From sequence record OQ411014.1: a stretch of 64,000 nt of DNA; one strand, written 5' to 3'. The notes below the pieces were generated by a model that was not told the DNA's origin, did no database searches, and was given only the letters and a program-made list of their open reading frames with translations. Shown one piece after another: positions 1-64,000 of this stretch. Numbering within the stretch: position 1 is the first letter of the stretch; each line of letters starts with the position of its first letter. The position numbers and the translations under genes are program-made.

Positions 1-576
1 CAACAAACCAGTGACCAGACCAGAATCAGAAACTGAAGCTACTGTTGGTTCGGAAGATTCCCACAGTACTGATTGGTTTGTAGCATCCTCTGGTGTGAAA
101 ATTGGCGTGAGTTGGTCAGTTTCACCTGTCTGAATAGAAGATGTTACTTTATTCAATGCAAGACCAGTAACATACACTGAACGATCACGTTGACTTGCAT
201 AAGAATTAAGATAAAATGATGAACCATCGCCTAGGATGATTTTATTTAAGAATAGTTTTATTGCAAAACCGACCAGTTCATCTTTTTCTGGATCATATAC
301 CTTAATACAAAATTTACCAGGGTCAAGTTTAGCAGCAAGTTCTTCATCGGTATCACTTAGCAATAACGGTTGTTTGTTCTTATCCAAAGCTGTTATTTGA
401 AGAAATTCATATAGTGAATCACCAGTTTTGGATTGCAAGTCAAACATGATAGTACTTCTCTGTTTTGATATATTAATAGTAGTTAGTTCTGTACCATCTT
501 TCAATACGGCAGCGTTGACATTTATACCCGAAATATCGAACGGAAATTGGTCGCGGCGAGCAATTGGTTTACCCAT
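1..576 (-). CDS. Ig-like (Big_2-type) domain protein, probable virion surface protein; partial, runs off the window
   Basis: Not in the ORF track. My translation from ATG 576 (SD AAGGAGG): MGKPIARRDQFPF...VTGLALNKVTSSIQTGETDQLTPIFTPEDATNQSVLWESSEPTVASVSDSGLVT, a typical Big_2 signature. TAAATA late motif at 607-612 on the minus strand. Confidence 0.72.
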   Translation of the reverse strand, partial: MGKPIARRDQFPFDISGINVNAAVLKDGTELTTINISKQRSTIMFDLQSKTGDSLYEFLQITALDKNKQPLLLSDTDEELAAKLDPGKFCIKVYDPEKDELVGFAIKLFLNKIILGDGSSFYLNSYASQRDRSVYVTGLALNKVTSSIQTGETDQLTPIFTPEDATNQSVLWESSEPTVASVSDSGLVTGLL

Positions 577-633
577 TGTAACCTCCTTATAGTTTACAAT
601 TTTAAATATTTATCCATAATGTGCTAAAAAAAC

Positions 634-663
634 TTGCACATTCCAAGATAATACTGATATAAT
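634..663 (+). promoter_or_regulatory. sigma70-type early promoter with extended -10
   Basis: TTGCAC-N18-TATAAT, with TG two bases upstream of the -10. Confidence 0.7.
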
Positions 664-716
664 AGACTCATCCAACGCGAAGTTGGTGTAAACAAACTAC
701 TAAGAGGACTTAGACA

Positions 717-1790
717 ATGAAAAACGAAAACGTATATGTATACATCGGACGCTTCCAGCCAGCACATAAAGGCCACGAAGCAGTACTTGAAAATGCAATC
801 AAAAAAGCTGACCGTGTTGTTATTCTAGTGGGTAGTGCTGAACAAGCTCGTTCCCCTAAGAACCCGTTCACCTTTGAAGAACGCCAAAAAGTACTGGACG
901 GTATCACAACTCGTCTTGCACAAGATGAATGGGCGAAAGGTCGCCGTGTGATGATCGACATCCTACCTGTACATGACTTCGTATACAACAACCAGAAATG
1001 GCTCATGGAAGTTCAAGAACAAGTTCGTTCCTGCACTAAAAGTGAAAACATTACTCTAACTGGTTGTCGTAAACATGGCGATGATAGTACTTTCTATCTT
1101 GAGTTCTTCCCTCAGTGGAATCAAGATTTCATTACAGAAACTACACAAGAAGATGTTGGTATCAATGCCACTCAACTACGTAACCAATTCTTCAGTACTA
1201 AACAAGTACCTGAACAAAATGTACTTACTCCTGAAACTGTAGAGTTCCTTGAGAAGTTCAGCGTAGAAAAGAAAGATGTACTAGATTACCTAGTGAAAGA
1301 ACATGCTTTTACTACAAAATATAAAGCAGACATGAAGAAACAACTACCATTTGACACAATCCCATTCCTGACTGGTGATAGTCTGATTGTCTGTGCAGGT
1401 CATGTTCTTGTAGGTATTCGTCGCTCTGAACCAGGCAAAGGTCAGTACTGTCTACCTGGTGGGTTCTTCGATGCATGGAAAGATAAAGATCAAGTTGATA
1501 CTGCTTTACGTGAACTCAAAGAAGAAACCAAAATTGATGTACCAATGAATAAACTACGCGGTTCTATTGAACGTGTAGAAGAGTTTGGTGACTTTGACCG
1601 TGACCCACGCTGGCGTGTAATCACTAAGTGCATCTACATCAAACTTGACGGTACTAAACTACCTAAAGTAAAAGGCTCAGATGATCTCAAAGGTTGCTTC
1701 TGGATGCCTATGACTGAAATTGCTAAAAATCGTGCTAACTTCTTTGTTGATCACGTTTCCATCATTGACACGTTCTTAGGAATCCTGTAA
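717..1790 (+). CDS. nadM: Bifunctional NMN adenylyltransferase / ADP-ribose Nudix pyrophosphatase (NadM-Nudix)
   Basis: GRFQPAHKGH (HxGH) and SPKNPFTFEER; C-terminal Nudix box LPGGF...RELKEET and RDPR. Confidence 0.93.
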   Translation: MKNENVYVYIGRFQPAHKGHEAVLENAIKKADRVVILVGSAEQARSPKNPFTFEERQKVLDGITTRLAQDEWAKGRRVMIDILPVHDFVYNNQKWLMEVQEQVRSCTKSENITLTGCRKHGDDSTFYLEFFPQWNQDFITETTQEDVGINATQLRNQFFSTKQVPEQNVLTPETVEFLEKFSVEKKDVLDYLVKEHAFTTKYKADMKKQLPFDTIPFLTGDSLIVCAGHVLVGIRRSEPGKGQYCLPGGFFDAWKDKDQVDTALRELKEETKIDVPMNKLRGSIERVEEFGDFDRDPRWRVITKCIYIKLDGTKLPKVKGSDDLKGCFWMPMTEIAKNRANFFVDHVSIIDTFLGIL

Positions 1791-1791
1791 T

Positions 1792-2331
1792 ATGAATGTA
1801 ATTTCTCTGACTCCAGGTTTGAAAGCAGACTTGGATGCAGTAAAGGAAAGTAAGTACAATAAGATAACTAGCTGTACTGAACTAATCTTGAGTACTGATG
1901 GTTATTCTGAATGTAATCAATTGTTCGTTGATGCACTTCAACACATTGATAAAAAACTGTATCTAACCGATTTTCTTTATCTTATTCAGAGAACGTGGAT
2001 TAGCAATGCACAAAACAGAAATCACCTGAATTCAGGTGAAAGTACTTCAAGCTATGGTTATTGGAAATATAACTTCGCTGGAGTATCATCGGATACTTTA
2101 TACATTACGAACTATGTTCCGTCTGGAAATATCAGAATTGTCGATTCAGTACAACATTATGAATATTATGATATTGACACGGAAAAGCCAAGTCTGTATA
2201 CTATATCCGATATCGTAATTAGAAATGAAAAGACATTGTTCAACATGGTATTTCCAACGACTACTAAACTGTTTTCGAAGGAATACATGAAGTTCACAAT
2301 TCCATTGTCTCTGATTATGAACAACCAATAA
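1792..2331 (+). CDS. Hypothetical protein between nadM and nampt
   Basis: 179-aa ORF coupled to the nadM stop (TAATATG). Confidence 0.7.
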   Translation: MNVISLTPGLKADLDAVKESKYNKITSCTELILSTDGYSECNQLFVDALQHIDKKLYLTDFLYLIQRTWISNAQNRNHLNSGESTSSYGYWKYNFAGVSSDTLYITNYVPSGNIRIVDSVQHYEYYDIDTEKPSLYTISDIVIRNEKTLFNMVFPTTTKLFSKEYMKFTIPLSLIMNNQ

Positions 2332-2379
2332 GAACGCGGAGTTCTTATATAACATCAACTACCAAAGAGGTAATATAAA

Positions 2380-3852
2380 ATGCAAAACGTAAATTTCATC
2401 CTAAACGCAGATAGTTACAAGCACTCTCATTTACTAATGATGAAAGAAGGTGTTCAAGCTCTTGAATCAAACATCATTGCTCGTAAACCATCTAAATTCA
2501 CCAGTCATGTAGTTATGATGGGTCTTCAGATTTTCGTTCAGGAATATCTGGATATCACAATTACTGCGGCTGATATCGATGAAGCAGAGATTGAAACAAA
2601 CGAACGTGGTGATGATTTTGACCGCGACTTCTGGGAACACATCGTGAATGTACACAAAGGTAAACTACCTTTACATATCCGTGCTATCCCTGAAGGTACA
2701 GTAGTTCCAGTTGGTATGCCGTTGGTTCGCTCCTTCAGTACTGACCCACGTACTATGGTACTCGCTAGTTTCGTCGAAACTCAATTACAACGTGCAATCT
2801 GGTTCCAAACTACTGTTGCATCTAATGCTCGCAGTATCAAGGAATTTCTTGCTGATACTATGGAACGTCATGCTGGTCATCGCTTTGTGGATTATCATCT
2901 ACATAACTTCGGCTGTCGTGGTGCAAGTTCCTATGAAACAGCAATGCTCGCAGGTGTAGCTCATGCCGCTCTATTCAGTGGCTCTGACTGCCTATTAGCA
3001 AACCGTAGTATCAAATACTACTACAATACTACTAAACCATATGTTAGTAGTGTTATGGCGAGTGAACACAGTGCTACATGTTCTAACTCCGATGCAGACA
3101 AGCGTGATGATTCAGCAATGGCGTTGAAGATGGTTCGCCTATGGGAAAAGAAAGTAGATAAGTTCATTGCTAATGGTTCAGTTGGTGCACCCCCAATTGT
3201 TTCTGTAGTAATCGATACTTATGATGCTTATCGCTTTGTTCGTGAGTTCATCGGTACTCGTCTAAAATCTACAATCGAAGAGATTGCAGCTAAATGTCCA
3301 AGTGCTAAACTAGTAATGCGTCCTGATAGTGGTAATCCACTAACTATGCCAATCGAAATCGTATCTATCCTTATGGAGAAATTCGGTTCAGTACTGAATG
3401 CTAATGGCATGAAAGTACTTCCATCTTTCATTGGTGTTCTTCAGGGCGACGGAGTTTCAGAAAGTTCAATCCGTGAAATCGTCCACAACCTAGAGAAAAA
3501 GAACTACTCTCTAGAGAATCTAATCTTTGGTATGGGTGGTAAAAACTCCCACGTCGAAGGTGGTCGTGATGCATATTCTTTCGCCCAGAAAGGTTGTGCA
3601 CAGCAACTAGCTGATGGTACTTGGGAAGATTTGTTCAAAGATCCTATTACTGACGTTGGGAAAAAATCCCTTCGTGGTCGTGTAACTACTTACTTGTGCA
3701 AAGAAAGTGGGAAGATGATGGCTGAACGAATCGAACTACAAGAAGTAAATCCTTTCTTAGAAGATATGATGGTTGACATTTTTGTAAATGGTGATATCAT
3801 GAATCTAAGCTCTTTTGATGATGTACGTGCTCGTGCGAACAAGGGATTGTAA
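2380..3852 (+). CDS. nadV: Nicotinamide phosphoribosyltransferase (Nampt/NadV)
   Basis: ADSYKHSH, HNFGCRG, ASEHS, IDTYD, RPDSG, GMGG, KDPITD..KKSLRG motifs. Confidence 0.95.
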   Translation: MQNVNFILNADSYKHSHLLMMKEGVQALESNIIARKPSKFTSHVVMMGLQIFVQEYLDITITAADIDEAEIETNERGDDFDRDFWEHIVNVHKGKLPLHIRAIPEGTVVPVGMPLVRSFSTDPRTMVLASFVETQLQRAIWFQTTVASNARSIKEFLADTMERHAGHRFVDYHLHNFGCRGASSYETAMLAGVAHAALFSGSDCLLANRSIKYYYNTTKPYVSSVMASEHSATCSNSDADKRDDSAMALKMVRLWEKKVDKFIANGSVGAPPIVSVVIDTYDAYRFVREFIGTRLKSTIEEIAAKCPSAKLVMRPDSGNPLTMPIEIVSILMEKFGSVLNANGMKVLPSFIGVLQGDGVSESSIREIVHNLEKKNYSLENLIFGMGGKNSHVEGGRDAYSFAQKGCAQQLADGTWEDLFKDPITDVGKKSLRGRVTTYLCKESGKMMAERIELQEVNPFLEDMMVDIFVNGDIMNLSSFDDVRARANKGL

Positions 3853-3859
3853 TATCAAT

Positions 3860-3884
3860 GGGGAGTCTTAGTACTCCCTTTTTT
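3860..3884 (+). terminator. Rho-independent terminator
   Basis: GGGAGT-cttagt-ACTCCC followed by a T run. Confidence 0.75.
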
Positions 3885-3895
3885 GCGAGGTTTAT

Positions 3896-4534
3896 ATGTG
3901 GTCTAAAGTAAAAGATAATCTAGATGCGTACATTATCCCACTACACGATGTGGTATGGCTACGAGATGAAGTACGTAAGGCAATGACCGAAGGTTATGCG
4001 TTTCCAGCAGAAGAAGATGAAATTCAAAAAGATGCATCAGTAGTTTCTGATGAAATGATTATCGGTTATCCAGATCCAGAAAATGAAAATATGTTCATGT
4101 TTGGATTCAAAGATGATGATTGTCTGGACGACCAAAGTATCATTGACCACATTACACATCGCTGTTGGGAAGATATTAGTGAAGCTGGTATTGTTTCATT
4201 TGGTGAAATGGAAAGTTTTTCAGCAGTTGTGTATAATGAAGATGTTCCAAATTTCCGTAAGCACAAGACAGAAGTGGATAACTTCCTAACTCATTTGATT
4301 GGTCGATCTATTGTTAGTGATGAGCCATCATTCCTCAATAACACTGCGGAATGTAAAGAATTCATCTTAGAACGATATGATTATGAAAATATGAAACGTA
4401 CTGCGACGAATAAGTGGGGCAACTTCAATTATCGTTTATTTGAAAATGATGAAGGAGATGTCGTGACAATCGTTACATACAATGCTAAACTGATCTCCTA
4501 CTATAACTTCAGATACAAAGACGAGGATCTATAA
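3896..4534 (+). CDS. Hypothetical acidic protein
   Basis: 212-aa ORF with SD GAGG. Confidence 0.75.
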   Translation: MWSKVKDNLDAYIIPLHDVVWLRDEVRKAMTEGYAFPAEEDEIQKDASVVSDEMIIGYPDPENENMFMFGFKDDDCLDDQSIIDHITHRCWEDISEAGIVSFGEMESFSAVVYNEDVPNFRKHKTEVDNFLTHLIGRSIVSDEPSFLNNTAECKEFILERYDYENMKRTATNKWGNFNYRLFENDEGDVVTIVTYNAKLISYYNFRYKDEDL

Positions 4535-4535
4535 A

Positions 4536-4748
4536 ATGGTTTTGACTTATCTTTTCATGTTCGGTATGTACGCAGTAACCACTGGTTGTGCATGGTTCCT
4601 GACTTCAATTACATTCATTGGTTGGGCCAATCGTGAAGGTAAAATCAAATACGGCTTGTGGTTCCGTGAGTTCAGTCCTTTTGTAGTACCACTATGGATT
4701 ACAACTATTGTAATTTATATTCTCATCCCAGTAGTATTCTTGGGTTGA
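4536..4748 (+). CDS. Small membrane protein (2 TM)
   Basis: Two hydrophobic segments; coupled start. Confidence 0.65.
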   Translation: MVLTYLFMFGMYAVTTGCAWFLTSITFIGWANREGKIKYGLWFREFSPFVVPLWITTIVIYILIPVVFLG

Positions 4749-4788
4749 CATTACAGTACTGTTCAAGATTTTCTAATAAGGATTATAT

Positions 4789-5391
4789 ATGACTTGTATT
4801 ATCGCTTTTACTGATGGTAAATCATCCTTCATCGCAGGTGACAAACTAGGTTCCAACGGCTTTACTAAATCAGTAATGGTTGAACCAAAAGTCTTTGAGA
4901 AAGAGTTTCATCGTGTTAGTACCAATGATGAAGGTACTGTGCGGACGCGTGAAACGATGGCACTCGGTTATACTACGTCATTTCGTATGGGACAACTTCT
5001 GTCTTACAATCTAGTACTGCCTGACCAAGATGCGAATCAATCCTTCAGTCAGTACCTGGTTCAGAAAGTAATTCCACTTATTCGTCATATGTTCAAAGAT
5101 GAATGGGGTGCACGTGATAGCTCACAAGATATTGGTGGTGGTCAGTTCATTATTCTGCATAACCACACTATCTACGAAGTTCAAGGTGACTTCTCAGTAC
5201 TGCAACCTAAGACACAAATTACTGCTGTAGGTTCAGGTACTTACCATGCAATTGCAGCTATGCAAGCACTACAAAGTGTTTCATCTGATACTAAGAAAGA
5301 TCTACTACATTACGTACCAACGATTTTTGATATTGTCAGTACTAATGTAACTTCAGTATCTGCTGAACATGATGTATTGCATTACAAATAA
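4789..5391 (+). CDS. Proteasome-beta/HslV-like Ntn-hydrolase (putative threonine peptidase)
   Basis: N-terminal M-T-C-I-I, IAGD, GYTTSFRMGQ, AVGSG: the Ntn T1 pattern. Confidence 0.62.
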   Translation: MTCIIAFTDGKSSFIAGDKLGSNGFTKSVMVEPKVFEKEFHRVSTNDEGTVRTRETMALGYTTSFRMGQLLSYNLVLPDQDANQSFSQYLVQKVIPLIRHMFKDEWGARDSSQDIGGGQFIILHNHTIYEVQGDFSVLQPKTQITAVGSGTYHAIAAMQALQSVSSDTKKDLLHYVPTIFDIVSTNVTSVSAEHDVLHYK

Positions 5392-5582
5392 TGGTTGATA
5401 TATTTTTCATTGTAATGATGATGCTTGGTGTATTCGGGTTGATTGCAATTACCCGAATCACTGATAGACCATACACAGATAACATTGAACGCGTTTGTAT
5501 GTTTCTACTAAGTACTATAATGTTGGTTATCGTTGGTGTAGTAGGTTCTATGTTTGCAGAACTAATTCTAATTGCGTACTGA
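5391..5582 (+). CDS. Small membrane protein (2 TM)
   Basis: Hydrophobic 63 aa; TAATG overlap. Confidence 0.6.
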   Translation: MVDIFFIVMMMLGVFGLIAITRITDRPYTDNIERVCMFLLSTIMLVIVGVVGSMFAELILIAY

Positions 5583-5605
5583 TGTACGCTTTTTAAGGAG
5601 TACTT

Positions 5606-5839
5606 ATGGACTTAGCAGATTTGGTTTATGTTGTATCGTTAGTACTGTACGGTATTTGTATAGTACTGACTATGTTAGAATGGAGTACTTGGAGTGATGG
5701 TTTCAAAGAACTAAATGGTGAGTTTACCTCTAAATACTATGCAATTAGTTATTTTATCATGAAGTTAGGTATGATTGGAATGTATGGTATTTTGGGATAT
5801 CTATTCTACTTCTTACCTGAACATATGAGATTATTTTAG
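5606..5839 (+). CDS. Small membrane protein (2 TM)
   Basis: Hydrophobic 77 aa; SD AAGGAG. Confidence 0.65.
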   Translation: MDLADLVYVVSLVLYGICIVLTMLEWSTWSDGFKELNGEFTSKYYAISYFIMKLGMIGMYGILGYLFYFLPEHMRLF

Positions 5840-5849
5840 GAGATATAAA

Positions 5850-6281
5850 ATGGCAGGAAAAGGATATTGCAGCCTAAAACTTGATAAAGCACAAGCAAAG
5901 GAATTGAAACGGATTTTAAAAATCGGTGGCGTTGAATGCTTAGACCCTTCGGATTTGCATTGTACTTTAATGTACGATGAAAGTAATCCTAACATCAAAA
6001 TGCTCAAGAACACAAAGACTTATAAAGCTAAAGTAACTGGTGTTAGTAAATTGGGTGATGCGATTGTATTGGATTTGGAATCCCCTGGCATCAAGAAACG
6101 TCATCAGGAATTGAAGAATGCTGGTTATAAGCACTCATTCCCTGAATTGAAAATTCATATGAGCATCAACTACGATCCAAAAAGTACTGATAAGGATTTA
6201 CTAGAACTCTTTATCAAATTGAAGGGTATTCCTTCAGTACTGATATTTGGTAATGAAAAATTTGAATCTCTAAAGCCGTAA
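5850..6281 (+). CDS. acb1: 2H phosphoesterase, Acb1 (T4 gp57B)-like anti-CBASS nuclease
   Basis: LHCT and IHMS catalytic motifs; the pattern VLDLES..IKKRH...GYKHSF..LKIHMSINY parallels T4 Acb1 as I recall it. Confidence 0.78.
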   Translation: MAGKGYCSLKLDKAQAKELKRILKIGGVECLDPSDLHCTLMYDESNPNIKMLKNTKTYKAKVTGVSKLGDAIVLDLESPGIKKRHQELKNAGYKHSFPELKIHMSINYDPKSTDKDLLELFIKLKGIPSVLIFGNEKFESLKP

Positions 6282-6291
6282 GGAGTATATA

Positions 6292-7050
6292 ATGGACGTG
6301 AATAAATTTCTTGACAACAAAGGACAAAAGCGTCTGTTAGTACTAACTGGTGCGGGTTTCAGTGCGGAATCTGGAGTTAGTACATTTCGTGATGCAGAAG
6401 ATGCCCTATGGGAAGGTGTGAAGATTAACGATGTATGTAACATTGCGAGCTTAGGCTTTAAGTACGCACAAGTACATGCATTCTACAACACACTAAGAAC
6501 TATCATCAAGGACAAAGAGCCTAACGAAGCACACTATGAAATTAGCGTTATGGAGTCAATGTACGGGGATAACTTCCTACACATGACTGCTAATATCGAT
6601 GATTTATATGAGCGTGCTGGTGGCACTGCTATGCACCTTCATGGCAACATCAAAGAAGTCATTGAGAACTATTCAATGGCACATAACGACTTTACAGTAC
6701 TGGATGTTGGATATGAAGTTTATATTCCAAAGGAAGGTGTATTTGCTAAACCTAATGTAGTATTCATTGGTGAATCAGAGCGTTATGTGAATAACCAGCG
6801 TATTCCGTTGTATGAAGAACGAAATAAAGTACTGGCATCCTTGACAGACTTAGATACCGTTGTTATCATTGGTTCATCGGATACAATCCTGAAGTGGAGT
6901 TCGTTGGTTGGTTTAGGCACACCAGCTTATACCATCAACATCAACACAAGAAAGAATGACACTGACTGGGCGTTCGATAAGAAGATTTACAAGCCAGTAA
7001 CTAAAGCGTTATTGGAATTGAGGGAGTTAGTTCTTACACGGATGGGATAG
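6292..7050 (+). CDS. Sir2/CobB-family NAD-dependent deacylase lacking the zinc-binding cysteines
   Basis: TGAGFSAESGVSTFRD, NIDDLYERAG, HLHG, KPNVVFIGE, IGSS. Confidence 0.9.
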   Translation: MDVNKFLDNKGQKRLLVLTGAGFSAESGVSTFRDAEDALWEGVKINDVCNIASLGFKYAQVHAFYNTLRTIIKDKEPNEAHYEISVMESMYGDNFLHMTANIDDLYERAGGTAMHLHGNIKEVIENYSMAHNDFTVLDVGYEVYIPKEGVFAKPNVVFIGESERYVNNQRIPLYEERNKVLASLTDLDTVVIIGSSDTILKWSSLVGLGTPAYTININTRKNDTDWAFDKKIYKPVTKALLELRELVLTRMG

Positions 7051-7059
7051 GAGTGAGTT

Positions 7060-7614
7060 ATGGATTTTACAGAGATACCATTCGGACAACGCAGTGAAAG
7101 ATTTGACTGTGCGTTCGTTTGGATCTACGCTAAGAATTGCACACCATACAAGGATTATCCATATAATGATATTCCTAACGTATCTTTAGTACTGACAGAG
7201 TTACGCTTTGATGGTCTAATGGGTGCGGTTGGTGGAGCAGTTGAGGATGATGATCCTTCATTGGAAGTGGCAGTGCAACGTGAAGCCTTAGAGGAAATAA
7301 ACTTTTCTCTTGACATTACTAATCTGAAACCGTTATTATCATTACGTTCCCCATACGGAGCACATAACCATAGTTTCTCGTACGAAGTACAGTACGATGA
7401 GCTACTAGAGATTCGGAACAACGCATACAAAGGTGCTCACTTCAGTGCTGAAAATGCGGGTGTAAATCTGATTCACGTATGTCGCTATACGAAGGGAAGA
7501 GGGAACGAATGTGGTTACAATAACATTCTTACACAGAATTTTATTGGCACATCCAAACTGGAACTAGAGCGTTTAGTTCATAATGAAAATTTACTAATAA
7601 ATTACCTTGCATAA
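7060..7614 (+). CDS. Nudix hydrolase
   Basis: RFDGLMGAVGGAVE...QREALEEINF Nudix box. Confidence 0.7.
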   Translation: MDFTEIPFGQRSERFDCAFVWIYAKNCTPYKDYPYNDIPNVSLVLTELRFDGLMGAVGGAVEDDDPSLEVAVQREALEEINFSLDITNLKPLLSLRSPYGAHNHSFSYEVQYDELLEIRNNAYKGAHFSAENAGVNLIHVCRYTKGRGNECGYNNILTQNFIGTSKLELERLVHNENLLINYLA

Positions 7615-7624
7615 AGGATAAAAT

Positions 7625-7957
7625 ATGTATAAGATGTTTATAGACGACCTTCGGGATGCAGAGAAGCATTACCCAAATGAAGGATTCATCGTCACAAGGA
7701 CTTACAATGAAGCTGTACAGTACGTACAAGAACATGGTCTACCTAGTTTTGTTTCATTCGACCATGACTTGGGCGACACTGACAGTACTGATGAGAAGAC
7801 TGGATATTCTTTTGCTAAGTTCCTCATCGAGTACATGATTGATAACGATTTGCGGGAACCGTTTGAGTACTTTATTCACAGTGCTAATCCAGTTGGTGCA
7901 GAGAATATCAAACAGTACTTGCAAAATGGGTTCAACTTTATCCAAGGGCAAGCATGA
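7625..7957 (+). CDS. Stand-alone receiver-like domain (cyclic-phosphate-processing type)
   Basis: FIDDLRD, SFDHDLG, GY..AK, IHSANPVGAENI. Confidence 0.65.
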   Translation: MYKMFIDDLRDAEKHYPNEGFIVTRTYNEAVQYVQEHGLPSFVSFDHDLGDTDSTDEKTGYSFAKFLIEYMIDNDLREPFEYFIHSANPVGAENIKQYLQNGFNFIQGQA

Positions 7958-8244
7958 AAGTAATAACATTTATTCTGATTTTGATTGTTGTTGTTGGTAT
8001 TCGCCTTAAAATAGCGGAGAACCAATACAACACTGAAAGACTGAATATTACGAAAGAATCTGGAACAGTAGTTGCAACTGGACAATGCAACAAATACACT
8101 TGTGCTTACTCTGTAAAAACCTCTAGTGGTTCTACAGTGAACAGTACTGGTGACACTCCGGTAAGTCTCGGTCAAATCGTATACCGTGAATGCTGGGAAG
8201 AAAGGGTCAGGGGTCCGCGTTGTTACGTAGACTTTAGACCATAA
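7954..8244 (+). CDS. Membrane-anchored hypothetical protein
   Basis: N-terminal hydrophobic helix; ATGA overlap. Confidence 0.6.
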   Translation: MKVITFILILIVVVGIRLKIAENQYNTERLNITKESGTVVATGQCNKYTCAYSVKTSSGSTVNSTGDTPVSLGQIVYRECWEERVRGPRCYVDFRP

Positions 8245-8269
8245 AACACTATCATGAAAAGGGAATTTT

Positions 8270-9724
8270 ATGAAAAAATATGCTATTGATACAAACGTAC
8301 TTCTAAGCGATCCAAACGCAGCAACCGCTTTCAAAGGTGCTACAGTGGTTCTACCATTTACAGTACTGGAAGAAATGGACTCCATCAAGAGTCGTGGTGT
8401 TGACGTTAGCCGTGATGCACGTGTAGCAATTCGCAATATCAGTAACATCCTGGAAGACGCGTCTCATGAAGAGATTAGTACTACTGGGGTTGATATGTCC
8501 AAACTACATCCACATTTAGATTCCGACAGTCGTCTAATGATTGTTACATCTGAAGAAGCTGAAGCACTTCTACGTGTTGCAGGTATTGATAAGTCCGATG
8601 CTGAACTTACAAAAGTTGCTACACTAATGAACAGTACTGTACCGGATGACAAGATTATTCTTGTTGCTCTAGCTACAGAATCAGTACTGGTTACTCGTGA
8701 TATCAACATGCGTATCAAAGCTATGGCTTATGGTGTTGAAGTTCAGGACTATCGTAGTGATGTTACTATTTCCGATTCTGACCTACTACATATTGGGAAC
8801 CACAAACTAGAGTTTTCGTTCTGGGATACCATTGCGGATCGTGGTTTAGAAGTTTTCAGTACTAAAGAAGGTCGTAACACTTATCAACTAATTGCTAAAG
8901 ATGCAATTCAGGATCTACTACCAGAAAATCTATGCGTTGGTGACTATCTATATGATGACACTGATTTGCTAATGGTATATGATGGAGAAGGTGATCGTGA
9001 GTTCTCTGATGGTGAAGTTGATGACACAGTGTACTCCGTGTTCATTGATGTTGGTCAACACAGTGCAATGCGTACTAAGATTTGGGATATCAAAGCTAAG
9101 AACGTGAAACAAGCAATGGCAATCAACAGTATTCTTGACCCTAATGTTCACTTGACAGTACTGTTAGGTTCTGCGGGTACAGGTAAGACTTTGATTACTC
9201 TAGCATGTGCACTAGAACTAACATTAGAGAAGCGTCAGTACGATAAAGTTATTTTCTCTAAAACCCAAGACTCACAGTTTGATGAAATTGGTTTCTTACC
9301 AGGAACCGAAATGGAAAAAATGCTTCCGAATTGTGGACCTGCACTGGATGCATTGGAATTCCTTCACAAAGATGATGCTAACCCTCAAGGTTCAATTGAA
9401 GAAATCATCAAACGTAATGTTGTACAATTCAAAGCACTGAACTTTATTCGTGGACGTTCGTTTACCAATACAATTCTAGTTGTTGATGAATTCCAAAACA
9501 TTACTCCGGCTCAAGCTAAAACTATCTTGACACGGGCAGGAATGAACTGTAAAGTTATCATCATGGGTAACTTAGCACAGATTGATAGTAAGTTTATCAG
9601 TTCTGTAAACAGCGGTTTGACCTATGTAGTTGAGAAGTTCAAAGATTGGGAAGGTTGTCGTATCATCGAACTCGAAGGTGTTGTACGTTCTGCACTAGCT
9701 GAATTCGCTGAAGAAAATATGTAA
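8270..9724 (+). CDS. phoH: PIN-PhoH family ATPase/RNase (PhoH2-like)
   Basis: N-terminal PIN (IDTNVLL, DDKI, VTRDINMRIKA); GSAGTGKT, GFLPG, RGRSF, DEFQN, GNLAQID, RSALAE. Confidence 0.92.
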   Translation: MKKYAIDTNVLLSDPNAATAFKGATVVLPFTVLEEMDSIKSRGVDVSRDARVAIRNISNILEDASHEEISTTGVDMSKLHPHLDSDSRLMIVTSEEAEALLRVAGIDKSDAELTKVATLMNSTVPDDKIILVALATESVLVTRDINMRIKAMAYGVEVQDYRSDVTISDSDLLHIGNHKLEFSFWDTIADRGLEVFSTKEGRNTYQLIAKDAIQDLLPENLCVGDYLYDDTDLLMVYDGEGDREFSDGEVDDTVYSVFIDVGQHSAMRTKIWDIKAKNVKQAMAINSILDPNVHLTVLLGSAGTGKTLITLACALELTLEKRQYDKVIFSKTQDSQFDEIGFLPGTEMEKMLPNCGPALDALEFLHKDDANPQGSIEEIIKRNVVQFKALNFIRGRSFTNTILVVDEFQNITPAQAKTILTRAGMNCKVIIMGNLAQIDSKFISSVNSGLTYVVEKFKDWEGCRIIELEGVVRSALAEFAEENM

Positions 9725-9729
9725 TATAT

Positions 9730-9752
9730 TGGGGGAGTTTCAATACTCCCCA
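9730..9752 (+). terminator. Terminator-like hairpin after phoH
   Basis: TGGGGGAGT-ttcaat-ACTCCCCA, weak U tract. Confidence 0.55.
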
Positions 9753-9769
9753 TTCATTTGGACAGTACT

Positions 9770-9967
9770 ATGAGTTTAGATTTGAACTTAGTTCGACACG
9801 CACTGTCACGGTTTGATTGGGCTGATACATTATTTTCGTTAGCTGAACAATCATTATCAACGGTTCCGGCTGATAACACTGACAGGCTTAAGCGTTTGTC
9901 GTTGTTATACAAAACACAAGCCTTAGTGAATCATGACAGAATTTTGAATAGAAGAAAAATGTTATAA
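9770..9967 (+). CDS. Possible small hypothetical protein
   Basis: 65-aa ORF from ATG 9770, weak SD. Confidence 0.35.
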   Translation: MSLDLNLVRHALSRFDWADTLFSLAEQSLSTVPADNTDRLKRLSLLYKTQALVNHDRILNRRKML

Positions 9968-9971
9968 ATTA

Positions 9972-10001
9972 TTGAGACAAAACTCAATACTATGATATAA
10001 T
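9972..10001 (+). promoter_or_regulatory. Early promoter, TTGAGA-N18-TATAAT class
   Basis: TTGAGA...TGATATAAT; downstream agatacatcaac resembles the sequence after the 634 promoter. Confidence 0.72.
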
Positions 10002-10031
10002 AGATACATCAACAACAAAGAGGAAATAAAC

Positions 10032-10280
10032 ATGGAACAGAATAAAAAAGAAGCTCAAAACTCCCGTCGCGTAGCAATGGATAAACTATCCGCTCTAACA
10101 GAACTCAAGAAACTACGTCGTGACGGTATCCTAACTCGTCAACAGTTCCGTCGTGAAGTATGGGACAAAGGTCTACAAACTGGCGTGAAAGGTGTTCCAG
10201 AAATCACTGCTTTCGAAGTTGTGAAAGTAGATGGTAAGAAAGCACTAACCGTTCAAGTTCGTCCTTGGGGTCGTATCTGA
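10032..10280 (+). CDS. Basic hypothetical early protein
   Basis: 82 aa, SD AGAGG, high-expression codon usage. Confidence 0.75.
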   Translation: MEQNKKEAQNSRRVAMDKLSALTELKKLRRDGILTRQQFRREVWDKGLQTGVKGVPEITAFEVVKVDGKKALTVQVRPWGRI

Positions 10281-10306
10281 AACGGGCATATTCTAAACAA
10301 TTTTGA

Positions 10307-10312
10307 TAAATA
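10307..10312 (+). promoter_or_regulatory. Late promoter motif (TAAATA) with no downstream ORF
   Basis: ATAAATAACATTA (10306-10318) is identical to the 13-mer upstream of the tail sheath gene (47234-47246). Confidence 0.5.
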
Positions 10313-10369
10313 ACATTACAAGAATAATAATAAAGTTATTTAACTCCATGTTGTTTAGTTATACTTTCC

Positions 10370-10396
10370 AGCCCACTAATTTAGTGGGCTTTTTTT
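10370..10396 (+). terminator. Rho-independent terminator
   Basis: AGCCCACTA-att-TAGTGGGCT plus T run. Confidence 0.85.
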
Positions 10397-10409
10397 ATGT
10401 GGTGACTAT

Positions 10410-11108
10410 ATGAATTTCGAACAGACAGTACTGAAAGCTGTTAGAGAACACGTAATATACTTCAGTGGTTACAGTACTTTTAGGGGGTATTACATCGTTG
10501 GTTCATTCATGCAATGTAAACGTTGTATCTTCATGGAACCTAAAGATATAGATGTAATTATTGTAACCAATGAGAAAGAAGAAATAGGTGAAAAGGAATA
10601 TAGTTTCTTCATTGAAGAAGCTGATAACATTGAAGTTAATGTTACAGTACTGACACCTGTTGAAAACCTAAATTCTATAATCAGACTCGAACCAAAGTAC
10701 TTTGATTCATTCTGTTCATCTAAGTCTCTTGAATGGGACATTGATGGTATTCGTAATATTTCTAATTCTGAAATCAGGTCTAAGGTCATGAAGTTCTCTG
10801 ACTTAGCTTTCAACAAAGGCAAAAAGAAACTCACCATAGAAAAAGATTACGATGAAGAATTAGGACTCAAGAATATTTGTCATGCTTATCGTTTTCTGAT
10901 TGATGCTATCCGGTTCTATTACCCATCTACACCTATGTTAGAGAAAGAGATGATGGACTTAGGTTATAGCAAGTACCGCAATCGGGTTTATAAAATTTAC
11001 AAAAATACGCAAGGTACACTTGACGATAAGTACCAAGCTATGGTAAAGTACGCTAAACCTGAATACAACAGGATGTGTTCAGAGTTTAGGAAATTGTTCC
11101 CTCGATAA
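10410..11108 (+). CDS. Pol-beta-like nucleotidyltransferase, specificity unknown
   Basis: IVGS...KDIDVIIV (GS + DxD) motif and helical C-terminus. Confidence 0.55.
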   Translation: MNFEQTVLKAVREHVIYFSGYSTFRGYYIVGSFMQCKRCIFMEPKDIDVIIVTNEKEEIGEKEYSFFIEEADNIEVNVTVLTPVENLNSIIRLEPKYFDSFCSSKSLEWDIDGIRNISNSEIRSKVMKFSDLAFNKGKKKLTIEKDYDEELGLKNICHAYRFLIDAIRFYYPSTPMLEKEMMDLGYSKYRNRVYKIYKNTQGTLDDKYQAMVKYAKPEYNRMCSEFRKLFPR

Positions 11109-11119
11109 AAGGAGTTTAT

Positions 11120-11410
11120 ATGCAATACAGACCACTATACGACCATGTTCTTGCTAAACAGATTGTTCATGAAGCTAAGAGTTCTTTTGGTATCATCCTG
11201 AACAGTACTGGTGTAGAAGAGACAACTACTGCTACTGTTGTTGCAGTTGGTACTGGGTCGAAGAATAGCCTAGGGAAAGTTATTCCAGTTGGTGTAAACG
11301 TAGGTGATGTGGTATCATTCAGTCCTGATGCTGCTGTTCATCGTGTTACACTAGATGGTACTGAATATCTTGTTATGCGTAAAGATTGCATCTTAGGCGT
11401 ACAGGAATAA
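11120..11410 (+). CDS. groES: Co-chaperonin GroES
   Basis: RPLYDHVL, GIIL mobile loop, VVAVGTG, VGDVV, YLVMRKDCILGV. Confidence 0.92.
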   Translation: MQYRPLYDHVLAKQIVHEAKSSFGIILNSTGVEETTTATVVAVGTGSKNSLGKVIPVGVNVGDVVSFSPDAAVHRVTLDGTEYLVMRKDCILGVQE

Positions 11411-11415
11411 CATAA

Positions 11416-11442
11416 AGGGAGCCATTATGGTTCCCTATTTTT
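11416..11442 (+). terminator. Rho-independent terminator
   Basis: AGGGAGCC-attat-GGTTCCCT plus T run. Confidence 0.7.
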
Positions 11443-11456
11443 ATGAGGTCAATATA

Positions 11457-11798
11457 ATGAACGTGAATACCAGTACTGAACGATTGAAAATTTACGAAAC
11501 ACTAGAACGATATCTTGATATTGATGAAGTTAGTCCACAATATATTATTGACATTTTACAAAAACACGTCGATAATAATCCAGGAAAATGCCTTGTATGT
11601 TATTGCAACGAAGATATGTTAGAAATAACTGCTTCACACTTGGAAACTGATGAAGAATATAACGCCAGACAAAACTTTATCCAACAGCAGCAAGAACGAA
11701 AAGAAACTGAAAAACACATGAAAGCACTGATGAAGAAGTCATCACTCAGTACTGAAGAAAAAGCACTCCTAATCAAATACATTGAGGAAAACAAATGA
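11457..11798 (+). CDS. Hypothetical protein
   Basis: Start moved to ATG 11457 (SD GAGG, after the terminator). Confidence 0.65.
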   Translation: MNVNTSTERLKIYETLERYLDIDEVSPQYIIDILQKHVDNNPGKCLVCYCNEDMLEITASHLETDEEYNARQNFIQQQQERKETEKHMKALMKKSSLSTEEKALLIKYIEENK

Positions 11799-12568
11799 AT
11801 CGTGAAAAGATGCTTTATCATGCAAAAGAAAAGGGTTGTTTGAATTTTGATATCTACACAATGAAACGTGAAACACGTGATAACCTGGACTTCCTTTTGG
11901 ATGGTGACTTTTTAGATTTCAAAACAGACAGTGCATTCGGTAATGATCGCAACAGTAAATGGCAGGAATACGTAATCACCAATAGGGGTATTGCATTACT
12001 GGGAGTGTATCGTCTTGAGTATGCACATCTCAATGAACGTGATACTGAAAAACATATCGGTCGCATCGAACAACTTCGTGAATTACTTGATGTTGTTGAT
12101 GTAAAGCTAACTGATATTGAATATGCATTTACGAATAACCAACGTAAATCAGTGAACTACATGAACACCAACTATCCTACTGGTGCAAGTACATTAGTTC
12201 ACAAGATAAAAGAACAAGAAAAAAGTGTTGACACAACTCCCAATGATGAGCTATCATTACTCTCGTTGTTTGAGTTCAGTACTGAATTAGGTAAAAAAGG
12301 TTCCAGTACTAAACGCTCTGACGATTATGTCCTGAAGAAGTGTATGGAAGAACTTGGTGAGTTAGCTCTTGAAGTTACTATCAGTCAAGGTGAATCCTAC
12401 AAAGAACCAGGCAAAGATGGTGTCAAAGGTGAAGCAGTAGATTTAGCGATTTGTGCACTTGACATGTTCGCATTACAATGTAATAATATGAGTCCAGACG
12501 AGATAGAACGTGAGTTCTTGACTTATATGACAACTAAAGTGAATAAGTGGAGAAATACTCTAAAATGA
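11795..12568 (+). CDS. Two-domain protein with C-terminal MazG-like NTP pyrophosphohydrolase
   Basis: KCMEELGELA...EAVDLAICALD (EExxE...ExxD). Confidence 0.65.
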   Translation: MNREKMLYHAKEKGCLNFDIYTMKRETRDNLDFLLDGDFLDFKTDSAFGNDRNSKWQEYVITNRGIALLGVYRLEYAHLNERDTEKHIGRIEQLRELLDVVDVKLTDIEYAFTNNQRKSVNYMNTNYPTGASTLVHKIKEQEKSVDTTPNDELSLLSLFEFSTELGKKGSSTKRSDDYVLKKCMEELGELALEVTISQGESYKEPGKDGVKGEAVDLAICALDMFALQCNNMSPDEIEREFLTYMTTKVNKWRNTLK

Positions 12569-12843
12569 GTAACACTAACAGTACTATCAAAGTTGAATGG
12601 TATGATAAAGTTACTGAAGTTCGTGCTCAGTGGGAGAATAATCATTTTATCTCTGACGGCGGGTTAGCTGGGCGAATCTACTTCAGTGATGAGTTCAATC
12701 AAGAATGGAGTGCTGGTGAACCTAAGTATTCAGTACTCCACGATGATGGACAATCTTCAGTAGTAGAGTTCGATGAAGAATGTGAGGAATTTGTTTCTGT
12801 TCAATCACATTTACCAATTATCTATTACAACAAAGAGAAATAA
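12565..12843 (+). CDS. Hypothetical protein
   Basis: ATGA overlap with the previous gene. Confidence 0.65.
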   Translation: MSNTNSTIKVEWYDKVTEVRAQWENNHFISDGGLAGRIYFSDEFNQEWSAGEPKYSVLHDDGQSSVVEFDEECEEFVSVQSHLPIIYYNKEK

Positions 12844-13037
12844 TGAAAAAAGTTCTTGCAGTACTGCTATCTACTATGATAGTATCTTGTTCTGCTCCTG
12901 ATGTTAAACCTGGTGAAGCATACCAGGTTTATCCTGGACTGGTACAATTACAAATGCAGGGTGCAACGTACTCTTGTCATGAAATTCACGAAGATAATAC
13001 TCTATCTTTAATGTGTCGCAAAAACCGAATGAGGTAA
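12843..13037 (+). CDS. Small lipoprotein
   Basis: MKK + hydrophobic segment + IVSC lipobox. Confidence 0.55.
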   Translation: MKKVLAVLLSTMIVSCSAPDVKPGEAYQVYPGLVQLQMQGATYSCHEIHEDNTLSLMCRKNRMR

Positions 13038-13043
13038 TATAAC

Positions 13044-13376
13044 ATGAAAACTTCCGTACTAATTGCAGTTGATACCAGTGGTGAATACAACAACGAACAC
13101 ACCAAGAGTCGAGTACTGGACATTCTTCGTAACCTGTGTCCTCGTTCTAATGTTGATTTGATTACTTTCGATGCTGATGGTATTCTGCAATGGGATATTC
13201 CGGTGTTCCTTGAAAATAACATCGTCGGTTACGAAACCAAATCCGATTTCATGAGCATCCTTGAATATATGGATGAAACTGATTATGACCGTCAATTCAT
13301 TTTAGTTGAAAATTTTGATGGACTTCAAGACACAATTGATGTATATTCTCTGAAAACACACGGCTTTGTAGCCTAA
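13044..13376 (+). CDS. Stand-alone degenerate vWA-like domain
   Basis: LIAVDTSG, LITFD and DF..I..YM...FDG align by eye with the vWA domain at 59841-61253. Confidence 0.5.
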   Translation: MKTSVLIAVDTSGEYNNEHTKSRVLDILRNLCPRSNVDLITFDADGILQWDIPVFLENNIVGYETKSDFMSILEYMDETDYDRQFILVENFDGLQDTIDVYSLKTHGFVA

Positions 13377-13420
13377 AAAATAAACAACTTAGTAAATAAT
13401 TTCATATAGGAAAACAATAA

Positions 13421-13594
13421 ATGAGCAATACAAATAAACCCCTACTGTGTGGTCACTGTTCCAAAACACTGGGTGAACATAATTCCGTTGACGCAGGGTG
13501 TCCAATTCAAGTAGGGAAACTGGTCGTGGCTTTCAGTAAATCAAAGAAATTCACTGAACATGCTCCTATTGCTAAAATGGAATTCTTTTACTAA
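13421..13594 (+). CDS. 57-aa Cys/His protein (CGHC...H...C), possible zinc finger
   Basis: Below the ORF-track cutoff; SD AGGA, TAAATA at 13393; MSNTNKPLLCGHCSKTLGEHNSVDAGCP... Confidence 0.55.
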   Translation: MSNTNKPLLCGHCSKTLGEHNSVDAGCPIQVGKLVVAFSKSKKFTEHAPIAKMEFFY

Positions 13595-13602
13595 CTAACA
13601 AA

Positions 13603-13716
13603 TGAAGTACTATAAGCCGTGCCGCTGGGTAATATCAGCATAAGACCGTACGCGACAGAAGCTAATACAGAGAGTCCCTACTCGGTATACCATCCTCTCT
13701 GGGCGATAGTACTTCA
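13603..13716 (+). ncRNA. Candidate structured RNA (multi-branch, about 114 nt)
   Basis: Perfect 11-bp closing stem TGAAGTACTAT/ATAGTACTTCA; inner stems GCTGG/TCAGC and CAGAGAG/CTCTCTG. Confidence 0.4.
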
Positions 13717-13741
13717 CCCTTTAATTACAAGGAGTGCAGTG

Positions 13742-14380
13742 ATGAAAGACTTCAAAGATATGACCACATCAGATAAGTACTGGTACATCATCGAACATCC
13801 GGCGTTCATGAATGATGAGTTCGTTTCAGTAAACATCTGTGTTGAACCACAAAACGTATGCCCCATTACTGAACGTATCGAGAATTACAAACCACTGAAT
13901 ACTAAAGTTCAGTACTGGATAGAGTTCTGTCCTCCGTATAAAGATTCGTACACTAATAACAAATTCGTACAATCACACGATACTGATTGTGATTGTGGTG
14001 GTTGGACGTATGAAGAAGCAATCGATAATCTCTTCGATTTGGTTATCGAGAAGTACGGCTCTTACACCGACGAAGACCTAAAAACTAAAATGGGTGAAGT
14101 TTTTGGGACTACCAAACCAGTAATTTGGAAACGCAGCGTTGAGGATCGTGTCCAGGCACTACTCAAACAGCGTACATCAAATAAAGTAGAAGACCCGTTG
14201 GAATTCACTTTCTTAGAAAAAGATATCAAAAATCTAAAAGGTACACTCCATGCCTTGACTGAACATCGAAAGACTGCTAATATAGATTCATACAGTGAAA
14301 TTGACGATTGCATTCAGAATTGTAAAGTAGATATATCTATTCTGGAAGCATCATTAAAAATCGGAATGATGATTGAATGA
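13742..14380 (+). CDS. Hypothetical protein
   Basis: Start moved to ATG 13742 (SD AGGAG); Cys-containing N-terminal domain and coiled-coil C-terminus. Confidence 0.7.
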   Translation: MKDFKDMTTSDKYWYIIEHPAFMNDEFVSVNICVEPQNVCPITERIENYKPLNTKVQYWIEFCPPYKDSYTNNKFVQSHDTDCDCGGWTYEEAIDNLFDLVIEKYGSYTDEDLKTKMGEVFGTTKPVIWKRSVEDRVQALLKQRTSNKVEDPLEFTFLEKDIKNLKGTLHALTEHRKTANIDSYSEIDDCIQNCKVDISILEASLKIGMMIE

Positions 14381-14751
14381 ATCCCAAATTAGAACGATTG
14401 GTAAATGAATTACGTACCCTGCCACCTTTGGAGTTAGATGAAGGTGCAGGGCGTAGACGTTATCGTGTTATTGCACGTGCACTTGATAAGCGTGGACGTG
14501 TGATTTGTACCAGAACTAACACGTATAAAACGTCACATCCAGTACAGAAGCATTTCGCGTTAAAGGTTGGTCGTCCTGATGCAATCTTTTTGCACGCTGA
14601 AATTTCAGTACTACTCTCTGCAAAACAGGATGTTCATACACTCCTTATTGCTAGAATCGATAGTAATGGTAATCCCGCTCTCGCTAAACCTTGCGAGATT
14701 TGTTCTATCGCAATTCAGCAATACGGTGTAAAAGAAATTATCCATACATAA
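14377..14751 (+). CDS. Zn-dependent cytidine/dCMP-deaminase-fold protein
   Basis: HAE and PCEIC motifs. Confidence 0.8.
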   Translation: MNPKLERLVNELRTLPPLELDEGAGRRRYRVIARALDKRGRVICTRTNTYKTSHPVQKHFALKVGRPDAIFLHAEISVLLSAKQDVHTLLIARIDSNGNPALAKPCEICSIAIQQYGVKEIIHT

Positions 14752-14760
14752 GGAAGTACA

Positions 14761-15318
14761 ATGACTATTATCGTGAATTTAGTAGGTGGTCCGTGCTGTG
14801 GAAAAAGTACTACTGCTGCTGGACTATTCAGTACTATGAAACTTCAAACAACTAACAAGGTTGAACTTGTTACTGAAGTTATCAAAGACCATGTGTACGA
14901 TGAGAACAAAGGTGCAATGCAAGACCAGGTTCTTCTTACTGCTGAACAGAATCACCGATTCAAACGTTTAGATGGTAAAGTTGATTTTGTAATCTCGGAC
15001 GCTTCCCTTTTGAACGCAATCGTGTATAATCAGTTCTACAATCAAAACAAAGATATCAGTACTGAACTATCTCGTAAACTATTCGAGAAGTACGATAACG
15101 TTGTATTCTTCCTTCCACGTAAGCCTCAATATGATGCATACGGACGTACACAGTCAGAAGAAGATGCACGTTTCATCGATGAACTTTTCGAGAGTGTGTT
15201 CTGGGAATATTCTATTCCTTTCATTGATATGCGTGAATATACTCACGATGTTCTTCCAGAAAAGATTCTTGAGAAACTTCAAGAGAAATTTGGCAATACT
15301 GTAACCCTACGAGGCTAA
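14761..15318 (+). CDS. P-loop kinase/ATPase of the NadR-like (AAA_28) type
   Basis: GGPCCGKST Walker A, ISDASLL, GRTQSEEDARFID. Confidence 0.7.
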   Translation: MTIIVNLVGGPCCGKSTTAAGLFSTMKLQTTNKVELVTEVIKDHVYDENKGAMQDQVLLTAEQNHRFKRLDGKVDFVISDASLLNAIVYNQFYNQNKDISTELSRKLFEKYDNVVFFLPRKPQYDAYGRTQSEEDARFIDELFESVFWEYSIPFIDMREYTHDVLPEKILEKLQEKFGNTVTLRG

Positions 15319-15319
15319 T

Positions 15320-15502
15320 ATGAAAACAATCTTCAGTAAAGAGTACGATGGAGAAGATCTTTACGATCTAAATCGTGATATCAGTGAAGCACTGGATGAA
15401 CGATTCAATACGTTAGTAGGTTCAATCCCTACTGATGAAAATGGTATTCAAGAAGGTAAATTCATTGTAACAGTAAAGTGGACTGCACACGAGGATGACT
15501 AA
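15320..15502 (+). CDS. Hypothetical protein
   Basis: Coupled 60-aa ORF. Confidence 0.6.
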   Translation: MKTIFSKEYDGEDLYDLNRDISEALDERFNTLVGSIPTDENGIQEGKFIVTVKWTAHEDD

Positions 15503-15945
15503 TGCTTCAGTACTGTGATGGTATAGAGGTTAGTCACTATATAGAATCCAGAATACACAAGTATGATTTCTTAGGTTTTCTACCATTGATTGATGTGGAC
15601 GGTCTTGAGTACTATACTGTTGAAAACAAAGGTAGATTGAGTGATATTTTTGCACGTGTTTCTCCTGTTATTGGTGAGGAATCGGACATGATTACTGAAC
15701 TTGAGTATTGGTTCACTCAACCGATTCCCCAAGATGCACGAGAAGAACGAAAGTTATATCATGAATATTATCGTGATGAATTTATAAAACGCTTGCAAGA
15801 ATGGAAATACTGTGTTAGATTCTTAGGGTGCGACGACGCTGATTACTTCATGCGTTTCAAAAACAAGGAACATGCTCTGGAGTTCCTAAATACCGTCAGT
15901 TCGTTTGACGAAATATATAATCATGAACATTCAATGATGTGGTAA
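15502..15945 (+). CDS. Hypothetical protein
   Basis: Coupled 147-aa ORF. Confidence 0.7.
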   Translation: MLQYCDGIEVSHYIESRIHKYDFLGFLPLIDVDGLEYYTVENKGRLSDIFARVSPVIGEESDMITELEYWFTQPIPQDAREERKLYHEYYRDEFIKRLQEWKYCVRFLGCDDADYFMRFKNKEHALEFLNTVSSFDEIYNHEHSMMW

Positions 15946-15955
15946 GGAAAATATA

Positions 15956-16369
15956 ATGGCTAATACTATTGCAATGAAAAACACAACCACTGGTGAAATC
16001 CGTAATGGTTTCACTGGTTTCTCTTGGACAACCCTGTTCTTCTGGGCTTTCCCAGCAATCTTCCGAATGGACTTTGTTACATTCATCGTGGTGTTCCTAG
16101 TAACACTAGTACTGTCAGCTACTACCATGTTCGGTGGTGCTATCCTAGTAATCGTATGGGCGTTCCTGTACAACCGTTACTACACCATTAGTCTTATCCG
16201 AAAGGGTTACAAGTTCAATGGTACTCACGAAGAGAACAAAGCAGCAGCAATGATTCTCAGGATTGAACTAAATGCTAATAACTGTCTAACTACTGAACCA
16301 GTACCACAAACTCCAGCACCTGCACCAGTTGCACAACCTGAAGTTCAGGGAGAACCAGTACAGAAATAA
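15956..16369 (+). CDS. Membrane protein (DUF2628-like) with Pro-rich tail
   Basis: GFSWTTLFF...WAFLYNRYY...L.RKGYK pattern. Confidence 0.55.
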   Translation: MANTIAMKNTTTGEIRNGFTGFSWTTLFFWAFPAIFRMDFVTFIVVFLVTLVLSATTMFGGAILVIVWAFLYNRYYTISLIRKGYKFNGTHEENKAAAMILRIELNANNCLTTEPVPQTPAPAPVAQPEVQGEPVQK

Positions 16370-16377
16370 TCCTCTCT

Positions 16378-16404
16378 AAGAGCGTCCTTTATGGACGCTT
16401 TTTT
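16378..16404 (+). terminator. Rho-independent terminator
   Basis: AGCGTCC-tttat-GGACGCT plus T run. Confidence 0.85.
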
Positions 16405-16526
16405 CGTTTTATGTTAATGAAATATAACAGTACTAATATTGATTTAGGTCAACGTATTTTGGGCTTCATGGACGTATAATTCTTCTCAATGGATGTAAAT
16501 AATTTACTAATAACAAGGAGAAGAAT

Positions 16527-18332
16527 ATGAAACATGATAAACTATACGCAGATGTGAACGATTTCTTGAGTCAGAGTAATCCTGATATTCTACAAGAGAA
16601 TGCTAACAAAGATTCCAAAATGGTGAATACTCACAGGGATTTACTCGCTGGGATACTTTCCAAACACTTCGCAGAGGAAGTTATCTCAGATGATTTGATG
16701 AAGTGGCATACTGAAGGTTATGGTCATATTCATGATTTAGATTACTACATTAGCCCGTTGACTAACTGTTGTTTAGTGAACTATCAAGAGATGCTAGAGA
16801 ATGGTTTCAAATTGGGTAATGCACAAGTTGGTTCCCCTAATAGCATTGGTGTAGCGTGTACAGTACTGACACAGATAGTACTGGCAGTTTCAGCTTCACA
16901 GTACGGTGGACAGTCCTTAGCTCACATTGATGCCGGATTAGCTCCGTATGTTCGGAAATCTCACGAACGTCTATTGAAGGAACAAGAAAAGTATAATCTA
17001 CCAGATGAATACGTTACTTCTGCTCTTGAGAAGGAAGTGTATGATTCTATGCAAGCAGTACTGTACCAAGTGAATACCATCACAAGTTCCAATGGACAAA
17101 CGCCTTTTATATCTATTAGCTTAGGTTTGGACACTTCTGTGTATGGTCGGATGATTACTTCTGCGTACTTGAAAGTTCATGAGAAAGGTCTAGGTAAAGA
17201 TGGTACTACTCCTGTATTCCCTAAAGTTATTTTCTTTTTGGATGAAGGTACTAACTTCAAGCCTAATGACCCAAATTACGATCTAAAGGTACAAGCGATG
17301 CAATGTGCATCAAAACGCATCTATCCTGACTTTGTTTCAGTACCGAAGAATAAAGAAGTAACTGGCAGTACAAGTACAGCAGTAACACCTATGGGTTGTC
17401 GTTCTTTCCTGTCACAATGGAAAAACGATGACGGTACTGAACAATACAACGGTCGCTTCAACTTAGGTGTAGTATCCATCAACTTACCGCTAATTGCTCT
17501 TGAAAGTCCGTCAGAAGAGGATTTCTATAGTAATGTGCGTCATCATATGGATATTGCATTCAGAGCACAGATGAACCGTGTAGAGCGTCTAAAGAGCATG
17601 AAAGCGAAGCAGAACCCTACACTTTTCATGGAAGGGGCAATTGCTCGTCTAAAAGCAGATGACACTATCGAAGAGCTATTTTATGATGGTTATGCGAGTA
17701 TTAGTATTGGATATGTCGGTTTAGCTGAATGTTCAGACATTTTACGTTCAGGACTGGATAAAGATTTTTGTGTAGAAATCCTGACCTTTATGAAAAATAT
17801 TTGTAATTCCTATACTGAAAACTCCAAAATCGCTTTTAGTCTGTACGGTACACCTGCGGAGTCATTATGCTACAAATTTGCGAAATGTATCGAGAAAAAG
17901 CATCCTTCAGTACTGAAACGTGATTTTATCACTAACTCATTCCATCAACCAGTTTGGGTGGATAGTACTCCATTTGAGAAGTTCAAATACGAAGAAGGGT
18001 TCTCTTTGCTCAGTAATGGTGGTAATATCAGTTACGTTGAAACTCCTAACCTTGCACAGAATATGAAGGCTCTAGAAGGTATTATTGACTATGCTTATCA
18101 CAGAATCCATTATTTTGGAATCAACCAGCCTGTTGACAGATGTTATGCTTGTCAGTTCAATGGTGAGTTCAAAGTAGATAAAAATGGGTTTCATTGTCCA
18201 CAATGTAATAACCGAGACGAAACGAAGATGTCTGTCATTAGACGTGTTTCTGGGTACTTGAGTTCTCCTAATAGCCGTCCTTTCAACAAAGGTAAGCAAC
18301 AGGAAGTAATTGTAAGGGTAAAACATAAATGA
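16527..18332 (+). CDS. nrdD: Anaerobic ribonucleoside-triphosphate reductase (class III), no ATP cone
   Basis: HIHDLD, TNCCL, SQYGGQ, MGCRSFL, GRFNLGVV, TPAES, CYAC/CPQC zinc site, RRVSGYL glycyl-radical loop. Confidence 0.96.
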   Translation: MKHDKLYADVNDFLSQSNPDILQENANKDSKMVNTHRDLLAGILSKHFAEEVISDDLMKWHTEGYGHIHDLDYYISPLTNCCLVNYQEMLENGFKLGNAQVGSPNSIGVACTVLTQIVLAVSASQYGGQSLAHIDAGLAPYVRKSHERLLKEQEKYNLPDEYVTSALEKEVYDSMQAVLYQVNTITSSNGQTPFISISLGLDTSVYGRMITSAYLKVHEKGLGKDGTTPVFPKVIFFLDEGTNFKPNDPNYDLKVQAMQCASKRIYPDFVSVPKNKEVTGSTSTAVTPMGCRSFLSQWKNDDGTEQYNGRFNLGVVSINLPLIALESPSEEDFYSNVRHHMDIAFRAQMNRVERLKSMKAKQNPTLFMEGAIARLKADDTIEELFYDGYASISIGYVGLAECSDILRSGLDKDFCVEILTFMKNICNSYTENSKIAFSLYGTPAESLCYKFAKCIEKKHPSVLKRDFITNSFHQPVWVDSTPFEKFKYEEGFSLLSNGGNISYVETPNLAQNMKALEGIIDYAYHRIHYFGINQPVDRCYACQFNGEFKVDKNGFHCPQCNNRDETKMSVIRRVSGYLSSPNSRPFNKGKQQEVIVRVKHK

Positions 18333-18799
18333 ACTACCAAACTATCGTAATTGATGATATGGTGAACGGTGAGGGCATTCGCTGCTCTCTGTTCGTCAGT
18401 GGGTGCAGTCATGGCTGTGAAGGGTGTTTCAACGAAAAAGCGTGGGATTATCGCTCTGGATTTGAATACACTACCAGTACTGAAGAATGTATCCTAGAAG
18501 AGCTTCAGAAGGATTATGTGAGTGGTTTATCGCTATTAGGTGGTGATCCACTCATGCCGAAGAACATTATTGAGGTAATTGCTCTTTGTAAGAAAGTAAA
18601 GGAACAATTCCCAAATAAGACCATTTGGTGCTGGAGTGGGTACACTTTAGAGGAAATCCAAGAGAATCATGCTAAGGACGTATTACAGTACTTAGATGTT
18701 CTTGTGGATGGAAAGTTCGACTTAGAGAAGTATGACAGTACTGTTCAGTTCAGGGGTTCGAGTAATCAACGAATTCTGTATAAAGGTACTGACTTTTGA
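18329..18799 (+). CDS. nrdG: Anaerobic RNR activating enzyme (radical SAM)
   Basis: NGEGIRCSLFVSGCSHGCEGCFN, LGGDPL, RGSSNQR. Confidence 0.96.
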   Translation: MNYQTIVIDDMVNGEGIRCSLFVSGCSHGCEGCFNEKAWDYRSGFEYTTSTEECILEELQKDYVSGLSLLGGDPLMPKNIIEVIALCKKVKEQFPNKTIWCWSGYTLEEIQENHAKDVLQYLDVLVDGKFDLEKYDSTVQFRGSSNQRILYKGTDF

Positions 18800-18803
18800 A
18801 TAT

Positions 18804-18826
18804 AGGCTCCTTTATGGAGCCTTTTC
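18804..18826 (+). terminator. Rho-independent terminator
   Basis: AGGCTCC-tttat-GGAGCCT plus T run. Confidence 0.8.
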
Positions 18827-18840
18827 TATTATAAAGGAGG

Positions 18841-18848
18841 TATAAATA
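18841..18848 (+). promoter_or_regulatory. T4-type late promoter TATAAATA
   Basis: Exact T4 late consensus just upstream of the virion-appendage genes. Confidence 0.7.
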
Positions 18849-18881
18849 AGTTATCGGATATCTATAACTAAGGGATATGAA

Positions 18882-21581
18882 ATGACTAAAAGAATTTATG
18901 GAGGCTTAGACGTTACTCATAACGTAACAGTTCAGGGCAAAAGGACAGTACAAGGTATCAATAATCAAGTATTCGATGCGAATGGTGATATGAAGATTAA
19001 TACCTATACTCAACAGGAATTACTCGATATTGTTAGCTTAATGCCAATATCACACTACGGTACTCACAACTACTTACCTGCTGGTGTTAGTGGGGACTTT
19101 AATGGTGCAGCGGAGAACCCAGCACAACGTAGAAACAAAATCCTACTGGAGAACGATGGTACACTAGTAATGCTACGTGCTGGTACAAACGGCAGTGTAG
19201 AAGGTTTATTCTATGCTTACCTACCAAATGCACTATCAGTTACTGATTTAGGTAGAGGTGTAAACACTGGTCGTCAGTACAAGCCAGGTTATTTTGGTAG
19301 TACTAAAACTGCTTTCGGTTTGTATAATACAGATGAGAACATTCTTCTAGGAAGATATTCTGATTCGTCAAATGGCAGTACTGGATGGTTTATTTCCATT
19401 ACTAACGGAACACTAGATGACACACAACATAATGGTTTCTTCTTGAATGCTTATACTGATATTGCCCCTCAAGGTGGTGTTGAATATGCAATGATGGCAG
19501 AAGATGGTTCAATTTACGTATTCAGTGTAGATACAAGTAATAACGAATTTAATATTGCAGTTGTTAGAGTTACTTTCAATTTGACGAATAAAACTTACAC
19601 AGCGTCAAGAATCACTGGTTGGACAACCAAGACGTTCTATAATACTACATATTCAGCAGATACTAATATTGTAGTGACGAAGAAAGTAAACTCAACTAAT
19701 ATCGCTGATAAGCCATATATGTACGTTCCGAATGGACTACTTGGTTTAGGTGTATACATGACGTCAATTGACTTGTGTGTAGCACAACAGCCAGGTACAC
19801 AGAACTTCCGCTTTAGAGTTAATGGTGATGCGTGGGCTACTATGGCAACGTATAATACCAGACCACAGCACAGTTATAGTTTCAACTTCAATATGAGTAC
19901 TAAACAATGTACGCTGGATGCAGGGAATGACATTGGTTCAAACGCAGCACCATTTATTGTTACTAATACAGGTTCACAATTAATTGCTTCTGGTAACGTA
20001 ATCAACCAAGATGATTTATATAATCACGGTGGGTGGAGAAACATTTATAGTTCTTACTATTACTTGGATATTGGTACAGTATTCTGTACTACGAGTCCTA
20101 ACTTGTCAGAACCATTGGGGATTGAAAAAGCAACATACCCAGCACAAAGTGTTTACAGTATGCTTAACGTAAGAGCAGTCAATGCATCAGCATTCAATAA
20201 AGGGAATCTTGGTCCTTCGTTCGGTTCAGCAGTTGGTTCTTACATTAACGGCGTAGAATTACTACCAGGTAACAGTACTAAACAATTCTCTCGTTCTTCT
20301 GGTACTGGTGCATTTAGACCATCATATGCAGTACATGCTGCTTCACCTACCTTTACGTTTAAATCTCTTTCAAGAGGTACAATGAAAGGTTATGAGCCTA
20401 CTGCTGAACGTGATTTCATTACAGATAATATAAACAACCGTATTTTCATTAGTACTGTATCTGGTTCGAATGTTACGACAAATGGTGGGATTTTCATGGT
20501 TGGTCAACGTTATTCACAGTCTTTGTCATTTGACAAACATGGTGTTGGTACTGGAACAATCTCGGTCACTGATTCAGTACTGGTAAATTTCAGAAATTCT
20601 GAATATGCAAAAGTACCTGCTTCATGGAATCTTTCTACAGCAGCAACTAAAGATATGACACTATTTGTTCCACAACAAACTGATATTCCTGCTTTTGTAA
20701 TGTTAAGTACTGTTACTACTGGAAATAAAAACTATATTAAGATTGTGGAAGTGAACGTTAATACCAGAAGTGGTAATATTACTTCAATTAGTTTTAAGCG
20801 TAATGTAATTGAAAACGTTTATGGTGATAGTTTTACACCAAATGGTGCTGGTGGTTTTGCTTCATCTTCTGTAGGTTTAACAATATATGATGGCGGTTCG
20901 TTCTACTTTATTGGTGGTTCAGATCCTTTATCTCACCCAACAATTGGCAATACGAATACACATCAATTCAGAGCTATTGTTACTAAAAGTACTGCACAAT
21001 TTGACAGCTTTATTATTTCAGGTTCACATGCTAGTTATGAACAGGGTATTCAACCTGCTGCTCTTCCTGGTATTGGCTTTGGGTATTTCCAAGCAATTGA
21101 CTACTCAAACAAAATGACATTCCAGAAATGTGGTACTACTGTTGCTGAATATAATGCATGGACAGCAATTGGTGATCCAATTAACGTAGTTTCACAAGAC
21201 GTTGCACAAGGATTTGTTGTTTACTTCAACGAAGAAACACCAGTAATGCTCAGTGGTAAGTCATTTACGATGCCAGTTCAAAGTGTTGATTTGAAAACTA
21301 TTAAAGCTAACCCAGCGAATACGACATTCCACATTTATGTGAGAATGAACCAAGGTAATGCAGAATATCATATAACTACTGAAGTTATTTCCGAAACTGG
21401 TAGTACTGCATATAACGTATTCTGGATTGGTACTGTTACTACGGATGCTATCCAAATCTCGACTATTAATGTATTCAAGCGTTCTCGTTTGGATGTATTT
21501 GGTGCATCACTTGAACCAACCGGATCATCATTCCCAGTGAGTTATGGTCTACCATCAGGCAACGGAACAATTAACTGGTAA
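18882..21581 (+). CDS. Large beta-rich virion appendage/tail-fibre-like protein A
   Basis: 899 aa, T/S/N/G-rich, late promoter; paralogous at both ends to 22188-24941. Confidence 0.6.
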   Translation: MTKRIYGGLDVTHNVTVQGKRTVQGINNQVFDANGDMKINTYTQQELLDIVSLMPISHYGTHNYLPAGVSGDFNGAAENPAQRRNKILLENDGTLVMLRAGTNGSVEGLFYAYLPNALSVTDLGRGVNTGRQYKPGYFGSTKTAFGLYNTDENILLGRYSDSSNGSTGWFISITNGTLDDTQHNGFFLNAYTDIAPQGGVEYAMMAEDGSIYVFSVDTSNNEFNIAVVRVTFNLTNKTYTASRITGWTTKTFYNTTYSADTNIVVTKKVNSTNIADKPYMYVPNGLLGLGVYMTSIDLCVAQQPGTQNFRFRVNGDAWATMATYNTRPQHSYSFNFNMSTKQCTLDAGNDIGSNAAPFIVTNTGSQLIASGNVINQDDLYNHGGWRNIYSSYYYLDIGTVFCTTSPNLSEPLGIEKATYPAQSVYSMLNVRAVNASAFNKGNLGPSFGSAVGSYINGVELLPGNSTKQFSRSSGTGAFRPSYAVHAASPTFTFKSLSRGTMKGYEPTAERDFITDNINNRIFISTVSGSNVTTNGGIFMVGQRYSQSLSFDKHGVGTGTISVTDSVLVNFRNSEYAKVPASWNLSTAATKDMTLFVPQQTDIPAFVMLSTVTTGNKNYIKIVEVNVNTRSGNITSISFKRNVIENVYGDSFTPNGAGGFASSSVGLTIYDGGSFYFIGGSDPLSHPTIGNTNTHQFRAIVTKSTAQFDSFIISGSHASYEQGIQPAALPGIGFGYFQAIDYSNKMTFQKCGTTVAEYNAWTAIGDPINVVSQDVAQGFVVYFNEETPVMLSGKSFTMPVQSVDLKTIKANPANTTFHIYVRMNQGNAEYHITTEVISETGSTAYNVFWIGTVTTDAIQISTINVFKRSRLDVFGASLEPTGSSFPVSYGLPSGNGTINW

Positions 21582-21590
21582 GGAGAAATT

Positions 21591-22178
21591 ATGCCATTAC
21601 AATACAGAACGGACGTGAACGCAGCAGGACAAATTAAAGTACAGAATAAAACAACTGGTGTTTCTATTACATCAGGTAACGGTCAAGTATATTCTACAAC
21701 ATCTGCGGGGGCGATTACGTTCCCAGTACTGACAACTGATGATGTGGATTATATTACACTTGAATTACCACTCTCTCAGTTCGGAGAATTGTATGAGAAT
21801 ACTAGTCTTAATATTACAAGTACTGGTTTAGTACTGAAGTTTAATAGAATAATTCCACTCTTCATGAGTGGGATTTACTACGATGTTCCAGTTCAGAACA
21901 TCACAGCACAAGCTGCAACGTCAGGTACAGCAACATATTATGTGTATGTTAAACTAGAACTTGGTGCACCAAAATATTTCATCTCCAGAACAGAAGGTGT
22001 TGAGAACGAAATAACCATGTTCATAGGTACTATCACAGTAAGTACTACCACAATAACAGCAATCAATATTAACAAAGTTTCCAGATTCGGTACATACAGA
22101 CCGAGTACTACACAGAAAGGTTCTTCTTTCCCTGTCAGTACTGGACACCCTTCACAAACTGGTTCAATTAACTGGTAA
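21591..22178 (+). CDS. Short virion protein sharing the C-terminal domain of A and C
   Basis: Ends in GSSFPVSTGHPSQTGSINW; A ends in GSSFPVSYGLPSGNGTINW. Confidence 0.6.
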   Translation: MPLQYRTDVNAAGQIKVQNKTTGVSITSGNGQVYSTTSAGAITFPVLTTDDVDYITLELPLSQFGELYENTSLNITSTGLVLKFNRIIPLFMSGIYYDVPVQNITAQAATSGTATYYVYVKLELGAPKYFISRTEGVENEITMFIGTITVSTTTITAININKVSRFGTYRPSTTQKGSSFPVSTGHPSQTGSINW

Positions 22179-22187
22179 GGAAATAAC

Positions 22188-24941
22188 ATGTCATCTAAAA
22201 GAGTAATAGGTTCAGTTGAGTTTTTAAGTAACTTAGCTGTAAATGGGAAATACGCAATGCGTTCCTTTAATGGTGTCAATCCAGATGCCAATACTGGTAT
22301 AATCACTTATCCATTTTATACCAGAGAAGAAGTTCAGAAGATTCTCGATATACTCCCTGTTTCACGTATAGGTGAAATGGACTATCTACCACCGAACGTA
22401 AGTGGTTCCTTTAGTGGAGCTACTTCATTCTCGAATGATCGCAGAGTTCAGCCATGTATTATTGAAGATGATGGTACAGCCGTAATTATTCGCCCTGGTA
22501 CGAATGGTAGTCAGTTTGATTTTTATTATGCTTACATCCGTAACGTCAGAAATATCCCAACTCTAACACAAAGTGATATTGTTCAGACGAATACCAGATA
22601 TCACCCATCATATCTTACTAGTACTCAAAAGATTGAACAATTTTACGGTACTGATGGATATGATCTTCTTTGGTACAGAGTTTCTGACTCAGTTAATAGT
22701 TCAAACTATTTTGCAATTACATTAACTAACGGTTCCTTTAACGTAGTAGGTCACCAACATGCTCTTATTCCACAAACATCTATGCCTAATTTCACACCAG
22801 CATATGCTCATATCGTGAATGGTTCAGTATACATGTGGGGCTATGACAGTACTTTAGGTTCAGGTAGAGCATTGAAGTTATACACTATCCCAACTAGTTC
22901 GTTGCGTTCTGGTGTTACTACTGGTTTAACTGCTGTCACTGGATTTAATGGAAAAACTATCAACGGTAATGCTTATACAGCAGCCAGTACTGCTAGGATT
23001 TATGATACATATGCAAGTACTACCAGTACTGCTGATTGCTTAATTCAATACACGTCTAACATGTATTCTCCTGAATATCACGACTACGCCATCTCCAATG
23101 CAATGGCGGCTGGTAATGCTGATAATACACAGATTCGTTTCACTATGTTCCCTACATATCGTTACGGTTCTGCGTATGGTTTTAGTGGTATATTCATGTA
23201 CGCAATTAGTTTAGTCTATAATATCAGTACTAAAACATTTACGTACGATACTACATCTTTAGGTAAAATTGTGGTGAATGCTACACTAAATGGTTCTACA
23301 ATGACCTATACAGAAACTGCTAACCCATATTTGGTTGATGCAACTTCATGGCGTGGTTTTGGTGCAAGTCTAGGTAACTGTGGAACAATCTGTCAAGCAG
23401 GTGATGGTTTCATGGTGAGTACTCGCTCTCGTTGGGCAAGTTCTGCTCCTTACGGTGTCAGTACTTCTAAGATTAATAACTTTACTTCTCAATTCGATTC
23501 TATTAAAATGACTGGTAGAAGTGTTACTGCAAATACTCAACTATTTGCTAACCCAATCTACGGTTCTGCAATTGGTGAGAACTTGATGGGTCCACGTCTG
23601 TTAAGTAAAACTCGTATGATTCTTGCATGTTCAGGTACATACGATGGTGTATCCAACGCAAGCTATGACAATACTGTAGTTGCGGACTTCGGTACTGATT
23701 CGAACTTCTCATACAAGTCAATGACTCAAGGTACACTTACTGGGTATGCACCACAAACGTATCGTAAATTCGCTAATAATGACAACTTCAGACTATCAGA
23801 ATTAGTAACACTAATGGACAGTACTGGTAATGTTCAAGCAAGTAGTACTGCATTCATCGAGAACGTTAAGTACACTGGTGGGATTGGTATTAACCCTGAT
23901 ACACTTGAATACACTGGCAGTACTGTTAATATGTCCAATGCAGTTATCCAATCACTTAAACAAGGTATTGCAACTTCTGCTGGTATTCCATTGAATACAA
24001 GTTTGCTTACAGTGTATTACATTCCTGATACATCATATTGCAATCACCAAGCAGTACTAATGGTTCGTAATCCTGATAACACTGGCGTTGTAGTACTAGC
24101 TGAAATGAATTTAACTACAAGTACTTCTGGAAGTACAATTACTGTTACTGGTGGTTCTGTAATAAGAACTTTCGTTCAGAACAGACCAAATATTACTTCA
24201 GTAAATGGTGGGAACTACGCTCGTAACGTTGGTGTTTGTGCTGGTAAATTCAGTGGTTTTAATTACCTTAGTGTTCACTCAGCGAATAACTTTGGTGTTC
24301 CTGGTGATGCAAGGTCTTATTCGTTCTTTGCAAAAGTTAAGGGTGGTGCTATAGTATCACAGAGAATCGATGAGTCCTATTATTCACAGACATATGGCAG
24401 GACTGGTGGTTTCCTACCAGGGAAAGGTTTCGGTTATTATGATAACTCAGTGAGTGATTACCAGACCAAATCCGTGTTCCAACTCTTCGGTACTACTGAA
24501 GCACAGATGGATGCACTAATTGCTGGTACTGGAACATCAACACCTGTTGTTGTTATGTCTCAAGAAGTTCCTGAAGGTTTTAGTGTTTACTTTACACAAG
24601 AACTACCAGTATTCTTAGGTGGTATGTACGATAAGCTACCAATCCAGACAGTTGATTTGAGAACTATCAAAGCTGATCCATCCAATACTACTTTCTATAT
24701 CTACGTATCAATGGATAGAAGTAAAGGTGAAGCATCATACGTTATCAGTACTGCACTCTTGGATGAAACTCTAACCAGAGCATTCATTGGTACTATTGTG
24801 ACTATTGATGCAGGTATTGACCGGATTGATGCAGAGAAGGTAACACGCTTCTTGACTTACAGACCAAGTACTTACAAGAGGGGTTCTGCAATCCCTGCGA
24901 GTACTGGTGTTCCATCTGGGACTGGTTCACGCTGGCATTAA
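22188..24941 (+). CDS. Large beta-rich virion appendage/tail-fibre-like protein C
   Basis: 917 aa; N-terminal ..EDDGT..IRPGTNGS.. matches A; ends in GSAIPASTGVPSGTGSRWH. Confidence 0.6.
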   Translation: MSSKRVIGSVEFLSNLAVNGKYAMRSFNGVNPDANTGIITYPFYTREEVQKILDILPVSRIGEMDYLPPNVSGSFSGATSFSNDRRVQPCIIEDDGTAVIIRPGTNGSQFDFYYAYIRNVRNIPTLTQSDIVQTNTRYHPSYLTSTQKIEQFYGTDGYDLLWYRVSDSVNSSNYFAITLTNGSFNVVGHQHALIPQTSMPNFTPAYAHIVNGSVYMWGYDSTLGSGRALKLYTIPTSSLRSGVTTGLTAVTGFNGKTINGNAYTAASTARIYDTYASTTSTADCLIQYTSNMYSPEYHDYAISNAMAAGNADNTQIRFTMFPTYRYGSAYGFSGIFMYAISLVYNISTKTFTYDTTSLGKIVVNATLNGSTMTYTETANPYLVDATSWRGFGASLGNCGTICQAGDGFMVSTRSRWASSAPYGVSTSKINNFTSQFDSIKMTGRSVTANTQLFANPIYGSAIGENLMGPRLLSKTRMILACSGTYDGVSNASYDNTVVADFGTDSNFSYKSMTQGTLTGYAPQTYRKFANNDNFRLSELVTLMDSTGNVQASSTAFIENVKYTGGIGINPDTLEYTGSTVNMSNAVIQSLKQGIATSAGIPLNTSLLTVYYIPDTSYCNHQAVLMVRNPDNTGVVVLAEMNLTTSTSGSTITVTGGSVIRTFVQNRPNITSVNGGNYARNVGVCAGKFSGFNYLSVHSANNFGVPGDARSYSFFAKVKGGAIVSQRIDESYYSQTYGRTGGFLPGKGFGYYDNSVSDYQTKSVFQLFGTTEAQMDALIAGTGTSTPVVVMSQEVPEGFSVYFTQELPVFLGGMYDKLPIQTVDLRTIKADPSNTTFYIYVSMDRSKGEASYVISTALLDETLTRAFIGTIVTIDAGIDRIDAEKVTRFLTYRPSTYKRGSAIPASTGVPSGTGSRWH

Positions 24942-24954
24942 TTTAAACTCAATT

Positions 24955-24994
24955 GAGGTTGTCTATTGACAGCCTCTTTTTTTCTTGATATAAT
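24955..24994 (+). promoter_or_regulatory. Terminator hairpin overlapping a sigma70 promoter
   Basis: GAGGTTGTC-tatt-GACAGCCTC plus T run; TTGACA(24966)-N17-TATAAT(24989). Confidence 0.72.
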
Positions 24995-25021
24995 GTTTAG
25001 ACTCATGGAAGGAGGAAAATT

Positions 25022-25333
25022 ATGCAATACAGAACACCAGTACTGATCAATCGATACAAAAGTAAAGACTTTGATGTTTACATTGGTCGTGGGACAAAAT
25101 GGGGAAACCCGTTCCCAATCGATGAAGCATGTGGTCAAACTCGCCTAATCGTTATTGAAATGTACAGACACCAAATGTATGAATGGCTAGAAAATGGAAC
25201 CATCACTGTTCAGGATATTTTGGATTTATCGGGAAAAACCATTGCATGTTCTTGTGCACCAAAGGCATGTCATGGAGATATAATCATAGAGGTATTCAAT
25301 GAAATAGTGAGTATGATGAATGCAGGAACATAA
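25022..25333 (+). CDS. DUF4326-family protein
   Basis: VYIGRGTKWGNPF...LSGKTIACSCAPKACHGDII. Confidence 0.8.
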   Translation: MQYRTPVLINRYKSKDFDVYIGRGTKWGNPFPIDEACGQTRLIVIEMYRHQMYEWLENGTITVQDILDLSGKTIACSCAPKACHGDIIIEVFNEIVSMMNAGT

Positions 25334-25721
25334 AATATATGACATCATTAAAACTCTTAAAACTTGTAAGAGAGTAACATTATCTGAAAAAGTTTACTGC
25401 GGTTTAAATGATAAAAAGTGTATCATGTTCGATTGTATAGATGATGGTGAATCCAGCATTAGTATTGCTAGTCCTAAGAATCCTAATGGTGATTTTATCT
25501 TCTGTACAGTTACTGATGAACTTGAATTTGTACTCGTCAAGAGTGATGGTGCACAATCTGAAATCTTAGACTTGAGTACTGAAGATAGATTCTTTCAACG
25601 AAGTTTACTCTTTGACTTATCATTAACCTATGATGAGTATCAATCAGTACTTCATAATTTCAACAAATTTTATAACGGACTAATCAGTACTGTTATAATC
25701 TATTCAACCGAGGTCATATAA
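25320..25721 (+). CDS. Hypothetical protein, distant member of the STEE-FQ C-terminal-motif family
   Basis: LSTEDRFFQRSLLFDLSLTYDEY. Confidence 0.65.
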   Translation: MQEHKIYDIIKTLKTCKRVTLSEKVYCGLNDKKCIMFDCIDDGESSISIASPKNPNGDFIFCTVTDELEFVLVKSDGAQSEILDLSTEDRFFQRSLLFDLSLTYDEYQSVLHNFNKFYNGLISTVIIYSTEVI

Positions 25722-26968
25722 TGTCAAAAAATATGCTCGAAAATATCATCGTAAAACACTACGCTGGTAGTATCGCTTATGGTACAAATACTCCCTTATC
25801 AGATGTTGATTTCCGTGGAATCTTTATGGCTCCAAAGGAATTCATCTTGTCTCCGTTCGTAAACGTAGGGGAAGCATCTGATTCAAAAGAAGAAGATACT
25901 AAATTCTACGAACTCAATAAGTTCATGAAACTAAATGTCGATGCGAACCCGAATATCCTCGAAACACTATGGGTCGATGATGAACACATCGTTGAAAGTA
26001 CTGAAATGTACCAACATCTTCGCAAGCACAGAAGTGAACTACTAAGTAATAAGATTGCATTTACTTATACTGGATTCGCATATAACCAAGTTCACCGCAT
26101 GAGCAACCATAATGGCTGGATGGATAAAGAGAGAATTGCTGAACGCAGACTCAATGAAATCATCGAAAAACATCCTTGTATTGAAGTGAAAGAGTGGATG
26201 TACGAATATTTCCCTCATTATGTCATTGACCGGATTGACTTCTCTAATGTAAAAGGTTATAGTGATGATGTTGATTTGGACTTGGATAAGTTCTTGCGTG
26301 ATAGTTCTCTGCAACTGATCAGTACTAAATCCTTAGCACAGCATCACTTCGTGCGTTTAGTACATAATTACTTACCACAGAAAGTACTTGACCGTGATTT
26401 CAACTTAGCTCATTTCAATACGAATCATGAACTAATTCACTACGGTGATAATATCTTTGCAGTAGTTCCAACTCAGGGGAAATCGAAAGTACTTTCAGTA
26501 CATAACGATTTAGTTTGGGATTCAAAGAAAGAACGTACTCCTGAAGAACTAAAAGTACTTCCATCTTTGATTGTGAAATTCAATCGCAAAGAATATGAAG
26601 AACTGAATGATAAACGCAAGCACTATCACAAGTGGAAAGAGAACCGTAACAGTATTCGTGCTGAACTGGAGTCAAAGAATGGCTTCGATACTAAGCACGC
26701 AATGCACGTGGTTCGTTTATTACGTACAGCAAAAGAAGCACTGTTGACTGGTGTCATCAACGTCAAACGTCCTGATGCGGAAGAATTACTTGCAATCCGT
26801 AATGGTGCTTGGACATATGAAGAAATGATGAAGTACTTTGAATCTGAATCTAAATTAGTAATGAACTTAGGTAAAACATCAAAAGTACTTCCATCGTCCC
26901 CAAACCGTAAACTAGCAACTCAATTAGTACTAGACTTACGTGAGATGCATTGGAAACAAGGAAAATAA
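25721..26968 (+). CDS. RlaP-like (Nuc-transf) nucleotidyltransferase
   Basis: GSIAYGTNTPLSDVDFRGIF, NPNILETLW, FDTKHAMHVVRLL, LLAIRNG; central insertion. Confidence 0.78.
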   Translation: MSKNMLENIIVKHYAGSIAYGTNTPLSDVDFRGIFMAPKEFILSPFVNVGEASDSKEEDTKFYELNKFMKLNVDANPNILETLWVDDEHIVESTEMYQHLRKHRSELLSNKIAFTYTGFAYNQVHRMSNHNGWMDKERIAERRLNEIIEKHPCIEVKEWMYEYFPHYVIDRIDFSNVKGYSDDVDLDLDKFLRDSSLQLISTKSLAQHHFVRLVHNYLPQKVLDRDFNLAHFNTNHELIHYGDNIFAVVPTQGKSKVLSVHNDLVWDSKKERTPEELKVLPSLIVKFNRKEYEELNDKRKHYHKWKENRNSIRAELESKNGFDTKHAMHVVRLLRTAKEALLTGVINVKRPDAEELLAIRNGAWTYEEMMKYFESESKLVMNLGKTSKVLPSSPNRKLATQLVLDLREMHWKQGK

Positions 26969-26969
26969 T

Positions 26970-27122
26970 ATGCCTGAACTACAGAAACATATTGACGCTA
27001 TCATTGAACTTTACTTCAACGAAAAAGATACAGTAAAGCGTTATGAAATTGCAGCAGAAGTACAACATGCACTAGATGAAGCACGTCAAGCTACTGTTCA
27101 TAAAATCACTAAAGGCAAATAA
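26970..27122 (+). CDS. Small hypothetical protein
   Basis: 50 aa from ATG 26970 (TAATATG coupling). Confidence 0.55.
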   Translation: MPELQKHIDAIIELYFNEKDTVKRYEIAAEVQHALDEARQATVHKITKGK

Positions 27123-27129
27123 CGAAAAA

Positions 27130-27154
27130 GGCCCAGATTATTCTGGGCTTTTTT
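27130..27154 (+). terminator. Rho-independent terminator
   Basis: GCCCAG-attatt-CTGGGC plus T run. Confidence 0.8.
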
Positions 27155-27160
27155 ATGTGC

Positions 27161-27166
27161 TAAATA
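27161..27166 (+). promoter_or_regulatory. Late promoter motif upstream of the spanins
   Basis: TAAATA between the terminator and SD GGAGG. Confidence 0.5.
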
Positions 27167-27198
27167 TTTGTACATTCATCATCAACACGGAGGTACAT

Positions 27199-27555
27199 AT
27201 GGGTGTATTCACGAAGTACTGGAAACTTGCTTCAGTACTTATTCTGTTACTAGGCTCATTCTATTCAGGGTGGTACGTAAAGACTCTAAAGGATGGTTAT
27301 GAACAGAATATTGTTAAAGAAGTAAAACAAGAAGTACAGGGTGCATTAAAGGAAGTAAAAGAACAGAACTACCAAAACTACTTAAACACGAAAGAGTATT
27401 TGGATTCTAAACAAATCAATGTAATCAAAGAAAAGATTCCAGTTATCATTGAGAAAGAAAAAGAGATATACTTCCAGTACTGTTTAGAAGAGGAAGGAGT
27501 AGAGGCTCTACGTATTCTACGTGAGAACTCAAGAATTGCGAGAGGTATGAAATGA
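27199..27555 (+). CDS. Inner-membrane spanin (Rz-like)
   Basis: Start moved to ATG 27199 (SD GGAGG); N-terminal TM plus coiled coil; overlaps the lipoprotein gene. Confidence 0.62.
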   Translation: MGVFTKYWKLASVLILLLGSFYSGWYVKTLKDGYEQNIVKEVKQEVQGALKEVKEQNYQNYLNTKEYLDSKQINVIKEKIPVIIEKEKEIYFQYCLEEEGVEALRILRENSRIARGMK

Positions 27556-27875
27556 AAAAGTTAATCCTTAGTATTGTATTCGCTTGTACAGTACTTCTAT
27601 GTGGTTGTGCACCAAAAGCATTAGTAACAATGGAAGCACCTATACTGGAGACTGATTCTAAGTTCCTGGAGCGTTGTACTGCTGATACACCAGTACCGGA
27701 AAATCCTTACATTGATAAAGACGGGAAGAAGCTATACAATGGTATTTCCAGCATGGAAGCCTTTCAAAAATGGCAAACAGTATATGATGATTGTGCACTC
27801 AAACATGATGCACTAATAAATGTTATACTAGAATTGCAAAAAAATCGTACAGTACTATTGAAGAAAGAACATTGA
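27552..27875 (+). CDS. Outer-membrane spanin lipoprotein (Rz1-like)
   Basis: Lipobox LCGC, Pro-containing linker, C-terminal CALKHDAL. Confidence 0.65.
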   Translation: MKKLILSIVFACTVLLCGCAPKALVTMEAPILETDSKFLERCTADTPVPENPYIDKDGKKLYNGISSMEAFQKWQTVYDDCALKHDALINVILELQKNRTVLLKKEH

Positions 27876-27888
27876 TGTATTATACTCA

Positions 27889-27916
27889 GGGGGTCCAATA
27901 TCGGATTCCCTTTTTT
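27889..27916 (+). terminator. Rho-independent terminator
   Basis: GGGGGTCC-aatatc-GGATTCCC plus T run. Confidence 0.65.
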
Positions 27917-27927
27917 ATGGAGCAAAT

Positions 27928-28293
27928 ATGACAACTAAAATTTTCCCTCAGAGTCTTATGAAGGATCTATCTTACGGTTACGGTACTACTAAGGTCATGG
28001 GTGATTATAATGAAAAGACTGATTCCTTCGCACCGGATATCGAATATGAAGTCTTACACAATGAACAGTGTAATACTACTCGTTGGAACAGTGTTCATGA
28101 TTTAGTTTTTCTTGACAAGAGTACTGGGAAAACGTATCATACACAGTATGAAGTTGGTCTTACCGAATCGCAGTATTTGAGTGCATTTGACTATGATAAA
28201 GAAGGTGTCGAATGTACTGAAGTACAAACGTGGGAAGAGCAAGTTACCTATACAGTGTTAAAATGGCGGGATAAAAATGATTCAAGATATTGA
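27928..28293 (+). CDS. Hypothetical protein
   Basis: 121 aa, SD GGAG. Confidence 0.7.
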   Translation: MTTKIFPQSLMKDLSYGYGTTKVMGDYNEKTDSFAPDIEYEVLHNEQCNTTRWNSVHDLVFLDKSTGKTYHTQYEVGLTESQYLSAFDYDKEGVECTEVQTWEEQVTYTVLKWRDKNDSRY

Positions 28294-28666
28294 TTTTTCT
28301 AATTTGGAATACGTCAGTGCAGTCAAAAATATCAGTACTGAAGATGATATCAAATACGTTACTACTACGATTACGTTCTTGCGTAAAGAAGATAGTATTG
28401 CTCATCTAACTGGACTTGAGAAGACTTTCGCTGAACTCAAATTACAAGAAGAATCAAAGTACATCAAACTTGCTTCGGTGTACACTACGGTTGAAGATGT
28501 TATCCAGAAAGATGAGCCAATTAAGGTGATTTTTTCTGGGATAAATAAAAAGTACCGGCAGGTTACTCGTTCTGAAACGGATGAGAACATGCACATTATT
28601 CTGAATGACATTCAGTTCGTAGATATGGTTTTTGACCGTTCTGAAAATAAACATGTTTACATGTAG
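28277..28666 (+). CDS. Hypothetical protein
   Basis: 129 aa, overlapping start. Confidence 0.65.
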   Translation: MIQDIDFSNLEYVSAVKNISTEDDIKYVTTTITFLRKEDSIAHLTGLEKTFAELKLQEESKYIKLASVYTTVEDVIQKDEPIKVIFSGINKKYRQVTRSETDENMHIILNDIQFVDMVFDRSENKHVYM

Positions 28667-28671
28667 TATTT

Positions 28672-28701
28672 TTGAGATGAATGAAAATTTTGTGATATAA
28701 T
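28672..28701 (+). promoter_or_regulatory. Early promoter (TTGAGA-N18-TATAAT) upstream of the non-coding region
   Basis: TTGAGA...TGTGATATAAT. Confidence 0.72.
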
Positions 28702-28707
28702 GTATAG

Positions 28708-29210
28708 TACGGATAACACCTATGTTGAATGTCTTTGATAAACAGAACCTGATCCACTCGAAAATGTAGAGGGCAGATGAGTAGAACATTCACTACGAAG
28801 TGCAAATGAAACCCGTCAGTAATAAAGCGTAAGTGCGGTCATACAAACGAGACGTAAGACACACGCGACACGGCAAAGCGGCACTATAAAAGCGATAAGA
28901 AAACATATTCGCTCTTGATAGACTTATGAGGCATACTCACCCAGTTGAAAGGGAGTCTCTTTACGGAGAGACAGCAGTATTTGTTGCTGAATTAGCAAGT
29001 ACTGTAAGCGTGTGAGGAACACGACCGTTGTATGCAGACTGTAGTAGCTGGAAACAGGACAACCCGCCAGCGTTGCTACTTTTATTTGTACGGGAAAGAT
29101 CCGTCCAAAAAGTAGTGAATCTACAAATTCAGATTGGTAAGACTACCAGCGTCAGGATATTCCTGATTTTTTTTCGGCCCTCCCTTGTGGGGGGATGGAA
29201 TTGGATCAAC
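28708..29210 (+). ncRNA. Candidate large structured non-coding RNA (about 500 nt), family unassigned
   Basis: ORF-free and GC-richer; own promoter; more than 10 hairpins including a UACG tetraloop and a possible GAAA tetraloop; G-U pairs favour the + strand; long-range TGATCCA/TGGATCA pairing. Confidence 0.6.
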
Positions 29211-29237
29211 AAACCTCGTCAAGTATAATATGAATAG

Positions 29238-29332
29238 TATTAGTACTTAATAATTCAAATGAATTGAGAGATATGAGATGAGCGATAGCGAAATCGAATA
29301 TGTCTCAATTCTTGGCTTACGCAGTAAGCCAA
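29238..29332. repeat. Cluster of short palindromes/hairpins
   Basis: GAATTGAGA.ATAT/ATAT.TCTCAATTC enclosing GAGCGATAGCGA; TTGGCTTAC-GCA-GTAAGCCAA. Confidence 0.6.
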
Positions 29333-29354
29333 CGAAACATTACAGGAGCTTATC

Positions 29355-29765
29355 ATGAGTCAGTTAGAACCAATTGTAGGATCTTATAATATTTTCTTCA
29401 AAGATACCAATGTAACACCAAGCAGTTCATATAACCAAAATACACGTGTAAGTACTTACACAATTGAGCATTTAAGTACTGGCAAGAATTTCAGTACTGA
29501 ATACGGGAAGTACGTCCAGAAGAACTCCGATTGTTTTCAGCTATTTCGTAACTCCCCACGTCAAGATATTTTACTAATCACAAACGAAGTGGAGTTCCGT
29601 CAAAGATCTCTTGATTTCCCTAATGCAGTTCATTATACTATTAGTGATATCGACTTCATCAAAGTACTTGTTCATTACGACGAAGTATCAAAGGTAAGTA
29701 CTTTTGAGGATTTGTCTTTTGATGAAGTAATTGCACTCAAGGATAAACTATATGAAAGCAAGTGA
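29355..29765 (+). CDS. Hypothetical protein
   Basis: 136 aa, SD AGGAG. Confidence 0.7.
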   Translation: MSQLEPIVGSYNIFFKDTNVTPSSSYNQNTRVSTYTIEHLSTGKNFSTEYGKYVQKNSDCFQLFRNSPRQDILLITNEVEFRQRSLDFPNAVHYTISDIDFIKVLVHYDEVSKVSTFEDLSFDEVIALKDKLYESK

Positions 29766-30291
29766 ACTAGCTGCGATTCTACTCAAGAATCCAGATATGG
29801 AAGTATATACGGAGAATCATCATTATGACAGTTATGATAATGACTCTTATTTCACTACAGAAAAAGTAGATTCAGTAGTACTGTCACCTGATGGTCTTTT
29901 CTTGAATTTCAAAACTATTGACACGGATACTGCACTGAAGACTCCAATGAGTAAACCGAAGTTGCATACGTTCCGTATAAAACTAAAAGATGGTGAGTAC
30001 TTTAGGATTCCAGAGAGTTACCACACTCTCAGTACTTTGATTGATTTCGAAGTTGAAGGTCATATGGTATTTTATGTGTCATGGCATGATGACTGGTGGA
30101 TTTTAGCACCTGAAGATACAGAAGATGAGTTCGTAAAAGAAAAAATATCTTATTCTTCATCTACACATTACACTCCAGATGATGTAGAATGTGTTCAGAT
30201 AATTACTGCACTAGATGATAAGTGGGAACCAATCTACACTGACTTCACTTTGCAAGATGCCATTGAATTTGCCAATAGGAATACTAAATGA
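29752..30291 (+). CDS. Hypothetical protein, tandem paralog 1
   Basis: Start moved to ATG 29752; MKASEL..LLKNPDMEVY; similar to the next gene. Confidence 0.7.
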   Translation: MKASELAAILLKNPDMEVYTENHHYDSYDNDSYFTTEKVDSVVLSPDGLFLNFKTIDTDTALKTPMSKPKLHTFRIKLKDGEYFRIPESYHTLSTLIDFEVEGHMVFYVSWHDDWWILAPEDTEDEFVKEKISYSSSTHYTPDDVECVQIITALDDKWEPIYTDFTLQDAIEFANRNTK

Positions 30292-30782
30292 AAGCTAAAG
30301 ACCTAATCGATTTACTAAAAAATGATCCAGAACAAGAACTATACGTGCAGCTTTCCCGAACAACTTCATGGGATGAAGATTACTGTACTGCTCATGTAGT
30401 GACTGATATTGAGATGACTCCATCTGGTATTTTCATTGAGTATGACTATCATAGTGCTAAGTCTGTAAAGATGCCAGCAGATGCACCATATGTCGGAGCT
30501 TTCCGTATCTTCCTGAAAAATGGTGAAGAATTCATTCCTAATGAAGTAGAAGATTTCTGGCCTAGTATTTTTGATTTTGGTTACTACGCATCATACAAAA
30601 CTGACAACGAATGTGTTGTACTGGAGTATAGTGAAGAATGTCAATACAATCCTGATAAAGTTGTCAGTACTGTAGATGATGTAGATCGTGTTGAAGTTGT
30701 AACTAGCGTTCAAGGATGGAAAACAGAATGGACATCTATGACGTTCCAGGAAGCATTCGAGTTTATGACGAATCTAGAGTAA
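30288..30782 (+). CDS. Hypothetical protein, tandem paralog 2
   Basis: MKAKDL..LLKNDPEQELY; shares F.I.LK.GE.F and DDV..V...T. Confidence 0.7.
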   Translation: MKAKDLIDLLKNDPEQELYVQLSRTTSWDEDYCTAHVVTDIEMTPSGIFIEYDYHSAKSVKMPADAPYVGAFRIFLKNGEEFIPNEVEDFWPSIFDFGYYASYKTDNECVVLEYSEECQYNPDKVVSTVDDVDRVEVVTSVQGWKTEWTSMTFQEAFEFMTNLE

Positions 30783-31144
30783 ATCCGTTCGTACTAGAAG
30801 ATATGCTGTGTAAGTACTTTGAATTCAACATGTACAATAAAGAAAAATTGGCCCCTTGGGACGAAAGATGTTTGTTCGAAATATTGAGGCATAATTTTGA
30901 AGATGAACGCAGTCTATATGATACAGTACTGAAGTTAGTTGATATACTTAGTTCTACATTTGACGAACAGGTATTTGTGGCTTCATACCCAAGTAATTAT
31001 AGTGCTGTAGTTCATCCAAATGTTGTTTACCTTGATGAATTTGCATTCGGAAGAACATATCCAGAATGCAAAATTATCATTGCGTTCAACTATATGAATG
31101 TTGATGTTTCTTATAATGGTGTCCTTAGATATATAGTAAGATGA
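30716..31144 (+). CDS. Hypothetical protein (start uncertain)
   Basis: ORF fills the gap but overlaps the previous gene. Confidence 0.55.
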   Translation: MENRMDIYDVPGSIRVYDESRVNPFVLEDMLCKYFEFNMYNKEKLAPWDERCLFEILRHNFEDERSLYDTVLKLVDILSSTFDEQVFVASYPSNYSAVVHPNVVYLDEFAFGRTYPECKIIIAFNYMNVDVSYNGVLRYIVR

Positions 31145-31178
31145 TAAATATTCTATATCATTATATGAGGATTATTTT

Positions 31179-31625
31179 ATGAGCGATTTTGATGCAGCAG
31201 TAGATATGCGTAACATACTGGATTACATGGATGATACAGTACAAGAGAACGGTTCTTCTGAACTACTTGAGTTCGTTGAGGATTGTATCTTTTTGGAATC
31301 ATTGAGTCACCACTGGCACTTACAGTGTAAGATTTATTCCAAACATATGGAACTCGATGAACTATACAAAGAAATTGGTGAATACGTTGATTCCTTCATT
31401 GAAGGACTAATGAGTACTCGTGGTGTTCTACCTATGGTATCGGAGAAGCAATACTTCTTCGTAGGATTAGATCAATGTATTCCAGTACTGGAACAGTACG
31501 TACAACAAGCTAAAGTCATCCATGAGATGTTAGCTGCTGAAGATGATTTCGGTTCAGTGAATAGTATTGAAGACATTATTAGTTTTCTAGAACGTACTCT
31601 TTACAAACTGAAGTGTCTAGACTAA
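31179..31625 (+). CDS. Ferritin/Dps-like four-helix-bundle protein
   Basis: SHHWHL...KHMELDELY...DSFIEG, C-terminal IEDI...LYKL; TAAATA at 31145. Confidence 0.6.
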   Translation: MSDFDAAVDMRNILDYMDDTVQENGSSELLEFVEDCIFLESLSHHWHLQCKIYSKHMELDELYKEIGEYVDSFIEGLMSTRGVLPMVSEKQYFFVGLDQCIPVLEQYVQQAKVIHEMLAAEDDFGSVNSIEDIISFLERTLYKLKCLD

Positions 31626-31630
31626 AATAC

Positions 31631-31655
31631 AAAGGACGCACAATGCGTCCTTTTT
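31631..31655 (+). terminator. Rho-independent terminator (possibly bidirectional)
   Basis: AAAGGACGCA-caa-TGCGTCCTTT plus T. Confidence 0.85.
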
Positions 31656-31672
31656 CTATATGAGGATTTTAT

Positions 31673-32020
31673 ATGAGTGAAACACGTGTAATCTATGGCT
31701 TGATTGCAGAACTAAATTCACCTGTTGATTACGATGAAGAGATTGACCGCATCTCTGACAGTACTCTAAGTCTGAACTACAATGGTACATTAGTGTATAT
31801 GGTTCAAGAAGAACTAGAGTCATATGAATTTGGTTTGCTAATTTCTACTAAGCAATATGGCGATAAAGACAAGTTCCTTGCACTATGCAAAGAAGCAAAT
31901 CTTGATGTCAATCCTGACAGTACTGACATTTTCTGCGTACAATGGTATGACGGGGTAGATTGTCCTTTGGATTGTACCAGCATTGAAGAATATAGAGCGT
32001 ATCGTACCGGTGCTAAATAG
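31673..32020 (+). CDS. Hypothetical protein
   Basis: 115 aa, SD GAGG. Confidence 0.7.
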   Translation: MSETRVIYGLIAELNSPVDYDEEIDRISDSTLSLNYNGTLVYMVQEELESYEFGLLISTKQYGDKDKFLALCKEANLDVNPDSTDIFCVQWYDGVDCPLDCTSIEEYRAYRTGAK

Positions 32021-32056
32021 TATTATATCAATACTACTCTATAAGGAGATAATAAA

Positions 32057-32281
32057 ATGCAAGCTAACGATTTGTCTGGTAAAATTGTCACTGAAGGTGA
32101 CGTAGTAGCTTATGGACATGACAATGGAAGTACTTTAGAACTAGGTAAAGTATATAAGATTACGCCTAAGAAAGTTTGGATGTATCCTATTCAGGATGGT
32201 GTAGTACAGTTCCTGTGCAAACAGTGCCGTGATTGGAGGCGAGTGGTAAAGGTTGAGAATTTCTATAATCGAGATAAATGA
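32057..32281 (+). CDS. Small hypothetical protein (SH3/KOW-like beta pattern)
   Basis: GDVVAY...LGKVYKITPKKVW. Confidence 0.65.
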   Translation: MQANDLSGKIVTEGDVVAYGHDNGSTLELGKVYKITPKKVWMYPIQDGVVQFLCKQCRDWRRVVKVENFYNRDK

Positions 32282-32516
32282 GATTTATGAAGAATACCGA
32301 GACGTGTGGCGTAATGCTGATTACAGTATAGTACGCCGCAAACGTCTACTGGAATTATTTGATAAGGGTCTTGTAATTGTGGTGAACACGAAGCATTGTC
32401 CACAACTAAAACAGGATGCGGATTTGAAAAAGTTGCTCAAGGATGGTAAACTAGAACAGTTCAATATCAGAGAGAGTAAGAATTTCAAGAGGACATATCT
32501 AAGAAGGAAGCCATGA
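32253..32516 (+). CDS. Basic hypothetical protein (start uncertain)
   Basis: TTG-start ORF filling the gap to tk. Confidence 0.5.
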   Translation: MRISIIEINEIYEEYRDVWRNADYSIVRRKRLLELFDKGLVIVVNTKHCPQLKQDADLKKLLKDGKLEQFNIRESKNFKRTYLRRKP

Positions 32517-32517
32517 T

Positions 32518-33072
32518 ATGGCAAAACTACAATTTACATATGCAGCAATGAATTGCGGTAAAAGTACTGCACTATTACAAACAGCTTATAACCTAAGTAA
32601 TATTGGAAAGAAAGTACAATACTACACATCAGCACTTGATGACCGATATGGTTATGGTAAAATTACTTCCAGAATTGGTCTGTCCGAAGAAGCTATGGTC
32701 ATTCCTAAAGATGACTTTTCAGTACTGAATGATATCATTACTGATTACAATGAAGGTACTGAACCTTTTGCAATTTTCGTTGATGAATGTCAGTTCTTGA
32801 ATACAAATCAGATTGACAAATTGGCGTATATCGCTGATAATTGCAATGTAGCCGTATATTGTTATGGACTCAGGACTGATTACAGTGGTGTACTCTTTGA
32901 GGGTTCTAAACGTCTCTTTGAGTTAGCTGATGACTTACATGAGCTAAGTAACAACTGTCAATGTGGTGCTAAGGCTACGATGACAAAGCGACTAAATGAC
33001 AGTACTGAACAAGTACTGATTGGTGATAATGACATGTATCAATGCGTATGCAGAGCGTGTCACAAGAAATAA
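32518..33072 (+). CDS. tk: Thymidine kinase
   Basis: AMNCGKST, FVDECQF, YGLRTD, CQCG...CVCRAC. Confidence 0.95.
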   Translation: MAKLQFTYAAMNCGKSTALLQTAYNLSNIGKKVQYYTSALDDRYGYGKITSRIGLSEEAMVIPKDDFSVLNDIITDYNEGTEPFAIFVDECQFLNTNQIDKLAYIADNCNVAVYCYGLRTDYSGVLFEGSKRLFELADDLHELSNNCQCGAKATMTKRLNDSTEQVLIGDNDMYQCVCRACHKK

Positions 33073-33081
33073 GGACAACAT

Positions 33082-33330
33082 ATGATTAGTTACAAAGACA
33101 TTATCTTTGCAGTACTGAAGCGTTTCAAAAATGAAGTACTTGATGAGTTTGATGACCGTACTCTGTTCAAACTATTAGCGTACTGTACTGCTGCATTTGT
33201 AGTATTCTCTTTTGTACCAGGGTGGGCTATTGTTGTTGCACTTCTGATTGGTTGGGTTACTTACATCGTTGACCGTTCACAAGACGCAAAGACTTGGGCT
33301 GAACATGAAAAAGATGTTGACGAAGAATAA
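33082..33330 (+). CDS. Membrane protein
   Basis: Hydrophobic central segment. Confidence 0.65.
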   Translation: MISYKDIIFAVLKRFKNEVLDEFDDRTLFKLLAYCTAAFVVFSFVPGWAIVVALLIGWVTYIVDRSQDAKTWAEHEKDVDEE

Positions 33331-33346
33331 AAAATAACATACACTT

Positions 33347-33376
33347 AAAAGGTGCTACAGATGTAGTGCCTTTTTT
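33347..33376 (+). terminator. Rho-independent terminator
   Basis: AAAAGGTGCTACA-ga-TGTAGTGCCTTTT. Confidence 0.8.
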
Positions 33377-33390
33377 CTTAGGAGAGTACT

Positions 33391-33870
33391 ATGTGGTTAT
33401 TTCTATTTTGTTTGATAATGGCATTTGCAACAGTGCAATTGTTCTTTGAGATGGTACATTCTGGTGTATTCGGAGATAGATTGTACTTCAAGGTGAAGTT
33501 TATTGGATTTGATGTAAACACTGAGCGTTCACAGGTGATCCGTACATTAATAATGATGTATCATTCTGGTAAGTACAAAATTGAACTGAACAAGCAGACA
33601 TTATATTTCATCCAAGAAGGCGAGAACAGTACTGAATACATTGTGGAGTGCTTACATGTAAGTGATGTGAATTCATATAAGTACGGACGTTTTGCTGGTA
33701 TTACTAGTACTACAATGGATAACCGAGGCATAATTGATTTCGACACTCGGATGATGTTGTATGATATTGTTGCTGAAGCAAAAGAGCCTGAACCACCAGC
33801 AGATGTTCCAACTTACCAGTACTCAAACTTGAAAGGTTTCTTTGCCCCTAAACAGGATATCGAATTATGA
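33391..33870 (+). CDS. Membrane-anchored hypothetical protein
   Basis: N-terminal TM helix. Confidence 0.68.
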   Translation: MWLFLFCLIMAFATVQLFFEMVHSGVFGDRLYFKVKFIGFDVNTERSQVIRTLIMMYHSGKYKIELNKQTLYFIQEGENSTEYIVECLHVSDVNSYKYGRFAGITSTTMDNRGIIDFDTRMMLYDIVAEAKEPEPPADVPTYQYSNLKGFFAPKQDIEL

Positions 33871-34538
33871 TTATTGAATATGTAATTGCAATGTGTACTG
33901 CGAGTGCTGTAGCACCGTTGGGTTCTTATATTCTGTACCAGAATCGTGAAGTTATTTCGCGTAAACTGGGTAAACTCTTCGGTACTAAAAAGCTGATTGA
34001 CTGCTTAGATGAGAATCAAACTCATCTTATTGAACTGGCAGAAGATGGTATCATTCTTGAAAAAGTACCTGATATTTTTTCTTATGATGAAGAGTACAGC
34101 TTGAGTCTACTTGAAAAGATTCACCCTGATGCATCTAAAGAGTACGACCGCCGAGCGAAGATGGCACGTATCAACCATGAAGCAGACTCGGTTGTGTATA
34201 CAACTCTAATGCAGATGCGGGAAGGGAGAGTTGAAGTTGCAGGTAAAGACAAGTACAATATGGTTTTCTCGAATGGATTATCAGTCTGGACTGAAAACCG
34301 ATATTTTGCTTTCGGACACTTGACCAAGAACGACGACAATCCTCGGTTCAATACTGTTAGATTCAACTGGGAATATGAGCGTTACTCTAAATTCACATTC
34401 ATGTGGCTGGTGGATGTTTATCTTGAACATTATGAGAATGAAGTATGGCGTGGTCGCCGTGCCATGTACTCACATGATGATATTCAAGATCAAGAACAAT
34501 CTGAAAAACTAAGATTCAAGAATGCAATCACATGGTAA
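33867..34538 (+). CDS. Membrane-anchored hypothetical protein
   Basis: N-terminal hydrophobic segment; ATGA overlap. Confidence 0.68.
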   Translation: MIIEYVIAMCTASAVAPLGSYILYQNREVISRKLGKLFGTKKLIDCLDENQTHLIELAEDGIILEKVPDIFSYDEEYSLSLLEKIHPDASKEYDRRAKMARINHEADSVVYTTLMQMREGRVEVAGKDKYNMVFSNGLSVWTENRYFAFGHLTKNDDNPRFNTVRFNWEYERYSKFTFMWLVDVYLEHYENEVWRGRRAMYSHDDIQDQEQSEKLRFKNAITW

Positions 34539-34598
34539 AAGAATATTATGATGCATGGATAACAGAGATTATGATATTCATGAATATTATAGACTCTG

Positions 34599-34784
34599 GT
34601 GTATTACAGTATGGTAATCCAAAAGCAACTCTTGAACTCTTACAGTACTGTCAAGAGGTTTGGTATCGCTGAGTTAGATGAAGAATATCATTACTTTCAA
34701 GGTGAATTACTAAAATACTTCAATGATTACAATAACTCTAGGTACGTTCCTAGATTATTTTTCTTTCATTCTGAGGATATGTAA
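34599..34784 (+). CDS. Small hypothetical protein (start uncertain)
   Basis: 61-aa ORF coupled to the next gene. Confidence 0.5.
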   Translation: MYYSMVIQKQLLNSYSTVKRFGIAELDEEYHYFQGELLKYFNDYNNSRYVPRLFFFHSEDM

Positions 34785-35233
34785 TGACGTTAGAAGAATT
34801 ACTAAGTACTCATAAGTACTACATTGATGATGATAATAAAAATATTTCGGCTATCATTTCTATGTTGAATACAAAGTACAACCTACATGGTAAGTCCCCT
34901 AAAGCTGACGAAATTTTGGAATCACCGAAGAAATTTTTGATGTACAATCCAAAAACAAAGTGCATTCGACTTGTTGACAAAAGTTACTTAGCACCAGAAA
35001 CAACATTTACGGATATCGTCCGTGTGTACACTGGATTGCCATTCACTATCAATCATTTATTCGTTGAGGTGTACAGTACTGGAAGTCCTAATTACTGGAA
35101 TTATGCAGTACATAAAGGTGATGTAACACGTTACTTCAAACTGACCAAACTCAATGCTTGGCTTGAAGAAGAATACGTTGATACATCTGAAATGATCAAA
35201 ATTGAAGATTCGTACATACAAAATGTGAGATAA
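34784..35233 (+). CDS. Hypothetical protein
   Basis: 149 aa; TAATG coupling. Confidence 0.68.
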   Translation: MTLEELLSTHKYYIDDDNKNISAIISMLNTKYNLHGKSPKADEILESPKKFLMYNPKTKCIRLVDKSYLAPETTFTDIVRVYTGLPFTINHLFVEVYSTGSPNYWNYAVHKGDVTRYFKLTKLNAWLEEEYVDTSEMIKIEDSYIQNVR

Positions 35234-35254
35234 CGTCACAAAATGTGATATAAT
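35225..35254 (+). promoter_or_regulatory. Early promoter (GTGAGA-N18-TATAAT)
   Basis: TGTGATATAAT extended -10. Confidence 0.65.
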
Positions 35255-35282
35255 GGAATAACACACTAAAGAAGGAAACTAT

Positions 35283-35426
35283 ATGAAACTACTCCGTAAT
35301 AGCTTATTTGCGTTTTACATGGATTATCAAATCTCGCTAAAACTAAATCCAGTACTGACAGTACTAGGAACAGCCACTGTTGCAGCTTTCACTGCATGGT
35401 TAGTTACACTGTTTTGTGCTCTATAA
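35283..35426 (+). CDS. 47-aa membrane peptide
   Basis: Below the ORF-track cutoff; SD AAGGA; MKLLRNSLFAFYMDYQISLKLNPVLTVLGTATVAAFTAWLVTLFCAL. Confidence 0.55.
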   Translation: MKLLRNSLFAFYMDYQISLKLNPVLTVLGTATVAAFTAWLVTLFCAL

Positions 35427-35441
35427 TCTTAGGATAACAAA

Positions 35442-36071
35442 ATGACAACTCACGTTAGGTATTATATTGCATATAATGGAAGACCAGTTCGTTCTATTGG
35501 ATTAGATCTTGAGCCAGTAATGTCTGTACAGACTAATCTATACTTCAGTACTGAAGAAGAAGCAGACTCTTTCATTATGACTAGGATTGCAACTGCGTCC
35601 ACTACACTTTATCATATTCATTTTGATTGTATTGATAAGTACTCAATCGTCAAAGAAATTGTTCAGTTGGAACCGTGCAGTACTAAAACTAATTATATGC
35701 GAAACTATACTCTAACTTGGTTGCGATTACTCGACCAGGATATCTGTACTGATTCTATGATTTCCACTACTATACGTGCGTTCGTCATGCGTGGGTTTAG
35801 TACATCAGGATTGGATTTAGAAGAAGTGAAAAACTTGATTTTGGGTAATCCAAAACTTCAAAAAACCATTGACAAACTTATTCCAAAGCATATAATCTCT
35901 AATATTGAAAATTACATGCAAGATGGTTTAGTCAATGCTCCGGTGGAAGAGCTTGAATTCTTGAATCTAACAATTTCAGATGAAATGAAATTTGATCTTG
36001 ACTTCGAAGAACTCTTCCCTTACAATAAGTTCAAACCAACAAAATGGGAAAATCATGGAACTAGTAACTGA
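35442..36071 (+). CDS. Hypothetical protein
   Basis: 209 aa, SD AGGA. Confidence 0.7.
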   Translation: MTTHVRYYIAYNGRPVRSIGLDLEPVMSVQTNLYFSTEEEADSFIMTRIATASTTLYHIHFDCIDKYSIVKEIVQLEPCSTKTNYMRNYTLTWLRLLDQDICTDSMISTTIRAFVMRGFSTSGLDLEEVKNLILGNPKLQKTIDKLIPKHIISNIENYMQDGLVNAPVEELEFLNLTISDEMKFDLDFEELFPYNKFKPTKWENHGTSN

Positions 36072-37308
36072 AGGTCGCAAACTCGTAACAATTCGTAAAA
36101 TCAATGCAATTGATGCAATTGAAGGTGCAGATCTGATTGTCAAAGCAACTGTTGACGGTTGGGATGTAGTTGTGAAGAAAGATGAATTCAACGTTGGGGA
36201 TTACTGTGTATTCTTCGAAATCGATTCATTCCTTCCAGTACAGACACCACAATTCGCATTCTTGGCGGGTTCAGGCTGTAAACTCGATGAACAGAATGTA
36301 GAACGTTTCCGTCTACGTACTCGTAAACTTCGCGGGGTAGTCTCTCAAGGCTTGGCTCTACCAGTATCTCTATTTGAGGCAGTACTGGAAGCTATTGACG
36401 AAGCTGGTGGTCATCACCCTGACTCGTACACTACAACGGCACGTGAAGAACTCCTAGTGAGTCTAGAGGCGAATCGTGAAGGCATTGAGCAATTCCTCAA
36501 TGTAACCAAATACGAGCGTCCTGATGAGCGTAATGGCGGTACTGGTGCATCTAAGTGCAAAGCTGCTGGTAACTTCCCTATCGTCATTCCTAAGACTGAT
36601 GAAGACCGTATTCAGAACGTAATGGGTAAGTACTCTCAGACTATGAAAGGTGTTGCATTCCGTAAATCACTGAAACTGGATGGTTCTAGCCAGACAATTG
36701 CATTCATTAGCAATCCTGATTTCTTTGTAGATAAAGTTGATGAAGAAGTCCGTGCATGGAATGAAGAGACTCAAGAACTTGAAGTTGTTGAAGTGAAGCC
36801 ATACCCGTTCCAATGGGAAGATGGTCAGGTAGCAGTATGTTCTCGCAATCTTGCGTTGAAATTTGATGCTGAATCTCACTTCTGGAAAGCAGCACTGAAA
36901 GATGATATTCCAGCACGTCTGAAAGAGTACTGTGTTCGTAATGACCGCCAACTAGCACTACAAGGCGAAGTAATGGGTCCTGGTATCCAAGGGAACCGTG
37001 AAGAACTGACCGAACATCAATTCTACGTATTCCGTATTTGGGATATTGATAATAAATGTTTCCTTGATGATGGTGATTTCTTGACACTATCTGCACTACT
37101 GGGATTGACTACAGTACCGCAAGGTGATATCGTGTACTTCTTCGATGAATACACTTCTATCAAAGAAGCATTGGCATCTGCTGACCACGCATCTATCAAG
37201 CATAAGATCGCGGAAGGCGATGTGTTCAAAAGTGTATCTAAAGTGAATGGTGTTACTGTACACTTCAAGGTAATCAACAACAAATTCTTGCTCAAATGTG
37301 AGGACTAA
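36055..37308 (+). CDS. ATP-dependent RNA ligase, DRB0094/Rnl2-like with N-terminal OB domain
   Basis: Start moved to ATG 36055; RKLVTIRKI..GAD, KLDGSS, LQGE..GPGIQGN, EGDVFK, FKVINNKFL. Confidence 0.88.
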   Translation: MELVTEGRKLVTIRKINAIDAIEGADLIVKATVDGWDVVVKKDEFNVGDYCVFFEIDSFLPVQTPQFAFLAGSGCKLDEQNVERFRLRTRKLRGVVSQGLALPVSLFEAVLEAIDEAGGHHPDSYTTTAREELLVSLEANREGIEQFLNVTKYERPDERNGGTGASKCKAAGNFPIVIPKTDEDRIQNVMGKYSQTMKGVAFRKSLKLDGSSQTIAFISNPDFFVDKVDEEVRAWNEETQELEVVEVKPYPFQWEDGQVAVCSRNLALKFDAESHFWKAALKDDIPARLKEYCVRNDRQLALQGEVMGPGIQGNREELTEHQFYVFRIWDIDNKCFLDDGDFLTLSALLGLTTVPQGDIVYFFDEYTSIKEALASADHASIKHKIAEGDVFKSVSKVNGVTVHFKVINNKFLLKCED

Positions 37309-37916
37309 TGAAGAAAAAATTCGGCGTGGCGATAAATGACGCCGACTATGCTGTAACATCATATGACGATGCTGGTAAACGCCAGCATTGTCCCTTTTAT
37401 CGAAGATGGGCGAGTATGATAAATCGATGTTATGGTGATGTTGGTGCAACATACACTGAATCCTATGTATGTGATGAATGGTTAACCTTCTCTAACTTTA
37501 AGAGATGGATGGAAACACAAAAATGGGAAGGTATGGAGTTGGACAAAGATTTACTTTATATCAACAATAAGGAATATGGCCCAAATACATGTTTATTTTT
37601 ACCAAAGGTTATTAATTCACTATTCGTTGATAGTAAATCGAGCCGTGGTACTAATCCGATTGGTGTATCTTTTGAAAAACGTCGATTGAAATATGAAGCA
37701 TATATATCAATTGATAATAAGAAAAAACATCTTGGATATTTTGATAACCCAATTGATGCACATGTAAAATGGCAACATGCAAAATTGAAAGTATTGGAAG
37801 ATTTCATGAAAACGTTATCTGACCCTATACATATACAAATTGTAGATTTGCGAATCAACAAGCTAAAGAATGATATACAATCAAATATCATAACCGAATC
37901 TTTACATCATTTCTAA
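37308..37916 (+). mobile_element. Free-standing HNH-type homing endonuclease-like gene with AP2 domain
   Basis: WASMINRC, VCDEWLTFSNF, LDKD, C-terminal GV...YEAYI..KKHLGYF..AH; atypical codon usage. Confidence 0.75.
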
Positions 37917-37928
37917 AAAGGAAATAAT

Positions 37929-38123
37929 ATGATCAAAAAACGTCTAACTGTATATTGCAGTGGTGCACCTAATTTCTTTATCTATGGTGTAACAAAAGAT
38001 AATGAAACGTACAGCCTTATTGATAACCAGTACTGGATTCGTGCATCAAATGATTTGACACCTGCTGAAATTTCAGTAATGACTGTAGTTGAATCTGACT
38101 GTATGTATAACGTTCAAGAGTAA
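37929..38123 (+). CDS. Small hypothetical protein
   Basis: 64 aa, SD AAGGA. Confidence 0.62.
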   Translation: MIKKRLTVYCSGAPNFFIYGVTKDNETYSLIDNQYWIRASNDLTPAEISVMTVVESDCMYNVQE

Positions 38124-38143
38124 ATAAAGTTGTATTGTTAGTA

Positions 38144-38172
38144 TTGACAATCAAACAGTTTCGAGATAGACT
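38144..38172 (+). promoter_or_regulatory. sigma70 promoter upstream of the lysozyme gene
   Basis: TTGACA-N17-TAGACT. Confidence 0.65.
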
Positions 38173-38186
38173 AGTGTTTCACTAGA

Positions 38187-38275
38187 GCTATGTAGAAAGT
38201 CCAAAAGAGGCTTTGTGCAAACGGAGCCTAATAACTCCTGTTGCTGAAGCTACACAATAATTAGCAAATAGGAGG
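38187..38275 (+). promoter_or_regulatory. Structured 5' leader sequestering the lysozyme Shine-Dalgarno
   Basis: CTCCTGTTGCTGA(38235-47) pairs with TTAGCAAATAGGAG(38261-74); upstream hairpin AGGCT/AGCCT. Confidence 0.55.
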
Positions 38276-38279
38276 AATT

Positions 38280-39200
38280 GTGCATAAAGCGATACAAGAA
38301 CTCAAAACTCGTACTAAGGTTGTTCTATTAGTAAGTTTTCTGTTGCTTGCCGCTGCTATTGGATTATATGGTTTATATCAAAATGATCGTACTACATCAT
38401 CGGGTTCAGAAGAATCAGTAGTACAAAATCAAATTCAAAAGCAACCAGTTACAACGTTACCAATGCAAAAGGCAACAGTACTGGAAAGCAGGAAGCAATA
38501 CGTAGTGCAAGCAGGTGATAGTTATTGGATCATCACTAATAAGATGAAACCTAATAACGTTGAACCACTTGAGTATATGGCAGTACTGAAGAAAGTGAAT
38601 AACAATGTTCAGTTACACACTGCTGTACCAATCTACGTGCCGAATGACAATGATTTGATGCATGTTACATTACCAGATGTGGTTGTCAAATTTGACGTAT
38701 ACGACGATATTGTCGTAAACCACATCAAGGAAGCAGAAGGTTCGAAGGAAGCACAGTCTAATAACAAGAGACGTCTTCTGGGTGGTAAAGTAGGTCCGTC
38801 ATTTAGTAAAAATCGTTTCTATCCTTACAAGGACACGAAAGGAAATTATACTATTGGGTACGGTCATTATATTGGTCCCAAAGAGTCCGAAGCGAGAAAG
38901 TATCGTTTTGGGTTGACCGAACGTGAAGCACACAAACTGTTGATTCAGGATATGAAAAAGACTCGTGAAGATTTCATATTGTTGCTGAAGCGTAAAAATG
39001 CAGTGAATCTAAGTGTTGAACAGCAACGTGTTTTATACGAAATGGCATTCAACATGGGCGTTGACAAACTGAGTACATTTGGTAAACTATGGAAAAGTGT
39101 AGAACGTCAAAATGAAAAGAAGTTCAAAAAAGAAATTGAGAACTCATTGTGGTACAGACAAGTAGGCAACCGTGCTGAAATGTTACTGAGTTCTCTATAA
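38280..39200 (+). CDS. Membrane-anchored LysM + T4-lysozyme-like (GH24) muramidase
   Basis: N-terminal TM; YVVQAGDSYWII..N..L LysM; E...PYKDTKGNYTIGYGH, EMAFNMG, WYRQVGNRA. Confidence 0.82.
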   Translation: MHKAIQELKTRTKVVLLVSFLLLAAAIGLYGLYQNDRTTSSGSEESVVQNQIQKQPVTTLPMQKATVLESRKQYVVQAGDSYWIITNKMKPNNVEPLEYMAVLKKVNNNVQLHTAVPIYVPNDNDLMHVTLPDVVVKFDVYDDIVVNHIKEAEGSKEAQSNNKRRLLGGKVGPSFSKNRFYPYKDTKGNYTIGYGHYIGPKESEARKYRFGLTEREAHKLLIQDMKKTREDFILLLKRKNAVNLSVEQQRVLYEMAFNMGVDKLSTFGKLWKSVERQNEKKFKKEIENSLWYRQVGNRAEMLLSSL

Positions 39201-39216
39201 CAGAGAGGTGTTATAT

Positions 39217-39549
39217 ATGCTAAATGTAAACGTTCAAGGTAATGTAGAAATCACTGACGCAATTCATGAACATATTCTGGCTGAAGCGGATCATCTAGAA
39301 AAGTACAGTACTGATAAAGTACTGGAACTTGATGTTCACGTGAAAAAAGAACACAAAACTCAATACACTGTAACAATCGTTGGTAACGGCAAATCCAGTA
39401 CTGCCAACGCTGCTGATTTATACAAAGCAATCACTGACTCCTTTGGTAAAATGGATAAAGTGCTTGGTAAAGATAAGAGTGTAAAAATCAGTCGCCGTAA
39501 CAATCCTGTTCATCCTGTTGAAATTGACTTGACAGAAGACGAAGAGTAA
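39217..39549 (+). CDS. hpf: Ribosome hibernation factor HPF/RaiA (S30AE)-like protein
   Basis: LNVNVQGNVEITDAIHEHI...LEKY...ADLYKAITDSFGKMDKVL; start ATG 39217. Confidence 0.75.
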   Translation: MLNVNVQGNVEITDAIHEHILAEADHLEKYSTDKVLELDVHVKKEHKTQYTVTIVGNGKSSTANAADLYKAITDSFGKMDKVLGKDKSVKISRRNNPVHPVEIDLTEDEE

Positions 39550-39559
39550 TACATAATAC

Positions 39560-39585
39560 AAGGAAGCCATATGGCTTCCTTTTTT
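39560..39585 (+). terminator. Rho-independent terminator
   Basis: AAGGAAGCC-atat-GGCTTCCTT plus T run. Confidence 0.85.
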
Positions 39586-39602
39586 AATATATGGAGAACA
39601 CA

Positions 39603-40139
39603 ATGAGTGAATTTACAAAGGTAATCAATAAGGTTCGTAGTTTCACTGCTGAAGATTGGCACAGAACCAAACATGGCTCGTGGGAATCTTTTGACAAATA
39701 TAGTTTTCGTTCAGCAGATTATGAAATTATGTCCGAAGATATGGAAGATTTTGTTCTAGGTGATAGTACTCCATATCGTGAAGTACTCCCACTAATCGGT
39801 CATGTTGTTTGGCACGCTGAAGAGATGTCATATAGTAAAGATCTGCACTCAATTCAAATTATTGTTGGGTCTTCTAAAAGGAAAGGTGATATCACACTAT
39901 ATGTGCGTAAAGATTTGGTGTATCTGGTAAATGACACATTACGATACACGGAAAATCCCGAAGACTGCCCTACAGAATCGCAGTACTTCCAAATCTTACT
40001 TGAACAACCTGAATTTCCTGACATGTCCTACGATGAGTTCAAATCTTTGTTCACACTGTATGATCATTTGAACGAGGTAATCACAAAAGGTAAAACAATG
40101 ACATTTGCTGGGAGTAGATATCATGATTACAATGCTTGA
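39603..40139 (+). CDS. STEE-FQ family protein 1 (divergent)
   Basis: PTESQYFQILLEQPEFPDMSYDEF; start ATG 39603. Confidence 0.68.
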   Translation: MSEFTKVINKVRSFTAEDWHRTKHGSWESFDKYSFRSADYEIMSEDMEDFVLGDSTPYREVLPLIGHVVWHAEEMSYSKDLHSIQIIVGSSKRKGDITLYVRKDLVYLVNDTLRYTENPEDCPTESQYFQILLEQPEFPDMSYDEFKSLFTLYDHLNEVITKGKTMTFAGSRYHDYNA

Positions 40140-40242
40140 AGAAGACTGGGGCGTAGGTGGGGATTACAATCCATTTGAACCTGAAGAAAAAGAAGAGTCC
40201 CCATCGTGGTGGGATTGGGTTCGTGGATTATTCGGGCGATAA
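40123..40242 (+). CDS. 39-aa acidic/Trp-rich peptide
   Basis: Not in the ORF track; SD GGAG; MITMLEEDWGVGGDYNPFEPEEKEESPSWWDWVRGLFGR; TAATATG-coupled to the next gene. Confidence 0.5.
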   Translation: MITMLEEDWGVGGDYNPFEPEEKEESPSWWDWVRGLFGR

Positions 40243-40243
40243 T

Positions 40244-40657
40244 ATGAAAATAGAACCTGAACGCATTGCTAAACTAAAACAACTCATGGAACATACGTTA
40301 GAACTTCCACGAGAAAATCTAACATCATTCACAACCAAACCTTGGTGTACAGGTTGGTGGGTTAGTGATTATGTTTATGCTGATTATGACCACAACGAGC
40401 TAATGATTTGTGTACTGAAAAGTGACGTGGTGTGGGGACAGACTGGTAAGTTATACATAAGTTCAAATCACGTTCAATTGATAAAAACTGCACCACCGTT
40501 TACACTTAGCGTTCCGAGAATCAGTACTGAAGAAGAGTATTTTCAACAGTCAACACTTCATGATTTGACAAATTTGGACTTGGATTTCTTTTTGACTTGT
40601 AATAAACTCTATTCACTATGTTGCAGTTTACACACGATTGGGGATACAGATGTATAG
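40244..40657 (+). CDS. STEE-FQ family protein 2
   Basis: RISTEEEYFQQSTLHDLTNLDLDFFLTCNKLY; start moved to ATG 40244. Confidence 0.72.
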   Translation: MKIEPERIAKLKQLMEHTLELPRENLTSFTTKPWCTGWWVSDYVYADYDHNELMICVLKSDVVWGQTGKLYISSNHVQLIKTAPPFTLSVPRISTEEEYFQQSTLHDLTNLDLDFFLTCNKLYSLCCSLHTIGDTDV

Positions 40658-41042
40658 TCGTATGCTAAAAGAACTGAATGAACTTCTGGTGAATGTATTG
40701 GGATGGCCTGCTGATAATTACAGATACATCAGAGAACGTGATTTAGGAACCATCAGAGATTGCTGGGTGAATAAATTCACATTCGCAGAAGATAATTGTG
40801 GTGATGTTTCGGTATCTTTGTCTAAATGTTCGGATATTGATTTTTGTTACATCAAGATATTGGAAGATGCAGTGGAGTTCCGAAAAGGATTGTCTACGAT
40901 TTGGAGTTACCCACGATTGAGTACTGAAGAAGAGTTTTTTCAATTATCAGTACTGCATGATACATCTGGCTTGGATTTGGACTTCTTTTTGAATTGCACT
41001 AAACTATACAACCTGGGCAAAATTGCACTAATAGAGGGATAA
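40650..41042 (+). CDS. STEE-FQ family protein 3
   Basis: RLSTEEEFFQLSVLHDTSGLDLDFFLNCTKLY. Confidence 0.72.
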   Translation: MYSRMLKELNELLVNVLGWPADNYRYIRERDLGTIRDCWVNKFTFAEDNCGDVSVSLSKCSDIDFCYIKILEDAVEFRKGLSTIWSYPRLSTEEEFFQLSVLHDTSGLDLDFFLNCTKLYNLGKIALIEG

Positions 41043-41043
41043 C

Positions 41044-41454
41044 ATGGCTATGAATCCAAATAAAGTAGTACAGCTAAGAGATTTACTACCGTACATTTTA
41101 GAACTTCCTGAGAAAGCACATAAACGATTGTCCTTCCGATATGAAGTTGGTGGTGGGTGGATCAATGACTTTGTGAATGTATTTTTCATCAATGACAAGC
41201 TCACAGTTTCCGTGACTGCTGATGTGGAGTTTAAAACTGGTTACTTCACTATAAGCGAAAATACAGTTGAATATTACACTTCCAATAAAGGTGGTGCGAA
41301 ACCGGAAATAACGTACAAACTTGTCAGTACTGAAGAAGAGCATTTCCAGGAGTCACTAATTCATGATTTAACACTTTTAGATCTGGACTTCTTCCTGAAC
41401 TGTGCTAAAATATACGCACTATGTGATGATTTGATCACGATTGATTATTATTGA
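41044..41454 (+). CDS. STEE-FQ family protein 4
   Basis: LVSTEEEHFQESLIHDLTLLDLDFFLNCAKIY. Confidence 0.72.
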   Translation: MAMNPNKVVQLRDLLPYILELPEKAHKRLSFRYEVGGGWINDFVNVFFINDKLTVSVTADVEFKTGYFTISENTVEYYTSNKGGAKPEITYKLVSTEEEHFQESLIHDLTLLDLDFFLNCAKIYALCDDLITIDYY

Positions 41455-41462
41455 GGATTATA

Positions 41463-41864
41463 ATGTACAATAGTGTAATGATGCAGCATTTCACTACAAT
41501 GATTGGTGCTGCCATGAATAGTCCTAAACTGAAAACGTTACGCATCATTGATGGTGCGTGCTGGATTACAGAAAATGCTTTTATCTGGATGCATGAGAGT
41601 CGTGATAAATTAACTATCACAATAAAGCCATCATTTAGTTTAGAAGAGATACTACAACATAGTAGTATTGATATCAAACATGATAGTATAGATATTCGTA
41701 ACTCCCATAACCCAAAAGGTATTAATATCCCACGTATTAGTACTGAAGAAGAGTACTTTCAACAAAGTACTATTCATGATTTATCAAATTTCAACCTTGA
41801 TTTTTTCAAACAATGTGCAGTACTGTTCGATAAAACATGGGATCAACTTACATGGTGTAAGTAG
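41463..41864 (+). CDS. STEE-FQ family protein 5
   Basis: RISTEEEYFQQSTIHDLSNFNLDFFKQCAVLF. Confidence 0.72.
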   Translation: MYNSVMMQHFTTMIGAAMNSPKLKTLRIIDGACWITENAFIWMHESRDKLTITIKPSFSLEEILQHSSIDIKHDSIDIRNSHNPKGINIPRISTEEEYFQQSTIHDLSNFNLDFFKQCAVLFDKTWDQLTWCK

Positions 41865-41891
41865 TATTTTACATTATTATGAGGAACTAAA

Positions 41892-43001
41892 ATGAAAAAG
41901 TATTTGGTTGGTGGTTTTGTACGCGATAAGCTACTTGGCTTACGTCCTAAAGACAAAGATTATGTCTTGGTAGGAGCGACCCCGCGTGATATTCAGTACT
42001 TAAAAAGTATTGGATATGAGCAGGTTGGTGCAGACTTCCCTGTGTTCTTGGATAAGGACGGCAATGAGCACGCACTTGCCCGTACTGAACGCAAGGTGTC
42101 TGATGGCTATAATGGCTTTGAAGTGAATACACAAGGTGTAACGCTTCAGGAAGACTTGTATCGTCGTGATTTGACCATCAATGCGATTGCCTTTGACCCA
42201 CAGTTAAAGGTACACGTAGACCCATATGGTGGCAAAGAAGACCTAAAGAACAAAGTACTGCGACATGTATCTGAACATTTTGAAGAAGATCCAGTACGTA
42301 TTCTGCGTATCGCTCGTTTCAGTGCACGTTATTCGGACTTTACAGTACATGAAAGTACTGAATCGTTGATTCGCCGTATGATCAATCGTGGCGATATTTC
42401 TGAATTGACTAAAGAGCGAGTGTACGTAGAATTCGAGAAAGCATTCTCCGAAGAAGAGCCAGTTATCTTCCTGGAGAAGCTATCCAAATGGGGAGCCATG
42501 AGTAAGTTGATTCCTGGTAATCCTGAAAGTACTTACAAGACTATTGAATACATTAGTTCCAATTGTACTTTAGCGTATAAGGATTTTTACTTGTGGGCTG
42601 AACTAATTGGTTCTAATGAAGTACAAAAAGATGGAGTCTTTGGTCAGGTCAAGCTACCATCGCGTTACTCTAAGTTCAGTGCGTATGTATGCAAGCACGC
42701 GGATAGTATCAAGAATTTCCGTAAGAGCACCCCAGAAGAAATGGTAAATATTCTTACTGAGATGAGCGTAAAGAACAACGGTGGTGAAGAGTACTTGTAC
42801 AAAGTACTGGAATACTTTATCCTACGTAAAGAGATTGATTTGGACTTAGAAGATTTGATTATTCGAGTTTATGATCGCTTTGAGAATACGGTCATTGGTA
42901 ATATTGATCAGATGCTTAAAGATGGAACTATCACTTCACGTGAAATTCCTTCTTTTGTGAAAGAGAAGCGAATCGCTGAGGTGGAAAAAATCTTCAAATA
43001 A
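41892..43001 (+). CDS. cca: tRNA nucleotidyltransferase (class II CCA-adding enzyme, no HD domain)
   Basis: VGGFVRDKLLG..KDKDYV, DFPVF, ALARTER, RRDLTINAIA, DPYGG, EDPVRILRIARF. Confidence 0.93.
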   Translation: MKKYLVGGFVRDKLLGLRPKDKDYVLVGATPRDIQYLKSIGYEQVGADFPVFLDKDGNEHALARTERKVSDGYNGFEVNTQGVTLQEDLYRRDLTINAIAFDPQLKVHVDPYGGKEDLKNKVLRHVSEHFEEDPVRILRIARFSARYSDFTVHESTESLIRRMINRGDISELTKERVYVEFEKAFSEEEPVIFLEKLSKWGAMSKLIPGNPESTYKTIEYISSNCTLAYKDFYLWAELIGSNEVQKDGVFGQVKLPSRYSKFSAYVCKHADSIKNFRKSTPEEMVNILTEMSVKNNGGEEYLYKVLEYFILRKEIDLDLEDLIIRVYDRFENTVIGNIDQMLKDGTITSREIPSFVKEKRIAEVEKIFK

Positions 43002-43002
43002 A

Positions 43003-43032
43003 TTGAGATATTTTCGAAAAAAGTGATATATT
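43003..43032 (+). promoter_or_regulatory. Early promoter variant (TTGAGA-N18-TATATT)
   Basis: Same class as 9972/28672/61297. Confidence 0.5.
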
Positions 43033-43064
43033 ATAAGTATCTGAGATATGTAAGAGATAAAAAT

Positions 43065-43742
43065 ATGCGATATACATGCGGGATAATATTTTATCGAAAC
43101 GGTCAGATACTTGTAGGTCACACGACTGGTCAGAGTCATTGGGATTTACCGAAAGGTAAGACTGAAGGTTCTGAGACATTCAAGGAAGCGGCAGTTCGTG
43201 AATGCTATGAAGAAACTGGATACAGTATTGATGAACGAGATTTACTGTACTTAGGTGATGTATCATACAGAAAGGGAAAGCGTTTAGTACTGTTCTTTTA
43301 CACAGCCAAGACGAAACCAATTGCTGAAGAGTTGCAATGTATCAGTACTTACACGAATAAGTACGGTATTGTACGTCCAGAGTTGGACAAATTCAAGTAC
43401 ATAGACATTGAGGACTGTGAACTCTACTTGACTGAACGGATGTGTGATAGTATAATCAAAGCTATTACACAATTTGATAAAAAGACAAATAAAAAGGAAG
43501 ATAATATGAAAGTTGTAATTTATGGTCGTAAAGCTGGTTGTAAGTGGTGTACTACTGCTAAAGAAGTTTGTGAAACTAACTCAATTGATTTTGATTTCAT
43601 TGATTTAGATGAAGCTGGTATTGATGGTGCTAAACTCGCTGAAATTTGTGGCACTCCAGTACGTACTGTTCCACAAATTTTCGTTGACGATCAACACATT
43701 GGTGGTTGTACTGAGTTTATTTCGCACCTATCCAAAATGTAA
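43065..43742 (+). CDS. Nudix hydrolase reading in frame into glutaredoxin
   Basis: WDLPKGKTEGSETFKEAAVRECYEETG Nudix box; no stop before the Grx ATG. Confidence 0.75.
   Translation: MRYTCGIIFYRNGQILVGHTTGQSHWDLPKGKTEGSETFKEAAVRECYEETGYSIDERDLLYLGDVSYRKGKRLVLFFYTAKTKPIAEELQCISTYTNKYGIVRPELDKFKYIDIEDCELYLTERMCDSIIKAITQFDKKTNKKEDNMKVVIYGRKAGCKWCTTAKEVCETNSIDFDFIDLDEAGIDGAKLAEICGTPVRTVPQIFVDDQHIGGCTEFISHLSKM
43506..43742 (+). CDS. grx: Glutaredoxin (internal start)
   Basis: CKWC active site, TVPQIF, IGG; own SD AAGGA. Confidence 0.88.
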   Translation: MKVVIYGRKAGCKWCTTAKEVCETNSIDFDFIDLDEAGIDGAKLAEICGTPVRTVPQIFVDDQHIGGCTEFISHLSKM

Positions 43743-43750
43743 GGTTTCAA

Positions 43751-44002
43751 ATGTCAAGTCTTCAAGAATTCCATAACAAAAGTTCTGCACAAGCCCAGCG
43801 ACTTGCTAAACATTTTGGTGTAGAACTCAAGATGCCGGATTTAGCAGAAATAGAAGCGAAAGCAAAGCATCGCATCATGTTGATGGAGAAGTATCATGAG
43901 CAGAAAGATATGTACGATGCAGCGATTCATAAACTGCTTGACATTGTACCTGCTGATGTATTACAATCTATCATATCGAAACTGCTAAATTCTTCGAAAT
44001 AA
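43751..44002 (+). CDS. Hypothetical protein
   Basis: 83 aa. Confidence 0.65.
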   Translation: MSSLQEFHNKSSAQAQRLAKHFGVELKMPDLAEIEAKAKHRIMLMEKYHEQKDMYDAAIHKLLDIVPADVLQSIISKLLNSSK

Positions 44003-44053
44003 ATAACAATGAAGGGTAACAAATCCTTCGTTATGAAATTTGGGAGAAATACT

Positions 44054-44299
44054 ATGACTAGTTTCCGTGAACAATTGGCTCAAGGTAAATTCGAGAGCAA
44101 AACATCCAGTACTAACATTCCTAAGAAAAGTGCTTTTCTGGGAACAATTACTGAAGATGGTTATTGTGATTACAACGTGCCAGAAGACTCTTGGTATGTT
44201 AGTAAGGACATGAAACGCAGTATTCGCTTACACCAAAGTACGGTTGCGAGAAAACAACGTAAGGAACTTCGTCGTTTATTGACGGGTTCTGAAGACTAA
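44054..44299 (+). CDS. Basic hypothetical protein
   Basis: Start moved to ATG 44054 (SD GGAG). Confidence 0.62.
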   Translation: MTSFREQLAQGKFESKTSSTNIPKKSAFLGTITEDGYCDYNVPEDSWYVSKDMKRSIRLHQSTVARKQRKELRRLLTGSED

Positions 44300-44305
44300 T
44301 AATTT

Positions 44306-44336
44306 AAAAGGACTCCTAAATCAAGAGTCCTTTTTT
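44306..44336 (+). terminator. Rho-independent terminator
   Basis: AAAAGGACTC...GAGTCCTTTT. Confidence 0.78.
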
Positions 44337-44350
44337 CATCGAGATAAAAT

Positions 44351-44851
44351 ATGAATAACATCACACATCACGTAGGAAATCTTTTCAACTTATATAAAGA
44401 AGTAGGTGAAGAGAATAACAGTACTGATAGTGAAGTAATGAACGTTATTATTCATGGTTGTAACGCACAAGGTCGTATGGGTTCTGGTTTTGCTAAAGAA
44501 TTACGTGCACGTTTTCCTGGTGCTTATAACGAATATAAAAAACAGTACGAAAGTACTGGACTTCAGTTAGGAAAGAACGTATACTACTTACCACATGATG
44601 AAAACACCCTTATCGTAAATGCTATCACTCAAGAGTATTACGGATATGATGGTAAGAAGTACGTTAGTTATGACGCAATTGATGATTGTATGATTGAACT
44701 AAATACTCTACTTTCTGGAATGGATGGAAATATCCAAATTCACTTCCCAAAAATCGGAGCCGATTTAGGTGGTGGTAATTGGGAAGTAATCAAAAGTATC
44801 ATTGAAACACGGGTAATCTTTGGTACTAAGCATCTATATACCCTAGTATAA
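44351..44851 (+). CDS. Macro domain (ADP-ribose binding/processing) protein
   Basis: IIHGCNAQGRMGSGFAK, IVNAITQ, FPKIGADLGGGNW. Confidence 0.88.
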   Translation: MNNITHHVGNLFNLYKEVGEENNSTDSEVMNVIIHGCNAQGRMGSGFAKELRARFPGAYNEYKKQYESTGLQLGKNVYYLPHDENTLIVNAITQEYYGYDGKKYVSYDAIDDCMIELNTLLSGMDGNIQIHFPKIGADLGGGNWEVIKSIIETRVIFGTKHLYTLV

Positions 44852-44882
44852 TTTTATCAATAACTTCAAAGGAATGAACAAC

Positions 44883-45215
44883 ATGGCTACTGAAAAAGCA
44901 CAAATCGTCGTAAAACTACTACACATTGCAGGTCAAGGTCCAGTACTAGCAGTACTACAAGGTGAAACCAACGATTCCCTAATCACCATGCATCCAGCAC
45001 AACTTGGTCAAGATGAGAATGGCGATATTCAAATCCTATCCTATCTTGGTGGTCTAGTTGCTGAAGATGCACCAGTAGTATTCATGAAGTCTAACATTGT
45101 TGCGGTATGTGAAGTTGAACCGACTCTAGGTAAAGAATACGTTTCTGCTGTAGAAGCATTGACAAAATCCTCTGTTGGTGTTATTATGCCTCCAGAAAAG
45201 AAAATCATTCTATAA
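44883..45215 (+). CDS. Hypothetical beta-rich protein
   Basis: ATG 44883; high-expression codons. Confidence 0.7.
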   Translation: MATEKAQIVVKLLHIAGQGPVLAVLQGETNDSLITMHPAQLGQDENGDIQILSYLGGLVAEDAPVVFMKSNIVAVCEVEPTLGKEYVSAVEALTKSSVGVIMPPEKKIIL

Positions 45216-45234
45216 GACAAAATAAGGTACTAAT

Positions 45235-45621
45235 ATGATCCGTAAAGAAGACACCAAACCAGTTGTAACTTTCCAAGCAATCGTAGTACTGAAAGGTACT
45301 GCACCAGAAGTCATTGCAGCAGAGTTAGTAATGGCAGGGATGACTACTCTACATCAGTACAATCCAAAGTCCAATTCATTTGTAGGTAATTATGAAGCGG
45401 GTGAATTCACTAAACATTGGGATTCATGGGTAAAAGACAATGACTTGCGTCAAGCTGTGTACTTTGCGGATAATATTGACCAGCTAAACGAAGTATCGTA
45501 TTTGGCAGAACTAGAAAGCGTTCCAATGAACGCATTCGATGAAGATAGTAGTGTTCTAGTACTGGGACCGTTCAGTGGAGAACGTATTGACTATCTGACC
45601 ACGAACTTCACTAAAGCATAA
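45235..45621 (+). CDS. Possible degenerate Pth2 (peptidyl-tRNA hydrolase 2)-fold protein
   Basis: QAIVV, W...RQAVYFADN..QL...AELE.VP, LVLGP...ERIDYLT; catalytic motifs absent. Confidence 0.4.
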   Translation: MIRKEDTKPVVTFQAIVVLKGTAPEVIAAELVMAGMTTLHQYNPKSNSFVGNYEAGEFTKHWDSWVKDNDLRQAVYFADNIDQLNEVSYLAELESVPMNAFDEDSSVLVLGPFSGERIDYLTTNFTKA

Positions 45622-45640
45622 TAAAATAAAAAAGCATCTC

Positions 45641-45646
45641 TAAATA
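45641..45646 (+). promoter_or_regulatory. Late promoter motif upstream of the neck gene
   Basis: TAAATA. Confidence 0.5.
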
Positions 45647-45682
45647 CAGTAACAGTAAACGTTACTTATGAAGAGGTGCTTT

Positions 45683-46468
45683 ATGGCATATGATTATCAG
45701 GGCAACCCAGAAGCCCCAAATTACGACCACAGAGAAAAATTAAAAGATGTAATTACTACACGTCTAGGAGCTGGGGCAGTAGAAGTAGAAATTACTGATG
45801 ACCAGTTAGAGTTAGCTATTGACATGGCAGTAGAGAACTACAGAGCGTGGTCAGGCAATTCCAAAGAAGAATCATTCTTGCATATGAAACTATTCCCATC
45901 TGAATCAGTCTATGTGTTACCAACAGAAGTTGAAATCGTTCGCAGAATTTACCGCAGGGGTAATGGTGTAGTATCAGGAAACAGTAGTACTGTTGACCCA
46001 TTTAGTCTTGCTTATAGCAATACTTATCTATTATCGGCAGTTCGTGGTAGTACTGGTGGTGGTCTATTAACTTATGACTTGTATCACCAATTTGATGAAA
46101 CTGTAGCACGTCTATTCGGTCGTGAGATTATATTCCAATGGAACCCAGTTAACAAAAAACTAATTATTGATCGTGACATTCGTGGTGAAGAAGATGTACT
46201 ATTACATGTGTACCAAAACGTACCAGAGCCAATGCTATTCAAACAGCAAATGACTTATCCTTGGTTGCGTGATTGGGCTATGTCTGAAGCGATGCTAATG
46301 TTAGGTCGTAACCGTTCTAAATTTGCTACCCTTCCAGGGCCACAAGGTACATTCAGTATGGATGGTAATGAACTTCGCCAGGAAGCAATGGCAATGCAAG
46401 AGAAATTAGAGCAACAAATCCGTAATTACAGAGATGGTTCAATGCCATTATCTTTCATTATTGGATAA
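45683..46468 (+). CDS. Neck protein (T4 gp13-like)
   Basis: LGAGAVEVEITDDQLELAID, C-terminal LPGPQG..SMDG..LRQEA; start ATG 45683 (SD GAGGT). Confidence 0.8.
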   Translation: MAYDYQGNPEAPNYDHREKLKDVITTRLGAGAVEVEITDDQLELAIDMAVENYRAWSGNSKEESFLHMKLFPSESVYVLPTEVEIVRRIYRRGNGVVSGNSSTVDPFSLAYSNTYLLSAVRGSTGGGLLTYDLYHQFDETVARLFGREIIFQWNPVNKKLIIDRDIRGEEDVLLHVYQNVPEPMLFKQQMTYPWLRDWAMSEAMLMLGRNRSKFATLPGPQGTFSMDGNELRQEAMAMQEKLEQQIRNYRDGSMPLSFIIG

Positions 46469-46557
46469 AGTACTTTTACAGTACTGAAGTTTCAATACAA
46501 TACTAGAGATGCACTATAATGGTGTCATCTCTTTTCTTTTATATAAAGGAGTTATAT

Positions 46558-47202
46558 ATGGCACGGAAGATTGTAGCTATCAATGGGACAATTGGTTCAG
46601 GTAAGGACACATTTAGTGAAGAGTTTATTCAAGCTGGGTGGCATCGAATGTCATTTGCTTCTACACTAAAGGATGCTGTAGCAGTTATCTTTGGTTGGGA
46701 TCGTGAAATGTTAGAAGGTAATACTAAGGAAGCCCGTGTAATTCGTGAAACACGCGATGAGTACTGGAGTGTAAAACTCGGTCGTGAAGTTACTCCACGC
46801 TGGGTACTTCAAAACTTCGGTACTGATGTTGTTCGTACTCATTTTCATGATAATACGTGGGTATTTTCATTAGAAAACCAGATGCGTAAAATTGAAGGTA
46901 ATATTATTATTACTGACTGTCGTTTCCCGAATGAAATTCAGATGCTTCAAGAGAACGATGCAGTACTAATTGAAGTTCAACGTAACACTCCAGAATGGTA
47001 TGGTAAAGCATATGCATACAATTCAATTATAGATTCTGGTGCTTCTGCTGAAATACCTTCAGTACTGCAAGATATTCATCGTTCTGAATGGGCGTGGATT
47101 GGTCGTAATAAGAACAGAATTTTAGTAGAGAATAGTGGTACAATTGAAGAGCTACATAAGCAAGCTAGTTGGATTCGTCACGGTATAGAGGACTCTAAGT
47201 AG
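46558..47202 (+). CDS. Deoxynucleoside monophosphate kinase (T4 gp1-like)
   Basis: GTIGSGKDT, SFASTLKD, TPRWVLQNFGTD, ITDCRFPNE. Confidence 0.9.
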   Translation: MARKIVAINGTIGSGKDTFSEEFIQAGWHRMSFASTLKDAVAVIFGWDREMLEGNTKEARVIRETRDEYWSVKLGREVTPRWVLQNFGTDVVRTHFHDNTWVFSLENQMRKIEGNIIITDCRFPNEIQMLQENDAVLIEVQRNTPEWYGKAYAYNSIIDSGASAEIPSVLQDIHRSEWAWIGRNKNRILVENSGTIEELHKQASWIRHGIEDSK

Positions 47203-47234
47203 TCCCTTTCAGTACATTAGATTTAATCCTCCAA

Positions 47235-47240
47235 TAAATA
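47235..47240 (+). promoter_or_regulatory. Late promoter motif upstream of the tail sheath gene
   Basis: AATAAATAAC. Confidence 0.6.
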
Positions 47241-47285
47241 ACATTATACGAATATTCTATAATACCAATTTTTTGGAGGATTAAA

Positions 47286-49931
47286 ATGGCTGATCTATTA
47301 TCACCAGGTGTAAGTGTAACAGTCACTGATGAGTCAATGAGCGGTGCTTCTGCTCCAGGGACTGTCCCACTTATCATCATTGCAACTGCACAAGACAAAT
47401 TGGTTCCAGGCAGCACATCTGTTGCACCAGGGACTCTCAAAGCGAACGCTGGTAAACTACAGCTACTAACTTCACAAAAAAATGCCCTTGACGTATTCGG
47501 GACACCTATTTTTCAGAAACATTTAGGTTCAGTAGTTCAAGGCGACGAATTAAACGAATACGGCTTACATGCTGCTTATTCATATTTGGGAATTGCAAAC
47601 CGTGCTTATGTAGTACGTGCTGACATCGACCTAGCACAGCTAGCACCAACTGGTACTGCACCAACTGGCCCTGTTACCAACGGTAAACTATGGTTAGATA
47701 CTACTGCAAGTCAAGTTGAAGCATATGTTGCTAAGAAAGATGACCCACAATCATTCTACGACTGGCAACTAAAACCAGTACGCATCGTTAGTGCGGCTGA
47801 TATTGCTGATGTTGATACTATTGGTCTAAACGTTGATGACCTAGTACTACGTTACAACCCAGCGAATGGTCAACTACTAATGTACAAATTTTCTGCTGCT
47901 GGTCTAGTTCAAGTTGAAACTTACCTATCACCAATCAACAAAGTACCATCAGGTATTGAATACAATGAAGGTGATATTTGGATTCGTGATGGTTTCACTA
48001 AATCTGGTTCTAACTACTTCGGTACTCGTTTTGTTATTAAACGTTATGCTTCTCTAACTCGCGTATGGCAGAATGTTGATACCTTTACTGGTACAAGTTT
48101 CTATGAAATTGAATCTAAAACTGGTGTAATGTCGTCTTCTTACATCACTGCACTATTCGATTATGATAGTAATAGTTTCTCCTTCTATATGCAACGTGCT
48201 TCATTACCTACCGTTACCGCTGGTGCAGTTCCAGTTGGTCAATCTTCGGTAAACACTGCTGCTGTTGATGGTTTCTTAACTGTTAATTATCTAAATAAAT
48301 CCGTTAAAGTACTAGCAGTACTACAAGGTCAACTAATTAATGCTGCTGTTATCATTGAAAATTTGAATAAGAGTTCAGTACTAATTAACGCAGGTTTCAC
48401 ATTCACTGGAACACAAGATGTTGTCATTACTAACCGTAATGGATATAGTTTTAAAGTGAGTCAATCAGACGAAGTGATTTTTAGCCAACAAGAACTCAAG
48501 AAACTAACTCAAGATAGCAGTAACTATGCACTAGTTAACGTTAACAACCTAGTAACTTCAGCAACCGAACCACGTGCTGTTGCACCAGAAGGTACTTACT
48601 GGTATGACTTTAGTAACTCTGACAATCTTGAAGTAACTCTTTATACTGCTAATACCAGTACTGAAGATTGGGATCTAGTAATTGCTAGTGACAAGTACAT
48701 CCAAGTTGATGAACCTGCTGCTGACCGTTCTTTCTGGGTTCTACCACTATCTCAAGGTATTGATGGTTATGAGTTCTATCGTAACGTAAATGGTGAGTGG
48801 ATTAAACTAGATCCAGCAGACCAAAGTACTCTAAACGGTATGATTTACGAAGACTTCAATGACGAAGTACCAAGTGCTAACCTATACCAAAACGGTATGC
48901 TTGCAATTGACCTAGGCAATACTGAAGGTGTTGTTAAACAAATGGTTAATGGTAAGTGGGTAGTAGTAAGTGGTGTTGCTATTGATGGTTCTGGTCTATT
49001 TGGTCGTCATGCACAACGTCAAATGATTGTTGAAGCTATGGCATCTGTTATCGTTAGCAACGAAGCGATTCGTTCTGAGACTGTCGATTTCAACCTAGCG
49101 GTTGCTCCTGGTTATGTTGAACTACTAGATGAACTAGTAACTCTAAACACTGACCGTAAAGAAACATCTTTCTTGATTACTGATGTTCCAGCACGTTTGA
49201 AACCTTCCAGTACTGACGTACAAGAATGGGCTACTAACGCTAACAACGCTCCAAGTAACGGTGATATCGGTCGTGTAACTGCATACGATTACGCTGCACA
49301 ATACATGGGTTGGTGCTTAGGTACTAACGTTGATGGTGAAGAAGTTGCTATTCCTGGTTCTTCTGTTGCACTACGTACCTATGCGTACAGTGACAGTGTT
49401 TCTTATGTATGGTATCCACCAGCAGGTACTGCACGTGGTGTTGTTTCCAACGCTGCTTCAGTAGGCTTCATCAATGATGAAGGCGAATATGAGCCAGTAG
49501 TTTACAACCAAGGCCAACGTGATATCATGTATATCAACAAGATTAACCCGATTGCAATGCGTCCAAACCGTGGTCTACTAGTTTATGGTGATAAGACACT
49601 AACTGCGAACGAAACTTCAGCACTAGCGAACGTAAACGTAGCACGTCTAATCGTATACATTCGTCGTCAACTAGACATTCTTGCTGAACCATTCCTATTC
49701 CGTCTAAACACCCCAAGTACTCGTCAGGAGTTCGCTGGTGTAGTGAACAGCTTCCTAGCAGAAATCGTTCAACTAAATGGCCTATACGACTTTACTGTTG
49801 TGTGTGATGAATCAAACAACACCCCAACTCGTATTGACCGTACTGAACTATGGATGGATATTGCGATTCAACCAACTCGTACAATTAACTACATTTATGT
49901 ACCAATTCGTATCGAGAAAACTCAAGCATAA
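47286..49931 (+). CDS. Contractile tail sheath protein (T4 gp18-like)
   Basis: LLSPGVSVTVTDES, WYPPAGTARG, KINPI, YGDKT, NVARL, VCDESNNTPTRID, IQPTRTINYI. Confidence 0.93.
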   Translation: MADLLSPGVSVTVTDESMSGASAPGTVPLIIIATAQDKLVPGSTSVAPGTLKANAGKLQLLTSQKNALDVFGTPIFQKHLGSVVQGDELNEYGLHAAYSYLGIANRAYVVRADIDLAQLAPTGTAPTGPVTNGKLWLDTTASQVEAYVAKKDDPQSFYDWQLKPVRIVSAADIADVDTIGLNVDDLVLRYNPANGQLLMYKFSAAGLVQVETYLSPINKVPSGIEYNEGDIWIRDGFTKSGSNYFGTRFVIKRYASLTRVWQNVDTFTGTSFYEIESKTGVMSSSYITALFDYDSNSFSFYMQRASLPTVTAGAVPVGQSSVNTAAVDGFLTVNYLNKSVKVLAVLQGQLINAAVIIENLNKSSVLINAGFTFTGTQDVVITNRNGYSFKVSQSDEVIFSQQELKKLTQDSSNYALVNVNNLVTSATEPRAVAPEGTYWYDFSNSDNLEVTLYTANTSTEDWDLVIASDKYIQVDEPAADRSFWVLPLSQGIDGYEFYRNVNGEWIKLDPADQSTLNGMIYEDFNDEVPSANLYQNGMLAIDLGNTEGVVKQMVNGKWVVVSGVAIDGSGLFGRHAQRQMIVEAMASVIVSNEAIRSETVDFNLAVAPGYVELLDELVTLNTDRKETSFLITDVPARLKPSSTDVQEWATNANNAPSNGDIGRVTAYDYAAQYMGWCLGTNVDGEEVAIPGSSVALRTYAYSDSVSYVWYPPAGTARGVVSNAASVGFINDEGEYEPVVYNQGQRDIMYINKINPIAMRPNRGLLVYGDKTLTANETSALANVNVARLIVYIRRQLDILAEPFLFRLNTPSTRQEFAGVVNSFLAEIVQLNGLYDFTVVCDESNNTPTRIDRTELWMDIAIQPTRTINYIYVPIRIEKTQA

Positions 49932-49944
49932 TTTGTGAAATAAT

Positions 49945-49975
49945 AAAGGGAACCTTATGGTTCCCTTTTTCTTTT
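49945..49975 (+). terminator. Rho-independent terminator
   Basis: AAAGGGAACC-ttat-GGTTCCCTTT plus T run. Confidence 0.85.
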
Positions 49976-50006
49976 CTAGTAACTACATTATGTGATAATT
50001 TTCTGA

Positions 50007-50012
50007 TAAATA
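50007..50012 (+). promoter_or_regulatory. Late promoter motif upstream of the tail tube gene
   Basis: GATAAATA. Confidence 0.55.
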
Positions 50013-50051
50013 TATTAAAGATAATTTTCCTTGTGAATTGGAGATCAATAC

Positions 50052-50741
50052 ATGGCAAATATGATAGATAAATATGGAGTCCCACTTCCTGGTGGTGGTC
50101 GCATTTCCATGAAGCAACCTAAAGCGAAATATAAGTTTCGTGTTATCTTCTTTGGCTTTGGTGTCGGGGATGATGGCAACTACATTACTGTAGATACAAA
50201 TACTGTTGGTGCAGTTCATGTGGAACACGAAGATGTAACCGTACATAGCTATAACAGTTCTGCACACTATAAAGGTAAGTACACTTGGAGTCCAATCGAA
50301 GTTGCTTTTCGTGATAGCGTTGGTAACATGAGTGCGAAAGCAGTTTACAACCAAATGCGTAAAGAATTTAACTACTACACCCAAGAATCCCGTATGACTG
50401 ACTCACAGTTCAAGTTCGAAATGTGGATTCAAGAGCTAGACGGTTCTAACAGTGAATCCACTACCAACCTATTCGAAGGTACTCTAAGTACTTGGGTATG
50501 TCAGGGTTGCTTTATTTCTGACTCTAACTTCGGTGAATGGGATTACTCCAGCAGTGATGCACAAGTAATCACCATGACTGTACGACCAGATGGTTGTGCA
50601 AAACTAGGTCCAGAAGGTCAACCATTCGGTGATGAAGTTTCCGGTAACGGTACTCCAGAAAACGCTACTAGTATTAGTGGTGCACAAACTGCAATTTCAA
50701 GTACTTCTATTACTGATAGTAACTTCTACAACGAACAATAA
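50052..50741 (+). CDS. Tail tube protein (T4 gp19-like)
   Basis: Follows the sheath gene; QPKAKYKFRV, GK..WSPI...RD, GCFI..NFGEWDYSSSD. Confidence 0.8.
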   Translation: MANMIDKYGVPLPGGGRISMKQPKAKYKFRVIFFGFGVGDDGNYITVDTNTVGAVHVEHEDVTVHSYNSSAHYKGKYTWSPIEVAFRDSVGNMSAKAVYNQMRKEFNYYTQESRMTDSQFKFEMWIQELDGSNSESTTNLFEGTLSTWVCQGCFISDSNFGEWDYSSSDAQVITMTVRPDGCAKLGPEGQPFGDEVSGNGTPENATSISGAQTAISSTSITDSNFYNEQ

Positions 50742-50766
50742 TAATAAAAGTACTTTTCAGTACTAC

Positions 50767-50810
50767 AAAAGCCTTGGAAAAACATTCCGAGGCTTTTTTT
50801 ATGCTAAATA
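50767..50810 (+). terminator. Terminator followed by late promoter motif
   Basis: AAAAGCCTTGGAA...TTCCGAGGCTTTT; TAAATA at 50805. Confidence 0.7.
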
Positions 50811-50846
50811 AATGATAATATGTTTTTTACAGATAGAGGTTACTTT

Positions 50847-51620
50847 ATGGCAAATATGTTAGACAAATACGGTGTACCGCTACCTAGTGGAGCTAACCGT
50901 ACAATGCTCCAGCCAAAAGCAAAGTATAAATTCAGAGTAATTGTATACAATTTCGGTACTGAGATTGATGAACGTGATCACATCGCACTGGACGTTGATG
51001 CAGTAGATAGACCAAGCATTACATTCAAAACACATAAGGTGTTTCAGTTCACCACGAACTCATCCTATGTTGGTAGCCACGACTGGAACCCAATTAAATT
51101 AACAATTCGTGATTCTATTGGTAACAAAAGTACTAAAGCGATTTCACGTCAATTACAAAAACAACTTGACTTTCAACGTAGGATTACGGCAAAATCAGAA
51201 CAGGATTATTCAGGCTATAAGTTCGGCATGATTATCCAAATGCTAAATGGTAGAAATAGTGATGATTCTCTTGACAATCTAGGAAGAGACACTATAATTG
51301 ATGCTGCAACTGCTGCAACCAATAATGGTGGTTTAGTTAACGCTGTGGATCAATTCCTAGGTGGAAGCAACTACAACAGTGCTGGAGTTATGGAGTACTT
51401 TGTATGTACTGGTTGTATCATAACTGATACCGACTATGATTCACTGGACTACTCTTCAAGTGCACCATTGAAAATATCCCTTACTATTAAGCCGGATACT
51501 GTACATCAATTTGATTCAATTGAGGAAATGTATAAAACCCGCATATCTTCTTTACTACCAGATGGTGTGAATCAGGGTCTTGATATACTTGATCGCATAA
51601 TCGGTTCAGTAGGTTTATAA
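50847..51620 (+). CDS. Second tail tube-like protein
   Basis: Paralog of 50052-50741 (MANM.DKYGVPLP, QPKAKYKFRVI, GC.I...DYSSS). Confidence 0.72.
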   Translation: MANMLDKYGVPLPSGANRTMLQPKAKYKFRVIVYNFGTEIDERDHIALDVDAVDRPSITFKTHKVFQFTTNSSYVGSHDWNPIKLTIRDSIGNKSTKAISRQLQKQLDFQRRITAKSEQDYSGYKFGMIIQMLNGRNSDDSLDNLGRDTIIDAATAATNNGGLVNAVDQFLGGSNYNSAGVMEYFVCTGCIITDTDYDSLDYSSSAPLKISLTIKPDTVHQFDSIEEMYKTRISSLLPDGVNQGLDILDRIIGSVGL

Positions 51621-51630
51621 GGAGAATAAT

Positions 51631-53739
<2,109 letters not shown>

Positions 53740-53764
53740 ATGAAACTACTGTTATGGAGTTATT

Positions 53765-54304
53765 ATGAATAATCTACAGAAAATTTTAACAGACAGCTTA
53801 CCAGTACTGGAATACCGCATTAAATTTGCGGTAGAGCCGTCTAAAGAGGATTTGAGTAAAATCCACAATCGCTTGAACGACCGATATGATGCAATTGAGA
53901 TTTCCCCTCTAATGAAATCAATCTTCCAAACACGCCCACTTGAGTTTTATGAACTCGATTGTGGTGAAATTTGGTGGTTAGATTTCAAATGTAATCGTGG
54001 TGTTCAACCTGAAGTACTACTATATGAAATCGGCAATATGCTCAAATGGTCTGAAGCACTATTACGTGTTCGTGGTAAATATGAGCCTATTGAAATCGAA
54101 GATGTACTGGACGATTCTGAAGAATTGGATTTTGATGAAATCGAACCAGTGATTGGTCAGCCATTTGGTGAACCCTTTGAGCCTGAAGCACAGGACATTG
54201 CGGGTCAACAACGTGCTGATGACGCAGTAAAAAATGCAAAAGAACGTTTAGGTAGATCACAGTACAGTAATTATATGTCTGCTGGTTATGGGAAAAAAGG
54301 ATAA
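53765..54304 (+). CDS. Hypothetical protein, late module
   Basis: TAAATA at 53733; SD GGAG. Confidence 0.7.
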   Translation: MNNLQKILTDSLPVLEYRIKFAVEPSKEDLSKIHNRLNDRYDAIEISPLMKSIFQTRPLEFYELDCGEIWWLDFKCNRGVQPEVLLYEIGNMLKWSEALLRVRGKYEPIEIEDVLDDSEELDFDEIEPVIGQPFGEPFEPEAQDIAGQQRADDAVKNAKERLGRSQYSNYMSAGYGKKG

Positions 54305-54307
54305 TAT

Positions 54308-54865
54308 ATGAGTATGTTACACGAACTATTTGAAGATGCCGAACCACTGAATGAGCGTCCTTATTCACGCACTCAATCAGCAATTGACTCCGCTAAGGGT
54401 GGAGTCAAGGGTATGTTCGGCTCCGGTCAAGTTGAGCAAGGAGCACGTGAAGCTGGTGATGTTGCTAACCGTCTATGGGTTGATTTCAAACGTATGATTG
54501 GTCGCAAATACGGAAAAGCTCAATCATCAGTACCTTTTGCTGATGTAGAAGCATTTTTCAAAACTAACCAACTAGATACCAAAGGTCTAGGTTCTAATGC
54601 TAATCGTACATTCACCCCTAAAGATGTAGGTAATGCACTATTAGCAGCAGCACGTGAGCAAGTCACTGCTGAGTATCGTCAATCACCTCCAGAACAAGCC
54701 CCTAACGCACCACAGGCGGCTCCTGCACAGGCACAAAGCGATTCTGAATCAGCACCAGTACCACCACAATCTAACCCCGCAGGACAAGCTGTAGACGGCT
54801 TAGAAGCTAAGATTGCATCACTTTCTAAAGCAGAACGTGACCAATTACTAGCAATGCTAGGGTAA
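54308..54865 (+). CDS. Probable internal head protein
   Basis: N-terminal LFE/LNE motifs; Pro/Ala/Gln linker. Confidence 0.5.
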   Translation: MSMLHELFEDAEPLNERPYSRTQSAIDSAKGGVKGMFGSGQVEQGAREAGDVANRLWVDFKRMIGRKYGKAQSSVPFADVEAFFKTNQLDTKGLGSNANRTFTPKDVGNALLAAAREQVTAEYRQSPPEQAPNAPQAAPAQAQSDSESAPVPPQSNPAGQAVDGLEAKIASLSKAERDQLLAMLG

Positions 54866-54879
54866 TAGGAGAATAAACC

Positions 54880-56358
54880 ATGATCAATATTTTCGGTACT
54901 AATAATGTAGTACCTAACGGCTACATTTATAAGACACACAAAGGTTCCGAATACATTTTTCTAGAAGGATTCTGGTTCAACCATTCTAATCTAAAGATGG
55001 TTGACCCAGCCAAAACTACTAAAATGAATGAGGCAGCATCCGCACAAATCTTGAAACATAATAGTACTGGGAAGCAAATGATTGGTGAATCTTTTTCCTT
55101 TACTGGTAATGATTATGTATACTTAGGTGAAGGTCGATTCACTGAAAACGGCGTTATAGTCGAATCTTCAGTACTGACTGAACTTATGGCAGATGATGAT
55201 CGCGTATATAAGGTATCCCGTGAAACCCTAAACAAAGAATGGGCTACATTGAACTTCTATATCCTTCCACCACACGCAGAAGATGTTTCTATCCCTGCTG
55301 GTCTTGAAGTTGAAGGGTTCAAATTCGTTCCTAAAGGACAACGTTTCATTGATATGCAAACTGGTCGGCCTGCATCCCCTGAAATGACCCGTAAATTACA
55401 TGCTGCTGGTATGCGTTTAGCGAGACAACAAGCAACATCCAACCAACTAGTTCCAATCAACTCAACTCTAAAGATGGGTAATGCTGTTGCTACTTGGAAT
55501 GGTAAAGATTTTTGTGATAATGATGGCAACGTTGTAGTACCAGCAGCACAAGCATCTAATATTTTCTCCAAATATAAGCAATTTGTACACGCAAACCCTA
55601 ATGATTTCCAGAGTTTAGTACAAGACACTAGCAAAGAACAACGTTTTGGTGTTGGTGAAAAGCCTGTTCAGAAACAACCTGTTACTGAAGCTGATGAAGA
55701 AGGTAAAGGTTTAGTTGTTCCTGACGGATATACTATTGTTTCTAAGTCACAAATCCCGTATTATAAAAAGAATGGTGAGTGGATTTCTACTAAAACTAAG
55801 AAACCAATCAACTCATCTGCTGCTAAGAGTGTTGAACGTGCTGCACAAGTCCGTATTGCTGAATACAACAAGTCCGCACCAGTGAAAATTGGTGAAGAAT
55901 GGACTTCAAGTAAAGGTAAAACTTATACTTATGTAGGTGATGACCGATTTATCAGTACTGATGGAAAGCTAATCCCTAAAGATTCTGCTAAAAAGATTCT
56001 TGCAAAACTCGAAGGTGAGCGTAAAGTAGATACTGATAGTCCTTTGGATACAAAAGACAAAGAGCCTAAAGTTCAAGATGCACCAAAACAAGATGCACCG
56101 AAGAGTGAACCAGAAGTTCAGAGTCAAGAAGAACCAAAACAAGATGCACCGAAGAGTGAACCAACACCTTCCAGTACTGAAAACAGTGAACTGTCATCTT
56201 TAGCTGATGCTATCAAACAACATCCTAAAGCGAGAAAGATCACAGTACTGATGACTCGCGGTGACAAGGTATCATTACTAGCAGCGGATTTGATTCTAGC
56301 TGGTAAGGAACAAGATGCTATCAAGATTTTGAAAGCATTAAATAGTAATGATGAATAA
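54880..56358 (+). CDS. Probable internal head protein with three tandem ~85-aa repeats
   Basis: Repeats near G.Y.Y..KG..Y / IGE.F...Y.Y.G..RF; KQDAPKSEP repeats. Confidence 0.55.
   Translation: MINIFGTNNVVPNGYIYKTHKGSEYIFLEGFWFNHSNLKMVDPAKTTKMNEAASAQILKHNSTGKQMIGESFSFTGNDYVYLGEGRFTENGVIVESSVLTELMADDDRVYKVSRETLNKEWATLNFYILPPHAEDVSIPAGLEVEGFKFVPKGQRFIDMQTGRPASPEMTRKLHAAGMRLARQQATSNQLVPINSTLKMGNAVATWNGKDFCDNDGNVVVPAAQASNIFSKYKQFVHANPNDFQSLVQDTSKEQRFGVGEKPVQKQPVTEADEEGKGLVVPDGYTIVSKSQIPYYKKNGEWISTKTKKPINSSAAKSVERAAQVRIAEYNKSAPVKIGEEWTSSKGKTYTYVGDDRFISTDGKLIPKDSAKKILAKLEGERKVDTDSPLDTKDKEPKVQDAPKQDAPKSEPEVQSQEEPKQDAPKSEPTPSSTENSELSSLADAIKQHPKARKITVLMTRGDKVSLLAADLILAGKEQDAIKILKALNSNDE
56082..56163 (+). 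repeat. 31-bp exact direct repeat inside a CDS
   Basis: ACCAAAACAAGATGCACCGAAGAGTGAACCA at 56082-56112 and 56133-56163. Confidence 0.9.
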
Positions 56359-56376
56359 TTTATAAGGATTTATGAA

Positions 56377-57351
56377 ATGAAAAACAAAATCAATGAAGCA
56401 TCTATCAAACTTGATGTGAACGGTCTTGAGTCATCTGACTTCGATACCTTATCCCGTATGCTTGCTCTAGCTGGTCAAGCTGAAACACAGGGTGGTAATA
56501 ACCCTGGTATGTCCGAACTACCAAAAATGAAAGCATTCGACTTTGATGCATTTGGTGGTGACGAAGCTGAAGTTGAACCAATTCCTTCTGCTGATCCATT
56601 TGGAGAGCCGGAGGCTGAACTTTCCGTCGAACCAATGGCAGAACCTGAAGTTGGTTCTGAAGAAGAACTTTCTCTTGACTTAGATGGTTCACCGTCACTA
56701 GAATCTGGTGATGAGTTCGAAGAAGATGATTTCGATTTCGGACGTATGTCTGAACTAGCTGGTCTAGGTGAAAGTGTTTCTCTAGCAACTTCAGAAGACG
56801 AAGCTGGTGAAGGTGAAGTAGAAGATGCTGATGAACTTGCCAAAGATGAAGAAGATGCAGCAGCAGAAGAACTTTCTGAAAAACTACTCCCTGACCTATC
56901 TCTAGATGAAGATGCTGAAGCACGATCTGACGATGGTGATCGTCACCACGTTGTGGATTCAAAAGAACATGGTCCATTCAGTACTGAACGTGAAGCTGTT
57001 CATGATGCAATGCGTGTAACCAATGGTACTGAATTCGAACATTTTGCTATCATCCCAGGAAAAGACGGTTATTACTGGAGACGTAACCTACAAGAAGGTT
57101 TCGATAACGAACCAGAACCAGAAGTTGTTGATATGGATGGTATTGAAAATAGTCGTCATGAATTCAAACGTGTTCCAGGAACTGCACTTGGTGATAACCC
57201 ACTAAAAGAATCTGAAGATGAAGACTCAGATAAGTGTGACAAATGCCACGAAGATCCATGTGAGTGTTCGGACGAGAAACTAGATGAAGATGTATCTGAC
57301 ATTCTAGAGAGCATCAATGCTCGCTACAATGAATACATCAAAGGTCTATAA
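56377..57351 (+). CDS. Highly acidic probable prohead core/internal protein
   Basis: Very E/D-rich; many (I/L)xE motifs. Confidence 0.55.
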   Translation: MKNKINEASIKLDVNGLESSDFDTLSRMLALAGQAETQGGNNPGMSELPKMKAFDFDAFGGDEAEVEPIPSADPFGEPEAELSVEPMAEPEVGSEEELSLDLDGSPSLESGDEFEEDDFDFGRMSELAGLGESVSLATSEDEAGEGEVEDADELAKDEEDAAAEELSEKLLPDLSLDEDAEARSDDGDRHHVVDSKEHGPFSTEREAVHDAMRVTNGTEFEHFAIIPGKDGYYWRRNLQEGFDNEPEPEVVDMDGIENSRHEFKRVPGTALGDNPLKESEDEDSDKCDKCHEDPCECSDEKLDEDVSDILESINARYNEYIKGL

Positions 57352-57352
57352 T

Positions 57353-57748
57353 ATGGATTATCGGTCATTAGTAGAATCTCTTGACAATATAATGCATGGT
57401 GAAGAGGGTTCGGATGAACTCTCTCCACAAGAATTACTAAAAGGGATTGTTCAATCACTACAGGGAATCACAAACTGTATCAGTGCTGAAGAAATCCAAG
57501 ATTATGATGCATTGATAGAAGTTTTGAAAGATGTGAAAAATATGCTTGACGAAGTTCAAGATACCCAATATAATGAACCCCATCAAGACGAGACAGTTGA
57601 AGAAGACCTTCTACCTCTTGATAGTATTGAAGGTAACGAGTTAGGTACTAAAGGTATGGGGCCAACAATCGACAGTGCTGGTAAACAGAACTACGCGAAG
57701 AAAGACGGCAAATCATACGCAGAGCGGAAAGGCTTCGTAGGTCCATAA
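57353..57748 (+). CDS. Acidic hypothetical protein
   Basis: Start moved to ATG 57353 (TAATATG). Confidence 0.65.
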   Translation: MDYRSLVESLDNIMHGEEGSDELSPQELLKGIVQSLQGITNCISAEEIQDYDALIEVLKDVKNMLDEVQDTQYNEPHQDETVEEDLLPLDSIEGNELGTKGMGPTIDSAGKQNYAKKDGKSYAERKGFVGP

Positions 57749-57749
57749 T

Positions 57750-58130
57750 ATGATGATGATACCGCCAACTGATCGTACTGACTCCCAGATGGAAGTACTT
57801 TCTAAAATACGGTCAGTACAAGTGGAAAAATCTGACTTAACCGACCGTTTAGTACTGAAGTCTATCTTTGAAAATTACAGATCCGGTTCGGGTATGAGAT
57901 TGAGTAAATTTGGTAAAGAGATGTGCATTGAGCATGAACTCTATGAGTTTGCTAAGTTTAATATCCCTAAAGGAACTAAGAAATCAGTACTGTTTATAAC
58001 GCTTGACAGATTATGCAAAGAGCCGTATTATGTAGAAGGTTTCGATGTGTTTCTGTCGGATGCACAAGTAATAACAGAACTGACATTTTGTTGTGATGAT
58101 TTTGAAAAATTGATTAAACTTTATTTGTGA
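57750..58130 (+). CDS. Hypothetical protein
   Basis: 126 aa, coupled start. Confidence 0.68.
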   Translation: MMMIPPTDRTDSQMEVLSKIRSVQVEKSDLTDRLVLKSIFENYRSGSGMRLSKFGKEMCIEHELYEFAKFNIPKGTKKSVLFITLDRLCKEPYYVEGFDVFLSDAQVITELTFCCDDFEKLIKLYL

Positions 58131-58406
58131 CAAACCAATAAAGTGTGATATAATAGTTTTACAGTTTACAAGGCACTCTGATTTAAAATAAAATAAAATC
58201 AAAAGTGCCTTCTCTTTTGCCAAAATTTATGATACACTATAAATTCTGACAAAAGCATCTCACTAAAACGAGATGAGTTAAAAAAAGATTTAAAAAAGTG
58301 GTTGACAAGGCATTAAGAAGTACGTATAATTAATCACATCAAGACGAGAACGTGATTGAACAAATGAGAAAAAGGACTTGACTCTACCAACGGATTTTGG
58401 TAAACT
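58125..58406 (+). promoter_or_regulatory. Cluster of 3-4 tandem sigma70 promoters with A-tracts
   Basis: TGTGATATAAT (-10 at 58149); TGATACACT (58230-38); TTGACA-N17-TATAAT (58302-30); TTGACT-N17-TAAACT (58378-406). Confidence 0.75.
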
Positions 58407-58448
58407 AAACAAACTTTACTTATCATCAATAAATGAGGAATCAATACT

Positions 58449-59780
58449 ATGTCTACTAACAACGACCTGCTGAACATCAAACTGTCCCCAAAACAAGCTA
58501 AAGCTGCTATGGAAGCTGCTGACCTGTGCCGCGATAGTCTGATGATTTGGGGTGCACCTGGTATCGGTAAATCCGCAATTGCACGTCAATACGCTGATGA
58601 GAAATATCCACTGCGTAAAGACAACGTTGGTCGTATCGCATCTCTGAACAATCGTATTGCTCAAGAAACTGATGCTGATGAGAAGAAAGCACTAGAACGT
58701 GAACTGGCTTCACTAGAATCCAAACTGATTGATCAAGATACCAACTTCATTGACTTCCGTCTGTCTCAGATTGAACCAACTGACTTACGTGGTATCCCAG
58801 TTCCAGAAAAACTGTTCCGTTCTACTAACGGTAACCTGTTGAAAGAATCTGAACTGGCTGAAGCGAAAGAGTACGTAGCTGAAACCGCAGTAACTTGGGC
58901 TGCTCCTAAAGTACTGAAACTGGCTGACGATTGGAAAGGTGTGATTCTGTTTGATGAAATCAACTCCGCAATGCCGATTGTACAAGCAGCGTCCTACCAG
59001 CTAATTCTGGACCGTTGTGTTGGTGAAATGAAACTACCATCTACTGCACTGATTCTTGCAGCAGGTAACCGTGACGGTGACGGCGGTGTAACTTTCACCC
59101 TAGCTACTCCACTGCGTGACCGTATGACTCACATTGAAGTCACTCCGAATCACACTGACTGGATTGATGACTATGCAATCAACAAGCGTCTGAACGCAGC
59201 GACTGTAGCATTCATCAACAACACTGGTAGCAAGTACTTCAACACGCTAGACCCGAACAACCCAAGCCATGCTGGTGGTACTTCTCCACGCTCTTGGGAA
59301 AAAGTAGCCGAGTACGAAGATCTGAATCAAAAAGGTCTGTTGACTAAAGAAATCTACCGTGCTATGATTGCTGGACGTGTTACCGATGGTATCGCAGTTG
59401 AGTACATCGAGTTTGTTGAGAACGTTGCATCTCTACCAGATACCATGAAGATTCTGACTGGTGAGATCAAAGAGATTGATAAAGACTTGGATATTTCTTC
59501 CAACTACTTCATCACTCTGAACCTAGTGTACAAGATTATCGCACTCTTCGAAGAGAAGAATGAGAAACGTCTAAGTGCAGAAGAGTGGAACCAAATGGCG
59601 AATAACTTCGTAGTGTTCCTAGACCACAACTTCTCTGCAACACAAGGTGAGTTGGCAGTACTAGCAATTCGTAACATTACTATCGCAGGTGTTACTATGT
59701 CTTACAACGATGTTCCAGCGTTCCAGCCGTTCGTAAAACGCTACATGGGTCTAGTTCGTAAAGCACGTGCACTGAAGTAA
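58449..59780 (+). CDS. MoxR-like AAA+ ATPase
   Basis: GAPGIGKS, DFRLSQ..PTDLRG, LFDEIN, AAGNR, LRDRM, SPRSWE. Confidence 0.88.
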   Translation: MSTNNDLLNIKLSPKQAKAAMEAADLCRDSLMIWGAPGIGKSAIARQYADEKYPLRKDNVGRIASLNNRIAQETDADEKKALERELASLESKLIDQDTNFIDFRLSQIEPTDLRGIPVPEKLFRSTNGNLLKESELAEAKEYVAETAVTWAAPKVLKLADDWKGVILFDEINSAMPIVQAASYQLILDRCVGEMKLPSTALILAAGNRDGDGGVTFTLATPLRDRMTHIEVTPNHTDWIDDYAINKRLNAATVAFINNTGSKYFNTLDPNNPSHAGGTSPRSWEKVAEYEDLNQKGLLTKEIYRAMIAGRVTDGIAVEYIEFVENVASLPDTMKILTGEIKEIDKDLDISSNYFITLNLVYKIIALFEEKNEKRLSAEEWNQMANNFVVFLDHNFSATQGELAVLAIRNITIAGVTMSYNDVPAFQPFVKRYMGLVRKARALK

Positions 59781-59786
59781 TAACTC

Positions 59787-59817
59787 AAAAGGAGGCTGAA
59801 TAATCAGTCTCCTTTTT
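59787..59817 (+). terminator. Terminator/attenuator between the AAA and vWA genes
   Basis: AAAAGGAGGCTGA-ataa-TCAGTCTCCTTTT. Confidence 0.75.
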
Positions 59818-59840
59818 AAACAAACCGAGGAAATCATATA

Positions 59841-61253
59841 ATGAGTAAATTCAATAATTTGTCTACTAAACTTCCCGATTCAGTTTTGCAAGAATGTAAT
59901 GAACGTATGGTACTAGCTCGTACTTCACTGATGCTCTCTAAACCATTCTTTGGTGTTTTGGCATCTCGTCTTCGCCCAGTACCGAATGATACTTGGTGTC
60001 GTACGATGGCAGTAGATGGCAAACACTTGTACTATAACGTAGAATTCGTTATGGGTTTACAAGACCAAACTAAACGTGCACAATACGAAGAAGCACTAAA
60101 AGAATCAATCGACGATATCAGTACTGAACAAATCAATGACGTACTGAACGGTCTATCTGACCAGAACCTGATTGCTGTACTGTGTCATGAAATTCTTCAC
60201 TGTGCTTATGACCACTTCTTGCGTCGTGGTATGCGTGACCCACAACTGTTCAACAAAGCTGCTGACTATGCAATCAACCAGATTCTAGTTCGTGAAAACA
60301 TTGGTAAGATTCAGTCTTCTTGGTTGTACGACAAGAAATATGACGGAATGACCGCTGAAGAAATCTATGTTCTTCTTGAAGAAGAGAAGAAGAAAGAAGA
60401 GCAAGAAAACGGTGGTGGTGATGGCGACGGTGATGGTTCCGATGACCAAGATGGCGATGGTGACGGAAACAGCAACGGTGGTGGTAAGAAGAAAGGTAAG
60501 AAAGGTAAAGGCGGCACAATTGACCAGCATGACGTACCACAAGAAGGTGATGGTGAAGTAAGTGATGCCAAGCGTCGTGAATATATGGAAGATTTCAAAA
60601 CTGCAATGATGAACGCAGCACGTGCTGGTGGTACTCCAGCAGAAATCGAACGTATGATTGACTCCTTCACTAAACCAAAAATCGACTGGCGTTCTAAACT
60701 ACAACGTACTATGCGTTCTTGCATGAAGTCCGATGTAATTTTCTCTAACCCAAGTCGTCGTTCTTGGAGTACGGGCTTCGGTCACAGTGGTTCTTTCTTT
60801 GGTTCTCCTATCTTCCCAGGACTGAAACCAGATGAAGATATTGATATTGCAATTGCACTTGATGCGTCAGGTTCTATCAGTAATGATATGTTGCGTGACT
60901 TCATCAGTGAAGTGATGGGAATCACCAAACAGTTCAAACAGTTCAAGATTCGTATTATGACTTTTGATACTAAGGTTTATACTGTTCGTGATTATAAAAC
61001 TGGTGAAGAGAAGAAGATTCTAGAATATCCAGTTCATGGAGGTGGTGGTACTGATTTCCAAGCAGTTTGGGATCATATGCGTGATGACAACTACCGTCCA
61101 AAACAACTCGTAATGTTCACTGATGGTGAGCCGTGGGATTCCTGGGGTGACGAAAACTATTGTAAGACTCTTTTCGTAATCCACTCCAACCCTGAAAAGA
61201 TTGCACCATTCGGTGAAACCGTACACTACGAGTACGAAGCGAAGCAACACTAA
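59841..61253 (+). CDS. DUF2201-type HExxH metallopeptidase-like + vWA domain protein
   Basis: TMAVDGKHLYYN, HEILH, N.AADYAINQ, DASGS MIDAS, GGGGTDF, FTDG. Confidence 0.88.
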   Translation: MSKFNNLSTKLPDSVLQECNERMVLARTSLMLSKPFFGVLASRLRPVPNDTWCRTMAVDGKHLYYNVEFVMGLQDQTKRAQYEEALKESIDDISTEQINDVLNGLSDQNLIAVLCHEILHCAYDHFLRRGMRDPQLFNKAADYAINQILVRENIGKIQSSWLYDKKYDGMTAEEIYVLLEEEKKKEEQENGGGDGDGDGSDDQDGDGDGNSNGGGKKKGKKGKGGTIDQHDVPQEGDGEVSDAKRREYMEDFKTAMMNAARAGGTPAEIERMIDSFTKPKIDWRSKLQRTMRSCMKSDVIFSNPSRRSWSTGFGHSGSFFGSPIFPGLKPDEDIDIAIALDASGSISNDMLRDFISEVMGITKQFKQFKIRIMTFDTKVYTVRDYKTGEEKKILEYPVHGGGGTDFQAVWDHMRDDNYRPKQLVMFTDGEPWDSWGDENYCKTLFVIHSNPEKIAPFGETVHYEYEAKQH

Positions 61254-61259
61254 TATAAA

Positions 61260-61292
61260 TAATGCGTAAGTTCAGGATGTTCTTACGCATTT
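61260..61292 (+). terminator. Rho-independent terminator
   Basis: AATGCGTAAG...CTTACGCATT plus T run. Confidence 0.75.
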
Positions 61293-61296
61293 TATT

Positions 61297-61326
61297 TTGA
61301 GATATCATAAGAAATTGTGATATAAT
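61297..61326 (+). promoter_or_regulatory. Early promoter (TTGAGA-N18-TATAAT)
   Basis: TTGAGA...TGTGATATAAT. Confidence 0.72.
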
Positions 61327-61358
61327 ATGAGTACAATAAACAATACATGGAGTGTATT

Positions 61359-61589
61359 ATGAGTGAACAAAACCAAGAACAACTAAGCATTGAAATTGAA
61401 GATATCATCAATGCAACCAAAATCATGGAAGCAGCAATCAAAGCGGGTGCTTTCGGTGTTGAAGACTTAGTAAAAGTTGCACCAATTGTTGACCGTTTCA
61501 TCAAGTTCAGTAATGCAATTATTGAACAACACAACAAAAATGTTGAAGCTCAAGAAGCGGCACAAAATGGAGGTACTGACCATGAGTAA
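61359..61589 (+). CDS. Hypothetical protein
   Basis: Start ATG 61359 (SD GGAG). Confidence 0.68.
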   Translation: MSEQNQEQLSIEIEDIINATKIMEAAIKAGAFGVEDLVKVAPIVDRFIKFSNAIIEQHNKNVEAQEAAQNGGTDHE

Positions 61590-62232
61590 GATTATCCGTC
61601 ACCAAGGTGTAGTTCGTAGTACTGGTTCCCGTGTGTTCGTTCTATGGCGACACATTCCTGATGATATCAACCACTGCCTAGTCATTTATCGTGACTCTAT
61701 TCCTGAAGTTTATATGCATACAGTGAATGAACTTGTAATGAATCAAGGTCAGAAAAGCGTTGAACTATGGGAAGTGATGGATAAAGTTGGTTATCTTGAT
61801 AATCGTAAAATGCTTGATGTTCTACACAATCTAGGTTATATTCGTAAGCAACGTACATGTGACATTGACATGCACGTGGGTGGTGGTGCGAAAGTTGCAC
61901 TCGACGAACTAAATGCTAGTATTCTTGAAGAGCGTATCCATCAAGATGGTAAAGTCAAAGACTTCAACCCATTTGATGCAAATGCACAAGACAGTACTGC
62001 TGAACGTGGTACAATCGTTGATAAACTAATTGCAGATGCAGAACAGTATCTACGTCTTCATGAAGAAAATCTTGAACGTGCTTATAACATCGACCCATCT
62101 CGTCGTCCAGTAGTTGAAGCGGCTGGTGAAGAAGATGATACCACATTCTCTATCGTTCTTGAGAAAGGCGTTTCCCAAGCGAAAGCAATTGAAATCGTCA
62201 AAAAAGCACTAGCAGCACAAAAGGCAAAATAA
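61582..62232 (+). CDS. Hypothetical protein
   Basis: Start moved to ATG 61582 (SD GGAGG). Confidence 0.72.
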   Translation: MSKIIRHQGVVRSTGSRVFVLWRHIPDDINHCLVIYRDSIPEVYMHTVNELVMNQGQKSVELWEVMDKVGYLDNRKMLDVLHNLGYIRKQRTCDIDMHVGGGAKVALDELNASILEERIHQDGKVKDFNPFDANAQDSTAERGTIVDKLIADAEQYLRLHEENLERAYNIDPSRRPVVEAAGEEDDTTFSIVLEKGVSQAKAIEIVKKALAAQKAK

Positions 62233-62233
62233 T

Positions 62234-62530
62234 ATGACTCGTGATGAAATCATTCAAATGATTCTCACTGAGCGTAATCGTCAAACAGAGAATCCAAACA
62301 CTGTTTCTGACTTACACAAAACCAAAAATGATTGGGCTGCTTTGGCAGCCTATTATTTGTTTGAAGGTGCAAGTCGTTCCGATAAACATGTATCTTTCGA
62401 AGAGTTTCGTAGTTCTCTAGTTCAAACTGCTGCCGTCATTATTGCAGCACTAGAAACCAGCTATGCTCATGAGAATGAAACGGTTCGAGATTTACTATCT
62501 CAACTGGAAAATAAAGATGACAAGCAATGA
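62234..62530 (+). CDS. MazG-like (all-alpha NTP pyrophosphohydrolase-like) small protein
   Basis: ERNRQ...DW...LVQTAAVIIAALE. Confidence 0.5.
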   Translation: MTRDEIIQMILTERNRQTENPNTVSDLHKTKNDWAALAAYYLFEGASRSDKHVSFEEFRSSLVQTAAVIIAALETSYAHENETVRDLLSQLENKDDKQ

Positions 62531-63107
62531 GTTACAACTTGCTCTTAGTGATCTAGATAATGTATGTTATAGTGGCGGTGCTAAAGGGGCAGACCGCCTC
62601 TTTGGTATCTGGGCTACTGAAAATGGTTTTCAAGAAGTACATTTCTCTTTCAAGAAACATAATTATGTTGTAGATGAAAGTACTATCATTGAAATTCCAG
62701 ATTCGATTCTACAGGATAGTACTGTAATCGATAAACTCAAGAAAGCGAACTACTCTTTAGGAAGAAGTATTCCAAAGAAAGGTTCTTATGTTTATAATCT
62801 ACTTGCACGTAATACGTTTCAAGTTCTTCTTACTGAACGTGTGTATTGCATCAGTCCTTTAGCATCACCAACAACCGTTTCAGGTGGTACAGCATGGGCT
62901 GTTCAAATGTACATTGACCAGTACGAGAATCCTGTAATTTACGGTTATGACCCACTTCGGAAAGAAGCATATCAGTACTGTAATACTAAGAAAGAATTCA
63001 TTACAGTTGATTCTGTTCCAGCACCTACTGGTAAATGGACAGGTATTGGTTCACGTGAAACTACAGAGAATCACATGCAAGCATTCGTTAGTTACTTCAG
63101 GAGTTGA
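62517..63107 (+). CDS. SLOG/YspA-like nucleotide-binding protein
   Basis: SGGAKGAD, RNTFQV, SGGTAWAV, WTGIGSR. Confidence 0.6.
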   Translation: MTSNELQLALSDLDNVCYSGGAKGADRLFGIWATENGFQEVHFSFKKHNYVVDESTIIEIPDSILQDSTVIDKLKKANYSLGRSIPKKGSYVYNLLARNTFQVLLTERVYCISPLASPTTVSGGTAWAVQMYIDQYENPVIYGYDPLRKEAYQYCNTKKEFITVDSVPAPTGKWTGIGSRETTENHMQAFVSYFRS

Positions 63108-63373
63108 TGATGAGTGATGAGTGTGATAATTGCGATTACCGTTATGAATCAGGCCACAGAGACGGATATGAGCAAGGTTGTAAAGACTCCAGTTCGGAAA
63201 ATTACGAACAAGGTTATAAAGATGCAAAAGACGAAGGTGCTAGAGAATTAGATGATCAATTAGCGAACATGAGTTCGAACTTCTCTAGTGTAATACGAGA
63301 TTTAGTTGCAAGGAATAAGCAACTACAGCAAGAAATTTATGAGATAAGGAAATCCAATGCAACAGCTTCATGA
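63104..63373 (+). CDS. Hypothetical protein with GYxxG repeats
   Basis: GHRDGYEQG...YEQGYKDA then coiled coil. Confidence 0.6.
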
Positions 63374-64000
63374 TTTATATTCAAAAGTACTAAACGAAGG
63401 TGTCACATCAGAAGACCGTACTGGTACTGGTACTATCAAACTGATTGGTCAACAAATGCGTTTCGATTTGAAAGAAGGCTTCCCAGCGACAACAACGAAA
63501 CGTCTAGCATGGAAAGCAATGACTTCTGAACTGTTGTGGTTCCTCGAAGGTTCACAAAACGAACGTCGTTTATGTGAAATTCTACATGGTACTACTGACC
63601 CAGAGAAACGTACAATCTGGACTGGTAACTATGAGAATCAAGGACAGAAACTTGGATACGTCAATGGCAATCTCGGCCCTGTTTATGGTAAACAATGGCG
63701 TGAGTGGGAAGATGTAGTTATCCTTCCTGGTGTGTACACTGAAGTAGTAAAACATACTGAAATGGGTTACAATCTAGTTGAACGTACTACTAGTGGTATG
63801 TATGTAATGCAACGTACTATTGACCAGATTGCAGTACTGGTTGATGGTTTGAAGAATGATCCAAACGGTCGCCGCCACATCCTATCTGCATGGAACGTTG
63901 GTGATTTAGATAAGATGGCACTACCACCTTGTCATAGTTTTGTTCAGTTCTTTGTGGTTGATGGTAAGCTAAGTTGCTCACTATATCAACGCAGTGCAGA
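63357..64000 (+). CDS. thyA: Thymidylate synthase, partial (runs off the window)
   Basis: Not in the ORF track; my translation: [60 protein letters not shown]. Confidence 0.95.

Follow-up and report, generated by a model that had tools for sequence, protein, structure and literature searches.

AGTACT, a highly iterated palindrome of Escherichia phage EJP2 and RaK2-like jumbo phages, as a putative protein-binding mark on phage DNA

Among the closest described counterparts of the sequence feature reported here is HIP1 of cyanobacteria (GCGATCGC), which contains the methyltransferase targets GATC and CGATCG. Neisseria DUS, Haemophilus USS and Chi are words by which a protein machine recognises DNA as 'self'. 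Among phages, TF1 of the Bacillus phage SPO1 and p6 of phi29 are abundant proteins that bind their own genome over host DNA and repress early promoters overlapping their preferred sites; TF1 discriminates via hydroxymethyluracil, p6 via DNA shape and supercoiling. In mycobacteriophage L5, copies of the repressor site of gp71 occur genome-wide beyond promoters and serve global transcription control; these stoperators, about 30 in number, are asymmetric, 13 bp long, intergenic and of one orientation. Operators of YefM/Phd-type antitoxins have a TGTACA core, and the proteins, small dimers, occupy two hexamers that lie over the promoter at a distance of about one helical turn.

We analysed a stretch of 64,000 nucleotides (the window), which matches positions 62001-126000 of Escherichia phage EJP2 (OQ411014.1) at 100% identity and in which the palindrome AGTACT is extraordinarily frequent (Table 1).

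Abundance of AGTACT and selection at the DNA level

The window holds 244 copies of AGTACT against 21.0 expected (11.6-fold) and 83 copies of the extended palindrome CAGTACTG against 0.76 (109-fold), while GTAC occurs 598 times against 221. In the complete EJP2 genome we counted 1312 AGTACT (one per 266 bp, 11.3-fold) and 425 CAGTACTG (one per 822 bp, 104-fold); as for HIP1, both thus reach at least about one copy per kb, far above composition. No other 6-bp palindrome of the window is strongly enriched (the runner-up reaches 2.4-fold), GC-rich palindromes are depleted, and GCGC, GGCC, CCGG, CGCG and GATC all fall below expectation. Restriction-site avoidance, which depletes its targets, does not describe AGTACT with its 11-fold enrichment. 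Site density in the window is 3.8 per kb in coding and 3.5 per kb in non-coding DNA, AGTACT and CAGTACTG are both found in three reading frames, and pairs of sites 9-11 bp apart are in excess genome-wide (42 against about 15 expected).

A sequence-only reading of this DNA had described a highly iterated, frame-independent palindrome with the core AGTACT and the extension CAGTACTG. Our recount bears this out: the 22 AGTACT and 6 CAGTACTG in positions 1-6000, the 6 AGTACT in 46400-48000 and the use of all three frames within nadM were reproduced. The phage does purge other palindromes, with GC-rich ones depleted and GCGC missing. The enrichment is genuine and exceeds what was given there. That reading had also found it suggestive that an ORF which it named HNH contains no AGTACT; the absence stands, but its meaning does not, with 2.2 sites expected (P ~0.11), and the ORFs of the whole genome include no significant outlier in AGTACT count. 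An Rfam scan of the 64-kb window gave no match.

The excess is not produced by coding constraints. In the 98 annotated CDS of the window, on which the window nulls were run, shuffling of synonymous codons leaves 57 +- 6 AGTACT where 226 are present (z = 28), and permutation of codons yields 30 +- 5.6. Over the whole genome, 1159 actual sites compare with 313 +- 15 after synonymous shuffling, and z ranges from 28 to 56 over the synonymous shuffles. A dicodon null, built as a first-order codon Markov model, is uninformative for the frame AGT-ACT because it fixes that count; in the frames xxA-GTA-CTx and xAG-TAC-Txx, 409 and 179 actual sites stand against 223 and 108 expected. Three null models therefore rule out a codon, dicodon or composition artefact for a palindrome that occurs in all coding frames and in non-coding DNA. 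The sequence-only reading had proposed that loss of the excess under a dicodon-preserving shuffle, an equal excess of hexamers of similar composition, or unconserved and unmodified sites lacking a binding protein would speak against it; none of these three outcomes was seen, and the excess outlasts the synonymous, permutation and dicodon-Markov nulls.

AGTACT has altered codon choice and even dipeptide content. Ser-Thr dipeptides are written AGT-ACT in 64% of cases (147 expected). Both Ser-Thr (892 against 540) and Val-Leu dipeptides (881 against 612) are more numerous than expected, and the Tyr codon is TAC in 86% of cases within the motif context versus 37% elsewhere. Our results show that selection acts on AGTACT as a DNA sequence and that composition does not account for it.

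The aligned sites define a 12-bp palindromic consensus, TTCAGTACTGAA, with 35 perfect copies across the EJP2 genome; for perfect 12-mers the count is 73, whereas independent halves would give 49. Flanks are mirror-symmetric to +-8 bp: positions -1 and +1 favour C and G (52%), -3 and -4 favour T, and -7 and -8 favour A. This symmetry is seen where every gene shares one strand. Information content is at most about 0.1 bit past +-1 bp. Since the flanks are almost without information and no extended flank is common to the copies, a dispersed repeat or mobile element was dropped as an explanation; the only true repeats among AGTACT contexts are the roughly 35 early promoters.

Table 1. Coordinates of AGTACT-related features in the 64-kb window
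Feature	Position	Strand	Remark
AGTACT population	1..64000		244 sites (83 CAGTACTG), about one per 262 bp; near-Poisson spacing; genic and intergenic density equal
nadM, nicotinamide-nucleotide adenylyltransferase	717..1790	+	5 AGTACT: 782, 890, 1086, 1194, 1444
Perfect TTCAGTACTGAA copy	3387..3398		further perfect copies start at 12275, 17906, 29490, 32718, 35544, 56977
ORF earlier named HNH	37308..37916	+	0 AGTACT; no Pfam family match
Intergenic AGTACT pair AAAGTACTTTTACAGTACTGAA	46469..46485		11 bp apart; arranged as around the -35 hexamer of early promoters
Tail-sheath gene	47286..49931	+	8 AGTACT; basis of the 15-phage codon alignment
Intergenic AGTACT pair	50749..50764		10 bp apart; directly downstream of tail-sheath gene, upstream of terminator-like hairpin
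Longest AGTACT-free stretch	60126..61617		1498 bp between site starts; compatible with near-Poisson spacing

Conservation among jumbo phages and placement at early promoters

The feature is clade-wide and not specific to EJP2, which goes beyond what the earlier reading knew. An enrichment of 5-11-fold is common to every RaK2-like jumbo phage examined, all phages with a tail-sheath identity of at least 65% are enriched, and more distant relatives are not. The Erwinia phage Hallingskeid is AGTACT-rich to the same degree as EJP2. All AGTACT-rich phages seen have Enterobacterales as hosts. In 24 kb of outra, a coliphage outside this group, AGTACT is missing altogether (7.9 expected), which rules out a general benefit to coliphages, and a 50-kb sample of the E. 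coli chromosome contains 3 against 11.6 expected (about 0.06 per kb). We found neither the AGTACT enrichment nor the absence of GCGC described for EJP2, CBB, RaK2, Sharanji or Hallingskeid or in the comparative literature on jumbo phages.

Individual sites are retained as well. In the tail-sheath alignment one AGTACT is present in 15 of 15 phages and two in 11 of 15, while many are lineage-specific. The phages 121Q, ph0011 and BF17 retain 58-83% of AGTACT sites, compared with 36-49% for all or same-composition hexamers, and EJP2 and Hallingskeid, which are 74% identical in nucleotide sequence, hold 15 of 26 sites in common positions against an expectation of about 16%; in nadM, four of the five sites lie at identical codon positions in the Hallingskeid orthologue. 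Positional conservation is thus well above that of other hexamers, yet sites also turn over. These alignments show that individual sites are conserved, apparently by purifying selection, although biased repair would also lead to such retention.

Our data furthermore show, for three lineages, that nearly every early sigma70-type promoter carries one to two AGTACT at fixed, helically phased positions within the core promoter. When early promoter-like sequences are scored for one or more AGTACT in the 35 bp preceding the -10 hexamer, those with a site number 29 of 36 in EJP2, 16 of 17 in G17, 16 of 18 in SP27 and 11 of 12 in Hallingskeid (81-94%), versus 17-19% of random windows from the same regions. 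The sites take three offsets only from the -10 hexamer, -27, -16/-17 and -7, about one helical turn apart, and paired sites bracket the -35 hexamer. As in an operator, the palindrome has a fixed place inside the RNA polymerase footprint of a promoter set. A search of IMG/VR for the exact double-site pattern returned only ten matches, single and unrelated. The offsets could partly stem from a common origin of the promoters in a single duplicated cassette, or partly mark where promoters tolerate a hexamer.

Candidate readers of the palindrome

Taken together, the evidence suggests that phage DNA bears a protein-binding mark, undescribed so far, over the whole genome. Our preferred reading, to which we give slightly less than even chances, is that AGTACT, with TTCAGTACTGAA as its optimum, is the recognition site of a dimeric, two-fold symmetric, sequence-specific factor and that selection keeps its sites dense over the full length of RaK2-like jumbo phage chromosomes. 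This putative factor is most likely phage-encoded. At early promoters it would occlude RNA polymerase and thereby shut off or tune early transcription, and the approximately 1250 intragenic copies would load it preferentially onto phage DNA, given 3.8 sites per kb compared with about 0.06 per kb in the E. coli sample. It would then act as phage-specific chromatin or an identity mark, in the manner of SPO1 TF1 and phi29 p6. One-mismatch variants of AGTACT are mildly enriched, not depleted, as expected from decaying or weak sites.

Among the mechanisms that the sequence-only reading had offered, binding by a genome-organising protein fits best: the 12-bp palindrome, the apparent purifying selection and the promoter placement agree with it, whereas a binder was not found. 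A recombination signal, which that reading had also proposed, is neither strengthened nor weakened by these data. Pfam and PHROGs scans gave no cognate AGTACT binder, and profile searches readily overlook small readers of the beta-sheet or HTH kind. The Pfam matches listed for the 472 unannotated EJP2 ORFs include no HTH, RHH, Phd/YefM or restriction-enzyme family and no TF1/HU-like or p6-like protein. For ten early proteins kept in three lineages, PHROGs and relaxed Pfam searches were uninformative, and all are without assigned function.

As a rather improbable alternative, AGTACT might be the target of a DNA-acting phage enzyme, such as a site-specific nickase or endonuclease, the type II topoisomerase of the phage, or a factor for recombination or packaging, and the dense sites would then be starting points for recombination-dependent replication, for decatenation or for the processing of the 350-kb genome. 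Dimeric nucleases and type II enzymes typically use palindromes of 6-8 bp, the sites show selection, and EJP2 encodes a T4-type topoisomerase, gp46/47, a PD-(D/E)XK protein, an endonuclease VII-like protein and two MUG113/T5orf172 (GIY-YIG-like) proteins. However, an enzyme target leaves the fixed early-promoter positions unexplained, and the distant relatives lack the enrichment, although, being T4-type phages, they presumably share these genes for topoisomerase and recombination. Neither an AGTACT-specific methyltransferase nor RE_ScaI or another ScaI-like family is among the Pfam matches listed for the 472 unannotated ORFs, and published nanopore work that included Hallingskeid saw nicks in an unrelated phage only.

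The sequence-only reading had also suggested, by analogy with HIP1, a methyltransferase or repair bias. In such a model, a modified site would be combined with very-short-patch-type repair or biased gene conversion that turns near-matches into AGTACT, and the abundance would be mutational rather than selected. Abundance and frame-independence do resemble HIP1, EJP2 has two DNA methyltransferases, and biased repair would retain sites too. A HIP1-style drive is nevertheless unsupported, and we judge it quite unlikely, because none of the nine one-mismatch neighbour classes is depleted (observed/expected 0.97-2.6), which rules out a VSP-like repair drive; because the only recognisable EJP2 methyltransferases are, by Pfam, a Dam-type enzyme (PF05869) and a C5 cytosine enzyme; and because published nanopore profiling, which concerns the closest relative Hallingskeid and not EJP2, gives modification at GATC and CCWGG only, without nicks. 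No Vsr-like family is among the Pfam matches listed for the 472 unannotated ORFs, and a mutational drive would not yield three fixed promoter offsets.

It is likewise doubtful, and to a similar degree, that the phage has hijacked a host protein conserved in Enterobacterales, a nucleoid-associated factor or regulator, whose capture could block cell division or drive early promoters ahead of phage proteins. The hosts of the AGTACT-rich phages would suit such a reader, and host factors alone must serve early promoters. The most obvious such protein is SlmA, whose site (GTGAGTACTCAC) shares the AGTACT core. The SlmA site GTRAGYRCTYAC requires G1, T2, A4 and G5. With R3 also needed, the flanks rule SlmA out: G at -1 is the rarest phage flank (5-13%; 7% in EJP2, with its consensus TTCAGTACTGAA), and the 349-kb EJP2 genome contains one SBS-like match. 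Flank preference varies with phage lineage and not with host, given that Hallingskeid, from Erwinia, shares the C/G preference of EJP2, which rules out a host-specific preference; outra and the depleted E. coli sample argue in the same direction.

Least probable, and hardly to be expected, is a role in RNA, in which the self-complementary copies (CAGUACUG) in long polycistronic transcripts pair with each other or meet an RNA-binding or RNA-cleaving protein: nearly the entire genome is transcribed, the palindrome appears in mRNA from either coding strand and selection for RNA-RNA pairing would also make flanks symmetric, but promoter sites at -27 to -7 precede the transcription start, a duplex of 8-12 bp is weak over long range and intergenic DNA has equal density.

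The putative AGTACT-binding factor may be one half of a larger scheme. EJP2 contains no GCGC in 349 kb, versus 6.8 per kb in the 50-kb E. coli sample, and the AGTACT-rich clade is entirely without it. We consider it unlikely, but worth stating, that RaK2-like jumbo phages, which have no T-even hypermodified bases, separate their own from host DNA by a genome-wide sequence code with AGTACT as positive and GCGC as negative mark, one phage protein binding AGTACT, organising and regulating phage DNA and switching off early promoters, and another destroying GCGC-containing DNA. If true, this would be a novel kind of viral self/non-self system, and an AGTACT reader together with the total loss of GCGC would make own-versus-host discrimination directly testable. 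If the reader protein exists, the phage is a tractable virus with an address label at some 1300 genome places that alters amino acid usage, and its discovery would reveal a hidden layer of early-gene control and DNA organisation in jumbo phages without a phage nucleus or hypermodified bases. AGTACT density and GCGC absence also form a simple metagenome signature for RaK2-like phages, for whose DNA ScaI and HhaI-type enzymes serve as diagnostics, and the system may help explain why highly iterated palindromes exist.

Comparison with known systems

Like HIP1, AGTACT is a hyper-abundant short palindrome in all frames and intergenic DNA of related genomes, with turnover of copies and without an established function. 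Unlike HIP1, which belongs to cellular chromosomes, it occurs in a clade of virulent phages, shows no sign of a cognate methyltransferase or modification and has a fixed promoter position. With TF1 and p6 it would share the preferred loading onto phage DNA, but here the phage DNA would be told apart by an iterated sequence word. L5 stoperators are likewise many copies of one site across a phage genome, at promoters and beyond, whereas the approximately 1300 AGTACT are palindromic, mainly coding and in a virulent phage. SlmA, a dimeric TetR-family protein, binds a 12-bp palindrome with an AGTACT core at many chromosomal positions, but in EJP2 G1 and R3 are not preferred and G at -1 is avoided. 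YefM/Phd operators, too, are GTAC-centred hexamer palindromes; in contrast to AGTACT they lie at a single locus per genome, and no such family is among the EJP2 Pfam matches listed. Finally, DUS, USS and Chi are, like AGTACT, short words that selection maintains within genes, at a density of about 1/kb or higher, and that are visible in peptides; unlike AGTACT, they are asymmetric and serve transformation or RecBCD control in cellular genomes.

AGTACT as a selected word in the EJP2 genome

We found that the palindrome AGTACT is selected at the DNA level in EJP2, a virulent jumbo myovirus of 349,185 bp filed under Asteriusvirus. The window corresponds at 100% identity to bases 62001-126000 of the EJP2 record OQ411014.1. 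The word, its extended form CAGTACTG and the inner GTAC all exceed expectation in the window and in the genome (see table), and our recount reproduced every hand count of the sequence-only reading exactly. None of the remaining 6-bp palindromes in the window is enriched more than 2.4x, and the GC-rich ones are depleted; the half-extended words CAGTAC and GTACTG are enriched equally to the core. Among 12-mers of the genome, the perfect palindrome TTCAGTACTGAA is the most frequent (35 copies), and the flanks show mirror symmetry: 52% of sites have C at position -1 and G at position +1, T is preferred at -3 and -4, A is preferred at -7 and -8, and the share of sites with G at -1 drops to 7%. Bases more than ~8 bp away are uninformative, and AGTACT is thus a word, not a repeat element. 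Its spacing is near Poisson (CV 0.98), with the exception of pairs 9-11 bp apart (42 vs ~15 expected).

Counts and locations of AGTACT and associated features (L006-L008 are pieces of the EJP2 genome)
Feature	Location or scope	Observed	Expected or control	Ratio
AGTACT	window	244	21.0	11.6x
AGTACT	genome	1312	116	
CAGTACTG	window	83	0.76	109x
CAGTACTG	genome	425	4.1	
GTAC	window	598	221	2.7x
GTAC	genome	3362	1199	
AGTACT, synonymous-codon shuffle	window CDS	226	57 +- 6	
AGTACT, codon permutation	window CDS	226	30 +- 5.6	
AGTACT, synonymous-codon shuffle	all ORFs	1159	313 +- 15	
AGT-ACT frame	genes, genome-wide	571		
xxA-GTA-CTx frame, dicodon Markov	all ORFs	409	223	
xAG-TAC-Txx frame, dicodon Markov	all ORFs	179	108	
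GCGC	window	0	85	
GCGC	genome	0	441; synonymous shuffle 262 +- 12	
Promoters with AGTACT	EJP2	29/36	random windows, same region 19%	
Promoters with AGTACT	G17	16/17	random windows, same region 19%	
Promoters with AGTACT	SP27	16/18	random windows, same region 17%	
Promoters with AGTACT	Hallingskeid	11/12	random windows, same region 18%	
Early promoters	L007:26000-39185, L008:1-9000 (outside window)	~35		
AGY-serine tRNA genes	L006:7102-7191, L006:8451-8540 (outside window)	2 of 6 tRNA genes		
Kinase-like early protein	genome 6561-7154	Pfam E = 5.7e-6		
'HNH' ORF	window 37308-37916	no AGTACT		
688 bp, no annotated gene	window 28667-29354	AGTACT at 28998, 29242		

Coding and non-coding DNA carry the word at equal density (3.8 and 3.5 per kb), and within genes it is read in all three frames. 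Window genes were taken from the deposited annotation (98 complete genes), and those of the remaining genome were predicted by simple ORF calling, which finds 93 of these 98. The counts exceed those after synonymous-codon shuffling and codon permutation, and the excess also persists under the dicodon-preserving null that the sequence-only reading had proposed, in both informative frames; for AGT-ACT this null is uninformative, because the count is fixed by construction. AGTACT has left a footprint on the encoded proteins: AGT-ACT encodes 64% of Ser-Thr dipeptides, where codon usage predicts 16%, and both Ser-Thr (892 vs 540 expected; reverse order Thr-Ser 554) and Val-Leu (881 vs 612 expected; Leu-Val 555) are in excess. 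TAC provides 86% of Tyr codons in motif-compatible contexts vs 37% elsewhere, and a C-ending codon precedes AGT-ACT in 56% of cases vs 17% over all codons. One of the two AGY-serine tRNAs carries ACU, an unusual anticodon that matches AGU exactly. Among Ser codons in EJP2, AGT is used most (32%), largely due to the motif, and the phage tRNA set may thus compensate for AGTACT-driven codon use.

No gene is a significant outlier for AGTACT, so that the site-free 'HNH' ORF, which had been put forward as a clue, carries no meaning. At E <= 0.01 this ORF matches nothing in Pfam, which leaves its HNH identity unconfirmed. An Rfam search of the window, including the 688-bp stretch without annotated gene, gave no match.

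Conservation among relatives and the loss of GCGC

Relatives were collected via the tail-sheath protein (29 loci from IMG/VR) and compared as pieces of 11-38 kb, with EJP2 alone as a whole genome. All phages with at least 65% sheath identity, putatively including Serratia BF, Pectobacterium CBB, Cronobacter GAP32, Yersinia fHe-Yen9-04, Klebsiella RaK2 and E. coli 121Q, are enriched 5-8x in AGTACT in the late-gene region sampled. Loci with sheath identity of 49% or less show neither AGTACT enrichment nor GCGC loss, except for L025 (IMGVR_UViG_3300027985_000659), a 13-kb contig with 39% sheath identity, in which AGTACT is enriched 4x, T is preferred at -1 and GCGC is normal; both traits can thus occur apart. 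The closest relative of EJP2, Erwinia phage Hallingskeid, has 128 AGTACT and 49 CAGTACTG in 38.5 kb, with C at -1 in 61% of AGTACT sites and no GCGC. The -1 flank varies by lineage (C in EJP2, Hallingskeid and the 121Q group; A in BF, CBB and others), which would fit a reader protein that evolved together with its sites. Outside the RaK2-like clade the word seems to be avoided: Escherichia phage outra (L050), an unrelated coliphage of similar G+C, has none in 24 kb (7.9 expected), and in one 50-kb sample of E. coli K-12 we counted 3 vs 11.6 expected, the phage density per kb being ~60 times that of this sample.

When 121Q, ph0011 and BF17 (84-87% identity) are aligned together, pairwise retention of AGTACT is 58-83%, compared with 36-49% for all or same-composition hexamers; 21 sites are common to all three phages and 22 are private to one. 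Between EJP2 and Hallingskeid, 15 of the 26 EJP2 sites in seven orthologous genes (~74% nucleotide identity) occupy the same codon position, where ~16% shared positions would be expected of an unconstrained hexamer, and one site in the sheath gene is kept in 15 of 15 phages. Retention above control hexamers and shared codon positions argue that the sites are under purifying selection or an equivalent restoring force, with gain and loss ongoing.

GCGC is absent from every locus with at least 65% sheath identity and every RaK2-like relative sampled (L009-L022, L026-L028, L033, L035, L048, L049, L054-L056). Other CG-rich 4-mers are depleted but still present, and the E. coli sample contains 342 GCGC (6.8 per kb). 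That phages of different hosts have all lost the word entirely points to a nuclease that the phage encodes and directs at GCGC, or to a constraint just as lethal. Conserved nuclease-like ORFs (MUG113/T5orf172, PD-(D/E)XK and endonuclease VII-like) would be candidates for such a nuclease. On the boldest reading, the phages could tell self from non-self by a sequence code in which AGTACT is the positive mark and GCGC the negative.

The EJP2 genome carries 27 copies of the E. coli Chi octamer GCTGGTGG on the + strand (~1.7 expected) and 10 on the - strand (~1.4 expected), and within ORFs the count is 22 vs 5.4 +- 1.8 after synonymous shuffling; the Chi-like sub-words CTGGTG, GCTGGT and TGGTGG are among the window's most enriched hexamers. 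Among the 'hypothetical' ORFs (batches A1, 0-29.5 kb, and A2, 29.6-68.3 kb) are a homologue of the anti-CBASS protein Acb1 (Pfam E = 1.8e-17) and the protein-kinase-like early protein. Both accompany genes of NAD salvage and for Sir2, Nudix, Macro and ADP-ribosylglycohydrolase proteins, a set that is likely a counter-defence arsenal.

Fixed positions of AGTACT in early promoters

The ends of the EJP2 genome carry near-identical strong sigma70-type early promoters of the form AAAA-AGTACT-TGCAC-AGTACT-GAATAAAGCG-TATAAT-GTTTTA, which contain GCGTATAATGTTTTA, lie at ~300 bp spacing and each precede a small ORF. Their -35 hexamer is bracketed by two AGTACT 11 bp apart. In G17, SP27 and Hallingskeid, the homologous early regions reach a still higher density of the word (6.3-6.7 per kb, ~20x), and their promoters carry it as well. 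The table gives the proportion of early promoter-like sequences, picked by a simple pattern, that have one or more AGTACT in the 35 bp upstream of the -10 hexamer. Offsets from this hexamer are restricted to -27, -16/-17 and -7, about one helical turn apart, and the favoured offset differs by lineage. Always within the polymerase footprint, at interchangeable positions on one helix face, these sites would have the look of repressor operators. The EJP2 early region has ~80% DNA identity to 121Q- and G17-like phages, whereas the window's first 20 kb match other phages in patches only (72-79% identity), which suggests that the early module may have been exchanged between phages.

Possible readers of the word and known systems

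With its palindromic 12-bp consensus, clade-wide conservation and fixed early-promoter positions, AGTACT is best read, if tentatively, as the binding site of a DNA-binding factor; each role proposed for this factor is less certain still. It would be dimeric and probably phage-encoded, and could occupy early promoters in competition with RNA polymerase, and the ~1250 intragenic sites might load it selectively on phage DNA.

That AGTACT instead is the site on which a nuclease, a topoisomerase or a recombination enzyme acts is unlikely. Pfam scans of 472 unannotated ORFs revealed neither a ScaI-like enzyme nor a known regulator family; with regard to a reader protein, such absence from profile searches is weak evidence. 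Even less probable is a drive by modification or repair, as in the HIP1 analogy of the sequence-only reading: no one-mismatch neighbour of AGTACT is depleted, and of DNA methyltransferases we could recognise only a Dam-type (PF05869) and a C5 enzyme, the latter with a catalytic half resembling M.HhaI and Dnmt3. Published nanopore data on native vs amplified Hallingskeid DNA likewise speak against this drive, with modification only at GATC and CCWGG and no nicks. The flank preference shows no correspondence to the host, and recognition by a host protein is similarly improbable. An RNA-level function of the self-complementary word is very unlikely.

SlmA was rejected as reader. Its published site GTGAGTACTCAC has a core in common with the phage word, but G1 and a purine at the third position are required, and in the phage consensus these places are taken by T and C. 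In the phage, G is the least frequent base at -1, and the entire EJP2 genome holds one SBS-like match.

Neither the AGTACT excess nor the GCGC absence is mentioned in the genome papers of EJP2, CBB, RaK2, Sharanji and Hallingskeid, in a comparative jumbo-phage study or in a full-text literature search. Highly iterated palindromes in cyanobacteria and regulator-site arrays in phages are already known. The closest known functional analogues of the proposed factor are SPO1 TF1 and phi29 p6, which bind phage DNA genome-wide and also repress early promoters. What these proteins read is a modified base or the shape of the DNA, whereas the mark in EJP2 would be a sequence word.

Follow-up and report, generated by a model that had tools for sequence, protein, structure and literature searches.

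What is encoded in the 688-nt unannotated gap (28667-29354; deposited annotation) between EJP02_162 and EJP02_163 of Escherichia phage EJP2? The gap lies within a 64-kb stretch, hereafter the window, of the 349-kb genome of this Asteriusvirus (OQ411014.1; record position minus 62000 gives window position). The initial annotation had proposed a + strand, ornate structured RNA of about 500 nt, possibly of a new family, in what it took to be the longest non-coding gap of the window. The gap is indeed among the longest, but not uniquely so once mechanically predicted ORFs are counted. We show, from comparison of homologous sequences, that the region carries, on its + strand, the gene for a ~470-520-nt non-coding RNA whose multi-domain, pseudoknotted fold is shared by a whole family; the transcript itself is inferred, as there are no expression data.

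Promoter and coding capacity of the gap

The TTGAGA-N18-TGTGATATAAT promoter proposed ahead of the RNA was recovered as described by a consensus scan (Table 1), and the predicted transcription start falls at ~28707-28709. An identical extended -10 is found upstream of each of the four EJP2 copies and, with few exceptions, of the homologues, those in prophages included.

A 66-aa ORF with a TTG start (29028-29228) and several minus-strand ORFs overlap the gap. No in-frame ORF is conserved across 55 homologues, among which such ORFs, including those on the minus strand of the core, occupy three different frames and end at varying positions. The description of the locus as ORF-free thus stands in the sense that it has no conserved ORF.

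Further exact copies of TGTGATATAAT occur in the window at 35244, 58144 and 61316. The second of these (58144-58154) opens an ORF-free region (58131-58448; folding z-score -3.4) that holds a second promoter, TTGACA-17-TATAAT, and a strong hairpin with a U-rich run after it; a terminator/promoter cluster is the probable reading, and a short RNA may be part of it. The promoter at 35244 is followed by a gap of ~200 nt (35244-35441; folding z-score -0.9) that opens with a ribosome-binding site and an ATG, and is likely to be an unannotated small protein gene rather than an RNA.

Covariation and architecture of the RNA

In the comparison with dinucleotide-shuffled controls suggested at the outset, the folding energy of the region was about 3 standard deviations better than that of the controls on both strands (z = -3.2 and -3.1, respectively, for the + and - strands). 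Such near-equal scores cannot tell the strands apart. From 22 copies, RNAalifold predicted 67 pairs, of which 38 have compensatory double changes. Stack search and pair counts on an alignment made with MAFFT from 55 non-identical copies (A4) support ~15 helices and three long-range loop-to-strand pairings. For the 79 pairs proposed from this alignment, 96.7% of cells were canonical, vs. 36-43% with the partners slid, 76% in column shuffles and 37% in random pair sets. Compensatory double changes were seen at 59 of the 79 pairs, amounting to 834 double-change cells, compared to 70-112, 215 +/- 16 and 105 +/- 22, respectively, in the same three controls. A covariance model of the 3' core (R1) found 95 copies, 81 of them distinct. 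In the alignment of these 81, 97.9% of cells were paired and 27 of 30 pairs had double changes; none of 500 shuffles reached any of these measures, and slid partners gave 35-50%. Although the R1 alignment was built by fitting to the model, the MAFFT alignment, which is independent of it, leads to the same result. Covariation among homologues, on which the structural claim had been made to depend, is therefore present, and the fold is supported across 81 distinct homologues. At the paired sites of the 79 pairs in A4, G-U outnumbered A-C by 322 to 29, which fixes the + strand; the bias in G-U wobbles first noticed in the EJP2 copy is thus borne out family-wide. Every family helix is canonical in the window copy. 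The RNA meets the criteria of the descriptive class 'large ornate structured ncRNA': more than 400 nt, covarying helices and pseudoknots, no conserved ORF and conserved unpaired segments.

The features of the window copy are collected in Table 1. The first long-range pairing (PK1; columns 7-14 with 96-103 of A4) joins the leader to the loop of hairpin H2. The second (PK2) is formed between the apical loop of the long hairpin and a strand that lies ~130 nt further 3', while the third (PK3) has the family consensus GUUGY, in invariant CGACCGUUG, paired with RCAAC in the apical loop AAACAGGGCAACCCGC. In the 81 distinct sequences, 98-100% of PK2 and PK3 cells are canonical. Helices X and Y enclose a variable insert (28817-28869) that gives way to a UUCG tetraloop in short variants; inserts vary as they do in other structured RNAs, the replacement of one domain by this tetraloop being an example.

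Most of the stems originally read from the EJP2 sequence have the support of family covariation: TGAATGT/ACATTCA (PK1), TGAG/CTCA, GTCTCTT-TACG-GAGAGAC (28955-72), which sits at a variable insert site, CAGTAT..TTGCT/AGCAA..GTACTG (the long hairpin, 28974-29005), CGTG/CACG and GCTGG/CCAGC. The C-run/G-run hairpin at 29178-29194 also has family support, but its changes are restricted to G-C/G-U. We found no support for TGGTA/TACCA or CTG-GAAA-CAG as family features, nor for AGTAGC/GCTACT, in place of which the family pairs 29040-44 with 29121-25 (the distal helix W). The 7-bp closure between the 5' and 3' regions, TGATCCA (28750-56) with TGGATCA (29202-08), is present in the window copy and in a few lineages, but is not a property of the family (mean best helix 3.9 bp vs. 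3.8 bp shuffled). A different closing helix predicted by RNAalifold, GAUGA/UCGUC, remains unproven: its strands are nearly invariant, it competes with H1 and H2, and one of its pairs is broken in ~23% of weighted sequences.

Table 1. Positions of the promoter, the RNA and its parts in the window, and of the other EJP2 copies
Feature	Position	Strand	Basis or remark
Sigma-70-type promoter	28672..28701	+	11/12 consensus matches plus TG (consensus scan)
-35 element TTGAGA	28672-28677	+	18-nt spacer to -10
TG-extended TATAAT, TGTGATATAAT	28691-28701	+	
RNA body	28708..29230	+	nhmmer and covariance-model matches; alignments A2, A4, A6
PK1, leader TGAATGT with ACATTCA in H2 loop	28726-28732 with 28786-28792	+	8 pairs, 4 covarying
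Hairpin H1	28755-59 with 28769-72	+	covaries; conserved loop GAAAATGTA
Hairpin H2	28781-83 with 28794-96	+	covaries
Helix X	28799-803 with 28881-85	+	pair counts
Helix Y	28813-16 with 28870-73	+	pair counts
Hairpin Z	28891-95 with 28909-13	+	6/6 pairs covarying in A4
Invariant GATAG	28917-21	+	
Hairpin TGAG/CTCA	28927-30 with 28936-39	+	
CC/GG	28940-41 with 28951-52	+	
Invariant AAGGGAG	28949-55	+	
Insert-site hairpin GTCTCTT-TACG-GAGAGAC	28955-72	+	
Long 12-bp hairpin	28974-29005	+	11-12 pairs covarying
PK2, apical loop CTGAATT with AATTCAG	28987-28993 with 29126-29132	+	7/7 pairs covarying
Hairpin	29009-12 with 29020-23	+	3' core
PK3, GTTGT in invariant CGACCGTTG with ACAAC	29027-31 with 29059-63	+	2/5 pairs covarying
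Helix W	29040-44 with 29121-25	+	
Helix V	29047-51 with 29067-71	+	apical loop AAACAGGACAACCCGC holds PK3 strand
Helix U	29074-76 with 29115-17	+	carries insert
Recurring module GTACGGGAAAGATCCGTC	29088-29105	+	in helix U insert
First CGTCA motif	29150-54	+	overlaps terminator-like hairpin
Terminator-like hairpin GTCAGGA-TAT-TCCTGAT	29151-67	+	T run to 29175 (consensus scan)
Conserved 3' tail, ATGGAATTGGATCAACAAACC	29178..29230	+	
Hairpin CCCTCCC-TTGT-GGGGGG	29178-94	+	in conserved 3' tail, 29178..29230
Second CGTCA motif	29217-21	+	within conserved 3' tail
Other EJP2 paralogue	L002:36737-37476		record about 36.7 kb
Other EJP2 paralogue	L003:44486-45205		record about 170.5 kb
Other EJP2 paralogue	L005:24340-24930		record about 250.3 kb

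Two different sites of the RNA have optional inserts in which a module with the consensus GTACAATATAGATCCGTC recurs, and some copies contain it twice (L043, L036, L006 and others; A4 columns ~360-390 and ~535-555). It behaves like a portable unit of structure or binding.

The length of about 500 nt stands, but the conserved element extends further than had been supposed. Within the family, conservation extends from the 5' leader as far as the second CGTCA (29217-29221), ~50 nt beyond the T8 'terminator', and thus reaches about 29221-29230. The TCAGGA/TCCTGA stem is a covarying, terminator-like hairpin with a U run in 25 of 55 copies and is absent from the others. Where present, this internal hairpin lies ~85 nt before the conserved 3' end, and only 5 of the 55 copies have a terminator within 350 nt downstream. 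For these two reasons, the position of the true 3' end is left undetermined: the RNA may exist in both short and read-through forms, or the internal hairpin may be structural. A search for a pairing partner of the 3' tail yielded only 4-bp candidates.

The two CGTCA motifs, separated by ~65-90 nt, vary together: in a Serratia sp. 2723 prophage copy (L042:5397-5910) each is CGACA, and in RaK2 (L074:1260-1729) each is CTTCA. The base that follows them (A or G) also tends to agree between the two. No pairing partner was found that accounts for these changes, which could be a sign that a protein, or the DNA itself, is involved in recognition, as opposed to a decoy mechanism. CGTCA with an AT-rich stretch was also considered as a phage promoter motif and rejected, as it is not enriched in the window.

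Relatives of the RNA and comparison with known families

We searched IMG/VR, metagenomes and bacterial genomes with exact-pattern scans for the invariant core, followed by nhmmer. Together with the GenBank phages, this defines a family of 81 distinct copies. The window copy belongs to it by profile (nhmmer E = 2.5e-85), by the R1 covariance model (100.9 bits, E about 1e-20), by the invariant CGACCGTTG ... GAAACAGNNCAACCCGC core, and by PK2 and PK3. Among GenBank phages, the BLAST comparison with related jumbo phages that had been proposed as a check revealed that the 3' 370 nt are kept at 69-90% identity at a syntenic locus of 26 records, from jumbo phages of Salmonella, Klebsiella, Erwinia, Serratia, Yersinia, Cronobacter, Pectobacterium and Xanthomonas. 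RaK2-like jumbo phages carry 3-5 copies per genome (~70 records, with parts of the element matched). IMG/VR matches were all on contigs of about 350-380 kb or their fragments, and 64 of 71 metagenome matches were true.

In the 276 kb of the EJP2 record that were searched, there are four diverged paralogues, all on the + strand and each in an unannotated gap behind an extended -10 promoter. They lie at about 37, 91 (the window copy), 171 and 251 kb of the genome, spaced by ~54, 80 and 80 kb, and similar positions are occupied in other genera. Each paralogue clade spans several phage genera, implying that the copies are old and have been retained. In phage RaK2 itself, a divergent copy directly follows a sigma-factor gene, beneath the 'hypothetical protein' ORF245 (L074:1533-1739).

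An unexpected result was that bacterial genomes also carry the RNA. Some enterobacterial prophages have a single copy, located between an integrase gene and a convergent gene for an S24/CI-type repressor, after which comes a cro-like gene. The integrase is of the serine type in some of these temperate phages and of the tyrosine type in others, with the RNA-cI arrangement unchanged. In the bacterial-genome copies and on many metagenome contigs, which share this arrangement, the RNA keeps its own extended -10 promoter. Just 2 of 5426 complete E. coli genomes carry the RNA, unannotated and in a 10.8-kb island beside ffs; a plasmid collection gave zero family matches. No protein gene was consistently linked to the RNA across jumbo-phage and prophage copies.

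Some individual members deserve comment. In E. coli LR-29-1 (NZ_AP027515.1; L073:15791-26685), the 10.8-kb island lies between ffs and ybaA and contains an IS3-disrupted tyrosine integrase gene, several genes for proteins without a family match, and a DUF4326/DUF488/dual-OB trio that resembles a candidate defence cassette. The RNA on a 2.8-kb contig assigned to a 'Clostridium sp.' MAG (L045, DPOH01000171.1) hardly differs from the prophage copies of Buttiauxella and Enterobacter, and the contig is probably a mis-binned fragment of an enterobacterial prophage. Five metagenome members (L102, L126, L109, L095 and L130) align with the profile in the 3' core alone (its positions ~221-503), and some members of this kind adjoin T4-like portal and baseplate genes; either they lack the 5' domain or it has diverged beyond recognition.

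Does the family belong to a known RNA class? No Rfam 15 covariance model matched anywhere in the window at gathering thresholds (cmscan), and between 28500 and 29450 a relaxed threshold (E<=10) gave only chance-level matches to snR69, the S15 leader and whalefall-1. ARAGORN detected no tRNA or tmRNA gene in the window. It follows from these Rfam 15 and ARAGORN results that the RNA is not ROOL, GOLLD, a group I or group II intron, RNase P RNA, tmRNA or 6S RNA. In the case of ROOL (RF03087), there was no covariance-model match even at E<=10. GOLLD (RF01998) likewise gave no covariance-model match, and the window contains no tRNA. Neither ARAGORN (0 genes) nor Rfam gave any support for tmRNA, RNase P RNA, 6S RNA or SRP RNA. 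Nor is the RNA described in the EJP2, CBB, fEgEco12 and PA5oct genome papers or in what our literature searches returned; we found no description in a catalogue of phage structured RNAs either, though its motif lists were left unchecked. The suggestion that the family may be new therefore stands, and we rate it as new: it lies outside Rfam 15 and resembles ROOL and GOLLD in kind while being a member of neither.

The resemblance consists in a length of several hundred nt, many covarying helices, long-range pairings between loops and strands, a lack of coding capacity, a presence in both phages and prophages, and a function that is unknown. Unlike ROOL and GOLLD, however, the family here has 3-5 diverged paralogues per genome in jumbo phages and a fixed site beside cI in temperate phages. 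The hosts also differ, being Enterobacterales here, with the addition of Xanthomonas jumbo phages, whereas those of ROOL and GOLLD are Firmicutes and rumen or marine lineages. GOLLD is often found beside or around phage tRNA genes; the tRNA genes of EJP2, by contrast, lie at 256-269 kb, the nearest being ~6 kb from copy D.

A precedent for abundant long non-coding RNAs comes from the Pseudomonas jumbo phage PA5oct, related to the RaK2 group, which makes four ORF-free + strand transcripts of 236-619 nt (ncRNA001-004), two of them accounting for 2-5% of phage reads throughout infection (PMC7318152). No structure or family has been described for these RNAs. ncRNA001 and ncRNA002, the only two that we compared, show no detectable relation to the present family by nhmmer or by covariance model with filters off.

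Possible roles of the RNA

The reading that we favor, without rating it quite at an even chance, is of a stable RNA, transcribed by the host polymerase, that acts in trans as a decoy or scaffold by binding a conserved component of the host, possibly as a homo-oligomer; no expression data are available for it and no partner has been identified. Host RNA polymerase would transcribe the RNA from its sigma-70, extended -10 promoter, presumably early in lytic infection and possibly also in lysogens. The RNA would then accumulate as a stable and abundant molecule, its ends, abundance and stability all being inferences, and would probably owe its action to its tertiary structure and to the single-stranded segments that are invariant (GAAAAUGUA, GAUAG, AAGGGAG, CGACCGUUG, AAACAGGGCAACCCGC and the repeated CGUCA). 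The likeliest action would be to bind, and then sequester or redirect, a component conserved across enterobacterial hosts, in the service of host takeover or counter-defence. The sole ground for placing the target in the host is the lack of a linked protein gene. The prophage copies sit at the accessory end of temperate phages.

By analogy, the active form could be a homo-oligomer in which PK2 joins separate molecules, because comparable pairings in ROOL and GOLLD, detected by covariation and termed 'tertiary', proved to be intermolecular bridges in RNA-only cages. Taken further, the family may represent an unrecognized class of large phage RNA that forms RNA-only homo-oligomers through PK2, or possibly mixed oligomers of the 3-5 paralogues, to serve as a scaffold, cage or multivalent decoy while enterobacterial hosts are being taken over; we consider this unlikely, but worth keeping in mind.

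Might the RNA instead act in cis? A structured leader that forms on the nascent transcript of a strong early promoter and modifies RNA polymerase or masks terminators, carrying transcription into the genes beyond by processive antitermination of the put/EAR type, would account for the position of every copy directly behind a promoter and for the few terminators within 350 nt downstream, while the internal hairpins of 25 of the 55 copies would need to be read through for the tail to be made. As in HK022 put and EAR, the structured RNA begins immediately 3' of the promoter and terminator-like hairpins lie downstream of the fold; EJP2 copies A, B and D, moreover, precede co-directional gene arrays. 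Copy C, however, is followed by convergent, minus-strand genes, with an annotated terminator downstream of this copy in phage UE-S1, and the prophage copies run head-on into cI, from which we infer that the RNA is not simply a leader. Neither copy C nor the prophage copies have a co-directional operon after them, and the downstream genes of different copies are unrelated. HK022 put is only ~70 nt; the family RNA is ~5-7 times larger than put/EAR, and 500 nt with three pseudoknots far exceed what known antiterminator RNAs require. A cis-acting leader thus seems to us quite improbable. The chances appear poorer for a replication origin transcript, the persistent downstream RNA-DNA hybrid of which would prime leading-strand synthesis, the four copies then being four origins. 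ColE1 RNA II and the T4 oriF and oriG transcripts are also promoter-driven, non-coding, a few hundred nt long and without a terminator of their own, and T4 has several dispersed origins. In EJP2, the four copies of ~500 nt are likewise dispersed, recur at similar positions in other genera and lack a dedicated terminator. The C-run/G-run element near the 3' end is followed by AT-rich DNA, and the phage has T4-like replication and recombination genes that include RNase H. Yet these known origin RNAs work as RNA-DNA hybrids and have no conserved pseudoknotted core, and R-loop priming would leave the invariant loops and the three covarying pseudoknots unexplained. GC skew is flat at all four copies, with no inflection (weak evidence, as skew follows transcription), no promoter for an antisense regulator was noted, and lambdoid origins lie elsewhere than at the int/cI boundary, where the prophage copies are found.

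The long invariant unpaired stretches held in place by pseudoknots bring to mind a ribozyme, whose catalytic core would process the RNA's own ends or act on a cellular RNA, and conservation of this kind, from jumbo-phage paralogues to prophage copies, is typical of catalytic or ligand-binding cores. Against this, no Rfam 15 ribozyme matched. Group I introns have a P3-P7 pseudoknot and group II introns a domain V, and both insert in genes with continuity of the exons. We take the helix order and loop-based pseudoknots of the present RNA to differ from the group I core, and its topology to be unlike those of group II and RNase P. The RNA also has its own promoter, lies between complete ORFs and shows no flanking exon continuity, and both intron classes can be set aside. 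We see only a slim prospect for catalysis. That the region is not an RNA gene at all, but a DNA element (repeats bound by a protein, or a site for recombination or packaging) or a protein gene that has decayed or escaped annotation, is scarcely credible. The parallel changes of two CGTCA-containing direct repeats in two lineages are of a type that protein-binding sites can show, and short hypothetical proteins have been annotated there in GenBank. The compensatory changes at 59 of the 79 pairs and the excess of G-U over A-C, on the other hand, point to selection for a folded + strand transcript; the frame and extent of the ORFs differ between copies, and CGTCA has no enrichment in the window. 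Covariation has already largely refuted this explanation.

Large ornate RNAs of bacteria and phages, such as GOLLD, ROOL, OLE and raiA, are some of the plainest unsolved cases in RNA biology, and most live in organisms that are hard to manipulate. The family described here, the covariation support for which equals that of the known large ornate RNAs, provides an example of ornate phage RNAs that is tractable in E. coli, some jumbo phages having been reported on K-12 hosts. Its presence in phages and prophages of E. coli and relatives makes deletion, complementation, pull-downs and structural work routine, and natural variants are available from the prophage copies and from the four diverged paralogues that each genome carries. 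Should the oligomer reading be true, the family would supply the first 'ornate' RNA of this sort from phages of E. coli, K-12 strains included. Jumbo phages under development for therapy carry four of these RNAs, whose abundance is inferred and whose effect on the host is unknown.

Rfam gains a candidate family, and many GenBank records need correction. In several, the RNA gene is overlaid with short 'hypothetical proteins', one to four in number (PQ464590, PP191103, MK773491 and others), CDS calls that are probably artefacts. In phage UE-S1, part of the RNA gene is marked as a repeat_region (L075:1465-1622).
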